Shown piece by piece: positions 1 to 46,730 of a stretch of 46,730 bases of DNA; positions within the stretch are counted from its first letter, which is position 1; each line of letters begins with the position of its first letter. Both the position numbers and the translations under genes were made by a program. The notes beneath the pieces were generated by a model that worked only from the letters and a program-made list of their open reading frames with translations, was not told the origin of the DNA and ran no database searches. Location of the stretch: assembly GCA_013349495.1 (NCBI GenBank), contig DUZK01000002.1, positions 1 to 46,730 of the forward strand, given 5' to 3'. The DNA is from Deltaproteobacteria bacterium (GTDB taxonomy: Bacteria; Desulfobacterota; Desulfobacteria; Desulfobacterales; SURF-15).

Positions 1-57
1 CTCCTTATGTTATTTTGAGGCCAGAATAACATCCCGGTGTGTCAGATACGGTCACTC

Positions 58-954
58 TCAGATAATTTTTTTCATAACTGGAGCTTTATAGATAACCGCG
101 TTTGTTTTTTCTATTAAGATTGAAAATAAACCATTTTCAATAATTGATTCTGATAAAATAAAATCTATAGGTTCATCAATATCGACAGAAATAATATTAA
201 AAAAAGTTCTGTCCCCGTTATTAGATGTAACCCCTACTACTCTGGCATCAGATGTGTCACCAAATAAACAGTTAAATTTATTTGGAATCAATCTTGAATA
301 GTCTGCCCAGAACACTTTATCCTTAGAAGATTCAACAATATTTTTGGTAAATCTCACCCATTGAGCGCTTATTGACATTAAATTTCTGAATATGAGAGGT
401 TTGGGATATATGTATTCATCGAGATCAATATCGTTATACAATGGTATTATTGTATTCGTGTCTTCAGATAATATGAAGCATCGTTTAGGGTGTGATCGAT
501 GATTAGCAAGTTGTATACTCATAACCGCTCCCACTTTTCGGGTTCCTTCAATAAGAACTCGAATAACTGTATCGATGGAACCAGGATACCTAAAGGGAGA
601 AGTAGGTAATAAGATAACAATTATATCCACTCTCCAATTTAATACATCTTCATAGTATTGTATTACGTTTGAGATAACATCATCCAAACTTGATTTATCT
701 TGACTCAAATGTTTTGGCCGGAGAAATGGTACTTCTGCCCCGAGATTTCTCGAAATATTTGCTATTTCAGGATCTTCTGTAGAAACCATTATTCTAGATA
801 AAAACTCCGAGTTGAGTGCAGATTGAATTGTGTAGCTCACTAGTGGTATTCCGCACAAAAGTTTTTTATTTTTGGATTTAACACCTTTTGAGTTTCCCCG
901 TGCAGGGATAATTCCTAATATATGAAGTTTTTTGATGAGGCTTGTATCAACCAT
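58..954 (-). CDS. Acylneuraminate/nonulosonate cytidylyltransferase (CMP-NulO synthetase; NeuA/LegF/PseF type)
   Basis: 298-aa ORF. N-terminal IIPARGNSKGVKSKN motif is typical of CMP-sialic-acid/KDO-type cytidylyltransferases. Last gene of the co-directional minus-strand cluster. Clearly AT-rich: one hand-counted 60-nt line (121-180) has 13 G+C. Confidence 0.75.
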   Translation of the reverse strand: MVDTSLIKKLHILGIIPARGNSKGVKSKNKKLLCGIPLVSYTIQSALNSEFLSRIMVSTEDPEIANISRNLGAEVPFLRPKHLSQDKSSLDDVISNVIQYYEDVLNWRVDIIVILLPTSPFRYPGSIDTVIRVLIEGTRKVGAVMSIQLANHRSHPKRCFILSEDTNTIIPLYNDIDLDEYIYPKPLIFRNLMSISAQWVRFTKNIVESSKDKVFWADYSRLIPNKFNCLFGDTSDARVVGVTSNNGDRTFFNIISVDIDEPIDFILSESIIENGLFSILIEKTNAVIYKAPVMKKII

Positions 955-972
955 AACTATTTTTTGAAGTAT

Positions 973-2364
973 CTATATGTTCTTGTGGAATCCTTTGGTT
1001 TTATCAGCAATTTGTCTAAACTGGTTCTGGATATATCCGACGAATTCGTCTCTTTCGGACAGTGGGACGTCCCGGGAGAAAAAAAAGGCCGGATTCCCCT
1101 GGTGATAATTCTCCCAATCCGTTTGATCCTGCATTATCAAGCCTGCGTTTTGAAACTCGATCATAAGCTTGGTTCCTGGGAGTGGAACCGGAATGTTATA
1201 TTGAAGATCGTCAAGGGCCAATGCCTCGGCAAATTTCAGTGTTTCCTCTATATCTTCCTTTGATTCCCATGGAAAACCGTACATAAAAAAACCACCGACG
1301 TTAAGGCCGGATTTTTTCAACAGTGCGACTTTTTCTCTGATCAAATCGGTAGTGATACCTTTCTGCAATTTTGATAAAATTTTGGAACTCCCGGATTCGA
1401 TCCCAACCCATATGTCTGTACACCCGGCTTCCCGCATTGCCTCTGCCATAGTGGCGGTGAGCATGTCGACCCGACTCATGCACCACCAATGGATATCGAG
1501 ACGCCTTTGCATGAGAAGGTCACAGAACTGAAGCACATAGTCTTTCCGCTGCGTAAAATTATCGTCCAAAAATTTAAAGTAAGTTGTCCCATACTCCCTT
1601 TGAATATGTTCTATTTCGTTAACAATGCTCTCAGGTGTCCGAAACCTGACTCGACCATTATAGATTTTGGGGGAAGAACAATATATGCAATGAAAAGCGC
1701 AACCGCGAGAAGAGATCATAAAACCGAAATCGATTGCCCTGTATTTCTCAATATTATAAAGCGTGCTTCTATCAGGAGGCGGTATGTCGGACAAAGATTT
1801 TATTATGTTTCGATCGGGGTTATGATGAACAACAGAATCGGTTCGAAATGTCAGACCGTGGATGTGAAAAAATTCTTGTCTATCAAATCCATTGAGCAGT
1901 TCCGTAAAAGTGGTTTCGCCTTCACCTCTGACCACAAAATCCACATTTTCGTTGTTGATGACATCCTGATACATAAGGGTCGGGTGGGCGCCGCCGAATA
2001 CAATCGGAACATTCGGATTCCACTCTTTTGCAATTGCGGCGATATTTAATGCAGACCGAAGACTTGCGGTCATTGCTGTTATTCCGATGATATCGGGATT
2101 GACTTCGATAATGACATTTTTGATTTCCTCCCAGATGCTTTCTTGTTCGTCAAAAAGAGCGGTTAGATATTTATTATGTCTCTGGGTGAAATGGTAGTTT
2201 TGAAGTATCGTATGTTCTTGATCACAGAAGTCGGCATTATAGACAACCGGTTCATGGCCGTGTATTTTAACAACTGCGGCGATTTGGCAAAGGCCGATGG
2301 GGGCATAGTTCATCGCACCTCCGAACAACCGCATCCAGGGAGGATAAATGAGCAATGCTTTCAT
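973..2364 (-). CDS. Cobalamin-binding (class B) radical SAM enzyme
   Basis: N-terminal B12-binding-like Rossmann region (MKALLIYPP..., IVFGGAHPT, VVRGEGE) followed by SSRGCAFHCIYC (CxxxCxxC). Start moved to the internal ATG at 2364, which forms an ATGA overlap with the upstream stop (2361-2363); checked in sequence (tcat on + strand). Confidence 0.85.
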   Translation of the reverse strand: MKALLIYPPWMRLFGGAMNYAPIGLCQIAAVVKIHGHEPVVYNADFCDQEHTILQNYHFTQRHNKYLTALFDEQESIWEEIKNVIIEVNPDIIGITAMTASLRSALNIAAIAKEWNPNVPIVFGGAHPTLMYQDVINNENVDFVVRGEGETTFTELLNGFDRQEFFHIHGLTFRTDSVVHHNPDRNIIKSLSDIPPPDRSTLYNIEKYRAIDFGFMISSRGCAFHCIYCSSPKIYNGRVRFRTPESIVNEIEHIQREYGTTYFKFLDDNFTQRKDYVLQFCDLLMQRRLDIHWWCMSRVDMLTATMAEAMREAGCTDIWVGIESGSSKILSKLQKGITTDLIREKVALLKKSGLNVGGFFMYGFPWESKEDIEETLKFAEALALDDLQYNIPVPLPGTKLMIEFQNAGLIMQDQTDWENYHQGNPAFFFSRDVPLSERDEFVGYIQNQFRQIADKTKGFHKNI

Positions 2365-3281
2365 TGGGGGATATATTCCCCGACTCTGAGATTTGCGGTA
2401 TCCATATAACAGTTGATGGTACATCCATCGCAGAAAGGATACCCCCCTTCTTTGGGTTGTATCTCTCGAACGATCTCACTGTTGTAGGTATCTGCAATGC
2501 AGCCATCAATAGGTACTCGTTTTGTCGCTTTATGATAGCATGGAAGAAGTAGATAGCCGTCCGGAGATATAACGATGTTTCTCGATATTGCCCGGCACCG
2601 GGGGGTATTTGTTTTGTTGCCACCGTCCAAAATCAGGGATATCTGTCCCTGGTTGACGTAGACGGAATTGTGGCGCGCAAAGTCCAAGAGGCGATTGATG
2701 GACTGCACCGTGAACCGTTCATTTTTGAAATATGAAAAAACCGGATTGATATTCATCTCACAACCTATCTGCTTTGCAAGGGCATAGAGGTCGGGCAATT
2801 CATCAATGTTGTCCTCATCGACTGTCACCAGAAGTGACATCTTCTGCCCTGACTGTTTTGCGGTTTCAATCCCCATGAGTACCTTGTCGAGCTCATCCAC
2901 ACCTCTTCGTTGCCGGTACTTTTTATGATCGAGTGTGTCTATTGAGAAGTTTATGCAGTCGACTACACCATTGATTGATTTTGAATACTCGGCATACAAT
3001 ATCCCGTTGGTGGCAAATACCGTTGGAAAGCCGAGGGCCTTTGCATGTTTGAGTATTTCAGGGAATCCTTCCTTAAGCAGCGGCTCACCACCCGTGAAAT
3101 CTATAAACTGAATACCCATTTCTTTCAGTTGCCCCATGTGAGCTTTAATCGTCTCAATGGAAGACTCTTTATCTTCAGTTGCAGACTGCCAGATGTTACA
3201 ATACGTACACCTGGAGTTGCATCGGTAGGTTAGATAATAATAGCAGCGATTTGGGTGAAGCATTTTACGATTACTGCTCAT
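2361..3281 (-). CDS. Radical SAM enzyme with C-terminal Cys-rich twitch/SPASM-like extension
   Basis: YRCNSRCTYCNIW (CxxxCxxC). C-terminal CRAISRNIVISPDGYLLLPC and FCDGCTINC cysteine clusters. Confidence 0.8.
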   Translation of the reverse strand: MSSNRKMLHPNRCYYYLTYRCNSRCTYCNIWQSATEDKESSIETIKAHMGQLKEMGIQFIDFTGGEPLLKEGFPEILKHAKALGFPTVFATNGILYAEYSKSINGVVDCINFSIDTLDHKKYRQRRGVDELDKVLMGIETAKQSGQKMSLLVTVDEDNIDELPDLYALAKQIGCEMNINPVFSYFKNERFTVQSINRLLDFARHNSVYVNQGQISLILDGGNKTNTPRCRAISRNIVISPDGYLLLPCYHKATKRVPIDGCIADTYNSEIVREIQPKEGGYPFCDGCTINCYMDTANLRVGEYIPQ

Positions 3282-3285
3282 TGGA

Positions 3286-4134
3286 TTAAAATATAAGTAT
3301 CCTTTCCTCTATCGCTGTTTTCCAGATATAAAGCCGGGTGAGGGCAGCCCTTAAATAGAGGATCGGCAACATTAATAGGTCCTCGAGCCTGCGTATTTTG
3401 TACCGAAAAAATATCATGGGAAAGATTGCATCCAGAAGGAGTCGGGGTAGGGCGATTCGCCAGACCAGCGCAGAACGGTCGTTGTATTCCTTCACAAATC
3501 TGACCGTATATTTAGCCCTTTTGGCATTGTTTAACAGACTTTTGACTGTCCATTTAACATGTTGATGATACACAAGCATTGACGGATTGAACAGCAACTT
3601 GCCTTTTTTCATAACCCGGAACGCCAAATCCCTATCCTCTAAGGCATGATTGTATCTGCGCCTGAAGCCCCCAACATCTTCAAACACATCCCGGCGATAT
3701 GCCATGTTACAGCAGCAATACTGCTTGCCTTCCGGGATCTCGAAATATCTGTCCGACAACGTGGGAGATTGTATCTCATAAAGCGTTCTGCCTTCGACTC
3801 CCATGCAGTTGTTGGTTTCAAAAACCGTTACGCCCTGCATGAGCCAATCTGATTCGGGGATACAGTCCGCATCCGTAAAGAATACATATTCGCCGGAGAC
3901 GTTTGTAAGGCCGATGTTTCTCGCCCTGGAAACGCCGAGATTCTTTTTATTTCTTATAAGCTTGATTCTCTTGTCATTGAATTTTTTGACTGCTGCTGAA
4001 GTATGATCATCAGAGCCGTCATCGACGACTATCAGTTTAAAATCATCAAAGGATTGCTTAAGGATGGCTTCAATAGACCTCGATATTGTTTTAGCCTCAT
4101 TATACGCTATGACGATTACACTTATGGCCGGCAA
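3286..4134 (-). CDS. Family 2 glycosyltransferase
   Basis: N-terminal ISVIVIAYNEAKTISRSIEAILKQSFDDFKLIVVDDGSDDHT and a DAD motif (FTDADCIP), typical of the GT2/GT-A fold. Confidence 0.85.
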   Translation of the reverse strand: MPAISVIVIAYNEAKTISRSIEAILKQSFDDFKLIVVDDGSDDHTSAAVKKFNDKRIKLIRNKKNLGVSRARNIGLTNVSGEYVFFTDADCIPESDWLMQGVTVFETNNCMGVEGRTLYEIQSPTLSDRYFEIPEGKQYCCCNMAYRRDVFEDVGGFRRRYNHALEDRDLAFRVMKKGKLLFNPSMLVYHQHVKWTVKSLLNNAKRAKYTVRFVKEYNDRSALVWRIALPRLLLDAIFPMIFFRYKIRRLEDLLMLPILYLRAALTRLYIWKTAIEERILIF

Positions 4135-4156
4135 TGTTGATTAACCTATGGACTTA

Positions 4157-5149
4157 TTATTTGGATCTATTGTTGAGCTTTGGATTTAAAAAACATGCGT
4201 GGGTGCATGCACAGTTTTGCTTTTGCTTTCTTACTTCTTCAGAAAGGGGCGAATCCCAAATACGACTGAAGTTGTAATCATTGAGCCTGACATTTCCGAC
4301 GGCTTTGGTTAATTCGCACAATCGAACCCGGCCATCAGCCTCAAGAACCCCTATCTCTTCTCCGGCTGCGCATAAAAAAGGCATTTTCTCTGTCTTCAGG
4401 ATGAATTCGTATGCCCGGTTCAGGTCGTCGAGGCGATAAAGCGCCTCTTTTTTAACCTGGTTTGAAAATTTGCTTTTTTCCCAGTATTGAATGGCCCGCG
4501 GCCTCAAACAGTTGGCAAGCTCCCTCCAATCATCGCCTGAAGGCGGGAAGAGGTCGGCGTCTTTGGGTGTACCGCGGATCGGAGAGGGACCATGGTCATC
4601 CACATCAAGCTCTTCCCAGATGAAGTTCGAAAGGTCTTTGATCTCCGGGTAGTTTCGGGTTGAAACCACCGTTGTGATATAGGTTCTTAAGCCATTATAT
4701 CTTTTCTTAAACTTATTAAGTCCTGAAACGGTTTCCATAATGGATCTGAAACTACCGTTTTTGCCTTTCATCCCATCATGAGTCTTTTCAAGACCATCCA
4801 GAGATAAAACCGTCACCAGCTCAATGTCATCGCAAAAAGAAAGAACCTGTTCGATCCTCTCAACTGTCCGTTCGGGAACGATCCCGTTTGATGGGAGAAT
4901 AAACTTTCTGACGCCGTTATTGATGTAAAAAATATGGCAAATCTCTGCGAGGTCTTTGCGGAGTGTCGGCTCTCCGCCCGAGAGGTATAGCCTGCTCAAC
5001 TTCCCAAGGGAGCTTGAAATCCGTTCTATCTCGGCGAGATCCATTTCGTGCCGGCCGTTATGCAACTCACGAAAGTAGAAACAGGTGGAACAGAGGAGGT
5101 CACATCGTGACGTAACAAAGAATATCAGTTCGCTTATGGGCATGTTCAT
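4157..5149 (-). CDS. Radical SAM enzyme, SPASM/twitch type
   Basis: SRCDLLCSTCFY (CxxxCxxC). C-terminal CAAGEEIGVLEADGRVRLC (C-x12-G-x4-C) plus CACTHAC. Confidence 0.8.
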   Translation of the reverse strand: MNMPISELIFFVTSRCDLLCSTCFYFRELHNGRHEMDLAEIERISSSLGKLSRLYLSGGEPTLRKDLAEICHIFYINNGVRKFILPSNGIVPERTVERIEQVLSFCDDIELVTVLSLDGLEKTHDGMKGKNGSFRSIMETVSGLNKFKKRYNGLRTYITTVVSTRNYPEIKDLSNFIWEELDVDDHGPSPIRGTPKDADLFPPSGDDWRELANCLRPRAIQYWEKSKFSNQVKKEALYRLDDLNRAYEFILKTEKMPFLCAAGEEIGVLEADGRVRLCELTKAVGNVRLNDYNFSRIWDSPLSEEVRKQKQNCACTHACFLNPKLNNRSK

Positions 5150-5181
5150 TTCAGGGTTTCTATTATCGTCTTGCCTTCAAT

Positions 5182-6000
5182 TTAAGCCTTGGCAGTAATA
5201 ACCATGTGCCAGCCGAGTTTACCTTCCAGCCAAGAAAAGACTCTCGGTGATAAGGTCCGATAGAGAAACCTCGGCACATATCTCTTTTTCTTGTATTCCG
5301 GCTCCCGCCATTTGTATATGTAGTACTTCTTGATTTCCATTGTTTGGTAGTTAGCGAACAGCGTTCGGCATACACGATTGGTGTACGCTTTGATCAATGG
5401 GCTGCCGGGGTTGGCTTCGGAATGTTGGCCAAGAACATCTATAGGAGAACAATGGAGCAATTCGCCCTTGAGGATGCCTTTTTTAAAGAGAATGTCATAG
5501 AGGTATTTTACCGACCATTTATTGTAGAGCATAATAATAGCGGTACCGCCTGGGCGTAGAACTCGGCGGATTTCCTCGATAGCCACATCAGTGCGAGGAA
5601 CGCTTAACAGAACGCCGAAGGAGTAAACAACGTCGAAACTGTTATCCTTAAATGGGAGCCTTTCCGCATCGGCGTTGCACAACCTATCCACCAGACCATA
5701 AAGTCGCAGTCTTTTCCGGGTCATCTGAACCGCCTTAGCGGTCAGATCTATGCCGATCGTTATGGCACCGTTGGCAGCGAAATGGCGGTGGTCGGTGCCC
5801 AGACCGACCCCGATCTCCAGAACCTTTTTGCCTTTATGGCGTGTGAATTGCGCCACTTCGTGGATGTGGGGCTCAACAAAATATCGATGCTCCTCAACTT
5901 CTTTGAAAAATTTTTTACTCCCTTTTGGCGCGAATGAATGGGTCCAACCGCAGGGGACATCGTTCCAATATTCCTGTATTTTTTCCTTCAGTTCATGCAT
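5182..6000 (-). CDS. Class I SAM-dependent methyltransferase
   Basis: Motif I VLEIGVGLGTD, acidic loop GIDLT, FDVVYSFGVL, LRPGGTAIIM. Overlaps the upstream gene by 8 nt. Confidence 0.85.
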   Translation of the reverse strand: MHELKEKIQEYWNDVPCGWTHSFAPKGSKKFFKEVEEHRYFVEPHIHEVAQFTRHKGKKVLEIGVGLGTDHRHFAANGAITIGIDLTAKAVQMTRKRLRLYGLVDRLCNADAERLPFKDNSFDVVYSFGVLLSVPRTDVAIEEIRRVLRPGGTAIIMLYNKWSVKYLYDILFKKGILKGELLHCSPIDVLGQHSEANPGSPLIKAYTNRVCRTLFANYQTMEIKKYYIYKWREPEYKKKRYVPRFLYRTLSPRVFSWLEGKLGWHMVITAKA

Positions 6001-7312
6001 TGCTTTTTCCGTGTGTAATGGCGTTTACGTGGTGCAAATGTCGGTGCGGGTTTTCTTGTTGGCGGTTTTCAGCGTTTAGCGGTTGAACCATAAACCCTCT
6101 CTCCTGGAGGAATAAAAGCAGTTCGTCGCGCAACCCTTCGATTTCTTTTCGATTCAACTGTTCCGAATCGAAGTTGATCGGCGCCTTGCCAAAGCTGCCG
6201 ACCATATAGTATTCACTGAAATCGTCATTGATATTCTTGATCCCGTATTCGGACGGACGTTCCCATACAGCGCTTCCCGGCAGCGGAACGAAAGTTCCCA
6301 TCAGACACTGGTCAGGGCTGACCTGATCGACCAGTTTCTTAGTCGCTTCCAGCGTATCGCGGTTGTCACCGGGCCAACCGAAACCGATATACATTTTCGT
6401 TATTAAGCCGACGTCTTTGGCGTTCCGCAAAGCAGCAATATTTTGCTCCACGGATGTGCCTTTGTTCAGCAGATCGAGAACCTCCTGAGAGCCGGATTCA
6501 ATACCGAAACTGATTTCGGTACATCCGGACATCCTGAGCATTTCAAGGGTGGGTTTGTCTACTTGATCGACTCTGGTGTGGCACCGCCAGGAAATTTCCG
6601 CTCGACCAAGACGGGCGCACATCTCTTTCAGCCTTTTTTTGTGCAAGGTAAAGGTGTCATCAAGAAAGACGAAACCGTTTATGCCGAAGTTATTCCGGAT
6701 GTCTTCTATTTCCGTCATTACATTTTCAGGGGATCGGAAACGCAGTTTGGGACTAAAGACTTTCTTGCAGCAAAATGCACATTTGAAGGGGCACCCCCTC
6801 GAACTGATCAGAGTGGTGACTTTGTCCGCCTGCATTGCCGGACTATAAGATAGAATATCAATCAAATCTCGTGCGGGAAGGGGCAGGGCATCCAGGTCGT
6901 CGGGGGGCTCAGCCATTATGATTCCCCGTGCCTTATCTCCTTCGACAATCTTTCGGATGGCGTTTTCACCTTCGCCGACTACCACATAGTCAAAACCGTC
7001 GGCCAGAACAGATTCGGGCAGGGCACTTGCATGGGGGCCGCCGATAATGATGGGCGTACCGGGGTTCTGCCGGCGGATCATTTTTTTTACCATACAAGCA
7101 TACTTGTATTGCGGCGTGGCGGCTGTCACTCCATAATAATCGGGGTTGCCCGGTATCTGCCAGTCTTCCGGGGGGGTTGAGGCAAGGTCCACAATTTCAG
7201 TATCATGGCCCGCGTGCCGGAGGACGGCCCCGAGGTACATCAGCCCCATCGGCGGACTGGCCTTGTCATTAATCAGATACGGCATGGGAGGATTGATAAG
7301 CGTTATCTTCAT
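5993..7312 (-). CDS. Cobalamin-binding (class B) radical SAM enzyme
   Basis: MKITLINPP..., IIIGGPHAS, VVVGEGE (B12-binding-like domain), then SSRGCPFKCAFCC (CxxxCxxC). Confidence 0.85.
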   Translation of the reverse strand: MKITLINPPMPYLINDKASPPMGLMYLGAVLRHAGHDTEIVDLASTPPEDWQIPGNPDYYGVTAATPQYKYACMVKKMIRRQNPGTPIIIGGPHASALPESVLADGFDYVVVGEGENAIRKIVEGDKARGIIMAEPPDDLDALPLPARDLIDILSYSPAMQADKVTTLISSRGCPFKCAFCCKKVFSPKLRFRSPENVMTEIEDIRNNFGINGFVFLDDTFTLHKKRLKEMCARLGRAEISWRCHTRVDQVDKPTLEMLRMSGCTEISFGIESGSQEVLDLLNKGTSVEQNIAALRNAKDVGLITKMYIGFGWPGDNRDTLEATKKLVDQVSPDQCLMGTFVPLPGSAVWERPSEYGIKNINDDFSEYYMVGSFGKAPINFDSEQLNRKEIEGLRDELLLFLQERGFMVQPLNAENRQQENPHRHLHHVNAITHGKSNA

Positions 7313-7443
7313 GTCGCGTATAGATTCGGGGTTAATAATGAAAAGTGAAATTTATAGTATATCAGGTGTACGAAGTCACAACAGGCATTGATTGTGCCGA
7401 GAAGTGCGTGTTTTCCTGTCTGTGCAAGCTGCTATTTTTTCAA

Positions 7444-8799
7444 TCATTTGACTGTACCGGCTGCGAATTGCTGCACGTTCGGCTGCATTTGGGTCGACTC
7501 TGTCCGACGCGGAAGCGTGGACCAGTTGCGGTCGCCAATCCTCCGGTAGAACAGGCCATGTTCTTCCAGATCCGATCTGAGGTGTTCCCATACTCCCAAA
7601 TTGTCGAGGATAATCTGATCCTTGCGAAGCCGGGAAAAGAGGCGTTCGGATGGTATCTGCCTGAAAACGCGATGGTCCGGAACGATTATGATGGCATCAT
7701 AAGATTTGAGGTCTTCCGGAAATGAGATTGTGGCGGCCCCGGTGATTTTCAGCAGTTCCTCTTCGGTGTAGTAAGGGTCATACACACCGACTTTGATACC
7801 ATTCTCTCTGGCATGGCTGATTATTGTGAGGGCAGGAGAAAGGGTGTGTACTTTCAGGTCTCCCTTATAGGTGATTCCCAATATCGCTACGCTCCTGGCT
7901 CCGCAGCATGTCAGCAGATCGGCCACAAAAGAGGGTTGTTCCCGGTCATACTTGACCGCTTCTCTAAGAAGGCTTAATTCTTCCTGTTTTTCGGCGCCAT
8001 CCAGCACGTATTTGCTAGAAAGAGGAATGCAGTATCCACCGGTTCCCATGGAAGAAAAATATTTGTTAATTCGCCAGTGGGTCGAGGCCAGATTCAGAAC
8101 CTCCAACACATCCAGATTCGGATAGGCCCGAGCCAATTGCATGGCATACACGGCAGGTAGATGAAGGAGGCTGTTTTCAACAGCTTTTACCAGAGTCGCC
8201 ACTTTTCGACTGCTCGCTGCAATGAGGTTGTTGCAGACAATGCTCAGGACGTCCCTGATCTTGTCGTTCGTTTCCAGGTCTGGTCCTGCATAGATGCGGG
8301 CCAAGTTCTGAAGGTTCTGTTCAGGCGAAGAGAACCAGTCCCGCCGGGGGGCAACGCCCACTGGCAGGGATCCGGTATTCAGTTCATCAATCTTGTTTGC
8401 CGTTAAGGTACTTTCTATAATTACGAGGTTGGGATTGATTTGTTTCAAACTGTCGACAACATCGATCAGGGCCGCGTCATAAGGCTCGCCGTCTTTTTCA
8501 GTTGGGACGGCAATGAAATGAACGGCCAGATCTTTATCAGCCATTTTGTTTCTTTCGTCTGTCGCATCCAGCAGACCGTCTCTGGCAAGAGGGGCGACAG
8601 GAAACCCCAGCCAGTATTCCAGGTTCGGAATATGAGATTGGCCGGATCGCAGCTGTTCCACAATGTTTCGGTCAATATCATAACACAGTGCTTTAACGCC
8701 GCGAGCGGCAAAGGCAATTGCCGTTGTCTGCCCGATGTAGCCACATCCCCATACCCCTATCCGTGCCCGTCCTTTTAAAAGCTGTTCTTTTAGCATCAT
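7444..8799 (-). CDS. Nucleotide-sugar dehydrogenase (UDP-glucose/GDP-mannose dehydrogenase family; WecC/WbpA-like UDP-HexNAc dehydrogenase)
   Basis: IGVWGCGYIGQTTAIAFAARG (GxGxxG NAD fold). Catalytic-Cys context GTGGYCIPLSSKY. The ORF-track start at 8871 overlaps the upstream gene, so the start is placed at the MMLKEQ ATG (8799). Start is uncertain. Confidence 0.8.
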   Translation of the reverse strand: MMLKEQLLKGRARIGVWGCGYIGQTTAIAFAARGVKALCYDIDRNIVEQLRSGQSHIPNLEYWLGFPVAPLARDGLLDATDERNKMADKDLAVHFIAVPTEKDGEPYDAALIDVVDSLKQINPNLVIIESTLTANKIDELNTGSLPVGVAPRRDWFSSPEQNLQNLARIYAGPDLETNDKIRDVLSIVCNNLIAASSRKVATLVKAVENSLLHLPAVYAMQLARAYPNLDVLEVLNLASTHWRINKYFSSMGTGGYCIPLSSKYVLDGAEKQEELSLLREAVKYDREQPSFVADLLTCCGARSVAILGITYKGDLKVHTLSPALTIISHARENGIKVGVYDPYYTEEELLKITGAATISFPEDLKSYDAIIIVPDHRVFRQIPSERLFSRLRKDQIILDNLGVWEHLRSDLEEHGLFYRRIGDRNWSTLPRRTESTQMQPNVQQFAAGTVK

Positions 8800-8815
8800 A
8801 TGATCTGAATTGTTG

Positions 8816-9892
8816 TTATACAAAAGTTTCATGTCTATCATGGGGAGAAGCGAGATATTCAAGAACCTCATTGGTTCTGTCGTACCAGCAAGGGGGGCAG
8901 GTTGAAGGATTTATCCTTTCAATCACCATGCGCCTCTGATCTCCCGACCATATTTCCTCAAAAGATTGCTCGTAGATGCTCCCAAAAGAATATTCCTCCA
9001 CGTACTTCAATACACAACAGGGGTAAACCTTGCCGTCCACACCGATCTGGGTATTGAGAAGATGGATGCGGCAATACTGATAATCTCTTGCCGGTTTGGA
9101 AATGTCATCCAACCGTGCCAACAGGGCAATTACCTGAAAATCGTGGGTTTCTAATCCTTGCGCACGAACAATCTGTGATTTTATTTCTGGAAGGAAAGGT
9201 ATGACATCTTCTCCCCTTTCTTCCGTATAAACCGGTTTATATTGAATATAGTTGAGACCGATACCTTTGCAAAGCGCCGCACAATGAGCGATTTCTTTGT
9301 AATTATAGGGATGAATAAGAAAACTGACACCGATATCCGTATCCGGGCATTGTTCCCTCAGTCTTTTCAAGTTAGTTATGGTTCTCTGAAAATTGTCCTT
9401 TTTCGGATTTTTGGGCTGATGCATCCGGGCATAGGTTGTTTCAGTCGCCGCATCTAGACTTACCCGGATCCAGGTCGCCGCCTTCAATGATTCTAACATG
9501 ATGGGGTTCATGCGGATACTGCCGTTGGTAATTAAGCCGTATGCGATCCCTGCGGTTATAATGGCTTTCAGCACCCTTTCAGCGTGAGGATGCATCATGG
9601 GCTCGCCGCCGCCGACGAGCGTTATGGCCATTGTCCCCAATTTGCCAAGTTCCGAAATGGTGGTGAGCAGCTTATCTGTTTTTAAGCTGCGCCGACCTAC
9701 CCCTTTGGCAATATTTTTCCGACGCATGCCGGTGTTGAAGGCGTCTTCCCTGAAAAAACAAAAAATACAGTTGTGGTTGCAATTTTCCGAGAGGTCCAAT
9801 TGGACATGCAGGGGAGGCGTGGCGGGGTCCTCTATCGAGCGTTTCACGCTGTCCAGATTATGTAGAACCTTATACGGGCTGAATCTGTCCAT
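8816..9892 (-). CDS. Radical SAM enzyme, SPASM/twitch type
   Basis: SENCNHNCIFCF (CxxxCxxC). C-terminal CRIHLLNTQIGVDGKVYPCC (C-x12-G-x4-C) and STCPPC. Start placed at the MDRFSPYK ATG (cat at 9890-9892); start is uncertain. Confidence 0.75.
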   Translation of the reverse strand: MDRFSPYKVLHNLDSVKRSIEDPATPPLHVQLDLSENCNHNCIFCFFREDAFNTGMRRKNIAKGVGRRSLKTDKLLTTISELGKLGTMAITLVGGGEPMMHPHAERVLKAIITAGIAYGLITNGSIRMNPIMLESLKAATWIRVSLDAATETTYARMHQPKNPKKDNFQRTITNLKRLREQCPDTDIGVSFLIHPYNYKEIAHCAALCKGIGLNYIQYKPVYTEERGEDVIPFLPEIKSQIVRAQGLETHDFQVIALLARLDDISKPARDYQYCRIHLLNTQIGVDGKVYPCCVLKYVEEYSFGSIYEQSFEEIWSGDQRRMVIERINPSTCPPCWYDRTNEVLEYLASPHDRHETFV

Positions 9893-11135
9893 TTGTGAAT
9901 TCTGATATCTGTTGAATATATTTCTTTCTGATTTCCTGGGCTTTATGGCGGGTATAATCCAGACCCTGACATCTTCGTTGCCTTTCCTCATCAGACATCC
10001 CTGAAGAATGATCATGATAGGCCATCAGGACCATCTGATCCGGGATGTGCCGGATTTGATATCGGCTGGCAATTTTAAGCCAAAGGTCGTAATCCTCACC
10101 GAACTGCAGCGAGAGGTCACAGCCCTGCACCGACTCGAACACATCCCTCCGGAACATGAATGAGATGCCGATCAGCCATTGCCTGGACACATCCAGGAGC
10201 AGGTTGGGATTATAGTCCGGCCGGTGCATATTATAGAGAAACCTGCCCTTATTATCGATCAGCGCATTATCGCTGTAAACACCAGCGGCATCCTGGTAAG
10301 TATCCAGATGGCCGGCCAAAACGTCAAGCATATGGGGAAACATCACATTGTCAGACCCCGTCCAGGTAAAATAATCTCCCCTGGCCGCCTCAAAACCTGC
10401 GTTTATAGAACCCGGCAGCCCTTTTTCCCGAGTTATCACTCTGATCCGGTCACCGAATTCCTTGAGGATTTCACCGGAACTGTCTGTAGAGCCGTTGTTG
10501 ACCACAATTATTTCATAAGGATCATAGGTTTGCGCCAGTGCCGCATGAATGGATCTTCTCAGGTAACCTGCCTGGTTGTGACACAAGATCACCACGCTGA
10601 CCATGGTGTTGCTGCGGACGTATTTGGTGGCAGTAAAGTAAACGTTCTTGTTTCCATCAGCTCCGTTCCATATGGAGGTCCCCCGCCATTGAGGCTGACG
10701 GAATCCAAGTCTTACGGTGCAGTCAATGAGTATTTGTTCTTTGTTCGTTTGCTGTCGTTCATATTGATCGATTCTAAAGGTCGGAATATCCGGGATGCTT
10801 GTACCGACCAATCTACCCCCCGGTTTGAGCACCCTGTAACTTTCCTGAATTGCCCATGCCAGATCGGGAAGGGTCTCGAATCCGTCGGGGATGAGGATGC
10901 AGTTGAAAAAATTATTCTCAAAGGGCCATTGATGTCCGGTTGCTTCAGCACCAGTGGTGTCGGTTTCTGCTTTGGACTTTGCGGGGGAGATTCTATGGAG
11001 GACTGCGGACGGAAATATCGTGTCAATATGTGAAAAAGAATCACAACTGCGGATCTCAAGAATTCTTCCTTCCAAAGATCGAAATTCCTTGCCCCATAAT
11101 TCTTTTCGATTTTTCTGATTTGGCGTCAAATCCAT
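9870..11135 (-). CDS. Fusion protein: degenerate methyltransferase-like N-domain + family 2 glycosyltransferase
   Basis: N-terminal ~190 aa carry the post-motif-I region of class I methyltransferases (FNCILIPDGFETL..., YRVLKPGGRLV). Motif I is degenerate (ILEIRSCDS, no glycines). The C-terminal half starts VSVVILCHNQAGYLRRSIHAALAQTYDPYEIIVVNNGSTDSS (GT2). Confidence 0.75.
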   Translation of the reverse strand: MDLTPNQKNRKELWGKEFRSLEGRILEIRSCDSFSHIDTIFPSAVLHRISPAKSKAETDTTGAEATGHQWPFENNFFNCILIPDGFETLPDLAWAIQESYRVLKPGGRLVGTSIPDIPTFRIDQYERQQTNKEQILIDCTVRLGFRQPQWRGTSIWNGADGNKNVYFTATKYVRSNTMVSVVILCHNQAGYLRRSIHAALAQTYDPYEIIVVNNGSTDSSGEILKEFGDRIRVITREKGLPGSINAGFEAARGDYFTWTGSDNVMFPHMLDVLAGHLDTYQDAAGVYSDNALIDNKGRFLYNMHRPDYNPNLLLDVSRQWLIGISFMFRRDVFESVQGCDLSLQFGEDYDLWLKIASRYQIRHIPDQMVLMAYHDHSSGMSDEERQRRCQGLDYTRHKAQEIRKKYIQQISEFTNGQIQPV

Positions 11136-12318
11136 TTCCTTTTTTCAAATGTGTGGGTTGGTTCCCGTGACATCACTTCGATCAGGACATTGGTGATTGT
11201 TTTGGCTGCATTTCCGTTCCCATACGGTCTCGAAGCAAGGCTCATTGCTTCATAGGCGGTTTGATCCTCAAGCAATTTCTCTGTTTCCGAAACGATATTA
11301 TCGGTGTCGGTTCCTATGATTTTAGTATTGCCTGACATAATACCTTCAGGCCGCTCGGTAACATTTCTCAGTATGAGTACTGGTTTTCCCAGGTTGGGGG
11401 CTTCCTCTTGTATACCGCCCGAATCCGTCATGATGAGGTGAGTTCTAGTCAGAAGGTAAACAAATTTTCCGTAATCCAATGGAGGTAGGATTTTGATATT
11501 GGGGCAAGATTTCAAGGTGTTTAGGTGTTTCTTTATGGCTTCCTGCACATTCGGATTATTGTGGGTCACATAAATAAATATAGTATCGGCATATCTCGGG
11601 CGAGTTCATTGATTGCCCGGCAAATGTTTTTTATCCCTTCTGTAAAGTTCTCCCGACGATGGCCGGTAATCAAAACATATCTGGAATGGTCGTCAGTCAA
11701 GTCAAGCTGCCAGGTATCCAGAAAATATCGAGTCAAAATTGAGTGATATGGTGGATTATTTTGTTTCCGAACAATGGCCTGAAAGGCGTCGATCCCGGTA
11801 TTGCCGGTCACCCATATTCTGTTGTCCGGAATACCTTCGCCCATGAGATTAATTTTTGTCTGCTCGGTCGGGGCGAAATGGTAATCCGCCAAAATTGTAA
11901 CCATTCGGCGATAAGCCTCTTCCGGATATGGATGGTAATTGTTATAGGTCCTCAACCCGGCCTCGATGTGGGCGACTGGAACTTGCTGATAATAAGAAGA
12001 AAGGGCGGCGGTATAGGTAGTCAGGGTATCGCCCTGAATTATCACCAGATCCGGCCTTTCTTTACTTAATAAAACCTGAAAATGGCTCATTGCTTTAGCG
12101 GTGGTATCGGAGAGATTTTGGTTCTCAGTCATCAGGTCGAAATTGTAATCCGGTTCAATTTGGAAGAGATCAAGCACCTGATTTAACATTTCCCGATGTT
12201 GTCCGGTTGAACAAACGACAGCTTTGTAGCTTTCCGGGAGCTTCTTCAATTCCAGTACGATCGGGGCTAACTTTATGGCTTCCGGTCTTGTGCCGAATAT
12301 GACGAGCATCTTTTTCAT
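11126..12318 (-). pseudogene. wecB: UDP-N-acetylglucosamine 2-epimerase, non-hydrolysing WecB type, interrupted by a single frameshift
   Basis: Two adjacent ORFs (11566-12363 and 11126-11569) together cover a full WecB. The N part has FGTRPEAIK, HIEAGLRTYN, ITGHRREN; the C part has THNNPNV, TDSGGIQEEAP, RNVTERPE. The C-part frame is open back to 11607 and reads PRYADTIFIYVTHNNPNV. The frames rejoin if one extra C is added to the CCC run (ggg at 11598-11600 on the + strand). Confidence 0.75.
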
Positions 12319-12384
12319 ATACTTAATCGGTGTTGTGATCTTGGAGCCGAATGAAAGTGCCATATCACGGCACTTTCATTCGGG

Positions 12385-13341
12385 CTAAAGAGACCTGTAA
12401 ATTTCAAACAATAAATCAAGCACACAATTCTCGGTCCAATAGTTCTCCATATATATCCTGCTTTCATGGCCGATATGCTTTCTCTGCTCCTCATCCGCTG
12501 TAAGATTTTTAAGACTATATCTGAGTTCATTACGGTTTCTGGCAATGATCCAGGGCAGGTGATTAACACCGGTGAACTCTTTAATGTGCCTGATATTCCA
12601 CTCATCAAGCCCGGCAATTACCGGTTTGCCTTGGCTGAGCGATTCCAATGAAGAGACTCCGTAATAGCCTTGCATGTGATCGAAGATGATGTGACAATTA
12701 TTTTTTTGCCGAAGACATTCCCGGTAGGCGGTATTTTCAATAATATCGAGTGAGACTTTCACCGCCGGGTCTTTTCCCTGAAGTTCGGCTACGGCTCCCT
12801 CAAGATCCTTTGTATTTTTAAGATCTTTTCGGGTGACCGATTGTCCGATCCGCACCGGTTCGGAAGCGGAGGAGGCTTTGGGAAGAAGCATGTGATCGTA
12901 GATCGGAACCAAATTCGGTTGCCACTTTGCCTCAGGCAACAGCCGGAGCAAATCGGGTGTGCTCACCAATACCTTTCGCTTTAATCTTCGATACTTCTCC
13001 TGATATTTTTTCGGATGAGATCTGAAATCCGGATGACCATGGTGGTGGTGGAGTATTGCTTTATTTTTGATGTAGTCTTTTACGCTAATGGTTCCGAGGG
13101 ATAAAGATTCATCCGATAGGATGTGGAAGTGGAAGATATCGGCCGCACGGAGTAACACAGCAATTTCGTCAAATCCGGATCCATTGAGATCCGGTACGTG
13201 GAGGTCTTTCTCAAAATCAAAATTATACCGTGTTGTTTTCGTAATCAGGCGGCAAGAGTGATCAGTATAACGGTTGATGGCATTGGTGAAAGCAATGCCC
13301 ATACCCGCCGGGTCATTTTCGGTGATCATTAGAATGTTCAT
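12385..13341 (-). CDS. Putative GT-B-fold glycosyltransferase (possible nonulosonate transferase)
   Basis: 318-aa ORF directly downstream of the NeuB-like gene. The C-terminal segment IIFDHMQGYYGVSSLESLSQGKPVIAG resembles the nucleotide-sugar binding region of GT1/GT4-type enzymes. Assignment rests on weak motif similarity only. Confidence 0.5.
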   Translation of the reverse strand: MNILMITENDPAGMGIAFTNAINRYTDHSCRLITKTTRYNFDFEKDLHVPDLNGSGFDEIAVLLRAADIFHFHILSDESLSLGTISVKDYIKNKAILHHHHGHPDFRSHPKKYQEKYRRLKRKVLVSTPDLLRLLPEAKWQPNLVPIYDHMLLPKASSASEPVRIGQSVTRKDLKNTKDLEGAVAELQGKDPAVKVSLDIIENTAYRECLRQKNNCHIIFDHMQGYYGVSSLESLSQGKPVIAGLDEWNIRHIKEFTGVNHLPWIIARNRNELRYSLKNLTADEEQRKHIGHESRIYMENYWTENCVLDLLFEIYRSL

Positions 13342-13360
13342 CTGCTCACTTTACCCTTAA

Positions 13361-15241
13361 TCACAGGTCATAGTTTCGGAGTTTTGACAAAGCCTCGACA
13401 AACCCCTTACCCTTATGGAGGTGGCCCCTCCAGATTTCAGGCACCCACGATCCCTCGTAATCGGCAAATAGCGGCATAATTTTTTCAAAATCGATATCCC
13501 CTTCACCGATTTGAACGCCTTCACCATCCAGACCGTAGGCGTCGGCAAAGTGGATGTGATGGATAAAAGGTTTGACCGTTTGGATAAATTCTTCGAGATC
13601 TTTCTCCTTTGCGTTACAGAACAGGGCGGCATGGGAAAGATCCAGACAGATACCCGTTCCGGTTTCCTCCCAAAAGGATTTTATCTCGTCAGGGGCCATG
13701 AAATAGTTGCCCTTCCACTGCCCCCCGAAATACCAGGGGTAGGGGGGGAGGTTTTCCAAAATGAGTTCGGTTTGTTTCTGATCGATATCTTGAAGGGAAC
13801 GCATCAGGGCTTTTAACAAAAGGGTTTTATTCAATTTTGAATTCAAGCTCATGGCTCCCGGGTGGATAATTACCTTGGGTTGCCCATGAAAGTGGCGGGC
13901 GAGAATCATTGTGAGATCGATACTCTTTTGCACCAAGTCTATGGAAGCCTTTCTGATTTCCTCACTTCCGCTGCAGATATCCATGAGTCGATCACCGATA
14001 TATTCGGGGGCATGGACGATTAATTCCTGCAGGTTTTGGCCGTTCTGTTCGAACTTGAGTTGAAGATCTCTTTCAGTCAAATGAAATTCGATCACTTTGG
14101 GATTATACAAAAGCATTTCTTGCAGATCAGTGAACCGGGAGATGAGCCCCCACCGGCTGCGAAAGGAGTTGGAGAAATCCGATATTTTTTTCCCAGTCAG
14201 ATCCTCTTCGAGGAAATATTCCCCCTTTTGGATATCTCGGTAGAGCCGCTTTCCGATAAGTTCGTCCCTTCTGCTCGGGGACAGGCCTTTACCCGGCCCT
14301 TGAACCCTTAATAAATCACCATTGATGATGGTTCCCGCTTTAATATCATCGGCGGCGATCAGGCTTTTACCAAACAATTCTCGATTAAGAATTTCTCCTC
14401 TCAGAAGAAATCTATTCGCCTTACCCATGGCCTGGTCAGCCACCCGAATGTCTCGAACCATTCGCTTCAATTCAAAGGATTCCAAACTTATTTTGTGATC
14501 CGGCCCCCGCATTTTTTTGTCCAGGGTGATATGCTTTTCGATGATGCTGGCACCCATGGAAGCCGCCACCAGTGGAATCGTGATACCGATATCATGGCCC
14601 GAGTAACCCACCGGGCAACCGAATCTGCAAAGACGGTTGATCATTTTTAAATTCACTTCCCGGGGGTAGACCGGATAGGCGCTTCGACAGTGGAGCAGCG
14701 CAAAGGAAGCATCTAAGTTTTTTAATAAATGAACGGCTTTTTCTATTTCATCCCAATAAGACATGCCGGTGGATACCAGCATGGGTTTGTTTTGATGCGC
14801 AACATGCTGCAGCAGCTCCAAATTGGTCAAATCTGCGGATGCGATTTTAAATGCATTGATATTCAATTGGGTTAAGAAATCAGCGCTGCGTACATCAAAA
14901 GGCGTACAGAGAAATTCTAGACCCTTATCCTCTGTATAAGATTTCAAATCGAAGTAGTCCGCTTCAGACAATTCCATCTCTTTTAAAATCGGGATCATGT
15001 ATTGAAAGTTCTGCTCATATTTGAGGGTATTTGTCAGGATGTCTTCTTTGTAAAGACTTGGGAGATGGCGCTTTTGAAATTTTACCGCATCCACCTTAGC
15101 CTCCGCCGCAACGTCGATCAGCTGTCTGGCAAGATCCGGATTTCCATTATGGTTGATCCCGATTTCAGCAATGATATAGGTCGGGTGCTCTTTACCGATC
15201 TTTCGATTTCCGATTTGTATGGTTGGAGATGGATTCATCAT
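13361..15241 (-). CDS. Nonulosonate (sialic-acid-like) synthase NeuB + SAF domain fused to a xylose-isomerase-like TIM-barrel domain
   Basis: The N-terminus has IIAEIGINHNGNPDLARQLIDVAAEAKVDAVKFQKR and GYSGHD (NeuB/LegI/PseI family). A SAF-like segment follows (GKSLIAADDIKAGTIINGDLLRVQGPGKG). The C-terminal ~270 aa carry VIIHPG, ILENLP, HHIHFADA, GEGDIDF, typical of the sugar-phosphate isomerase/epimerase (AP endonuclease 2) TIM-barrel fold. Confidence 0.85.
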   Translation of the reverse strand: MMNPSPTIQIGNRKIGKEHPTYIIAEIGINHNGNPDLARQLIDVAAEAKVDAVKFQKRHLPSLYKEDILTNTLKYEQNFQYMIPILKEMELSEADYFDLKSYTEDKGLEFLCTPFDVRSADFLTQLNINAFKIASADLTNLELLQHVAHQNKPMLVSTGMSYWDEIEKAVHLLKNLDASFALLHCRSAYPVYPREVNLKMINRLCRFGCPVGYSGHDIGITIPLVAASMGASIIEKHITLDKKMRGPDHKISLESFELKRMVRDIRVADQAMGKANRFLLRGEILNRELFGKSLIAADDIKAGTIINGDLLRVQGPGKGLSPSRRDELIGKRLYRDIQKGEYFLEEDLTGKKISDFSNSFRSRWGLISRFTDLQEMLLYNPKVIEFHLTERDLQLKFEQNGQNLQELIVHAPEYIGDRLMDICSGSEEIRKASIDLVQKSIDLTMILARHFHGQPKVIIHPGAMSLNSKLNKTLLLKALMRSLQDIDQKQTELILENLPPYPWYFGGQWKGNYFMAPDEIKSFWEETGTGICLDLSHAALFCNAKEKDLEEFIQTVKPFIHHIHFADAYGLDGEGVQIGEGDIDFEKIMPLFADYEGSWVPEIWRGHLHKGKGFVEALSKLRNYDL

Positions 15242-15246
15242 TGCGT

Positions 15247-15909
15247 TTAAGTGAGTTCCGATAGTTTTTTCACTTTCGTTTTTTTACTGATATATTGTCT
15301 TATGGATTTTTCGATTTCTCTCTGCCGGGCAAATGATGTGATCACCACCGCATCCGGTTGGATTCGTTTGAGTTCTTCAGGGGGTTGAATCAAAAGACCA
15401 TTGAAAGGTTTACCTTGTTTTTGGGGATCGCTGTCCACCACACCGATCATCACCAGTTGAGTTTTTTTAATGGCTGCATGAGCCACCTCGGCCGTTTCCG
15501 CAGCACCGAAGAGGGCGATGGTTCGAATCCCCTCTTCATAATAGCCTCCCAGGATCTTTGCGATTTCCTGCTTGACGGATCCGAAGAGCTGCACGATCTC
15601 CGTGGAATAGGAAAGGAGTGATTCACGCAGAGCCTGATGCCCTTCTCGGGTAAGATGATAGCGTTGTGTCCGATTGGTATTTCCACTTACCGTGATCAGA
15701 CCTTCTCCCTTGAACTGCTTAATGTAGTTGTTCACCATGGAGCTGGACAGATGCGCGTTCTTTCCGATGGTATGCTGGCTGGTATCCGGAGTATCGTGGA
15801 TGGAAAGGAGCACCGAAAACCGCCTGAACTCCTTTGTCGGTGATAAATAGTGAGTACCGAATGGTTTAATCATTTTTCTCAAATCTTTCCGCTGGTGGGA
15901 ACTGTTCAT
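15247..15909 (-). CDS. Winged-helix transcriptional regulator fused to a Rossmann-like (CoA/NAD-binding-like) domain
   Basis: wHTH segment SQHTIGKNAHLSSSMVNNYIKQFKGEGLITVSGNTNRTQRYHLTREG. C-terminal IALFGAAETAEVAHAAI..MIGVVDSDPQKQGKPFNGLLIQP..PDAVVITS resembles the nucleotide-binding modules at the N-termini of NeuD/WbaP-type proteins and Rex. First gene of the operon, 5 nt upstream of the NeuB fusion. Confidence 0.6.
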   Translation of the reverse strand: MNSSHQRKDLRKMIKPFGTHYLSPTKEFRRFSVLLSIHDTPDTSQHTIGKNAHLSSSMVNNYIKQFKGEGLITVSGNTNRTQRYHLTREGHQALRESLLSYSTEIVQLFGSVKQEIAKILGGYYEEGIRTIALFGAAETAEVAHAAIKKTQLVMIGVVDSDPQKQGKPFNGLLIQPPEELKRIQPDAVVITSFARQREIEKSIRQYISKKTKVKKLSELT

Positions 15910-16293
15910 TCGTTGACTGGATGATAAACAAAGAACAAACTGAAACCACTGAAGGTTTTTTGACGCACTTTGAAAATGACTGGAAAATAAAGATTTTTTT
16001 GGTCATTTTTACTTTGCCGGATACGGCTCCGCCTGGTGGGTTACATCCTGTGAAATGGATTTAACTTGCTGAATATGTTGAAAATTTAGCTTTTTTATCT
16101 CAACGGCGAGTTTCTTGTCCTCACCATTCTCTCATCGGACAGTTATCGGTATATCTTTAGGAAACCGAATGAAATTAAACTTTGAGCAAGATTTATGCCG
16201 AAATTCGCGAATGCATATTATTTGTATATATTACAGGAAGTTATATAGAGAACCTGGTGGGGAGACCGATTTCTGGGCGGAAAAAACAACTAG

Positions 16294-16326
16294 GAAATAT
16301 TTACCATTCATTGAATGGTCGGTTGG
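16294..16326. repeat. Copy 1 of a 33-bp exact direct repeat containing the 17-bp palindrome ACCATTCATTGAATGGT (16303-16319)
   Basis: gaaatatttaccattcattgaatggtcggttgg is identical to 21054-21086. It lies in the 750-bp divergent region between the regulator gene and the plus-strand B12 radical SAM gene. Confidence 0.9.
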
Positions 16327-16660
16327 GCGGCGCGGCCGGTTGAGCCGGGGGAATCATTGATAGACAGGCGATAATTGATCCGATATATGCCGTCATCCCT
16401 TCCTGAGCAAATTGTCAAAAGAATGACGATAACGGTTTGGATAGACATGAAAGATTCCATGAAAAGTCCACGTAACCGAAAAGAGAAGGCTTTTATTCTA
16501 TGGGGGAACCGGCGGTGTGTCGGCAGGGGAGCACCGGTTCATTTATCGATGGCATGATATTGGCGTGATTTTGATTGGATGATTGAAAGCTCGTTGATTA
16601 CAGATGAAATCGAGTTATACGATTTTATTTGAAAGGACATGCGCTCCGGCCAATTGATTG

Positions 16661-18145
16661 ATGAAAGTATCCATTGCCTATCCACCCATGGATGATCATA
16701 AAGGGATTCCGCTCCTTTCCCAAAACCGTCAGTTTCAGTGGTTTCACAACCCCACCTATATCTACCCCGTGGTGCCGGCTTATGCAGCGACGCTGTTAAA
16801 GGAAGACGGATTCGAAGTTACCTGGAACGATGGTATCGCTTCGGAGCAGACGTTTGAGGGCTGGTTTGAGGAAATCAAGCGTCAGCATCCGGATCTCTTG
16901 GTCTTTGAAGTGAAAACGCCGGTCATAAAAAGATTCTGGAAGATCATCGACCGGATCAAAGAAGAATTGTCCGACATCAGGATTGTGTTAATGGGGGATC
17001 ATGTCACAGCCCTTCCGGAAGAATCATTACGCAATTCAAAGGCGGACTATATTTTAATGGGAGGAGATTATGATTTCCTGCTATTAGATCTCTGCTCTGC
17101 GATTCGAAGCAAGACATCGCTTCAGGAATTAGGCTCGGGTTTCTGCTTTAGAACTAACGGGTGCATTATTTCAACGGGGCTGTATCAAACAGGACGAAGC
17201 CTGGATATACTTCCCTATATTGATCGGGAACTGACCCAATACAAACGATATGCAACTCAAAACGGGAACTTCAAATACACTCCAGGCACCTATCAGATGG
17301 CAGGAAGAGACTGCTGGTGGGGGGCCTGTGCTTTCTGCTCGTGGACTACCTTATATCCGGGTAAGACCTATCGAACAGTATCCCCTCAGCGGCATCTGGA
17401 TGAAATCGAGATGCTTGTGGATCAGTATCGGATCAAGGAGATCTTCGACGATGCCGGATGCTTCCCCCGGGGGGACTGGTTGAAAGAATACTGTCGAGGG
17501 TTTTTGGATCGGGGGATCCACAAAAAAGTAACCATGGGATGCAATATGCGAATCGGAGGATTGACCGAGGCGGAATGGCGGTTGCTCGGCAAGTGCAATT
17601 TCCGGTTGGTTTTGATCGGATTGGAATCGGTCAACAACGATACCCTGAAACGATTGAATAAGAACATCCGGGTGGATCAGATTGAAAAGACCTTTCGTAT
17701 GGCCAAAAAGGCCGGGTTGGAACCCCATGTCACCACCATGGTGGGGTATCCGTGGGAAACACGACAAGATGCCATTGAAACTCTCGAATTCACCGGCGAT
17801 CTGTTCAGAAATGGGTTTGTAGACTCTCTTCAGGCGACCATCGTGGTGCCTTATCCGGGGACACCACTGTTTAAGATGGCTCAGGAAAATGGGTGGCTTA
17901 TAACGGAAGACTGGGAGCAGTACGATATGCGAAACAGTGTTTGGAAGTCTCCTATCTCCCAGAAGGAAGTTCTCAGACAGGCACAAAATCTCTACAAGCT
18001 CGCGTTATCACCTGAATTTCTTCTCCGGAAAACCCTTTCCATTCGCTCCTTTGAAGATCTTCGATATTTCGTCCGATCCGGTGTTAAATTTTTAGGGCAC
18101 CTGTTCGATTTTAACGAGAATATAGAGGATCGCGAGTCGCCATAA
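16661..18145 (+). CDS. Cobalamin-binding (class B) radical SAM enzyme with atypical cluster motif spacing
   Basis: N-terminal B12-binding-like domain (VSIAYPP, VLMGDHVTA, ILMGGDYD). Cluster region GRDCWWGACAFCSW is C-x4-C-x2-C; DNA checked (gac tgc tgg tgg ggg gcc tgt gct ttc tgc). ATG at 16661 is preferred over TTG at 16658. Confidence 0.8.
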   Translation: MKVSIAYPPMDDHKGIPLLSQNRQFQWFHNPTYIYPVVPAYAATLLKEDGFEVTWNDGIASEQTFEGWFEEIKRQHPDLLVFEVKTPVIKRFWKIIDRIKEELSDIRIVLMGDHVTALPEESLRNSKADYILMGGDYDFLLLDLCSAIRSKTSLQELGSGFCFRTNGCIISTGLYQTGRSLDILPYIDRELTQYKRYATQNGNFKYTPGTYQMAGRDCWWGACAFCSWTTLYPGKTYRTVSPQRHLDEIEMLVDQYRIKEIFDDAGCFPRGDWLKEYCRGFLDRGIHKKVTMGCNMRIGGLTEAEWRLLGKCNFRLVLIGLESVNNDTLKRLNKNIRVDQIEKTFRMAKKAGLEPHVTTMVGYPWETRQDAIETLEFTGDLFRNGFVDSLQATIVVPYPGTPLFKMAQENGWLITEDWEQYDMRNSVWKSPISQKEVLRQAQNLYKLALSPEFLLRKTLSIRSFEDLRYFVRSGVKFLGHLFDFNENIEDRESP

Positions 18146-18235
18146 AGTGAGGCGGGCCGGTCCTTCTACCCCACTATTCAGACCAATCAATGAATTGAAA
18201 CCCTTTGATTCCATCAAATTCTTTTATATTTGGAG

Positions 18236-18486
18236 GTGCACTATTCTTAAGTAAACCTACCACGCTCGGCCGGCAGGTGTCGAACCGGTTGCCGGGCAAA
18301 TGTCTGAGCCCCTTAGGCCGCGTTGGTCCGCCGCACGTACATCGCGGATATATTCCGGCACGTTGTATTTTCTCAAGTTCTATGCTCAAGCAACGGCAGA
18401 CCTTGTGGGGCCTTAGCAGCGAGTTTTGTCCGGCATAAGGACCGGTACCCGCCGACCGAGCGGATCCCATACCTTGAGAATAGCAC
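18236..18486 (-). other. GC-rich ~250-nt structured element (candidate ncRNA/3'-UTR structure or MITE-like inverted-repeat element)
   Basis: The ends are imperfect inverted repeats. 18236-18251 (gtgcactattcttaag) pairs with 18473-18486 (cttgagaatagcac). 18263-18278 (cgctcggccggcaggt) pairs with 18447-18462 (acccgccgaccgagcg). The 16-bp inner helix is fully paired on the minus strand with two G-U pairs; these are C-A/A-C mismatches on the plus strand. ORFs on both strands show no coding signal. Confidence 0.4.
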
Positions 18487-18537
18487 ATAATCGGGTTCTT
18501 TAATATTTTGAGCCACCAACTGGTCTAAATTGAAGAA

Positions 18538-19557
18538 TCACGAAAAACATTTGCCGCACATTATGTTTGTTGTATCCTTCTCGAGGTGAGCCTTTCGCAA
18601 AGATTTATAGGCCTTGCCATTCCATTGTTTCGCTAAAGAAGAGTTGGAATGTATGGTAAACAAACCATGATATTGAGGATGCATACGTATGTTGCAGGGC
18701 GTAACTGTTCCATTGGCAGAAATAAACATCGTGCTAAAAGGGAAACTGCAATTCCCCAAGCTTCTCTTTGTTTTAATATATTTAACGATAATCCCTTTTG
18801 TTAATAATTTAGTTTGCATTTTTGTGATTATATTTGAAATTTTATGGCGATACAGAAGTTGTTCTTTGATAGCTTGTCGGGCGAGGTCATAGTTAGGTTC
18901 ACCAGGGATATACCAAATCTTGAGGCCGACGATAAGGATATAATCAATCCCCAGTTTTACTGCAAGGTTACCAATTCCTTCTAAATCTTTATAATTCATA
19001 TTACTTAATGTTACATTAAAGCCGAATAAAAAATTCGATCTTCCCTCGTTTCTTTCTTTTAAGAGCAACTGCACTCCTTTAATTATTCGATCGAGATTCA
19101 TCCCGGGCCTGAGTTCGTAGGATAAATCTGCCCGATGTGAATCGATACTGATACTTAAATCTACTATATAATCATGAACAAGGTTTCTAATATTCTGTTT
19201 CGTTAATAAGCTGCCATTTGAAGTTGAAGTTATTTTTTTTATTCCCCTATTTTTGAATTCTTCCAAAATGAGTTCAAGACGTGGATGTAAAAAAGGTTCT
19301 CCCAGTCCCTGCAGATTTACGTATTTCAATTCCGGGAGAGAAGAAAGAATACTTCTTAATTTAGTTGTGGTTATATCCTGGATTTCAGTTTTTCTGTTCC
19401 CCATGCTGTTGGAGCAGAACCTGCACCTGAAGTTGCAGCGGTTGGTGGGTTCTATTTGAATGATTTTAGGAAGCGGAACAGTCAAACTGAGTTTGAATGT
19501 TCTAAGTGTTTGCATCACTTTTATCTTTTGCCACCATCTTGAAGCTGCTCTTAACAT
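18538..19557 (-). CDS. Radical SAM enzyme, SPASM/twitch type (AT-rich gene)
   Basis: PTNRCNFRCRFCS (CxxxCxxC). C-terminal CSFPFSTMFISANGTVTPC (C-x12-G-x4-C) and IMCGKC. The start may be the internal MQTLRTF ATG (19515). Confidence 0.75.
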   Translation of the reverse strand: MLRAASRWWQKIKVMQTLRTFKLSLTVPLPKIIQIEPTNRCNFRCRFCSNSMGNRKTEIQDITTTKLRSILSSLPELKYVNLQGLGEPFLHPRLELILEEFKNRGIKKITSTSNGSLLTKQNIRNLVHDYIVDLSISIDSHRADLSYELRPGMNLDRIIKGVQLLLKERNEGRSNFLFGFNVTLSNMNYKDLEGIGNLAVKLGIDYILIVGLKIWYIPGEPNYDLARQAIKEQLLYRHKISNIITKMQTKLLTKGIIVKYIKTKRSLGNCSFPFSTMFISANGTVTPCNIRMHPQYHGLFTIHSNSSLAKQWNGKAYKSLRKAHLEKDTTNIMCGKCFS

Positions 19558-19864
19558 GCTCGCCTCCGCTTTTGCATAGTGGAATATAAAATGGAGTTTG
19601 TAACTTTGTACTGGTTCAGTGTTCAGTGATGGTAGGTTTCGGTCTCAAGTCAGAATAGTTGATACAGGAATTTTGAATTGAGTAAGTATGAAAATAGTAC
19701 TATTTGAAGATATTAGGGCATTGCAATTGGCCCAAAATTAACGTGCAAGGCGTATGATCTGACAAAAAATGCCGGATTTGTTCGAGACTTCGGGCCGAAG
19801 AGTCAAATTCAGGATGCAGCTAGTTCTTCCATACACAACTATTGATTATATCTCCAAGTAAAAT

Positions 19865-20623
19865 CTACTTACGATAAATTTCGACGACCACTTTAGTAAC
19901 AATTTTAATTCTTAATAACATGTCAAGAAGAATATCCACCTTTTTTTCAATCCGCAAAAACCAAGGAATCAGTTTCGCCAAATTAAATATTCTTAACAAA
20001 TGAAGCCAAGGAGTAATATAAAAATAGTCCTTTCTCAATAATTCTGAAAATATTATTGATAAATATTTTTCATCACTATGATTGAAAAAATCGTGCTTTA
20101 TCTCTTGCCCGGAATCCGATTTAGTAAAAAATTCTATCAAATATTGCCCTTTCAGAGACTCTGCCAAGATAAAACAACCTCCTGACTTTAACACCCTATA
20201 AATATTATCAAAAACACACTTTTTGTCAACTTGCATCAAGGCGTTTTGCACATAAACGATATCAAACACTTCATTTTTGAAACTCAAATTTTCAGCATCC
20301 ATTTGCGCCTTTGAAATATTATCCTTTCTTTCGACACACAAAGCTTGAAAACTTATATCAATTCCTACAATATTTTTATAATTACACTTTCGAAATACTT
20401 TTTCATCATTATTATCTCCGACGCAAATAATCAAAACATCACGACAGATAGGTAAACCAAATCCTCTTAGCATTTCATCTAAAAAATATTGGAAACTCCT
20501 TCCTCTATCTCGGAGCCAATCTACCAATTGAGATTTTTGCTCTCTTCGTCGCTTCCACAACACTTCATAATATTCTTTAAATTTGGTTTTGGTTTTTTCA
20601 CGTTCGCTTTTCATCTGTTTCAA
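19865..20623 (-). CDS. Class I SAM-dependent methyltransferase (AT-rich gene)
   Basis: VLIICVGDNND (motif-I-like), IVGIDIS, FDIVYVQNALMQV, VLKSGGCFILAE. Two hand-counted 60-nt lines (19861-19920 and 20221-20280) have 15 and 20 G+C. Confidence 0.7.
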   Translation of the reverse strand: MKQMKSEREKTKTKFKEYYEVLWKRRREQKSQLVDWLRDRGRSFQYFLDEMLRGFGLPICRDVLIICVGDNNDEKVFRKCNYKNIVGIDISFQALCVERKDNISKAQMDAENLSFKNEVFDIVYVQNALMQVDKKCVFDNIYRVLKSGGCFILAESLKGQYLIEFFTKSDSGQEIKHDFFNHSDEKYLSIIFSELLRKDYFYITPWLHLLRIFNLAKLIPWFLRIEKKVDILLDMLLRIKIVTKVVVEIYRK

Positions 20624-20995
20624 TTTTTCCTCTAAGATCTATCGTTCGTTCAATCAATGGACAGCCAAACACATAACAACATGATGGCGCTATTGAATAT
20701 TGATCAAAAATCGTTGCGGCGGTGATAGAAGGCTAATAAACATTATGTGCGATTTTCAGACCTAGCTCCGCTTTGTGGATTTTGTTCCACTTTTTATTAT
20801 AACATATTGATAATATAGTAATTTAAACCAAATTGCGTCAACTTTGAATTCGTATTGATGCCATTTATTCATCGGACGCTGACTGTTCCCGCGTTAGGGA
20901 TAAAATATCTAAGATTCTTTTAGCAAAAATTGTACCGAAATATTTTTCAAAGATTATTTGTGATATTTCAGGTTCTTATATTGATAATCTATATG

Positions 20996-21045
20996 TCATA
21001 CTGATTCCGGTGAGGAAAAATCATACTGATTTCGAGGAGGAAATA
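20996..21045. repeat. Two tandem 25-bp units (tcatactgattccggtgaggaaaaa / tcatactgatttcgaggaggaaata)
   Basis: 21 of 25 positions are identical by hand alignment. Unit 2 ends in GAGGAGG, 11 nt upstream of an ATG at 21052. The sequence upstream of repeat copy 1 (16261-16290) resembles unit 2. Confidence 0.8.
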
Positions 21046-21053
21046 ACGGCCAT

Positions 21054-21086
21054 GAAATATTTACCATTCATTGAATGGTCGGTTGG
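21054..21086. repeat. Copy 2 of the 33-bp exact direct repeat (palindrome at 21063-21079)
   Basis: Identical to 16294-16326. Lies in the 605-bp gap between the TPR-sulfotransferase stop and the methyltransferase start. Confidence 0.9.
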
Positions 21087-21229
21087 ACAGAATCACTGGA
21101 TTGAACGGGTCTTTAATTGATTTTAAAGCCATTATTTGTCCCGAGTATCCTGAAATCCTGGATATTTACTTGTCAAAGAATTGACAGTCTTTAGCGAGGA
21201 TCGCTGTAAATTGAAAAGGAAAATTATAT

Positions 21230-23248
21230 CTATGGCGTAGGGTTCAATAGATCCAAAAGGGGGTCAAGCTCTTTTTCATATCTTTTCCAACGTTTGATCG
21301 AACTGTTGTATATGGACTGTCGAACCTGGCTTGTACTTGCGGTCCGTACAGGTCTTTTGGTTTGATGAAACGATAAACAGGCCTCATTCCATGGCAGATC
21401 GCAGTATGCAAGCAGTTTTCTTGTTTCGCCCTCTTGGTCTCTGACAATATCTTCGTAATGAATATCGAAAATGTAACCGGGCATTATGCTGTGCCAATAT
21501 TGCATGAGTTCCTGATAGAGTTTGTAATACTCTCCCAGTTCAACTAAATTATAGGCGTAATTATGAACACCGGTAAAAGACTTTTGAAAAATCGATAGGC
21601 AGGTATCCATAGGATCGCGCTTGCAGTGAATGATTTTCGCATTGGGTAATACGAGTCGAATCATTCCGACATATCGAAAATTGGTCAGCATTTTGTCTGT
21701 AATATATTCAGCACGATCCGAATACCGCCTGATCCTTTTGATATAGTCAGCACCCAGCCTTTCAAGGTTTTCGGAACTCAGTTTCGCCACACCATACGGA
21801 AATTTGTTGCCTGTCAACATCTCACAAGAATGTATGGTAATTTTTTTCAGATCTTCCAGCTCTCCTCCTCCATAAACCAGAGGGTGACTGGCAAGAATCT
21901 GTTCTAAAAGACTCGATCCTGAACGAAGCATGCCGATGATGAATATCGGCGTGTCATCACGACAGCCGGATTTTCTCCGGAGCAGTCGATCGGAAAAGAC
22001 ATTTTTCAAGGCCTTGAACAGTTCCCTGTCCTCAAAAATATCATAGGTGTATTCACTCCGCCTAAGCCTGTTTCCTTCCGATATGAAAACGAACGATTCT
22101 TCATAGTTCCCTAAATCGTCAAACGCTTTTCCCAAGCCGAATGCCAGATGCACTTTTTGGCTGTCGGTTATTTGCGGGTCCCCATATAAGTCCAGCATTT
22201 TCTGTATTTGCTGGTTATATTCCGTATATCGTGTCGCATTTGCCAAATGATGATGGGCTTCCGCAAAATCAGGTCGAATGCGCAGCGCATGTTGATAAGC
22301 CGTAATGGCCTCTTCCGGTTTGCCCTTTTCATGGAGTGCATTTCCGAGGTTGTTATACGCCTCTGCAAATTCGGGATCGATGCGCAATGTTTTTTCATAG
22401 AAGCTTATGGCATCTTCCAGTTTGCCTTGGTCCATCAGTGCATTGCCAAGATTGTTGTGCGCCTCTGCAAAATCGGGTTTGATACTCAGTGCGCTTTGAT
22501 AAGACGCCATGGCATCGTCCAGTCTGCCCTGTTCCTTAAGCGCGCTACCCAAATTGTTGTGCGCCTCTGCATAGCCGGGTTCAATACGCAGGGCTTTTCT
22601 ATAAGACGCCACGGCATCGTCCAGTTTACGCTGTTCATAGAATGCATTGCCGAGATTGTATTGTACCTCCGCAAGTTCCGGATTGATGCTCAGGGCATTT
22701 TGATAAGACGCCACGGCATCGTCCAGTCTGCCCAGTTCTTTAAGTGTATTGCCTAAATTGCTGTGCGCTTCTGCATAGTCAGGTCTGATACGAAGCGCTT
22801 TTCGATAAGACGTCACAGCCTCGTCCGGCTTATTCTGTTCAAGGAGTGCGTTGCCGAGATTATAATTCGCCTCTGCAAGATCGGGTTTGATGGTCAGTGC
22901 TTTTTGATAAGACGCTATGGCATCATCCAGATTACCCTGATCTCTCAGTGCATTGCCTAAATTAGTGTAGTAGAGGGGTTGGTTTGGATCTATGTCAATC
23001 GCCTTTACAATCAATTGAACGGCTATATCGTTTCTTCCAAACTGATACGCAATCACACCCAAAAGGTGCAATGCGTCGGAATGATGCGGATCAACGGCAA
23101 GTATTTTTTTATAGATTTCCTCAGCTTGTCTTAGATTTCCGGATTGATGGTATCGGATCGCATCTGCAAGTTCGATATTGACATTAGAACGATATTCATT
23201 ACCCGGTGTTTCATATGCTTTTCCCCTTTTTCCCATGTTGAGATTCAT
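21230..23248 (-). CDS. TPR-repeat protein with C-terminal sulfotransferase domain
   Basis: About 9 consecutive 34-aa TPR units (AEAHNNLGNAL..QG.LDDA.ASY..AL.I.PD). A C-terminal domain follows with the PAPS 5'-phosphosulfate-binding loop PIFIIGMLRSGSSLLEQILASHP and a later RDP..T..S region. Confidence 0.85.
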   Translation of the reverse strand: MNLNMGKRGKAYETPGNEYRSNVNIELADAIRYHQSGNLRQAEEIYKKILAVDPHHSDALHLLGVIAYQFGRNDIAVQLIVKAIDIDPNQPLYYTNLGNALRDQGNLDDAIASYQKALTIKPDLAEANYNLGNALLEQNKPDEAVTSYRKALRIRPDYAEAHSNLGNTLKELGRLDDAVASYQNALSINPELAEVQYNLGNAFYEQRKLDDAVASYRKALRIEPGYAEAHNNLGSALKEQGRLDDAMASYQSALSIKPDFAEAHNNLGNALMDQGKLEDAISFYEKTLRIDPEFAEAYNNLGNALHEKGKPEEAITAYQHALRIRPDFAEAHHHLANATRYTEYNQQIQKMLDLYGDPQITDSQKVHLAFGLGKAFDDLGNYEESFVFISEGNRLRRSEYTYDIFEDRELFKALKNVFSDRLLRRKSGCRDDTPIFIIGMLRSGSSLLEQILASHPLVYGGGELEDLKKITIHSCEMLTGNKFPYGVAKLSSENLERLGADYIKRIRRYSDRAEYITDKMLTNFRYVGMIRLVLPNAKIIHCKRDPMDTCLSIFQKSFTGVHNYAYNLVELGEYYKLYQELMQYWHSIMPGYIFDIHYEDIVRDQEGETRKLLAYCDLPWNEACLSFHQTKRPVRTASTSQVRQSIYNSSIKRWKRYEKELDPLLDLLNPTP
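22295..23008. repeat. Seven tandem 102-bp (34-codon) DNA units inside the TPR-coding region
   Basis: The word ataaga/atagaa...ggcatc recurs at 22295, 22397, 22499, 22601, 22703, 22805 and 22907, an exact 102-nt register. Neighbouring units share long identical stretches (e.g. ataagacgccacggcatcgtccagt). Confidence 0.8.
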
Positions 23249-23377
23249 CGATAAACCGAATTTTAGATTCTAAGGCTGAATGGTTTTCTTTAGAGATACC
23301 ATGATATCTCCATCCCAATTGCGGTATAAAAAATATATGATTCCTATAGCAGAAATCATGCCAAGTCCTGAAAACAA

Positions 23378-25198
23378 TTATCTTGAACTTTCTTCAGATT
23401 TGATGGCTTTCAGAAAAAGATCCCCGTACTGTTCGGCCTTTTTTTCACCAACACCGGTGACCAGCAAGAGCTCCTCCCGGTTTTTCGGTTTGCGGGCAAT
23501 CATTTCCGTTAAGGTTCTGTCATGAAAAACCACAAAAGGCGGTATGCCGAGTCGCCGTGAGATGTCAAGCCGTAACTTGCGCAGCTTTTCAAACAGGGTG
23601 TTCGATCTCAAAATGATGAAATCGGACTCCCTTATGAGGGGGGCGTGAACGATTCTTTTCTTCGGGACCGATGGCGGGTCCTTTCTAAAGCGGATTGCTT
23701 CTTCCCCTTTCAAAATCGGGCGGCTCTTTTCGGTGAGCCGAAAACCGGATATTTCAGCCATGTTGACCGTTAATAAGCCGGCGGCCAGAAGCTGACGAAA
23801 TACCGAGCGCCATTCCGATTTGGACAATTCCTTTCCCACACCGAATGTTTTAATCTTGTCATGTCTAAATCGTTGTATTCGGTCGGTGCTGTTGCCGACC
23901 AGTACGTCTGTCAGGTAAGCGGCGCCGAATCGCTGTCCGGTTCGATATACGCAAGATAGTGCTTTCTGTGCGGCTACCGTTCCGTCCCAGGTTTCCACTT
24001 CTTGATTGCAGGTGTCGCAGTTACGGCATGGGGCCGGGTATTTCTCTCCGAAATATCCCAGCAGCACAGTCCGCCTGCATTCCACCGTTTCACAGTAACC
24101 GAGTAGGGATTCCAGTTTTTGACGTTGAATCCGTTTGAAGGATTCATCCGCATCCGAGGTGTCCTGGAGCTTTTTCATGGCCATCAGGTCGGACAGGGAA
24201 TAGACCATCCAAGCATCCGAAGGCAGACCGTCCCGGCCGGCACGACCTGTTTCCTGATAATAGGCCTCCATGCTGGCCGGCAGATCCAGATGGGCAACAA
24301 ATCTTACGTCGGGTTTATCGATTCCCATGCCGAAGGCAATGGTGGCCACCATGACGATGCTGTCTTCTAAAAGAAATCGCCGCTGATGCGTGTGCCGGAT
24401 TTGAGAATCCAGTCCGGCATGATAGGAAAGTGCTTTGATTCCCTCTTGCTCCAGCCAGACGGTTATGGAATCGGCCCGATTTCGGGTTCTTACATAAACG
24501 ATCCCCGACTCCCCGGAGTGCTCCTGGTGCATGAATGCAAGGAGCTGCCTTTTTTCGCTGTCCTTTAGCTGGACTTGATAATGAATATTGGGCCGGTCAA
24601 AGCTTGATACAAATTTTTCGGCATCAGTGAGATCCAGCTTTTCGATGATCTCTTGCCGGGTATGGGTATCCGCCGTGGCAGTCAGGGCCAGCCGAGGAAC
24701 CCCCGGGAATTGTCCGGTCACCCCTGTAATTTTGAGATATTCCGGTCTGAAATCGTGACCCCATTGGGATACACAGTGGGCCTCGTCGATAGCAAAAAGC
24801 GAAACTTGGATGCTCTTTAAAAATTGTTGAAATTGTTCGGTCAGGAGCCTTTCCGGCGCTACATATAGAATGTCAACCTCACCCGATAAGATACGGGATT
24901 CAACCTGACGGGCCTCATGGTATGAAAGACTGGAGTTTAGATATTCGGCCCGAACACCGTTTTGCCGAAGAGACGAGACCTGGTCCTGCATCAACGCGAT
25001 CAGAGGGGAGATAACCAGCCCGATACCGTTTAAGATCATGGCAGGTATCTGGTAGCAAATGGATTTTCCGCTGCCTGTGGGCATCAGCACAAACACATCT
25101 TTTCCGGCCAGGACGGCTTCGATTATATCCTGTTGATGGTCGCGAAAGGTATCGTAACCGAAACAGGTTCGCAGAATATGATGAGGGGATGATTTCAT
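23378..25198 (-). CDS. recQ: ATP-dependent DNA helicase RecQ
   Basis: MPTGSGKSICYQ (Walker A), DEAHC, zinc-binding CRNCDTC, and a C-terminal HRDC-like region (FEKLRKLRLDISRRLGIPPFVVFHDRTL). Confidence 0.95.
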   Translation of the reverse strand: MKSSPHHILRTCFGYDTFRDHQQDIIEAVLAGKDVFVLMPTGSGKSICYQIPAMILNGIGLVISPLIALMQDQVSSLRQNGVRAEYLNSSLSYHEARQVESRILSGEVDILYVAPERLLTEQFQQFLKSIQVSLFAIDEAHCVSQWGHDFRPEYLKITGVTGQFPGVPRLALTATADTHTRQEIIEKLDLTDAEKFVSSFDRPNIHYQVQLKDSEKRQLLAFMHQEHSGESGIVYVRTRNRADSITVWLEQEGIKALSYHAGLDSQIRHTHQRRFLLEDSIVMVATIAFGMGIDKPDVRFVAHLDLPASMEAYYQETGRAGRDGLPSDAWMVYSLSDLMAMKKLQDTSDADESFKRIQRQKLESLLGYCETVECRRTVLLGYFGEKYPAPCRNCDTCNQEVETWDGTVAAQKALSCVYRTGQRFGAAYLTDVLVGNSTDRIQRFRHDKIKTFGVGKELSKSEWRSVFRQLLAAGLLTVNMAEISGFRLTEKSRPILKGEEAIRFRKDPPSVPKKRIVHAPLIRESDFIILRSNTLFEKLRKLRLDISRRLGIPPFVVFHDRTLTEMIARKPKNREELLLVTGVGEKKAEQYGDLFLKAIKSEESSR

Positions 25199-25315
25199 TA
25201 TCAGACTCCGTGGGTCGACTATGCACGGAAAAACCGAAAGGAATCAACTTTTTTCTCTATTCTTAAATTGAATGGTGTTTTACGGATCTAAGATATTGGA
25301 AGTTCCGTGACATCC

Positions 25316-25343
25316 TTGACAATATATCTTTTTAAGTTATAAT
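25316..25343 (+). promoter_or_regulatory. Near-consensus sigma70-type promoter of the toxin-antitoxin operon (TTGACA-16 nt-TATAAT)
   Basis: TTGACA at 25316-25321 and TATAAT at 25338-25343. The toxin ATG at 25350 is only 6 nt after the -10 box and has no Shine-Dalgarno, implying a leaderless or near-leaderless mRNA. Confidence 0.55.
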
Positions 25344-25349
25344 AGAGCT

Positions 25350-25610
25350 ATGTACAAATTAAAGTATCGGCGACAGGCCAGAAATTATTTGGCTCGCCTA
25401 CCTTTGAAAACAAAGACAGTTATAGTGAACAAACTGAACGAGATAGCAATCGACCCGGAAGACCCCTCCCACGATATAGACGTATTAAAAGGTCGAGAAG
25501 GATTTCGTCTCCGTGTCGGCCAATACCGCATCCTGTATATACGGCAGGATGATCAACTGGTCATTGAGGTGGTGAAAGTACGATCCCGGGGAGACATCTA
25601 CAAGAGGTGA
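25350..25610 (+). CDS. Type II toxin, RelE/ParE superfamily
   Basis: 86-aa basic protein. The C-terminal YRILYIRQDDQLVIEVVKVRSRGDIYKR is typical of RelE/ParE/HigB-like toxins. Confidence 0.85.
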   Translation: MYKLKYRRQARNYLARLPLKTKTVIVNKLNEIAIDPEDPSHDIDVLKGREGFRLRVGQYRILYIRQDDQLVIEVVKVRSRGDIYKR

Positions 25611-25612
25611 CC

Positions 25613-25963
25613 ATGGAATACCAAACGATTAAAGAAGACGGAAAGGTAAAATTTGTTGTTCTTCCGGTCAGCGAGTTTCAGATGCTACTGAATCGTCTGG
25701 AGGATTCATCCGATCTGCATGCCATTCGAAAGGCTAAGACGGAACCGTTATACGATCAGAAAGATGCCGAAGAATTTATCTTTATGAATCCGGTAAAGCG
25801 AGAGCGCCTTGAGAAAGGTTGGACGCAAAAGAAGTTGGCAGATAAACTTCGCGTAAAACAATCGAGCATTGCAAAATGGGAACGCGATGGGGCTGTTTAT
25901 CGCAAGAGTACCAGGCAGAAATTAGCTGTGGTATTCGGAATCAATGAAGACAGCTTTCGGTAG
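25613..25963 (+). CDS. Antitoxin with C-terminal XRE-type helix-turn-helix
   Basis: KRERLEKGWTQKKLADKLRVKQSSIAKWERDG (HTH_XRE). The ATG at 25613 is preceded by AGAGG. The alternative GTG at 25607 overlaps the toxin stop (GTGA). Confidence 0.75.
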   Translation: MEYQTIKEDGKVKFVVLPVSEFQMLLNRLEDSSDLHAIRKAKTEPLYDQKDAEEFIFMNPVKRERLEKGWTQKKLADKLRVKQSSIAKWERDGAVYRKSTRQKLAVVFGINEDSFR

Positions 25964-26001
25964 CTTCTGTTAAGCGACACAATGTGAACCGGGATAAAAA
26001 A

Positions 26002-26029
26002 AGCGAGTCAGTACATTTATTGACCCGCT
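26002..26029. terminator. Bidirectional intrinsic terminator hairpin between the antitoxin gene and tRNA-Pro
   Basis: AGCGAGTCA (26002-26010) pairs with TGACCCGCT (26021-26029): 9 bp with one G-U/mismatch. Flanked by an A-run upstream and a T-rich tract downstream, so a U-tract follows the hairpin on either strand. Confidence 0.55.
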
Positions 26030-26042
26030 TTGATTATTTATT

Positions 26043-26121
<79 letters not shown>

Positions 26122-26260
26122 ACATTTTGGGATAATGAGTAGCACTGCGGATTTTTTTTGTCAATATGCCAAGGATGCTTTATGATCTTATTTGATCGAT
26201 CACTTTTTATGGAAGAGCACAGTTAAGAAGATACCGTCAACAATTTAGCAATGGAGAAAT

Positions 26261-27178
26261 ATGGCTAAACGAAAACCTGAAAATCAGCGGCCGCTACGCC
26301 TGAAAGAAGGAGATGCCGTCGGTATTGTCGCCCCGGCGAGCCATTTCGATCCGGATACCTTTCACAATGGCATAGCGGTTCTGGAATCCATGGGGTTCAA
26401 TCCGGTCGTGGATGGCGGCCTCTATGAAAAAGAAAACTATTTTGCCGGACCGGATGAACACCGTGCCGATCTGATCAACCGTTATTTTGCCGATGAAAAG
26501 ATTAAGGCGATCATCTGCGCCCGGGGCGGGTTCGGATCCATCCGCATCCTGTCTCTTCTGGATTTCCAATCCATTCAGGCCAACCCAAAATGCTTTGTGG
26601 GGTTCAGCGATATTACGGCGGTTCTTTCCGTCTTGTCTCAGAAATGCAAGTTTCCGGTATTCCATGGCCCGAACATAACCACCCTGGCAAAAGCGACTCA
26701 GAAAACGAAAGATGCATTTTACTCGGCATTGGCTGCAGATCGACCCGTTCGATTGAAGACTCAAACAGGGATTATACTAAAACCGGGTACTGCTACAGGG
26801 CAGGTAACCGGAGGAAACCTCACCACCCTCTGCCATCTTCTGGCCACACCATATCAGCCCGATTTCAGCGGCCGGATACTTCTGCTTGAAGATACAAGCG
26901 AAGCGCCTTACCGGGTCGACCGGATGCTTAGCCAGATGAAATTGGCCGGGTGCTTTGACACCGTAGCCGGTCTGGTGCTCGGAACGTTCAGGGGCTGCGG
27001 CAGAAAGGATGAGATTTATCGGATTGCGGTTGATGCCTTTCAGGAATACGACATGCCGGTGTTGGCCGGGTTGCCGGTTGGACATGGGCGGTCCAATCTC
27101 ACTGTACCCATGGGGTTGACGGCAACGATGGATACCGATCTGAAAGAACTGATGTTTCATGAACCGGCTACAGTATGA
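26261..27178 (+). CDS. ldcA: LD-carboxypeptidase (muramoyltetrapeptide carboxypeptidase, peptidase S66)
   Basis: GDAVGIVAPAS, ARGGFGS, nucleophile context VGFSDITA, C-terminal GLPVGHG. Good SD (GGAGAAAT) before the ATG. Confidence 0.85.
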   Translation: MAKRKPENQRPLRLKEGDAVGIVAPASHFDPDTFHNGIAVLESMGFNPVVDGGLYEKENYFAGPDEHRADLINRYFADEKIKAIICARGGFGSIRILSLLDFQSIQANPKCFVGFSDITAVLSVLSQKCKFPVFHGPNITTLAKATQKTKDAFYSALAADRPVRLKTQTGIILKPGTATGQVTGGNLTTLCHLLATPYQPDFSGRILLLEDTSEAPYRVDRMLSQMKLAGCFDTVAGLVLGTFRGCGRKDEIYRIAVDAFQEYDMPVLAGLPVGHGRSNLTVPMGLTATMDTDLKELMFHEPATV

Positions 27179-27208
27179 AGCCCATAGGCGTCTTAATTGT
27201 TATTGTGT

Positions 27209-28285
27209 ATGAATCGAGTTGATGATTTGATGATAGAAGGCATCCAGGAACGTGTATTCCCGGGCGGCGTGGTATTGGCGGCTAAGGACGGCACCGCCCG
27301 CTTTTTCAAATCTTATGGTTACGCGAACCTGTATACAAAACAGGCTGTAACAGCGGATACATTTTTCGACCTGGCTTCTCTGACCAAGCCGCTTGCCACC
27401 ACCCTTGCCGTCATGAAGCTTATACAGCAATCCAAGCTTGAATTACACCAGAAGATTGAAACAATCCTCCATCCCTTTGCGAACACTAAGAAGGGGAGCA
27501 TTACCATCGAGCACCTGCTTGCCCATACTGCGGGACTGTCGGATTATCGCCCCTATTATCAACTGTTGGAACGTGTCCCAACCGAGCAGAGAAGATCGGC
27601 CTTGAGAGATCTTCTTGTCGTTGAGCCCCTTGAATATCCCGTTGGCGAGCGAACCGTTTACAGTGATATCGGGTTTATGATCTTGAGTTGGGTTATTGAA
27701 ACGGTATCCGAAAGACGGCTCGATCGGTTTGTGTTTGAGGATATTTACACGCCCTTGGAATTAGACGATTTGTTTTTTGTGGATCTGCAGAAGCCGGATC
27801 GCACAAAATCGTTCGCCGCCACCGAGCAATGCCCTTGGCGCAAGCAGATGATTCAGGGTGTTGTGCACGATGAAAATGCATATGCTGCCGGCGGAATCGA
27901 AGGACAGGCCGGTCTTTTCGGAACGGCAAGCGACGTCTATCGTCTGCTATCCGTCTTGCTGGAAATCTACCACAATCGATCGAAAACGCCTATCTTTGAT
28001 CAAGATCTTCTCCGGCTGTTTCTAACCAAACAGCAGGGATTCGAAAGGGCATTCGGGTTCGATACGCCATCCGATGCTAATTCCAGCTGTGGAAATCATT
28101 TTTCAGGCAATACCGTAGGTCATCTGGGTTTTACGGGAACCTCATTTTGGATGGATATGGAGCGGAGCATTATCGTCATACTTTTGACAAATCGGATCCA
28201 TCCCACGAGAACAAACGAAAAGATTAGAGCGTTTCGTCCCCGATTGCACGATGCGGTTATGCTGTCTATCGGCAAACAAATTTAG
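27209..28285 (+). CDS. Serine hydrolase of the beta-lactamase / class C PBP-like family
   Basis: S-x-x-K motif in FDLASLTKPLAT, YSDIGF (Y-x-N-like), and HLGFTGTSFW near the C-terminus. ATG at 27209 is preferred over TTG at 27197. Confidence 0.75.
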   Translation: MNRVDDLMIEGIQERVFPGGVVLAAKDGTARFFKSYGYANLYTKQAVTADTFFDLASLTKPLATTLAVMKLIQQSKLELHQKIETILHPFANTKKGSITIEHLLAHTAGLSDYRPYYQLLERVPTEQRRSALRDLLVVEPLEYPVGERTVYSDIGFMILSWVIETVSERRLDRFVFEDIYTPLELDDLFFVDLQKPDRTKSFAATEQCPWRKQMIQGVVHDENAYAAGGIEGQAGLFGTASDVYRLLSVLLEIYHNRSKTPIFDQDLLRLFLTKQQGFERAFGFDTPSDANSSCGNHFSGNTVGHLGFTGTSFWMDMERSIIVILLTNRIHPTRTNEKIRAFRPRLHDAVMLSIGKQI

Positions 28286-28608
28286 GTCCCGGTTGAAAAC
28301 CGGTAAAACATTCGCTCTTTATCCATTATCTTGATACAGAAATGCAGATCAATGGAAGATATTGTGTATATATCGATCAGGTATAACAAAATGTTCTTGT
28401 AAAGCCCGAATATTTTTGGTAGCGGTTTTTATTAAAATTTATATAAAATAGGTACAAATGTTCTAAAAAATTGTATACTAGAAAAAATGGCTGAAATCTA
28501 CCGGAAGCCATTGAGAGTTATCCGGTAATTATTGGCACAGCTTTTGAATAGTAAACCCAACATGCAGATTAACAATAAAGAGATTGCACCGTGTGTGCAA
28601 GGCAATGA

Positions 28609-29658
<1,050 letters not shown>

Positions 29659-29662
29659 TTTC

Positions 29663-30496
29663 ATGTTCTCGAAAAAGACGATGGTGATCGTTGGCATCAT
29701 TATTTTAATAGCTGTCAACATTACAGTCCTTTCCATATTCACCAAACGACGTTATTCATCACCTCGTCCCGGTGGAATCGCCTTATTTATTGTTTCGCCG
29801 TTTCAAGATGCCGTGACCACAACACTCCGCTTCGTTCGGGATGTGTGGTCCCACTATTTCTTTCTGGTTTCGGTTGCAAGAGAAAACGATGATCTCAAAC
29901 GGATATTGAGCCGCGAGATACAAAAGAACAAACAGAATGCCGAAGTCGAACTGTCCAATGAGCGACTTCGGAACTTGTTGAGTTTCCAGCAGAATGTAAC
30001 CGATCGGGTACTAGCTGCCGAGGTGATCGGAAAAGATCCTTCACCCTGGTTCAAAACGGTTATCATCGATAAGGGCGGAACAGATGGAATCGTGAAGGGA
30101 CTGCCGGTGGTCCTCCCGAAAGGTGTTGCAGGTCAGATCATCGAGGTGTCCGCACGGCATTCCAAGGTGCTATTGATTATAGATCCCAACAGTGCGGTGG
30201 ATGCCCTGGTACAGCGAACCCGTTTCAGAGGCCTCATCAAGGGAAGCTCGGGAGGAAGGTGTTTGTTTCAATATGTCTTGAGAAAACATGAAATTCGGGT
30301 GGGGGATACCGTTATCTCCTCCGGTCTCGACGGGGTTTACCCAAAAGGAATTCAAATCGGAAATGTATCGGGTGTTGTCAGGCGCAATGCAGGAATATTT
30401 CAGGAAGTGACGGTAACACCCAACGTGGATTTCGAAAAACTTGAAGAAGTTCTCGTGATTCTCAATCCTCCCCGCTCCGGATTTGAAAGCGACTGA
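29663..30496 (+). CDS. mreC: Rod shape-determining protein MreC
   Basis: N-terminal TM segment, a coiled-coil region, and a C-terminal beta-rich domain (VISSGLDGVYPKGIQIGNV). Positioned between mreB and mreD. Confidence 0.85.
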   Translation: MFSKKTMVIVGIIILIAVNITVLSIFTKRRYSSPRPGGIALFIVSPFQDAVTTTLRFVRDVWSHYFFLVSVARENDDLKRILSREIQKNKQNAEVELSNERLRNLLSFQQNVTDRVLAAEVIGKDPSPWFKTVIIDKGGTDGIVKGLPVVLPKGVAGQIIEVSARHSKVLLIIDPNSAVDALVQRTRFRGLIKGSSGGRCLFQYVLRKHEIRVGDTVISSGLDGVYPKGIQIGNVSGVVRRNAGIFQEVTVTPNVDFEKLEEVLVILNPPRSGFESD

Positions 30497-31023
30497 TGGC
30501 CTATCTGTATTATAGCATGCTCGGTCTGGTTTTGTTAGTCATCCAGACAACGATTATTCCAGAGATTGCGGGGACCCAGGGCCCCTACGATTTGATTGCG
30601 CTGATTATTTTCTATTTGGGGCTGTACCACCCGTTTCGACAAAGTCTGCCCATGGTCTTCATACTCGGATTCATTATGGATAATCTCTCCGGAGCGCCAT
30701 TCGGCCTTTACATCACAACATACTTCTGGGTATTTGTCGGGGTGAGCTGGGTTACAAGATTTTTGAGGGTGCGGAATATTATCCTTCTTCCCCTAATACT
30801 GGCCGTCGGCATACTGGTGGAGAACATTATTTTTATTGGAACCATTTTCCTAATCGGAAGTCTGCCGCCAGTGCCTTCGGAGGAACTGCTTCGAATGGCG
30901 TTTCAAATACTCTGGGCGGTAGTTACCGGACCTTTTCTGGTTTTGTTTTTTCGTTATCTTCATTCAAAATGGGATTTGTGGATTCTCGAGATGCTGGCAG
31001 AACGCGGTGAACAAAACGAATAA
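30496..31023 (+). CDS. mreD: Rod shape-determining protein MreD
   Basis: 175-aa polytopic hydrophobic protein. TGATG overlap with the mreC stop. Position in mreBCD. Confidence 0.75.
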   Translation: MAYLYYSMLGLVLLVIQTTIIPEIAGTQGPYDLIALIIFYLGLYHPFRQSLPMVFILGFIMDNLSGAPFGLYITTYFWVFVGVSWVTRFLRVRNIILLPLILAVGILVENIIFIGTIFLIGSLPPVPSEELLRMAFQILWAVVTGPFLVLFFRYLHSKWDLWILEMLAERGEQNE

Positions 31024-31072
31024 CCGTTGATGGCAGGATCACCTGAGAGGCTCCACCTTCCGGAGGAGTATT

Positions 31073-33076
31073 TTGACGATAACCCAAAAACCCTCGGATA
31101 GCAAATGGTTTAAACAGAGGTTAACCAGCGCCATGTTCTGTATCATGGCTGCTTTTGCGGTGCTAGTGGCGCGCCTGTTTTACCTTCAGATCATTGAACG
31201 GCAGGAGTACAACCGGCTCTCTGAAAATAACTGCATCCGTCTGCAGAGTATCGATCCTCCCCGGGGTATGATTTTCGACCGGTATGGCAAATTGCTGGTG
31301 GAGAATCGCCCCTCCTTTGATCTTTCCATTATCCTAAAAGACGCGAAACCGCTGGACCAGACCCTGTACCGGGTTTCAGATTTCTTGGAAAGTACCCCCC
31401 AAGAGCTCATAACAAAGGTCAAGCGCAAAAATGGTTTTCAGTCCTACAAGCCGATACCGTTGCATCAGGATATCGGCAGGGATGTTCTGGCAATGATCGA
31501 AGTGAATAAATTCGATCTTCCCGGCATCGAAGTCAATGTGCGGCCCTTGCGACACTATATTCAGAGGGGGGTGTCGGCCCATATCATCGGGTATCTGAGC
31601 GAAATAGACCCGAAAGAGCTTAAAAGCGGCGCCTATACGGATGCCAGGCCCGGTGATTTTATCGGGAAATTCGGTGCGGAGAAAACATTTGATGGATTCT
31701 TAAGAGGAAAACGGGGGGGGCGGCAGGTTGAGGTGAATGCAACCGGCCAGGTGGTCCGGGTGCTGAATACCGTAGAAGCGCAACCCGGGAACAACATATA
31801 TCTTACCATCGATCAGCAGCTCCAGGAAAAGGCGGAGACATTATTAGGCGGTCTTGCCGGAGCAGTGGTTGCCATAAAGCCGTCCACCGGCGAAGTGCTT
31901 GTGCTTACCAGCAGTCCATCTTTTGATCAAAATGCGTTTGCCAGCGGGCTCTCTCTCAAACAATGGAGAACGCTTCAGTTCAACCCGTTCCGGCCCATGG
32001 AAAACAAAGCCATACAAGGCGAGTATGCCCCGGCATCCACCTATAAGATCATAACGGCCATTGCAGGGCTTGAAGAAGGTGTCATTGATACATCCACAAC
32101 GTTTTATTGCCCGGGATTCTATGAATATGGGGATCGGGTGTTTCGCTGCTGGAAAAAGGGAGGGCACGGCACGGTTGATGTTTTCAGGGCTTTGGCTGAG
32201 TCTTGTGATGTTTTTTTCTATCAGGTGGGGCAAAAACTGGGAGTTGACCGATTGGCTTGGCATGCCAAAGCATCCGGGTTGGGAGCGGCCACCGGTATCG
32301 ATCTTGATCATGAAGCCCATGGCCTCATACCGACAGCGGCTTGGAAAAAACAACGGACCGGTGTTCCATGGCAACGGGGTGAGACACTGTCTGTGGCCAT
32401 CGGGCAAGGTTACAATCTTGTAACGCCCTTGCAGATGGCGGTTTTGGCTGCTGCTGTGGCTAACGATGGAGTGGCCTATAAGCCGTTGATCCTTAAATCC
32501 ATTGAATCGGCGGACGGCAAAATCGTTTTCCGGAACGAGAAACAGGTGTTAAGAAAGCTGCCCACATCCCGCAGAACAATGGATATCGTCAAAAGGGGAC
32601 TTTGGGAAGTCGTGCATTCAGAAAGGGGTACGGCAAGAATCGCTCGGGTTCATGGAATTAATATCAGCGGAAAAACCGGAACGGCTCAGGTGATCGGCAG
32701 ACGGAAAGGAGACACTTCCCGGAAAATCGAACGGGCTCCACACCAAGAGGCGCATGCATGGTTTGTGGCTTATGCACCATCGGAGGACTCGAAAATTGCC
32801 GTGTCTGTGGTTGTAGAAAACGGTGAGCACGGTTCAAGTGCTGCCGCGCCCATCGCCAGGGAGATAATCAAGACCTATTTGCAGCGAGAGAAACCACGGA
32901 TACTTACAGAAGATGCGAACGCAACAGATCGATTGATTTCATTAAATTCAAAACCTAACCCGGATAAACTGGAAAAAACAAATAACAAATCCCAAATCCC
33001 AAATAACAAACAATATCCAATGACCAAAAACACAAATTCAAAACAAAGATTTGGTATTGATCTGTCAAATCACTAA
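31073..33076 (+). CDS. mrdA: Penicillin-binding protein 2 (elongasome transpeptidase) with low-complexity C-terminal tail
   Basis: ASTYK (SxxK), ESCD (SxN-like), SGKTGTA (KTG). TTG start after GGAGGAG. The last ~40 codons (NSKPNPDKLEKTNNKSQIPNNKQYPMTKNTNSKQRF...) are encoded by a repeat element. Confidence 0.9.
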   Translation: MTITQKPSDSKWFKQRLTSAMFCIMAAFAVLVARLFYLQIIERQEYNRLSENNCIRLQSIDPPRGMIFDRYGKLLVENRPSFDLSIILKDAKPLDQTLYRVSDFLESTPQELITKVKRKNGFQSYKPIPLHQDIGRDVLAMIEVNKFDLPGIEVNVRPLRHYIQRGVSAHIIGYLSEIDPKELKSGAYTDARPGDFIGKFGAEKTFDGFLRGKRGGRQVEVNATGQVVRVLNTVEAQPGNNIYLTIDQQLQEKAETLLGGLAGAVVAIKPSTGEVLVLTSSPSFDQNAFASGLSLKQWRTLQFNPFRPMENKAIQGEYAPASTYKIITAIAGLEEGVIDTSTTFYCPGFYEYGDRVFRCWKKGGHGTVDVFRALAESCDVFFYQVGQKLGVDRLAWHAKASGLGAATGIDLDHEAHGLIPTAAWKKQRTGVPWQRGETLSVAIGQGYNLVTPLQMAVLAAAVANDGVAYKPLILKSIESADGKIVFRNEKQVLRKLPTSRRTMDIVKRGLWEVVHSERGTARIARVHGINISGKTGTAQVIGRRKGDTSRKIERAPHQEAHAWFVAYAPSEDSKIAVSVVVENGEHGSSAAAPIAREIIKTYLQREKPRILTEDANATDRLISLNSKPNPDKLEKTNNKSQIPNNKQYPMTKNTNSKQRFGIDLSNH

Positions 33077-33135
33077 GTTTCGGTCATTGAAATTTTGAAT
33101 TTATTTGGAATTTGGTGCTTGTGTATTGGTTTTTT
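32981..33135. repeat. Composite hairpin element A: arms built from short A/C-rich tandem words (cccaaat/ccaaata)
   Basis: Arm ccaaatcccaaataacaaacaatatccaatgacc (ends 33026) is complementary to ggtcattgaaattttgaatttatttggaatttgg (starts 33082). 25 of 34 positions pair by hand alignment. Spans the mrdA stop codon. Confidence 0.55.
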
Positions 33136-33197
33136 GCCATAATATGTACACGAATATTGTTTAAGAGCTTAAATTCCTGAATTGGATAACTTGGACC

Positions 33198-34301
33198 ATG
33201 TTTGACCGTCGGCTGGTACAGCATTTTGATTGGGGATTGTTGGGACTGACCCTTCTATTGGGGGCTATCGGCATCATAACCCTTTACAGTGCGGTCACTG
33301 CCGGCGCCCCGACGCCCGAGAAACTTCTATATATCAAACAGATTATCTGGTTCGGCTTGGGCTTGACCGCTATGATCGCTGCATTTCTATTTGACTACAA
33401 GAAACTGGACCAGTTGTCCTTTTTCATCTATGCGTTCTGCGTTTTACTTCTGATCTGTGTGCTGTTCTTCGGCAAGCTTGTCAGTGGTTCACGCCGATGG
33501 TTGATGTTGGGGCCGTTTACCATTCAGCCATCCGAACTGATAAAGATCGGATTAATCATCGTTCTTGCACGGTACTACGCCAAAGTGGCAAATACCGGGG
33601 GGGTCGGATTGAGAGAGCTGATCATCCCGGTCATATTGACCGCCCTTCCATTTATTCTCATCGTTAAGCAGCCCGATCTCGGCACGGCCTTGCTACTTGT
33701 ATTGATTGTCGGGTCCGTCACACTGTTTGTCAAGATTGGAAAACGCACATTAGCCTGTATCATCGCTGTCGGCATGGTGACGATTCCGTTGGTCTGGTTT
33801 TTTCTAAAGGGGTATCAGAAAGGTCGAATACTCACCTTTTTAGATCCGGACCGAGATCCATTAGGGGCGGGATATCACATTATACAATCTAAAATTGCCA
33901 TCGGATCCGGAATGATTACCGGAAAGGGATTTCTGAAAGGTACCCAAAATGCACTGTCCTTTCTGCCGGAGCAGCATACCGATTTCATATTTTCCGTCTT
34001 GGCCGAAGAATGGGGGTTTGTAGGCTCGGTGGGTCTGATAATACTATTTCTCATGCTCATTATCTGGGGATTAAATATCGCATATGGATGCAGAGATAAC
34101 TTCGGGATTGCCCTGTCGTTTGGTGTTATTGTCATGATATTTTGGCAGGTATTTATTAATATCGGGATGGTAATGGGACTCATGCCGGTTGTGGGCATTC
34201 CCCTGCCGCTTATCAGCTATGGGGGTTCATCCCTTATGACGATTATGATCGGATTGGGCCTGTTGATGAACGTCAGAATGCGACGATTTCTACCGGAATG
34301 A
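33198..34301 (+). CDS. rodA: SEDS-family peptidoglycan glycosyltransferase RodA
   Basis: Polytopic membrane protein with FTIQPSELIKI, LPEQHTDFIFS and GIPLPLISYGGSS motifs. Follows mrdA. Confidence 0.9.
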   Translation: MFDRRLVQHFDWGLLGLTLLLGAIGIITLYSAVTAGAPTPEKLLYIKQIIWFGLGLTAMIAAFLFDYKKLDQLSFFIYAFCVLLLICVLFFGKLVSGSRRWLMLGPFTIQPSELIKIGLIIVLARYYAKVANTGGVGLRELIIPVILTALPFILIVKQPDLGTALLLVLIVGSVTLFVKIGKRTLACIIAVGMVTIPLVWFFLKGYQKGRILTFLDPDRDPLGAGYHIIQSKIAIGSGMITGKGFLKGTQNALSFLPEQHTDFIFSVLAEEWGFVGSVGLIILFLMLIIWGLNIAYGCRDNFGIALSFGVIVMIFWQVFINIGMVMGLMPVVGIPLPLISYGGSSLMTIMIGLGLLMNVRMRRFLPE

Positions 34302-34448
34302 GAGGAGACGGCCGAAGACGAATTCGAAGGCTTGAAATCACCCCGCTTCCCCGTTTTTAATTCCTTCAATACCTAATATAACATCTCGGAAATTCTACAA
34401 CCTATTGATATTATGGTTTTTAACTGACGCTCAACATTGCAGTGCAAC

Positions 34449-34586
34449 ATGGAATAGTGGAATGATGGAATAATGGAATATTGGGTATAAAAGCGGAAGA
34501 GATCTTTTTTATAAAATCGATAGAATTCATTTAAACCCATCATTCCAGCGTTCCAATATTCCAGTATTCTCCCGCCAATTGGCGGG
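34449..34586. repeat. Composite hairpin element B: tggaatNN tandem words in inverted arms, followed by a 16-bp perfect palindrome
   Basis: Arm 34452-34485 (gaatagtggaatgatggaataatggaatattggg) pairs with arm 34536-34569 (cccatcattccagcgttccaatattccagtattc). 26 of 34 positions are complementary. CCCGCCAATTGGCGGG lies at 34571-34586. Confidence 0.65.
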
Positions 34587-34694
34587 ATGAGCAAAGCGAA
34601 CTAAGTTCTATAAACCATTATCCGCTCCGGTTTTAATGTTTCATTTCATAAGCAAGACATGCCTTCCGGAAGGCTAAAATTTTGCAAAAAACCT

Positions 34695-34724
34695 TTGACA
34701 ATTTACAATGTCAAATGTTATAGA
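34695..34724 (+). promoter_or_regulatory. Candidate sigma70 promoter of the atp operon overlapped by a palindrome
   Basis: TTGACA at 34695-34700, then 18 nt, then TATAGA at 34719-34724. TTGACAatttacaaTGTCAA forms a 6-8-6 inverted repeat across the -35 box and spacer. Confidence 0.5.
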
Positions 34725-34807
34725 CCGCCGCAGTTTAGACCCAAGTATTTGGAATTGTATGGAAACGGCGGGCTGGTGATACCCATGAATTGGACCGGAG
34801 AATCACG

Positions 34808-35233
34808 ATGATCAAGATTGATGGATCGGTTGTAATACAAATCGTTAATTTTGTTTTTTTAATATGGATTTTAAATATTGTACTGTTTAAACCCATCCGC
34901 AGGGTGCTGCATCAGCGCAAAGAAAAGATTGCCGGATTGGAAAAGAATATTGCAACCTGCATTCGAGATGTAAATGAAAAGGATGATTCGATTTCTTCGG
35001 AATTGCGGTCTGCCAAACAAAAGGGCGTGAAAGAATTGGAGAACCTCCTTCAATCGGCTGACGAAGAGGAAAAAAAGCTCATCAAATCCATCAACGAGAA
35101 GGCAGTGGTCGAGATGGATGCCATCCGTGTAAAAATTGCAAACGATGCTGAAAATGTGAGAAAGACCCTGCAGAAGGAGATTGACACCTTTGCCAGCGAG
35201 ATCGGCCGAAAAATTTTGGGGAGGGCGGTTTAA
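34808..35233 (+). CDS. F0F1 ATP synthase subunit b' (second b-type stalk subunit)
   Basis: Single N-terminal TM helix (VVIQIVNFVFLIWILNIVLFKPI) followed by a long charged helix. ATG at 34808 is preceded by GGAG. First gene of the atp cluster. Confidence 0.75.
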   Translation: MIKIDGSVVIQIVNFVFLIWILNIVLFKPIRRVLHQRKEKIAGLEKNIATCIRDVNEKDDSISSELRSAKQKGVKELENLLQSADEEEKKLIKSINEKAVVEMDAIRVKIANDAENVRKTLQKEIDTFASEIGRKILGRAV

Positions 35234-35234
35234 G

Positions 35235-35831
35235 GTGAGTTTCCGAAATCTATTGATCTTTGGTTTAACCCTATCCGTATTGTTGATGCCTGCTGTTGGA
35301 TTATGCGCTGCGGAATCGGGGCACGGAGAAGGAAGCGGCGAGTCAGGAACCAAAGGGTGGGTGGCGACCGATACTTATCGGGTGATGAACTTCGTCGTTT
35401 TGGCCGTCGGTCTTATTATCCTATTGAGAAAGCCGCTGTCCCAAGTGTTGAAATCAAGAATCGCCGGGATTCAAGATCAACTATCCGAGCTGGAAGGAAA
35501 GAAAAAGAAAGCCGAAGCGGAACTGGCCGAATATAATGAGAAACTAGCTCATCTGGATAAAGAGGCCGATCGGATCGTGACGGAATATATTAAACAGGGC
35601 GATGAGGCAAAAACCAAGATCCTGAAGGAAGCAGCATTGGCTGCGCAGAAGCTCGAAGAACAAGCCAAGAAAAACATCGAGCACGAATTCAAACTGGCTA
35701 AAGAAAAACTCCAAAGTGAAATCTTCGAAAAGGCTCTTGCCAAAGCCGAAGATCTGATAAGGGATAAGATTACAACCGAAGATCAAGACAAACTGGTTGA
35801 AGAATATTTAAATAAGGTGGTGGTACGGTGA
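35235..35831 (+). CDS. atpF: F0F1 ATP synthase subunit b
   Basis: TM helix (MNFVVLAVGLIILLRKPL) followed by a long charged coiled coil. Has an N-terminal hydrophobic, signal-like extension. GTG start at 35235 chosen just after the b' stop; start is uncertain. Confidence 0.75.
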   Translation: MSFRNLLIFGLTLSVLLMPAVGLCAAESGHGEGSGESGTKGWVATDTYRVMNFVVLAVGLIILLRKPLSQVLKSRIAGIQDQLSELEGKKKKAEAELAEYNEKLAHLDKEADRIVTEYIKQGDEAKTKILKEAALAAQKLEEQAKKNIEHEFKLAKEKLQSEIFEKALAKAEDLIRDKITTEDQDKLVEEYLNKVVVR

Positions 35832-36379
35832 AGAATCTGGCAGTCGCACGCAGATATGCTAAGGCGCTTATTTTGATCGGAAAAGAAGACGGACAAGCTG
35901 AATCCTACCGGAATGAGCTTGAGGGCGTATCCGATTTATTCGAAAAGGAGAAAGCGCTTGAGCTTGCAGTCACAAATCCCCTCTATGTCGCTGCAAATAG
36001 AAGAAAGGTTTTGGAAACGCTTATCGAAAAACTGAACCTCTCACAAGTTATGTCTTCCTTCTTGATGCTGTTGTTTGATAAAGGTCGGATCGGGTTTTTA
36101 AAGGATATCAACACTTATTATCAAGCGCTGGCAGACGAACTGAAGGGGATCGCCCGGGCAGAGCTGATTTCGGCGTCGGATCTTTCTTCAGATGCCGTTG
36201 ATAAGATACGCAGTGCTTTGTCAAATATGATACAAAAGGATATCGTTTTAGAGTTTAAACAAGATCCCAACCTGATCGGGGGCATTGTAACACGAATTGG
36301 GGATCTCGTATTGGATGGTAGCATTAAAACACAGCTACTCAATATGAAGGAATCTTTGAAAAGGGGTGAACGGGTCTAA
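35828..36379 (+). CDS. atpH: F0F1 ATP synthase subunit delta (OSCP)
   Basis: ARRYAKAL N-terminus, C-terminal [23 protein letters not shown] overlap with atpF. Confidence 0.85.
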
Positions 36380-37896
36380 TGGAATTAAGAGCTGAAGAAA
36401 TAAGTCAGATTATCAAAGAGCAGATTAAGGATTATGACAAGAAGGTTGAATTGAGCGAAACCGGAGTCGTTTTATCGGTCGGTGATGGGATCGCTAGAGT
36501 TTACGGCCTTGAGAAGGTGATGGCGCTGGAACTGGTGGAATTCCCCGGCGGGATCCTGGGACTGGTGCTCAACCTCGAAGAAGACAATGTGGGTGTGGCC
36601 ATTATGGGTGAAGACATCCACATCAAGGAAGGCGACATGGTCAAACGGACCGGTAGGATCGCTCAAGTGCCCGTAGGTGAAGCTGTTCTCGGACGCGTGC
36701 TGTCGGCTGTGGGGGAACCGATTGACGGCAAAGGACCGGTTGAAGCGGATGAGTTCAGCCGGGTTGAAATGGTGGCTCCCGGCGTTATTGCCCGAAAGAG
36801 TGTTCATGAACCCTGTTATACGGGTTTAAAGGCGGTTGATGCCATGACCCCTGTGGGGAGAGGCCAGCGCGAACTGATCATCGGGGACCGGCAGATCGGG
36901 AAAACCGCTTGTGCCGTCGATGCGATTCTTGCTCAAAAGGACACGGATATTTACTGCATCTATGTGGCTTGCGGGCAGAAAAAGTCGACGGTGGCTCAGG
37001 TCCACGCGATACTCGAAAAATACGGCGCCATGGAATACACCACCATCGTGGCGGCCTGTGCCAGTGATCCGGCCACGCTGCAATACATCGCACCCTATGC
37101 GGGATGCGCCATGGGCGAATACTTCCGTGACAAGGGACAACACGCGCTGATCATCTATGATGACTTGTCCAAGCAAGCAGCGGCGTACCGTCAAGTCTCC
37201 CTACTGTTGCGGCGACCTCCGGGACGCGAAGCATATCCAGGGGATATTTTCTACAATCACTCCCGACTGCTCGAACGTGCTGCCAAATTGAACGACGATC
37301 TGGGCGCCGGCTCGCTGACGGCACTGCCCATTATCGAAACACAAGCCGGTGACGTGTCCGCTTATATTCCCACCAATGTTATCTCGATTACAGACGGGCA
37401 GATTTATCTCGAACCGGGGCTGTTCTTTTCCGGTATCCGGCCCGCCATCAATGTCGGGCTTTCCGTCTCCCGGGTCGGCGGAGCAGCCCAGGTAAAAGCC
37501 ATGAAGCAGGTTGCCGGAACACTTCGACTCGAGATGGCGCAATATCGCGAGTTGGAGGCGTTTGCAGCATTCGGCAGTGATCTTGACGCTGCGACACAAA
37601 AACAGCTCACCCGGGGTGCCAGGCTGGTCGAAATTCTAAAGCAACCGCAGTATAAGCCGCTGCCCATGAATAGGCAGGTTACCATCCTGTACGCGGGTAC
37701 GCGAGGGTTCCTTGATAAATATCCCGTGAATGTCCTGGGTGAATATGAGCCCGGCCTCTACGATTTCATTGAAAGCAAATATCCTCAAGTTTTTACCGAG
37801 CTTGCGGAAAAACAAGAAATCACGGATGATTTGGACACGCTGATGAAAGAGGCTTTAACCGCCTATGACGAGGAATTCAAGGATACCATTAAATAG
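36379..37896 (+). CDS. atpA: F0F1 ATP synthase subunit alpha
   Basis: GDRQIGKT Walker A and full-length alpha-subunit similarity. Confidence 0.97.
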
Positions 37897-37977
37897 ATAC
37901 TTGAAACTGGAAACTTGAAACTGGGCCGGCATAGATTTGGTCTTGTGATTCGAGAATCAAGTATCAAGTTTCAAACC
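37897..37977. repeat. Composite hairpin element C: (a)acttgaa tandem words in inverted arms, between atpA and atpG
   Basis: ATACTTGA (37897-37904) is perfectly complementary to TCAAGTAT (37957-37964). cttgaaactggaaacttgaaactgg pairs with atcaagtatcaagtttcaaacc in several registers. Starts 1 nt after the atpA stop. Confidence 0.55.
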
Positions 37978-37993
37978 ATAAAGGTTTTCTTAT

Positions 37994-38884
37994 ATGGCGA
38001 CCTTAAAAGATATTCAGACAAAAATAGTTGCAGTTAAAAAGACAAAGCAAATCACCCGGGCCATGAACATGGTGGCTGCTTCACGGCTTCGCGGGGCCCA
38101 AACCAATATGGAGGCCTTTCGGCCTTACGCCTTAAAGTTCGCCGAAGTGCTGGGCAGCCTTGCGGAACGATCGGCCGGCGAGGACAACCCCTTGTTGACG
38201 CCTCGTGACGAGGTCAAAAAGATCCACATTGTTTTATGCACCTCCGACCGGGGTTTGTGCGGCGGTTTCAATGTCAATCTTGTTTCAAAAGCCCAATCTA
38301 TTTTCAGGGATAAAGCCGGTGTGAACATCACCATTTCCTTCACCAATTTCGGCAAAAAAGGTCGGGACTGGTGTCGAAAGAGCAAAAAGATCATCGGCCG
38401 GGTGCATCTGGGGGTTGTGGGTGCAAAATTCGGGTTTAATGTGGCCTCCACCGAGGGACGCAAATTGGTCGAGGAGTATCTCTCGGGAACTTACGATGAG
38501 GTGTATGTGGTGTATGCGGAGTTTATCAGTCTGGCTAGGCAGGTTCCGGTGATAAAACAGATATTGCCGATACCGCCCATCGAGGCTGCTGAGCAAGCGG
38601 ACGAGGCGGAAGATGCCGATTATATGCCGGAACACATCTGTGAGCCCTCTCCCAATGAACTGTTGGAAGAGATGCTGCCTCGAAATGTATATGTCCAGTT
38701 GTACAGCGCACTTTTGGAAACATCGACCAGCGAACATGCAGCCCGTATGATGGCTATGGACAATGCCACAAAGGCTTGTAACGATATGATCGAAAATCTG
38801 ACCATTGTCTATAATAAGGCGAGGCAAGCCGCGATTACCGCGGAGCTTATGGATATTGTCGGAGGCGCTGAGGCTCTTAGATGA
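37994..38884 (+). CDS. atpG: F0F1 ATP synthase subunit gamma
   Basis: MATLKDIQTKIVAVKKTKQITRAMNMVAASRLR N-terminus and the C-terminal ARQAAITAELMDIVGGAEAL helix. Confidence 0.95.
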   Translation: MATLKDIQTKIVAVKKTKQITRAMNMVAASRLRGAQTNMEAFRPYALKFAEVLGSLAERSAGEDNPLLTPRDEVKKIHIVLCTSDRGLCGGFNVNLVSKAQSIFRDKAGVNITISFTNFGKKGRDWCRKSKKIIGRVHLGVVGAKFGFNVASTEGRKLVEEYLSGTYDEVYVVYAEFISLARQVPVIKQILPIPPIEAAEQADEAEDADYMPEHICEPSPNELLEEMLPRNVYVQLYSALLETSTSEHAARMMAMDNATKACNDMIENLTIVYNKARQAAITAELMDIVGGAEALR

Positions 38885-38946
38885 TTACAATAATTTAGGG
38901 ATTGAGAAATTGAGGAATTCCTCAATTTATTTTTGGAGGTTATTAA

Positions 38947-40365
<1,419 letters not shown>

Positions 40366-40385
40366 AGTTAGAGTGAGGTTTGGAT

Positions 40386-40802
40386 ATGGCTGGAAGCATT
40401 AGACTGGAAATCGTAACCCCTGAAAAACTGGTTGTTAGCGATGAGGCGGAAATCGTCATGGCGCCCGGCGTATTGGGTGAATTCGGCGTACTCGTTAATC
40501 ATACCCCTTTCATGACCACTCTTAAAGTCGGTACCATTCATTATAAGGATTCCAGCGGGCAAGAGCGGTTTGTATTTGTCAGCGGTGGATTTGCAGAAGC
40601 CCTGCCGGATAAGGTAACGGTTCTGGCAGAATCTGCAGAGCGCATACAGGATATCGACATGGAACGCGCAAAGTCTGCCATGGAACGCGCACAGAAGCGG
40701 TTGGCTGAAACGGATGATGCCGCAGTCGATTTCACCAGGGCAAAAGGAGCGCTGGAAAGGGCGATGCATCGCGTTCGGTTAGCTGAAATGAGATTATCTT
40801 GA
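40386..40802 (+). CDS. atpC: F0F1 ATP synthase subunit epsilon
   Basis: LEIVTPEK..., beta-sandwich plus a C-terminal helical hairpin. ATG at 40386 lies 7 nt after GAGG. Confidence 0.9.
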   Translation: MAGSIRLEIVTPEKLVVSDEAEIVMAPGVLGEFGVLVNHTPFMTTLKVGTIHYKDSSGQERFVFVSGGFAEALPDKVTVLAESAERIQDIDMERAKSAMERAQKRLAETDDAAVDFTRAKGALERAMHRVRLAEMRLS

Positions 40803-40843
40803 TGAAATTGTGAGTTTCTTATCATTTTATTTGTATACACTTT

Positions 40844-40884
40844 AAGGGGTAGACCTGGTGAACGGTTTACCCTTTTTCTTTATT
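40844..40884 (+). terminator. Intrinsic terminator after atpC
   Basis: AAGGGGTAGACC (40844-40855) pairs with GGTTTACCCTTT (40864-40875): 12 bp including 2 G-U. Followed by a T-rich tract (tttctttatt). Confidence 0.65.
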
Positions 40885-40900
40885 GCAAGGGGTTGAACCA

Positions 40901-41671
40901 TTGATCGCCAAAATCGTGAACGATCCTGTTGCTGTCATCATTCTGGCAGCCGGTCTCGGTACGCGGATGAAATCAAATAAGGCCAAAGTTCTCCATGAAC
41001 TCCTGGATCGTCCCATGATTCTCTATGTGGTGGAAACGGCCAGGCAGATCGTCGAAAAGAATATCACACTGGTGGTGGGGCATCAGGCCGATGAGGTCAG
41101 GAATATCGTTTCTGAAACCATGGATGTGACGTACGCGCATCAGGAGCAGCAGCTGGGCACCGCCCATGCGGTGAACACGGCCCTGCCGTTCATACCGGAC
41201 GAAATCCGGGAGATTATTATCCTCTATGGGGATGTCCCGTTGTTGACAACCCGCACCATCCGCCGCCTGTTAAACGACCATCATGCTGCAAAACGTGATA
41301 TCACGGTGCTTGGGGTTGAAATTAAAAACCCCACCGGATATGGAAGAATATTGCAGGATGAGCAGGGTAAGGTGCTTAGAATTGTTGAAGAAACCGATGC
41401 ATCAGCGGAACAGAAACAGGTTCGATCCATTAACACCGGGATATATTGTATTAAAAAAAACTGTCTGATTGAAACCCTAAGACAGGTTTCCGCCGATAAT
41501 GCACAAGGTGAGTACTATTTGACGGATATCATTGAAATCGGCAACCGTATGGGCAAGACCATCGGGGCTGTTTTTTGCGATGATGCTGATGAAGTCGTAG
41601 GAATTAATACCTGGGAAGAGTTGAATGCGGCCGAAGCCTTGATACGCATGCGGTTAAGCAAAACAGCTTGA
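40901..41671 (+). CDS. GlmU-like sugar-1-phosphate nucleotidyltransferase domain only (no left-handed beta-helix acetyltransferase domain)
   Basis: VAVIILAAGLGTRMKSNKAKVLH (GlmU/NTP-transferase signature), YGDVPLL, NTGIYC. Ends after the linker helix (EELNAAEALIRMRLSKTA). Start is uncertain: TTG 40883 overlaps the terminator, TTG 40901 lies after AAGGGG, and GTG 40916 is also possible. Confidence 0.75.
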   Translation: MIAKIVNDPVAVIILAAGLGTRMKSNKAKVLHELLDRPMILYVVETARQIVEKNITLVVGHQADEVRNIVSETMDVTYAHQEQQLGTAHAVNTALPFIPDEIREIIILYGDVPLLTTRTIRRLLNDHHAAKRDITVLGVEIKNPTGYGRILQDEQGKVLRIVEETDASAEQKQVRSINTGIYCIKKNCLIETLRQVSADNAQGEYYLTDIIEIGNRMGKTIGAVFCDDADEVVGINTWEELNAAEALIRMRLSKTA

Positions 41672-41722
41672 CTTTAGTATATATATAAGATTATACTAAC
41701 AAAAATTAAATGAGGTGAAAGA

Positions 41723-41965
41723 TTGGAAAACGGAGAAATTTTGCAGCAGTTCGATCAGATAGAACAAAAAATTGGAAAATTGGTTGAGGTTTCCAAATCC
41801 GCCGAGGCAGCCAAGGAGGGGCTTCGGAAAAAAATCGACAGCCTGGAAAAGGAGCTTCAGGGAAAACTAGAAGAGGAAAAAACTTACATAGAAGAAAGGG
41901 AATTGATCCGGTCAAAAATTGACAATCTTTTGGTTCGTCTGGATGAAATTACGGAATCATCATAA
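41723..41965 (+). CDS. Small coiled-coil protein, ZapB-like cell-division factor
   Basis: 80-aa heptad-rich sequence with no other domain. TTG start 5 nt after GAGGTG. Immediately upstream of zapA. Confidence 0.45.
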   Translation: MENGEILQQFDQIEQKIGKLVEVSKSAEAAKEGLRKKIDSLEKELQGKLEEEKTYIEERELIRSKIDNLLVRLDEITESS

Positions 41966-42001
41966 AATAGCCGGCCTGGAGAAAGGTAATCTTTCGGATC
42001 A

Positions 42002-42295
42002 GTGGAGCAACTCATCACCATAGAGCTTTTCGGGCAGCCATACAAATTCAAGGCAGCGCCTGAGACGGAAAACGCGCAGGAAGTTGTCGATGTGCTCGTT
42101 AAAGAAGTGGGCCGAATCCAGGATCAGCAATCAAAGGAAGCACCCGGAATTACACAGATTGCGATTCTCATTCTGGCTGCATTAAATATTGCAAATGAAA
42201 ATATGGAACTGAAAAAGAATTATTTTACACTCCATGAGACGGTTTCGAGGCGCTCCGAGACCTTGAAACGTCTATTGGACGTAGAGCTTAATTGA
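42002..42295 (+). CDS. zapA: Cell division protein ZapA
   Basis: 97 aa. N-terminal ITIELFGQPYKFKA (ZapA-type beta start) followed by a C-terminal coiled coil. GTG start. Confidence 0.75.
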   Translation: MEQLITIELFGQPYKFKAAPETENAQEVVDVLVKEVGRIQDQQSKEAPGITQIAILILAALNIANENMELKKNYFTLHETVSRRSETLKRLLDVELN

Positions 42296-42388
42296 TCTTG
42301 AAACACGGAGATAACTTCACTGATACCGACCTTTTTCAACCTGACAGCATTAGATTTGTTATTATCGGATCGAAAGCGTTTTTAATTT

Positions 42389-42567
42389 TACCCCTGCCGT
42401 GTTCGTGATTGATAGATGTTCTTTGATCCAACACTTATTGAAGCGGCACCTTACTTGGCATCGGTGTGCATGTTCTGCTGGTACAGAAAAGCCTAAAGAC
42501 GCCACAAGGAGCCCAGGTCATACCCCAGGTTCAAAGGCCTACCAACACGGCATTGTGGTGGGGGTTT
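42389..42567 (+). ncRNA. ssrS: 6S RNA candidate
   Basis: Located immediately downstream of zapA, as in E. coli and many Proteobacteria. It is ~180 nt. A closing helix forms between CCCCTGCCGTGTT (42391-) and AACACGGCA..GGGGG (-42564), and an internal helix between CTTTGATCC and GGTTCAAAG. The 3' half (gaaaagcctaaagacgcc...ggttcaaaggcctacc) resembles the E. coli 6S segment GAAGCCUUAAAACUGCG...GGUUCAAGGGUUACAGCC, recalled from memory. Confidence 0.65.
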
Positions 42568-42827
42568 CCATCCAATCAATTTTCGCCCTCAGCAAGATTT
42601 CTTCTTCCTTTTTCATCTCATTTAACGATCAGCCAAACGTATAGTCAGGTTTTAAATCTGTTTCTCTGAGTATTGAAGGTCAGTATGAGCAGATGCGAAT
42701 GAAGGACCGGTTTTCGTATAAACGATTTCAAACAATAGTTATGGCGGTATTTATGTTCCAGGCATGACGCGATGATCATATACGGCTGGATCTCTATTAT
42801 ACCGTCAATTGATATTTAAGGAGAAGG

Positions 42828-44393
42828 GTGATGATTGAACATTTCATTATGCTCGGCCTGGCCACCTTCGGTATCGGCTTTATAATTGCCTTCTGGATAA
42901 AAGGTAAGGTGGTCTCCCAAAAAGTGAAGGCCGCCGAATCAGAAGCCCAAAAACTGACCGAAGAGGCCAAGCGTAAATCTGAGACGTTACTGAAAGAAGC
43001 CAATCTTGAGATAAAAGATCGGCTTTTTCGGATGAAAAGCGAGTTCGATGCGGAGACCAAGGAAACCAGAGGAGAGCTGAAGAATCGAGAACAACGGCTC
43101 CTGCACAAAGAGGAGAGCCTGGATCGGAAAGTTGAACAATTCGACCAGAGGGATCGAGAGATAGCTCGCCAGGAAAAGGAGCTCGCTCGAAAGGCGGATA
43201 AAATTGAGCGGGATGAGCACAAGTACACTGAACTCTTAGAAGAGCAACGCAATCAACTGGTGAAAATTTCCGGAATGACCGCCGATCAGGCAAAAGACCT
43301 GCTCATCCGGTCGATGGAAAACGAGGCGCGGTATGAAGGCGCCAAATTAATCAAGCGAATTGAGACGGAGACCAAAGAAGACGCGGATAAAAGGGCAAAA
43401 AAAATTATGGCCACCGCCATTCAACGATATGCAGGAGATTTTATCGCGGAAAGAACTGTTTCGGTTGTTCAATTGCCAAATGATGAGATGAAAGGCCGAA
43501 TCATCGGAAGGGAGGGACGAAATATCCGTGCCATTGAAGCCGCAACCGGTATCGATCTCATTATAGATGATACCCCTGAGGCTGTCATTCTATCCGGATT
43601 CAATCCGGTTCGAAGAGAAGTCGCCCGCATCGCGTTGACGCGTCTGATTGCCGATGGCCGGATACATCCGGCCCGTATTGAAGATATCGTAAAGAAGGTT
43701 TCCCTCGAGGTGGATCAAACCATCAAGGAGGCAGGCGAACAAGCGGCTTTCGATTTGGGAATCCATGGGCTTCATAACAAACTGGTACAACACATCGGAC
43801 AACTCAAATTCAGAACCAGCTACGCCCAGAACGTGCTCCAGCATTCCGTTGAAGTCGGTTTTTTAAACGGTATCATGGCCTCGGAGCTGGGGCTCAATGC
43901 CAAACTGGCGAAACGCATCGGACTGCTGCATGATTTGGGAAAGGCCGTGGACCATGAAGTGGAAGGCCCCCATGCGTTAATCGGTTCAAAGCTTGCAAAA
44001 AAGTACGGGGAGTCGTCCAAAATTGTTCATGCCATTGCCGCTCATCATGAGGATGTGGCCCCTGATACCGTCTATGCCCTGTTGGTGCAGGCTGCCGACG
44101 GTTTATCGGGGGCCCGACCCGGGGCAAGAAAAGAGCTTTTGGAAAATTATATTAAACGGTTAGAGGATCTTGAAAACATTGCAAATTCATTTAAGGGTGT
44201 TTCAAACTCCTATGCGATACAGGCGGGTAGAGAAATCAGGGTCATTGTTGAAAGCGGAATTGTTAATGATGATACTGCGGTGCTCCTGAGCAAGGATATT
44301 GTCAAGAAGATTGAGGAATCGTTGACTTTTCCCGGCCAAATAAAAGTGATGGTGATCCGTGAGACCCGGGCGGTCGCTTATGCTAATAAATGA
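42828..44393 (+). CDS. rny: Ribonuclease Y
   Basis: N-terminal TM helix, long coiled coil, KH domain ([24 protein letters not shown]), HD domain (HSVEV...LLHDLGK). Confidence 0.93.
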
Positions 44394-44462
44394 AACTGGT
44401 TATGCGGTTTACTCAAGCAACCATTATTCGGATGTATTAATATATATTCCAAGGCGATGACA

Positions 44463-44555
44463 TGGTTTCAGGTGTCTGGTGTCAGGACGTGCCGATAGAT
44501 GAAAATTGAACCCGCCGGAGGCGCGCAAGCACTGAAACCTGAACACTGAAATCCA
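44463..44555. repeat. Composite hairpin element D: ggtgtc/cactgaa tandem words in inverted arms, between rny and tyrS
   Basis: tggtttcaggtgtctggtgtcagg (44463-44486) pairs with cactgaaacctgaacactgaaatcca (44530-44555). About 20 of 24 positions pair if three 1-nt bulges are allowed (hand alignment). Confidence 0.5.
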
Positions 44556-44644
44556 CAACAACGATCATTTCTGATTCAGAAGCAGGCCCACATAAAAGTT
44601 GATTCGAGAATGGTGGATAACCAGATAAATAAAAGGCAATTACC

Positions 44645-45928
44645 ATGAATGTACTCGACACCTTGAAAGAACGCGGGTTTATCGAACAGACCACCCACGA
44701 TGATGAACTGAATGCCTTGCTCCAAGATCATTCCATCACCTGTTATATCGGGTTCGATCCCACGGCATCCAGCCTGCATGTCGGGAGCCTGGTGCCCATT
44801 ATGTCTTTGGCACACATGCAACGTCACGGGCACAGACCCATCGCCCTTGTAGGCGGCGGAACCGGATTGGTGGGGGACCCCAGTGGGAGAACCGAGATGC
44901 GGCAGTTGTTGACCATCGAGGATGTCGAACAAAATGCTTTCGGTATTCGAAAACAGCTTTCGAATTTCATTGATTTTACCGAGGGCAGGGCGCTGATGCA
45001 GAACAATGCCGATTGGCTGACCAAGCTGGAATACATTCCCTTCCTGAGGGACATCGGCAGGCACTTCAGCGTCAATCGTATGATTAAAGCCGAAAGCTGC
45101 AAGATTCGGCTGGATTCCGAGGAAGGACTCAGTTTTATTGAGTTCAACTATATGATTTTACAGGCATATGATTTTCTGTATCTTGCAGATAACCACGACT
45201 GCAAACTTCAGATGGGGGGCAGTGATCAATGGGGCAACATTGTGGCCGGGGTGGAATTGATCCGAAGGATGAAACAGGATACCGCATTCGGTATTACCTT
45301 TCCCTTGATTACCACCAGCAGCGGAGCGAAAATGGGAAAGACGGCCAAGGGGGCTGTCTGGTTGGATCCGGAGAGAACCGCGCCCTATGATTACTTTCAA
45401 TTCTGGATCAACACCGACGATCCGGATGTCACCCGATTTCTGTCTCTTTTCACGTTTCTGCCCGTGGATGAAATCAATGCAGCGGAACACCTTTCGGGTG
45501 CTGATTTGAACAGTGCAAAAGCGGTATTGGCCTATGAAGCGACCCTGCTTGCCCACGGCAGAGAGAATGCCGTCAAAGCACTCCAAGCCGCGGAAAGTAT
45601 GTTCGGGTCAAGATCGATTCCTGATACCATCCTGCCATCCAGTTCCATTCCCCGAGACGAATCCATTGTAAATGAAGCGTCTGTTCCGCAAACCGATATC
45701 CCTCTCGATGAACTTAAGGAAGGAATTCCTGTCTTCAAGATATTCCATCGGGTGGGCTTGGCAAGATCGGGCAGTGATGCCCGAAGGCTCATTCAGCAGG
45801 GTGGTGCATACTTAAATGGCGGGCGTATCGATTCTGCTGAAAGGATGGTCACGCAAGATGATATATTAAGCTCGGAAATCGTACTTCGAGCCGGAAAAAA
45901 ACGGTTTCATAAAGTCAGAATCGTATAA
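44645..45928 (+). CDS. tyrS: Tyrosine--tRNA ligase
   Basis: HIGH-type motif (SLHVGSL), KMSKS-type motif (KMGKT), C-terminal S4-like domain (ARRLIQQGGAYLNG). Confidence 0.95.
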   Translation: MNVLDTLKERGFIEQTTHDDELNALLQDHSITCYIGFDPTASSLHVGSLVPIMSLAHMQRHGHRPIALVGGGTGLVGDPSGRTEMRQLLTIEDVEQNAFGIRKQLSNFIDFTEGRALMQNNADWLTKLEYIPFLRDIGRHFSVNRMIKAESCKIRLDSEEGLSFIEFNYMILQAYDFLYLADNHDCKLQMGGSDQWGNIVAGVELIRRMKQDTAFGITFPLITTSSGAKMGKTAKGAVWLDPERTAPYDYFQFWINTDDPDVTRFLSLFTFLPVDEINAAEHLSGADLNSAKAVLAYEATLLAHGRENAVKALQAAESMFGSRSIPDTILPSSSIPRDESIVNEASVPQTDIPLDELKEGIPVFKIFHRVGLARSGSDARRLIQQGGAYLNGGRIDSAERMVTQDDILSSEIVLRAGKKRFHKVRIV

Positions 45929-46015
45929 TTTTTTCGTTTTATGCGCATCGGCTCTATGGGTTCGAAATTTTTATTCTTATGTGATGAAAAAAATAATAAA
46001 ATTGTAAAATATGTG

Positions 46016-46044
46016 TTGACACAGGATTGAATTCGCTGTAGAAA
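46016..46044 (+). promoter_or_regulatory. Candidate upstream rRNA promoter (P1): TTGACA-17 nt-TAGAAA with an A/T-rich UP-like tract
   Basis: TTGACA at 46016-46021 and TAGAAA at 46039-46044. Upstream sequence 45984-46013 is almost entirely A/T. Confidence 0.45.
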
Positions 46045-46065
46045 GCAGATCGTTTTAATCGAATC

Positions 46066-46077
46066 GCTCTTTAAGAA
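46066..46077 (+). promoter_or_regulatory. boxA-like antitermination element downstream of P1
   Basis: gctctttaagaa compared with the E. coli rrn boxA GCTCTTTAACAA: 11 of 12 identical. Confidence 0.4.
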
Positions 46078-46096
46078 TTATATTGATTCAAAACCT

Positions 46097-46136
46097 ATTC
46101 TGGCGATTTTGTCTTTGAGAATGCCAGAATTTTTTT
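46097..46136 (+). terminator. Terminator-like hairpin with T-run between the two promoter candidates
   Basis: ATTCTGGC (46097-46104) pairs perfectly with GCCAGAAT (46123-46130). Followed by TTTTTT (46131-46136). Confidence 0.5.
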
Positions 46137-46157
46137 GTCCAAAGTTTGGGAAACCGC

Positions 46158-46186
46158 TTGACAGTGCAAGTGGTGTGACATATAAT
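46158..46186 (+). promoter_or_regulatory. Consensus sigma70 rRNA promoter (P2): TTGACA-17 nt-TATAAT
   Basis: TTGACA at 46158-46163 and TATAAT at 46181-46186, with an exact 17-nt spacer. About 130 nt upstream of the 16S 5' end. Confidence 0.7.
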
Positions 46187-46210
46187 CATTTTCGCTTTTC
46201 TATTTTAGCG

Positions 46211-46243
46211 TACCCGCTTCGGGTAAAATCGATCTTTGAAAAC
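46211..46243 (+). promoter_or_regulatory. boxB-like hairpin plus boxA-like element in the rRNA leader
   Basis: TACCCG-CTTC-GGGTA hairpin (46211-46225), followed by gatctttgaaaac (46231-46243). The order matches E. coli rrn leader nut-like sites. Confidence 0.45.
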
Positions 46244-46312
46244 TAAATAGTGACAGCTTTGAGTCGGGTCTTTCAGTTTGAGAACCGCATAATTCTTATG
46301 CAGTTCAATTGT

Positions 46313-46730
<418 letters not shown>

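Follow-up and report, generated by a model that had tools for sequence, protein, structure and literature searches.

A 23-kb island of 19 genes at the left end of the stretch of DNA analysed here (46,730 nucleotides, hereafter the window) is an all-soluble sugar-decoration gene set of an uncultured sulfate-reducer-type bacterium, arranged around a sialic-acid-like sugar synthase. We give about an even chance to its being a cytoplasmic protein-glycosylation island, with flagellin as the probable target and with anaerobic radical SAM enzymes (rSAMs) tailoring the sugars. On this reading, given the same even chance, the host would be a Desulfobacterales-type anaerobe and the island chromosomal and devoted entirely to cytoplasmic glycan biosynthesis and tailoring. 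The earlier note on this DNA, which described a nonulosonate (NulO) locus saturated with rSAMs, is partly supported. It had missed the NeuB::TIM-barrel fusion, its conserved partners, the flagellin/Maf/TPR-GT41 context of related loci, a frameshift in wecB and the mosaic make-up of the island.

Organization of the island

Fifteen co-directional genes (58 to 15909) overlap or lie no more than 38 nt apart, with the single exception of a 131-nt gap, and 12 island genes are tightly coupled. The translational coupling claimed in the earlier note is confirmed, with overlaps of 4, 8, 10, 23 and 26 nt and an ATGA at 2361-2364. Seven rSAM genes are packed into 20 kb and none lies in the remaining 26 kb of the window, a density above chance. 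ORF 18174-18488 is the sole unassigned one, and neither homologues nor domains were found for it. Unless stated otherwise, the genes below lie on the minus strand.

The variable part of the island would provide UDP-ManNAc(A). The epimerase gene (wecB, 11126..12363) encodes, as the earlier note had it, a WecB-type enzyme, a non-hydrolysing UDP-GlcNAc 2-epimerase (Epimerase_2), with TIGR00236 scores of 265 and 140 bits for the N- and C-terminal parts and only 71 and 25 for the NeuC model. However, a 1-nt frameshift near 11566-11572 splits it into two ORFs (11566-12363 and 11126-11569). The gene is split likewise in L001, a contig of ENA assembly ERZ27247117 that duplicates the island region in another assembly, and it is probably a pseudogene. 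The NDP-sugar dehydrogenase (DH, 7444..8841; UDP-Glc/GDP-Man dehydrogenase family), closest to UDP-ManNAc dehydrogenases, is intact and carries all three family domains. It scores 179.7 bits with TIGR03026, just under the cut-off of 189.8, and 126 bits with the archaeal UDP-ManNAc dehydrogenase model (cut-off 750).

The variable part also contains two family-2 glycosyltransferases (GT2) and three SAM methyltransferase domains. GT2a (3286..4134; 282 aa; PF00535, 118 bits) has no TM-like segment. In MTGT2 (9870..11135; 421 aa), a GT2 domain (PF00535, 106 bits) is fused to a partial methyltransferase domain (PF08241, 32 bits, over profile positions 45-94 only). Both have orthologues in L003, the closest related locus. 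The class-I SAM-dependent methyltransferases are MTa (5182..6000; 272 aa; PF08241, 80.6 bits), whose gene overlaps that of B12d by 8 nt, and MTb (19865..20623; 252 aa; GC 0.31; PF08241, 49.3 bits). Between the island and recQ, TPRsulf (21230..23248; 672 aa) combines TPR families with a C-terminal sulfotransferase domain (PF13469, 148 bits, residues 434-622), and its orthologue in L003 has the same recQ synteny. It might, as the earlier note suggested, sulfate the product. These domain matches, with those of the NeuB synthase and cytidylyltransferase below, bear out the corresponding assignments of the earlier note.

A hydropathy scan of the 19 genes over 23 kb predicted no membrane span in any island protein; DH and MTb each have one borderline hydrophobic window, both being read as soluble, and the others none. 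Domain search of the window detected no Wzx, Wzy, Wzz, flippase, polymerase, ABC transporter or phosphoglycosyltransferase. This combination fits cytoplasmic protein glycosylation, and the flippase, polymerase and initiating transferase would be missing because the acceptor is a cytoplasmic protein. Alternatively, the genes could serve a polysaccharide of the cell envelope (exopolysaccharide, capsule or LPS O-antigen) that contains a nonulosonate and ManNAcA; the polymerase, the initiating transferase and the flippase or ABC exporter would then be encoded elsewhere or past the left contig end. That end cuts the island 57 nt beyond the cytidylyltransferase gene, and L001 stops at the identical place. 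Envelope loci typically contain WecB, a WecC-like dehydrogenase and GT2 enzymes, and GT2 enzymes more often use lipid-linked or polymeric acceptors, which counts against protein glycosylation. Moreover, the window has no Maf, GT41 or flagellin gene, and Chloroflexota homologues of B12a occur in polysaccharide-looking loci (GT4, GT2, carbamoyltransferase, SDR). Nevertheless, we judge an envelope locus unlikely, given the lack of any convincing membrane protein or export domain in the window and the surroundings of the relatives described below.

Seven radical SAM proteins

The seven rSAM genes reported in the earlier note are all intact, with complete Cys motifs. The SAM-cluster domain (PF04055) exceeds its gathering score of 29.5 bits in each. 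CxxxCxxC is present in six, the exception being B12f (C219-x4-C224-x2-C227). Three have, as claimed, a B12-type domain (PF02310, gathering score 32.1 bits), in each case N-terminal. Two of them are B12a (973..2364; 463 aa; PF04055, 89.0 bits; PF02310, 77.9 bits; C242-x3-C246-x2-C249) and B12d (5993..7312; 439 aa; 91.1 and 68.5 bits; C174/C178/C181), which share 29% identity and have orthologues in L003 (898 and 673 bits, respectively). The third, B12f (16661..18145, plus strand; 494 aa; 58.2 and 37.5 bits), is divergently transcribed. The best NCBIfam match of B12a is ApyD (199 bits, cut-off 750), and its nearest PDB entries are 9CCB (QCMT, 7.5e-27) and AprD4 (6e-25). AprD4 is also the nearest entry to B12d (6e-23) and is matched by B12f (4e-11), which scores 143 bits with the HpnJ model (cut-off 577).

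The other four had been described as having SPASM- or twitch-like C-termini. Such C-termini are indeed present, but they hold just 4-6 Cys and appear twitch-like rather than full SPASM. PF13186 exceeds its gathering score (21.5 bits) in SPASMc, SPASMe and SPASMg (23.9, 50.9 and 36.2 bits). No Pfam SPASM match was obtained for rSAMb (2361..3281; 306 aa; PF04055, 85.6 bits, plus Fer4_12), which has C21/C25/C28 and six C-terminal Cys (C229, C248, C261, C284, C287, C291). It scores 102 bits with the PTO1314 family (cut-off 306) and weakly matches Tes, SkfB, BlsE and viperin in the PDB. SPASMc (4157..5149; 330 aa; PF04055, 38.7 bits), with C16/C20/C23 and a short C-terminus carrying C260-x17-C278, C313, C315 and C319, has SkfB as its sole PDB match (1.6e-5). 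For SPASMe (8816..9892; 358 aa; 66.8 bits), sequence search found no PDB match and profile search only generic rSAM ones. The invariant Cys of its family are C38/C42/C45 and exactly four C-terminal ones, C274, C292, C332 and C335 (Cx17C...CxxC), consistent with a twitch-like domain that has a single auxiliary cluster. SPASMg (18538..19557; 339 aa; GC 0.37; 59.6 bits), with C41/C45/C48, C270-x17-C288 and C334-x2-C337, weakly matches 9dfu and BtrN.

Pairwise identity among the seven does not exceed 29%, none reaches an NCBIfam curated cut-off, and no close solved relative was found in the PDB for any. Hence, NCBIfam, PDB and profile searches assigned none of them, and on this basis the seven rSAMs are placed, as the earlier note anticipated, outside every characterised family. 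BtrN, DesII and BlsE are among the weak PDB matches, and sugar-acting rSAMs are matched no better than peptide- or cofactor-modifying ones.

The rSAMs might instead build or modify a non-carbohydrate moiety, either an unusual acyl or amino-acid substituent later placed on N5/N7 of the nonulosonate or, in a RiPP-like manner, residues of the acceptor protein. The best-known tasks of SPASM/twitch and class-B rSAMs lie in the maturation of peptides and cofactors, and ApyD, SkfB, PqqE, QCMT and a tungsten-cofactor maturase are among the top NCBIfam/PDB matches. Known flagellin nonulosonates carry elaborate N-acyl groups, and in one related locus (L167) AsnB-like, acetyltransferase-like and DegT genes adjoin the core. 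We regard this as quite improbable, however: all peptide-maturase matches are far below family cut-offs, the window yielded no precursor-peptide-like ORF, protease, exporter or RiPP recognition element, and translational coupling ties the rSAM genes to those of GT2 enzymes, methyltransferases and the sugar dehydrogenase. In the protein-glycosylation reading, the rSAMs would tailor the sugar(s), or substituents on them, by oxygen-independent chemistry, as family precedents suggest. We infer from gene context only that they may act on the nine-carbon sugar.

The conserved core and its relatives

The core consists of wHTH, the NeuB fusion, unk318 and the cytidylyltransferase, and would most likely follow a non-canonical route to a sialic-acid-like (nonulosonic) sugar, which it would also CMP-activate. 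The array begins with wHTH (15247..15909), which encodes a regulator with a MarR-like winged helix and a Rossmann-like domain (C2185-like_N / NeuD-N-like). It is followed by NeuBfus (13361..15241; 626 aa), a NeuB-family synthase (PF03102, 267 bits; NeuB equivalog 329, cut-off 399.65) with a SAF domain (PF08666) and a C-terminal xylose-isomerase-like TIM barrel (PF01261, AP_endonuc_2, 70 bits). In the PDB, residues 5-347 match NeuB and PseI and residues 388-592 match MJ1311. The fold of the C-domain is nearest to Endo IV and ketose 3-epimerases, and the fusion is kept in 120 of 120 homologues among the matches listed. The barrel, which resembles metal-dependent isomerases/epimerases, may deliver an aldose to NeuB.

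Next to it, unk318 (12385..13341; 318 aa) has no Pfam/NCBIfam match but shows about 60% identity over more than 100 homologues. Its AF2 model (pLDDT 92) is closest in Foldseek to MshA, BshA and PimA (TM about 0.7). Hence, where three to four glycosyltransferases had been counted, two GT2 enzymes stand and the third is, by its modelled GT-B (GT4-like) fold, unk318. It may serve as an NDP-sugar hydrolase or as a transferase. CMPtr (58..954; 298 aa; GC 0.33) belongs to the CMP-NulO/CMP-Kdo synthetase family (PF02348, CTP_transf_3, 70.4 bits; PseF model 107.7, cut-off 205.7). In agreement with the earlier note, Pfam/NCBIfam searches of the window revealed no hydrolysing epimerase, PseG/LegG-type NDP-sugar hydrolase, 4,6-dehydratase, aminotransferase or N-acetyltransferase. 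The island also lacks the 4,6-dehydratase-like SDR of most relatives; therefore, the core product may differ or depend on genes elsewhere.

We compared the island with 44 homologous Desulfobacterota-type loci (681 kb) and with versions from distant phyla (464 kb). Cultured organisms with the core include Desulfatiferula olefinivorans, Desulfobacter vibrioformis DSM 8776, Desulfofustis glycolicus DSM 9705, Desulforapulum autotrophicum and Desulfamplus magnetovallimortis. Nearly all of the 44 loci have the wHTH-NeuBfus-unk318 triad, often with the cytidylyltransferase gene directly after it; in nearly all, wHTH immediately precedes either the fusion or an SDR gene that itself stands before the fusion. 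Flagellin, Maf (PF01973) or TPR-GT41 genes occur within 10 kb in 9 of the 28 loci whose upstream flank is complete, and near the core in L005-L007; about two thirds of related loci have none within 10 kb, in a detection that used only a few seed sequences. In other relatives the core adjoins housekeeping genes, and the neighbourhoods inspected showed no export machinery, which argues against an envelope locus. Given this flagellin/Maf/TPR-GT41 context, a cytoplasmic protein is the likeliest acceptor, which the earlier note, while correctly reporting no flippase, polymerase or initiating transferase, had called unknown.

The Desulfobacterota versions are richer in rSAM genes (45 in 681 kb, mean 1.3 per 20 kb, at least one in 28 of 44 loci, 0-3 per related locus) than those from distant phyla (one in 464 kb). 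Yet the seven-enzyme arrangement does not recur. L003, with a NeuB 91% identical and no Maf, GT41 or flagellin gene in its visible part, shares B12a, rSAMb, SPASMc and B12d in a different order. Apart from the duplicate L001, which has B12f and SPASMe, no orthologue of any of the seven was found in the other fetched loci, and none of B12f, SPASMe or SPASMg in L003 either. Judged by orthology, the set is not a conserved unit.

The make-up of the island is a mosaic. CMPtr, SPASMg and MTb have 31-37% GC vs 44-51% elsewhere, and SPASMg and MTb are separate transcription units (gaps of 307-606 nt). Together with the frameshifted wecB, the three compositional outliers suggest that the island may in part be young, unintegrated or in decay. 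It is possible, though somewhat doubtful, that horizontally acquired cassettes were recently put together into a mosaic, now partly decaying, in which the rSAM number reflects accretion rather than one seven-step pathway and only some of the enzymes cooperate. The wecB frameshift in two assemblies, the low-GC genes, the separate units of SPASMg and MTb, the divergent B12f, the partial overlap with L003, the lack of B12f, SPASMe and SPASMg orthologues outside the duplicate L001 and the TA and defence genes inserted in L003 and L166 favour accretion; the seven intact rSAM ORFs and the 12 tightly coupled genes speak against it. Accretion is compatible with protein glycosylation, which it qualifies and does not replace.

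Comparison with known glycosylation systems

In the proposed pathway, the finished glycan would be put on a cytoplasmic protein, most probably flagellin, as relatives suggest. Maf and FlmG-type proteins are the known flagellin nonulosonate transferases (10.1101/2020.06.03.131540, 10.1101/2022.03.25.485807). TPRsulf sits where TPR-GT41-MptE proteins stand in L005, L007, L021 and L030. Nine other metagenomic NulO loci have a B12-rSAM gene immediately after a small Maf-domain gene. B12a homologues with 35-42% identity (Chloroflexota and other metagenome contigs) lie amid GT4, GT2, SDR and DegT genes, each locus holding 2-3 B12-rSAMs.

In our literature search, no paper connected nonulosonic acids or the glycosylation of flagellin with rSAM enzymes, and no homologous locus with a solved product came to light. 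rSAMs known to act on sugars include the C-methyltransferases GenK, GenD1, Fms7 and MoeK5, and AprD4, which does not bind cobalamin (PMC12931638). By family precedent, the single-auxiliary-cluster twitch rSAMs could perform dehydrogenation, epimerisation or decarboxylation. Among solved structures, AprD4 ranks first or second in closeness to B12a, B12d and B12f, and these putative cobalamin binders could, on the same grounds, catalyse C-methylation or an AprD4-like deoxygenation.

Radical SAM genes of the island

The earlier note had claimed seven radical SAM genes in the island (58-20623), and all seven are real, with PF04055 scores of 38.7-91.1 bits against a cut-off of 29.5. The three-cysteine motif for the SAM-binding [4Fe-4S] cluster is complete in each of them, as CxxxCxxC in six. 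In the seventh, B12f (16661-18145), it takes the form of a spacing variant, Cx4Cx2C (C219-x4-C224-x2-C227). B12f is also the sole gene of the island to be read from the plus strand, at a distance of 751 nt from the wHTH regulator gene (15247-15909), from which it diverges.

Attribution of three proteins to the cobalamin class was borne out by PF02310, an N-terminal, Rossmann-like domain found in B12a (973-2364; 77.9 bits), B12d (5993-7312; 68.5 bits) and B12f (37.5 bits) above a cut-off of 32.1. The four proteins described as SPASM- or twitch-like fared unevenly. PF13186 matches SPASMc (4157-5149; 23.9 bits), SPASMe (8816-9892; 50.9 bits) and SPASMg (18538-19557; 36.2 bits; cut-off 21.5), whereas rSAMb (2361-3281) has no SPASM match and carries six cysteines in its C-terminus. 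The full seven-/eight-cysteine SPASM motif, corresponding to two auxiliary [4Fe-4S] clusters, is absent from these proteins, whose short C-terminal domains hold 4-6 cysteines. When SPASMe was aligned with ten homologues of related loci, exactly four C-terminal cysteines were invariant, as Cx17C...CxxC, a single-cluster pattern known from BtrN. Judged from this spacing, the C-termini probably form a twitch domain with one auxiliary cluster rather than a full SPASM domain.

In agreement with the claim that these enzymes lie outside characterised families, none of the seven reaches the cut-off of any NCBIfam radical SAM model. The class-B models stay far below threshold (ApyD, 199 vs 750; BchE, 153 vs 481; HpnJ, 143 vs 578; TIGR04014 (QCMT), 123 vs 360 bits), as do PTO1314 (102 vs 306), the tungsten-cofactor maturase (106 vs 380) and N_Twi_rSAM (80 vs 170). 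Hence, curated cut-offs are not reached for the BchE, HpnJ, HpnR, PhpK, GenK-like, ApyD, QCMT and AprD4 families. For anSME, BtrN, PqqE, MftC, AlbA, SkfB, NirJ/Ahb and the tungsten-cofactor maturases, no cut-off was reached and no close solved relative was found. In single-sequence searches of the PDB, the best solved relative of B12a is 9CCB (E 7.5e-27, residues 130-404), and AprD4 structures match B12a, B12d and B12f with E-values of 6e-25, 6e-23 and 4e-11. The former is QCMT/MgmA, the cobalamin-dependent radical SAM glutamine C-methyltransferase of methyl-coenzyme M reductase, a Csp3 methylase (PMC12931638). AprD4, a top match of all three proteins, does not bind cobalamin (PMC12931638), so that a B12-binding domain alone is no proof of B12 use. 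For the four proteins of twitch type, matches are confined to the radical SAM core and weak (SkfB, Tes, BlsE, viperin, BtrN), with E-values of 1e-5 or weaker by single sequence, or lacking altogether. A profile of the SPASMe family matched SkfB, MoaA, DesII, PqqE, BlsE, SuiB-like proteins, BtrN and anSME without discriminating between them. Placing each protein in a characterised family was thus given up, NCBIfam, single-sequence and profile searches having returned only sub-threshold or generic core matches.

The unusual gene density pointed out in the earlier note is well beyond chance: seven radical SAM genes lie within 20 kb and none in the other 26 kb, and homologous loci average 1.3 per 20 kb. 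Pairwise identity among the seven proteins is at most 29%, which rules out recent duplication as their source and argues for seven separate lineages without recent expansion.

The NeuB fusion, its partner gene and the surrounding island

The predicted NeuB-type synthase (13361-15241) was confirmed by PF03102 (267.5 bits) and SAF (38.1 bits), and its residues 5-347 align to NeuB, SiaC and PseI structures. What had been missed is that this 626-aa protein is a fusion of NeuB, SAF and an AP_endonuc_2 TIM barrel. It stays below the cut-offs of the N-acetylneuraminate and pseudaminate synthase equivalogs, TIGR03569 (329 vs 399.65) and TIGR03586 (237 vs 340.25), and the cytidylyltransferase CMPtr (58-954) likewise stays below that of the PseF equivalog (107.7 vs 205.7). 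The fusion is kept in all 120 homologues among the matches listed, at 61-91% identity. A genome scan with the C-terminal domain only returned 74 loci. Desulfobacterota account for 44 of them (53-73% identity); the other 30 belong to Gemmatimonadota, Planctomycetota, Armatimonadota, Patescibacteria, Acidobacteriota and Kiritimatiellia (31-44% identity). Homologues of the best-conserved island proteins carry the names Desulfobacteraceae, Desulfobacterales or Thermodesulfobacteriota, which points to an anaerobe of Desulfobacterales type as the host. In almost all Desulfobacterota loci the order is the wHTH regulator, sometimes a Gmd/LegB-like SDR, the NeuB fusion and then a 318-aa protein, often directly followed by a 229-236-aa cytidylyltransferase.

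The 318-aa protein, unk318 (12385-13341), keeps about 60% identity over a set of more than 100 homologues. Its predicted fold is a compact, GT4-like GT-B (pLDDT 92), with MshA, BshA and PimA as nearest structures. For the xylose-isomerase-like TIM barrel, fold searches led to endonuclease IV, ketose 3-epimerases and UlaE at the family level only (TM ~0.6), a resolution at which no specific reaction can be assigned; its His, Glu and Asp columns do not vary across a ten-sequence alignment. The gaps that the earlier note had seen relative to canonical pathways held up. No hydrolysing 2-epimerase or NDP-sugar hydrolase (NeuC, LegG, PseG) is recognised, nor are the 4,6-dehydratase, aminotransferase and N-acetyltransferase of the Leg/Pse routes, among the 20 ORFs scanned. 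Relatives carry a Gmd/LegB-like SDR and sometimes DegT. The UDP-sugar hydrolase of pseudaminic acid synthesis, PseG, is itself a GT-B protein, and the fold model makes unk318 a candidate analogue of an NDP-sugar hydrolase. Together, the TIM-barrel domain and unk318 would replace the missing hydrolase/epimerase steps. No paper on a NeuB::TIM-barrel fusion was found in the literature searched, whose coverage is incomplete.

Domain searches also recovered the CMP-NulO synthetase and the three methyltransferase-type domains reported earlier (MTa, 5182-6000; MTGT2, 9870-11135; MTb, 19865-20623). PF08241 aligns to MTGT2 over positions 45-94 only; just the C-terminal half of the fold is kept, and the methyltransferase part of the protein may be degenerate. 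Other assignments stood in part. The glycosyltransferases, among them GT2a (3286-4134), are present, the third being the 318-aa ORF without a Pfam match. The supposed UDP-HexNAc dehydrogenase DH (7444-8841) was found, but its match reaches the family level only. The epimerase gene wecB (11126-12363) is of the non-hydrolysing TIGR00236 type, its N-terminal fragment scoring 265 bits with the wecB model (cut-off 210) and 71 with that of NeuC (cut-off 236), but it is broken into two ORFs where the AT-rich run TATTTATTTATGTGACC (11560-11580) shifts the frame by 1 nt. The same split occurs in a second contig of the region (L001, ENA assembly ERZ27247117); a pseudogene, variation within the population and an assembly error common to both contigs are all conceivable.

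Among the fifteen co-directional genes (58-15909), neighbours either overlap by 4-26 nt or stand no more than 38 nt apart, except at one gap of 131 nt, and this tight spacing suggests translational coupling, as had been proposed. Base composition is less uniform: GC is 0.33 in CMPtr (GC3 0.25), 0.37 in SPASMg and 0.31 in MTb, against 0.44-0.51 in the rest of the island, suggesting that these three genes are recent horizontal acquisitions. In addition, CMPtr is of a 298-aa type that differs from the cytidylyltransferase kept beside the core in relatives, and no relative above 38% identity was found in a metagenome scan. The window makes up an entire metagenome contig. The second contig covers part of it, ends at the same place as its left end and adds no sequence beyond it. 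Overall, the island is a mosaic with accreted tailoring genes.

The 104-aa ORF at 18174-18488, without domains or homologues and lying between convergent gene ends, was treated as non-coding. Rfam revealed no cobalamin or SAM riboswitch or other RNA element within the island, and promoter and terminator predictions in 15.0-23.6 kb show no excess over shuffled sequence. The right-hand 26 kb is ordinary chromosome, with recQ, an LD-carboxypeptidase gene, mreBC with PBP2 and rodA, F1Fo ATP synthase, RNase Y and tyrS. There, Rfam identifies a minus-strand tRNA (26048-26121), 6S RNA upstream of RNase Y (42388-42568) and a 16S rRNA gene (46314-46730), of which the contig contains the first ~400 nt before it ends. 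Toxin-antitoxin and defence-like genes (HEPN/NTase, AbiEii, PDDEXK, a RelB-like HTH) occur in or beside the islands of relatives (L003, 1314-1987; L166, 12647-21158) and, in the window, next to recQ (25607-25963), which fits a recombination-prone variable region.

Related loci and the possible acceptor

The seven-enzyme arrangement, whose recurrence had been in question, is not a conserved unit, and one close relative shares four of the radical SAM genes. This locus (L003/L004), with a 91% identical NeuB and the same recQ synteny, is the only relative with orthologues of B12a, rSAMb, SPASMc, GT2a, B12d and MTGT2, in a changed order and with a WbcJ-like reductase and an intact wecB interposed. 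Orthologues of B12f, SPASMe and SPASMg were found in none of the other fetched loci; the duplicate contig L001 alone carries B12f and SPASMe. Radical SAM genes are all the same common in the Desulfobacterota loci, with 45 in 681 kb and at least one in 28 of 44 loci, and almost absent from those of distant phyla, with one in 464 kb. B12a and B12d belong to a broad B12-type group whose members in Chloroflexota and other metagenome contigs lie in glycan loci with 2-3 such genes each; a homologue search with B12a did not recover its orthologue in L003.

Two further radical SAM families were observed in the fetched loci. A 12-member radical SAM/SPASM family of ~318 aa, absent from the window, recurs in Desulfobacterota NeuB-fusion loci (L012, L013, L015, L025, L027, L029, L031, L032, L035, L038, L039 and L167, 13223-15138); in L167 its gene begins at the final base of the GT4-fold gene. 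In unrelated NulO loci from metagenomes, which encode NeuB, a NeuC-like epimerase and a cytidylyltransferase, a small Maf-domain gene (~345 aa) is immediately followed by a ~500-aa B12-type radical SAM gene (L089, 10840-13419; L091, 7356-9896; L095, 6883-9404; L097, 10812-13605; L098, 11695-13654; L101, 4791-7146; L102, 10735-13403; L152, 7099-9747; L158, 738-3287). Often the pair is adjacent or overlaps; the Maf-domain protein matches the N-terminal half of PF01973 only, and the radical SAM partners form an 11-member cluster of their own. This looks like a conserved two-gene module, of which we found no description.

As for the acceptor, the earlier note had seen no flippase, polymerase or initiating transferase, and no such Pfam domain occurs in the island. 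The hallmarks of a Wzx/Wzy- or ABC-dependent polysaccharide locus, an initiating phosphoglycosyltransferase, a flippase or ABC transporter and a polymerase, were thus not recovered by the Pfam searches. All 19 island proteins read as soluble in a hydropathy scan, with a single borderline TM-like window each in DH and MTb. Because flagellin-type glycosylation is cytoplasmic, these absences are no puzzle for that type of system.

Flagellin genes adjoin the core in L033, L035, L036, L040, L043 and L044, and Maf-domain (PF01973) and/or TPR-GT41 genes, some of them giant fusions, in L005-L007, L021, L023, L030, L031, L037, L040 and L053. The flagellin nonulosonate transferases known so far are Maf and FlmG-type (TPR + GT) proteins (10.1101/2020.06.03.131540, 10.1101/2022.03.25.485807). 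Of the 28 Desulfobacterota loci whose upstream flank is complete, 9 have such a context, a lower bound since detection used few seed sequences, and so do L005-L007. The flagellin genes directly upstream of TPR-GT41 and the NeuB-fusion core in L033 (2163-4628), L035 (2209-4719) and L036 (2170-4635) encode proteins of ~820 aa; these MAGs are labelled Thermodesulfobacteriota (two) and Chloroflexota (one). The 46.7-kb window holds no Maf, GT41 or flagellin gene, so that the acceptor is deduced from relatives only. By analogy with them, the island would belong to the Maf/FlmG-dependent flagellin glycosylation islands, and we hold flagellin to be a possible acceptor, at somewhat under an even chance. 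The conserved core occurs in cultured strains, among them Desulfatiferula olefinivorans, Desulfobacter vibrioformis DSM 8776, Desulfofustis glycolicus DSM 9705, Desulforapulum autotrophicum and Desulfamplus magnetovallimortis, which makes the question directly testable by flagellin mass spectrometry.

Between recQ and the core, at the position of TPR-glycosyltransferases elsewhere, the window and L003 carry orthologous genes for a TPR-sulfotransferase (TPRsulf, 21230-23248; PF13469); TPR-GT41-Maf fusions take this place in other genomes. Sulfation of a protein glycan by TPRsulf is a possibility. A Sulfotransfer_2-like gene is found inside locus L007.

Proposed pathway and comparison with known systems

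In the pathway that we propose, the core would make and CMP-activate a nonulosonate. The dehydrogenase would supply a HexNAc-uronate, in concert with wecB as it was before the frameshift or with an epimerase from another part of the genome, GT2 enzymes would lengthen a short glycan, and the SAM methyltransferases would methylate it at O or N. B12-type radical SAM enzymes could C-methylate unactivated sugar carbons or carry out an AprD4-like deoxygenation. Sugar reactions of twitch-type families are known from BtrN, NeoN and BlsE and, by analogy, the twitch-type enzymes may catalyse sugar oxidation, epimerisation or decarboxylation. TPRsulf may then act on the glycoprotein. A RiPP cluster was set aside as the leading interpretation, since no precursor-like ORF or RiPP accessory domain was found.

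That a glycan is tailored by the radical SAM enzymes we judge about evenly balanced. The complete scheme is more tentative and, taken as a whole, somewhat less likely than not: Desulfobacterota would make an undescribed nonulosonate through the NeuB::isomerase fusion and a GT4-fold partner replacing NeuC/PseG/LegG, radical SAM enzymes would diversify the sugar and short glycan by C-methylation, deoxygenation, oxidation or epimerisation and decarboxylation, and TPR-targeted sulfation would perhaps come last.

By themselves, unannotated radical SAM genes in glycan loci of anaerobes are not astonishing. To our knowledge, nonulosonic-acid glycosylation of flagella and other surface proteins has been described almost exclusively in aerobic or microaerophilic pathogens, where the tailoring enzymes are conventional. 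More than 100 groups of B12-type radical SAM enzymes exist, most of them unexplored, and the characterised sugar-acting ones listed in a review are antibiotic-pathway methylases (PMC12931638). If our reading is right, environmental anaerobes apply radical SAM enzymes, including this large and mostly unexplored class, to nonulosonates, with novel reactions on sugars and definite substrates for orphan families, and enter nonulosonate biosynthesis by a non-canonical route via the fusion and its GT4-fold partner. This would amount to a set of tools, independent of oxygen, for tailoring surface-protein (flagellin) glycans, without a characterised counterpart; the Maf-domain/B12-type pairs of other metagenomic NulO loci would be a wider sign of it. 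The present locus, with seven radical SAM genes, is the extreme case and should serve well as an enzyme source for in vitro studies. No paper linking radical SAM enzymes with nonulosonic, pseudaminic or legionaminic acid or flagellin glycosylation turned up; as the literature searched is incomplete, this is weak evidence of novelty. The locus should interest radical SAM enzymologists and glycobiologists alike.

Overall, the locus would operate as nonulosonate-based flagellin glycosylation islands do, yet departs from the canonical Neu5Ac, Leg and Pse pathways and, in the window, from the Maf/flagellin pattern. With the Neu5Ac (NeuC-NeuB-NeuA), Leg (LegB/C/H/G/I/F) and Pse (PseB/C/H/G/I/F) pathways it shares a predicted PEP-dependent NeuB-family condensation (PF03102) and CTP-dependent activation (PF02348). 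In contrast to them, the NeuB, PseI and PseF cut-offs are missed, the epimerase is WecB-type and broken, and no genes can be recognised for the other steps.

In the pathways to aminoglycoside, nucleoside and phosphoglycolipid antibiotics, radical SAM enzymes act on sugars as C-methyltransferases (GenK, GenD1, Fms7, MoeK5), a diol dehydratase (AprD4), a dehydrogenase (BtrN) or a decarboxylase (BlsE). As in these enzymes and DesII, a B12-like domain precedes the radical SAM core, or the core is followed by a single-cluster twitch domain with Cx17C...CxxC, and genes for sugar nucleotides and glycosyltransferases surround them. All three B12-types have AprD4 among their best matches of solved structure, and BtrN, DesII and BlsE are among the weak ones. 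However, similarity is low (E-values of 1e-5 to 1e-27) and lies mostly over the radical SAM core, no curated threshold is reached, and the setting is that of an anaerobe's primary cell-surface glycosylation rather than an antibiotic cluster. Likewise, QCMT/MgmA (9CCB) comes closest to B12a in sequence among solved structures, but the host here is not a methanogen and B12a stands among glycan genes.

Flagellin O-glycosylation islands with nonulosonic acids and Maf/FlmG transferases are known from Campylobacter, Helicobacter, Aeromonas, Clostridium and Caulobacter. Like them, the present island combines a NeuB-family synthase and CMP-transferase core with hypervariable methyltransferases and extra transferases around it, and it encodes only proteins predicted to be soluble and neither a flippase nor a polymerase; in homologous Desulfobacterota loci the same core has flagellin, PF01973 (Maf) and TPR-GT41 (FlmG-like) genes beside it. 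Unlike them, the window has no Maf, FlmG or flagellin gene and no Pse/Leg dehydratase, aminotransferase, acetyltransferase or hydrolase. Seven radical SAM genes are present here, none having been found reported in described flagellin islands; a TPR-sulfotransferase takes the place of the relatives' TPR-glycosyltransferase, and NeuB carries a TIM-barrel fusion and has a GT4-fold protein as its partner.
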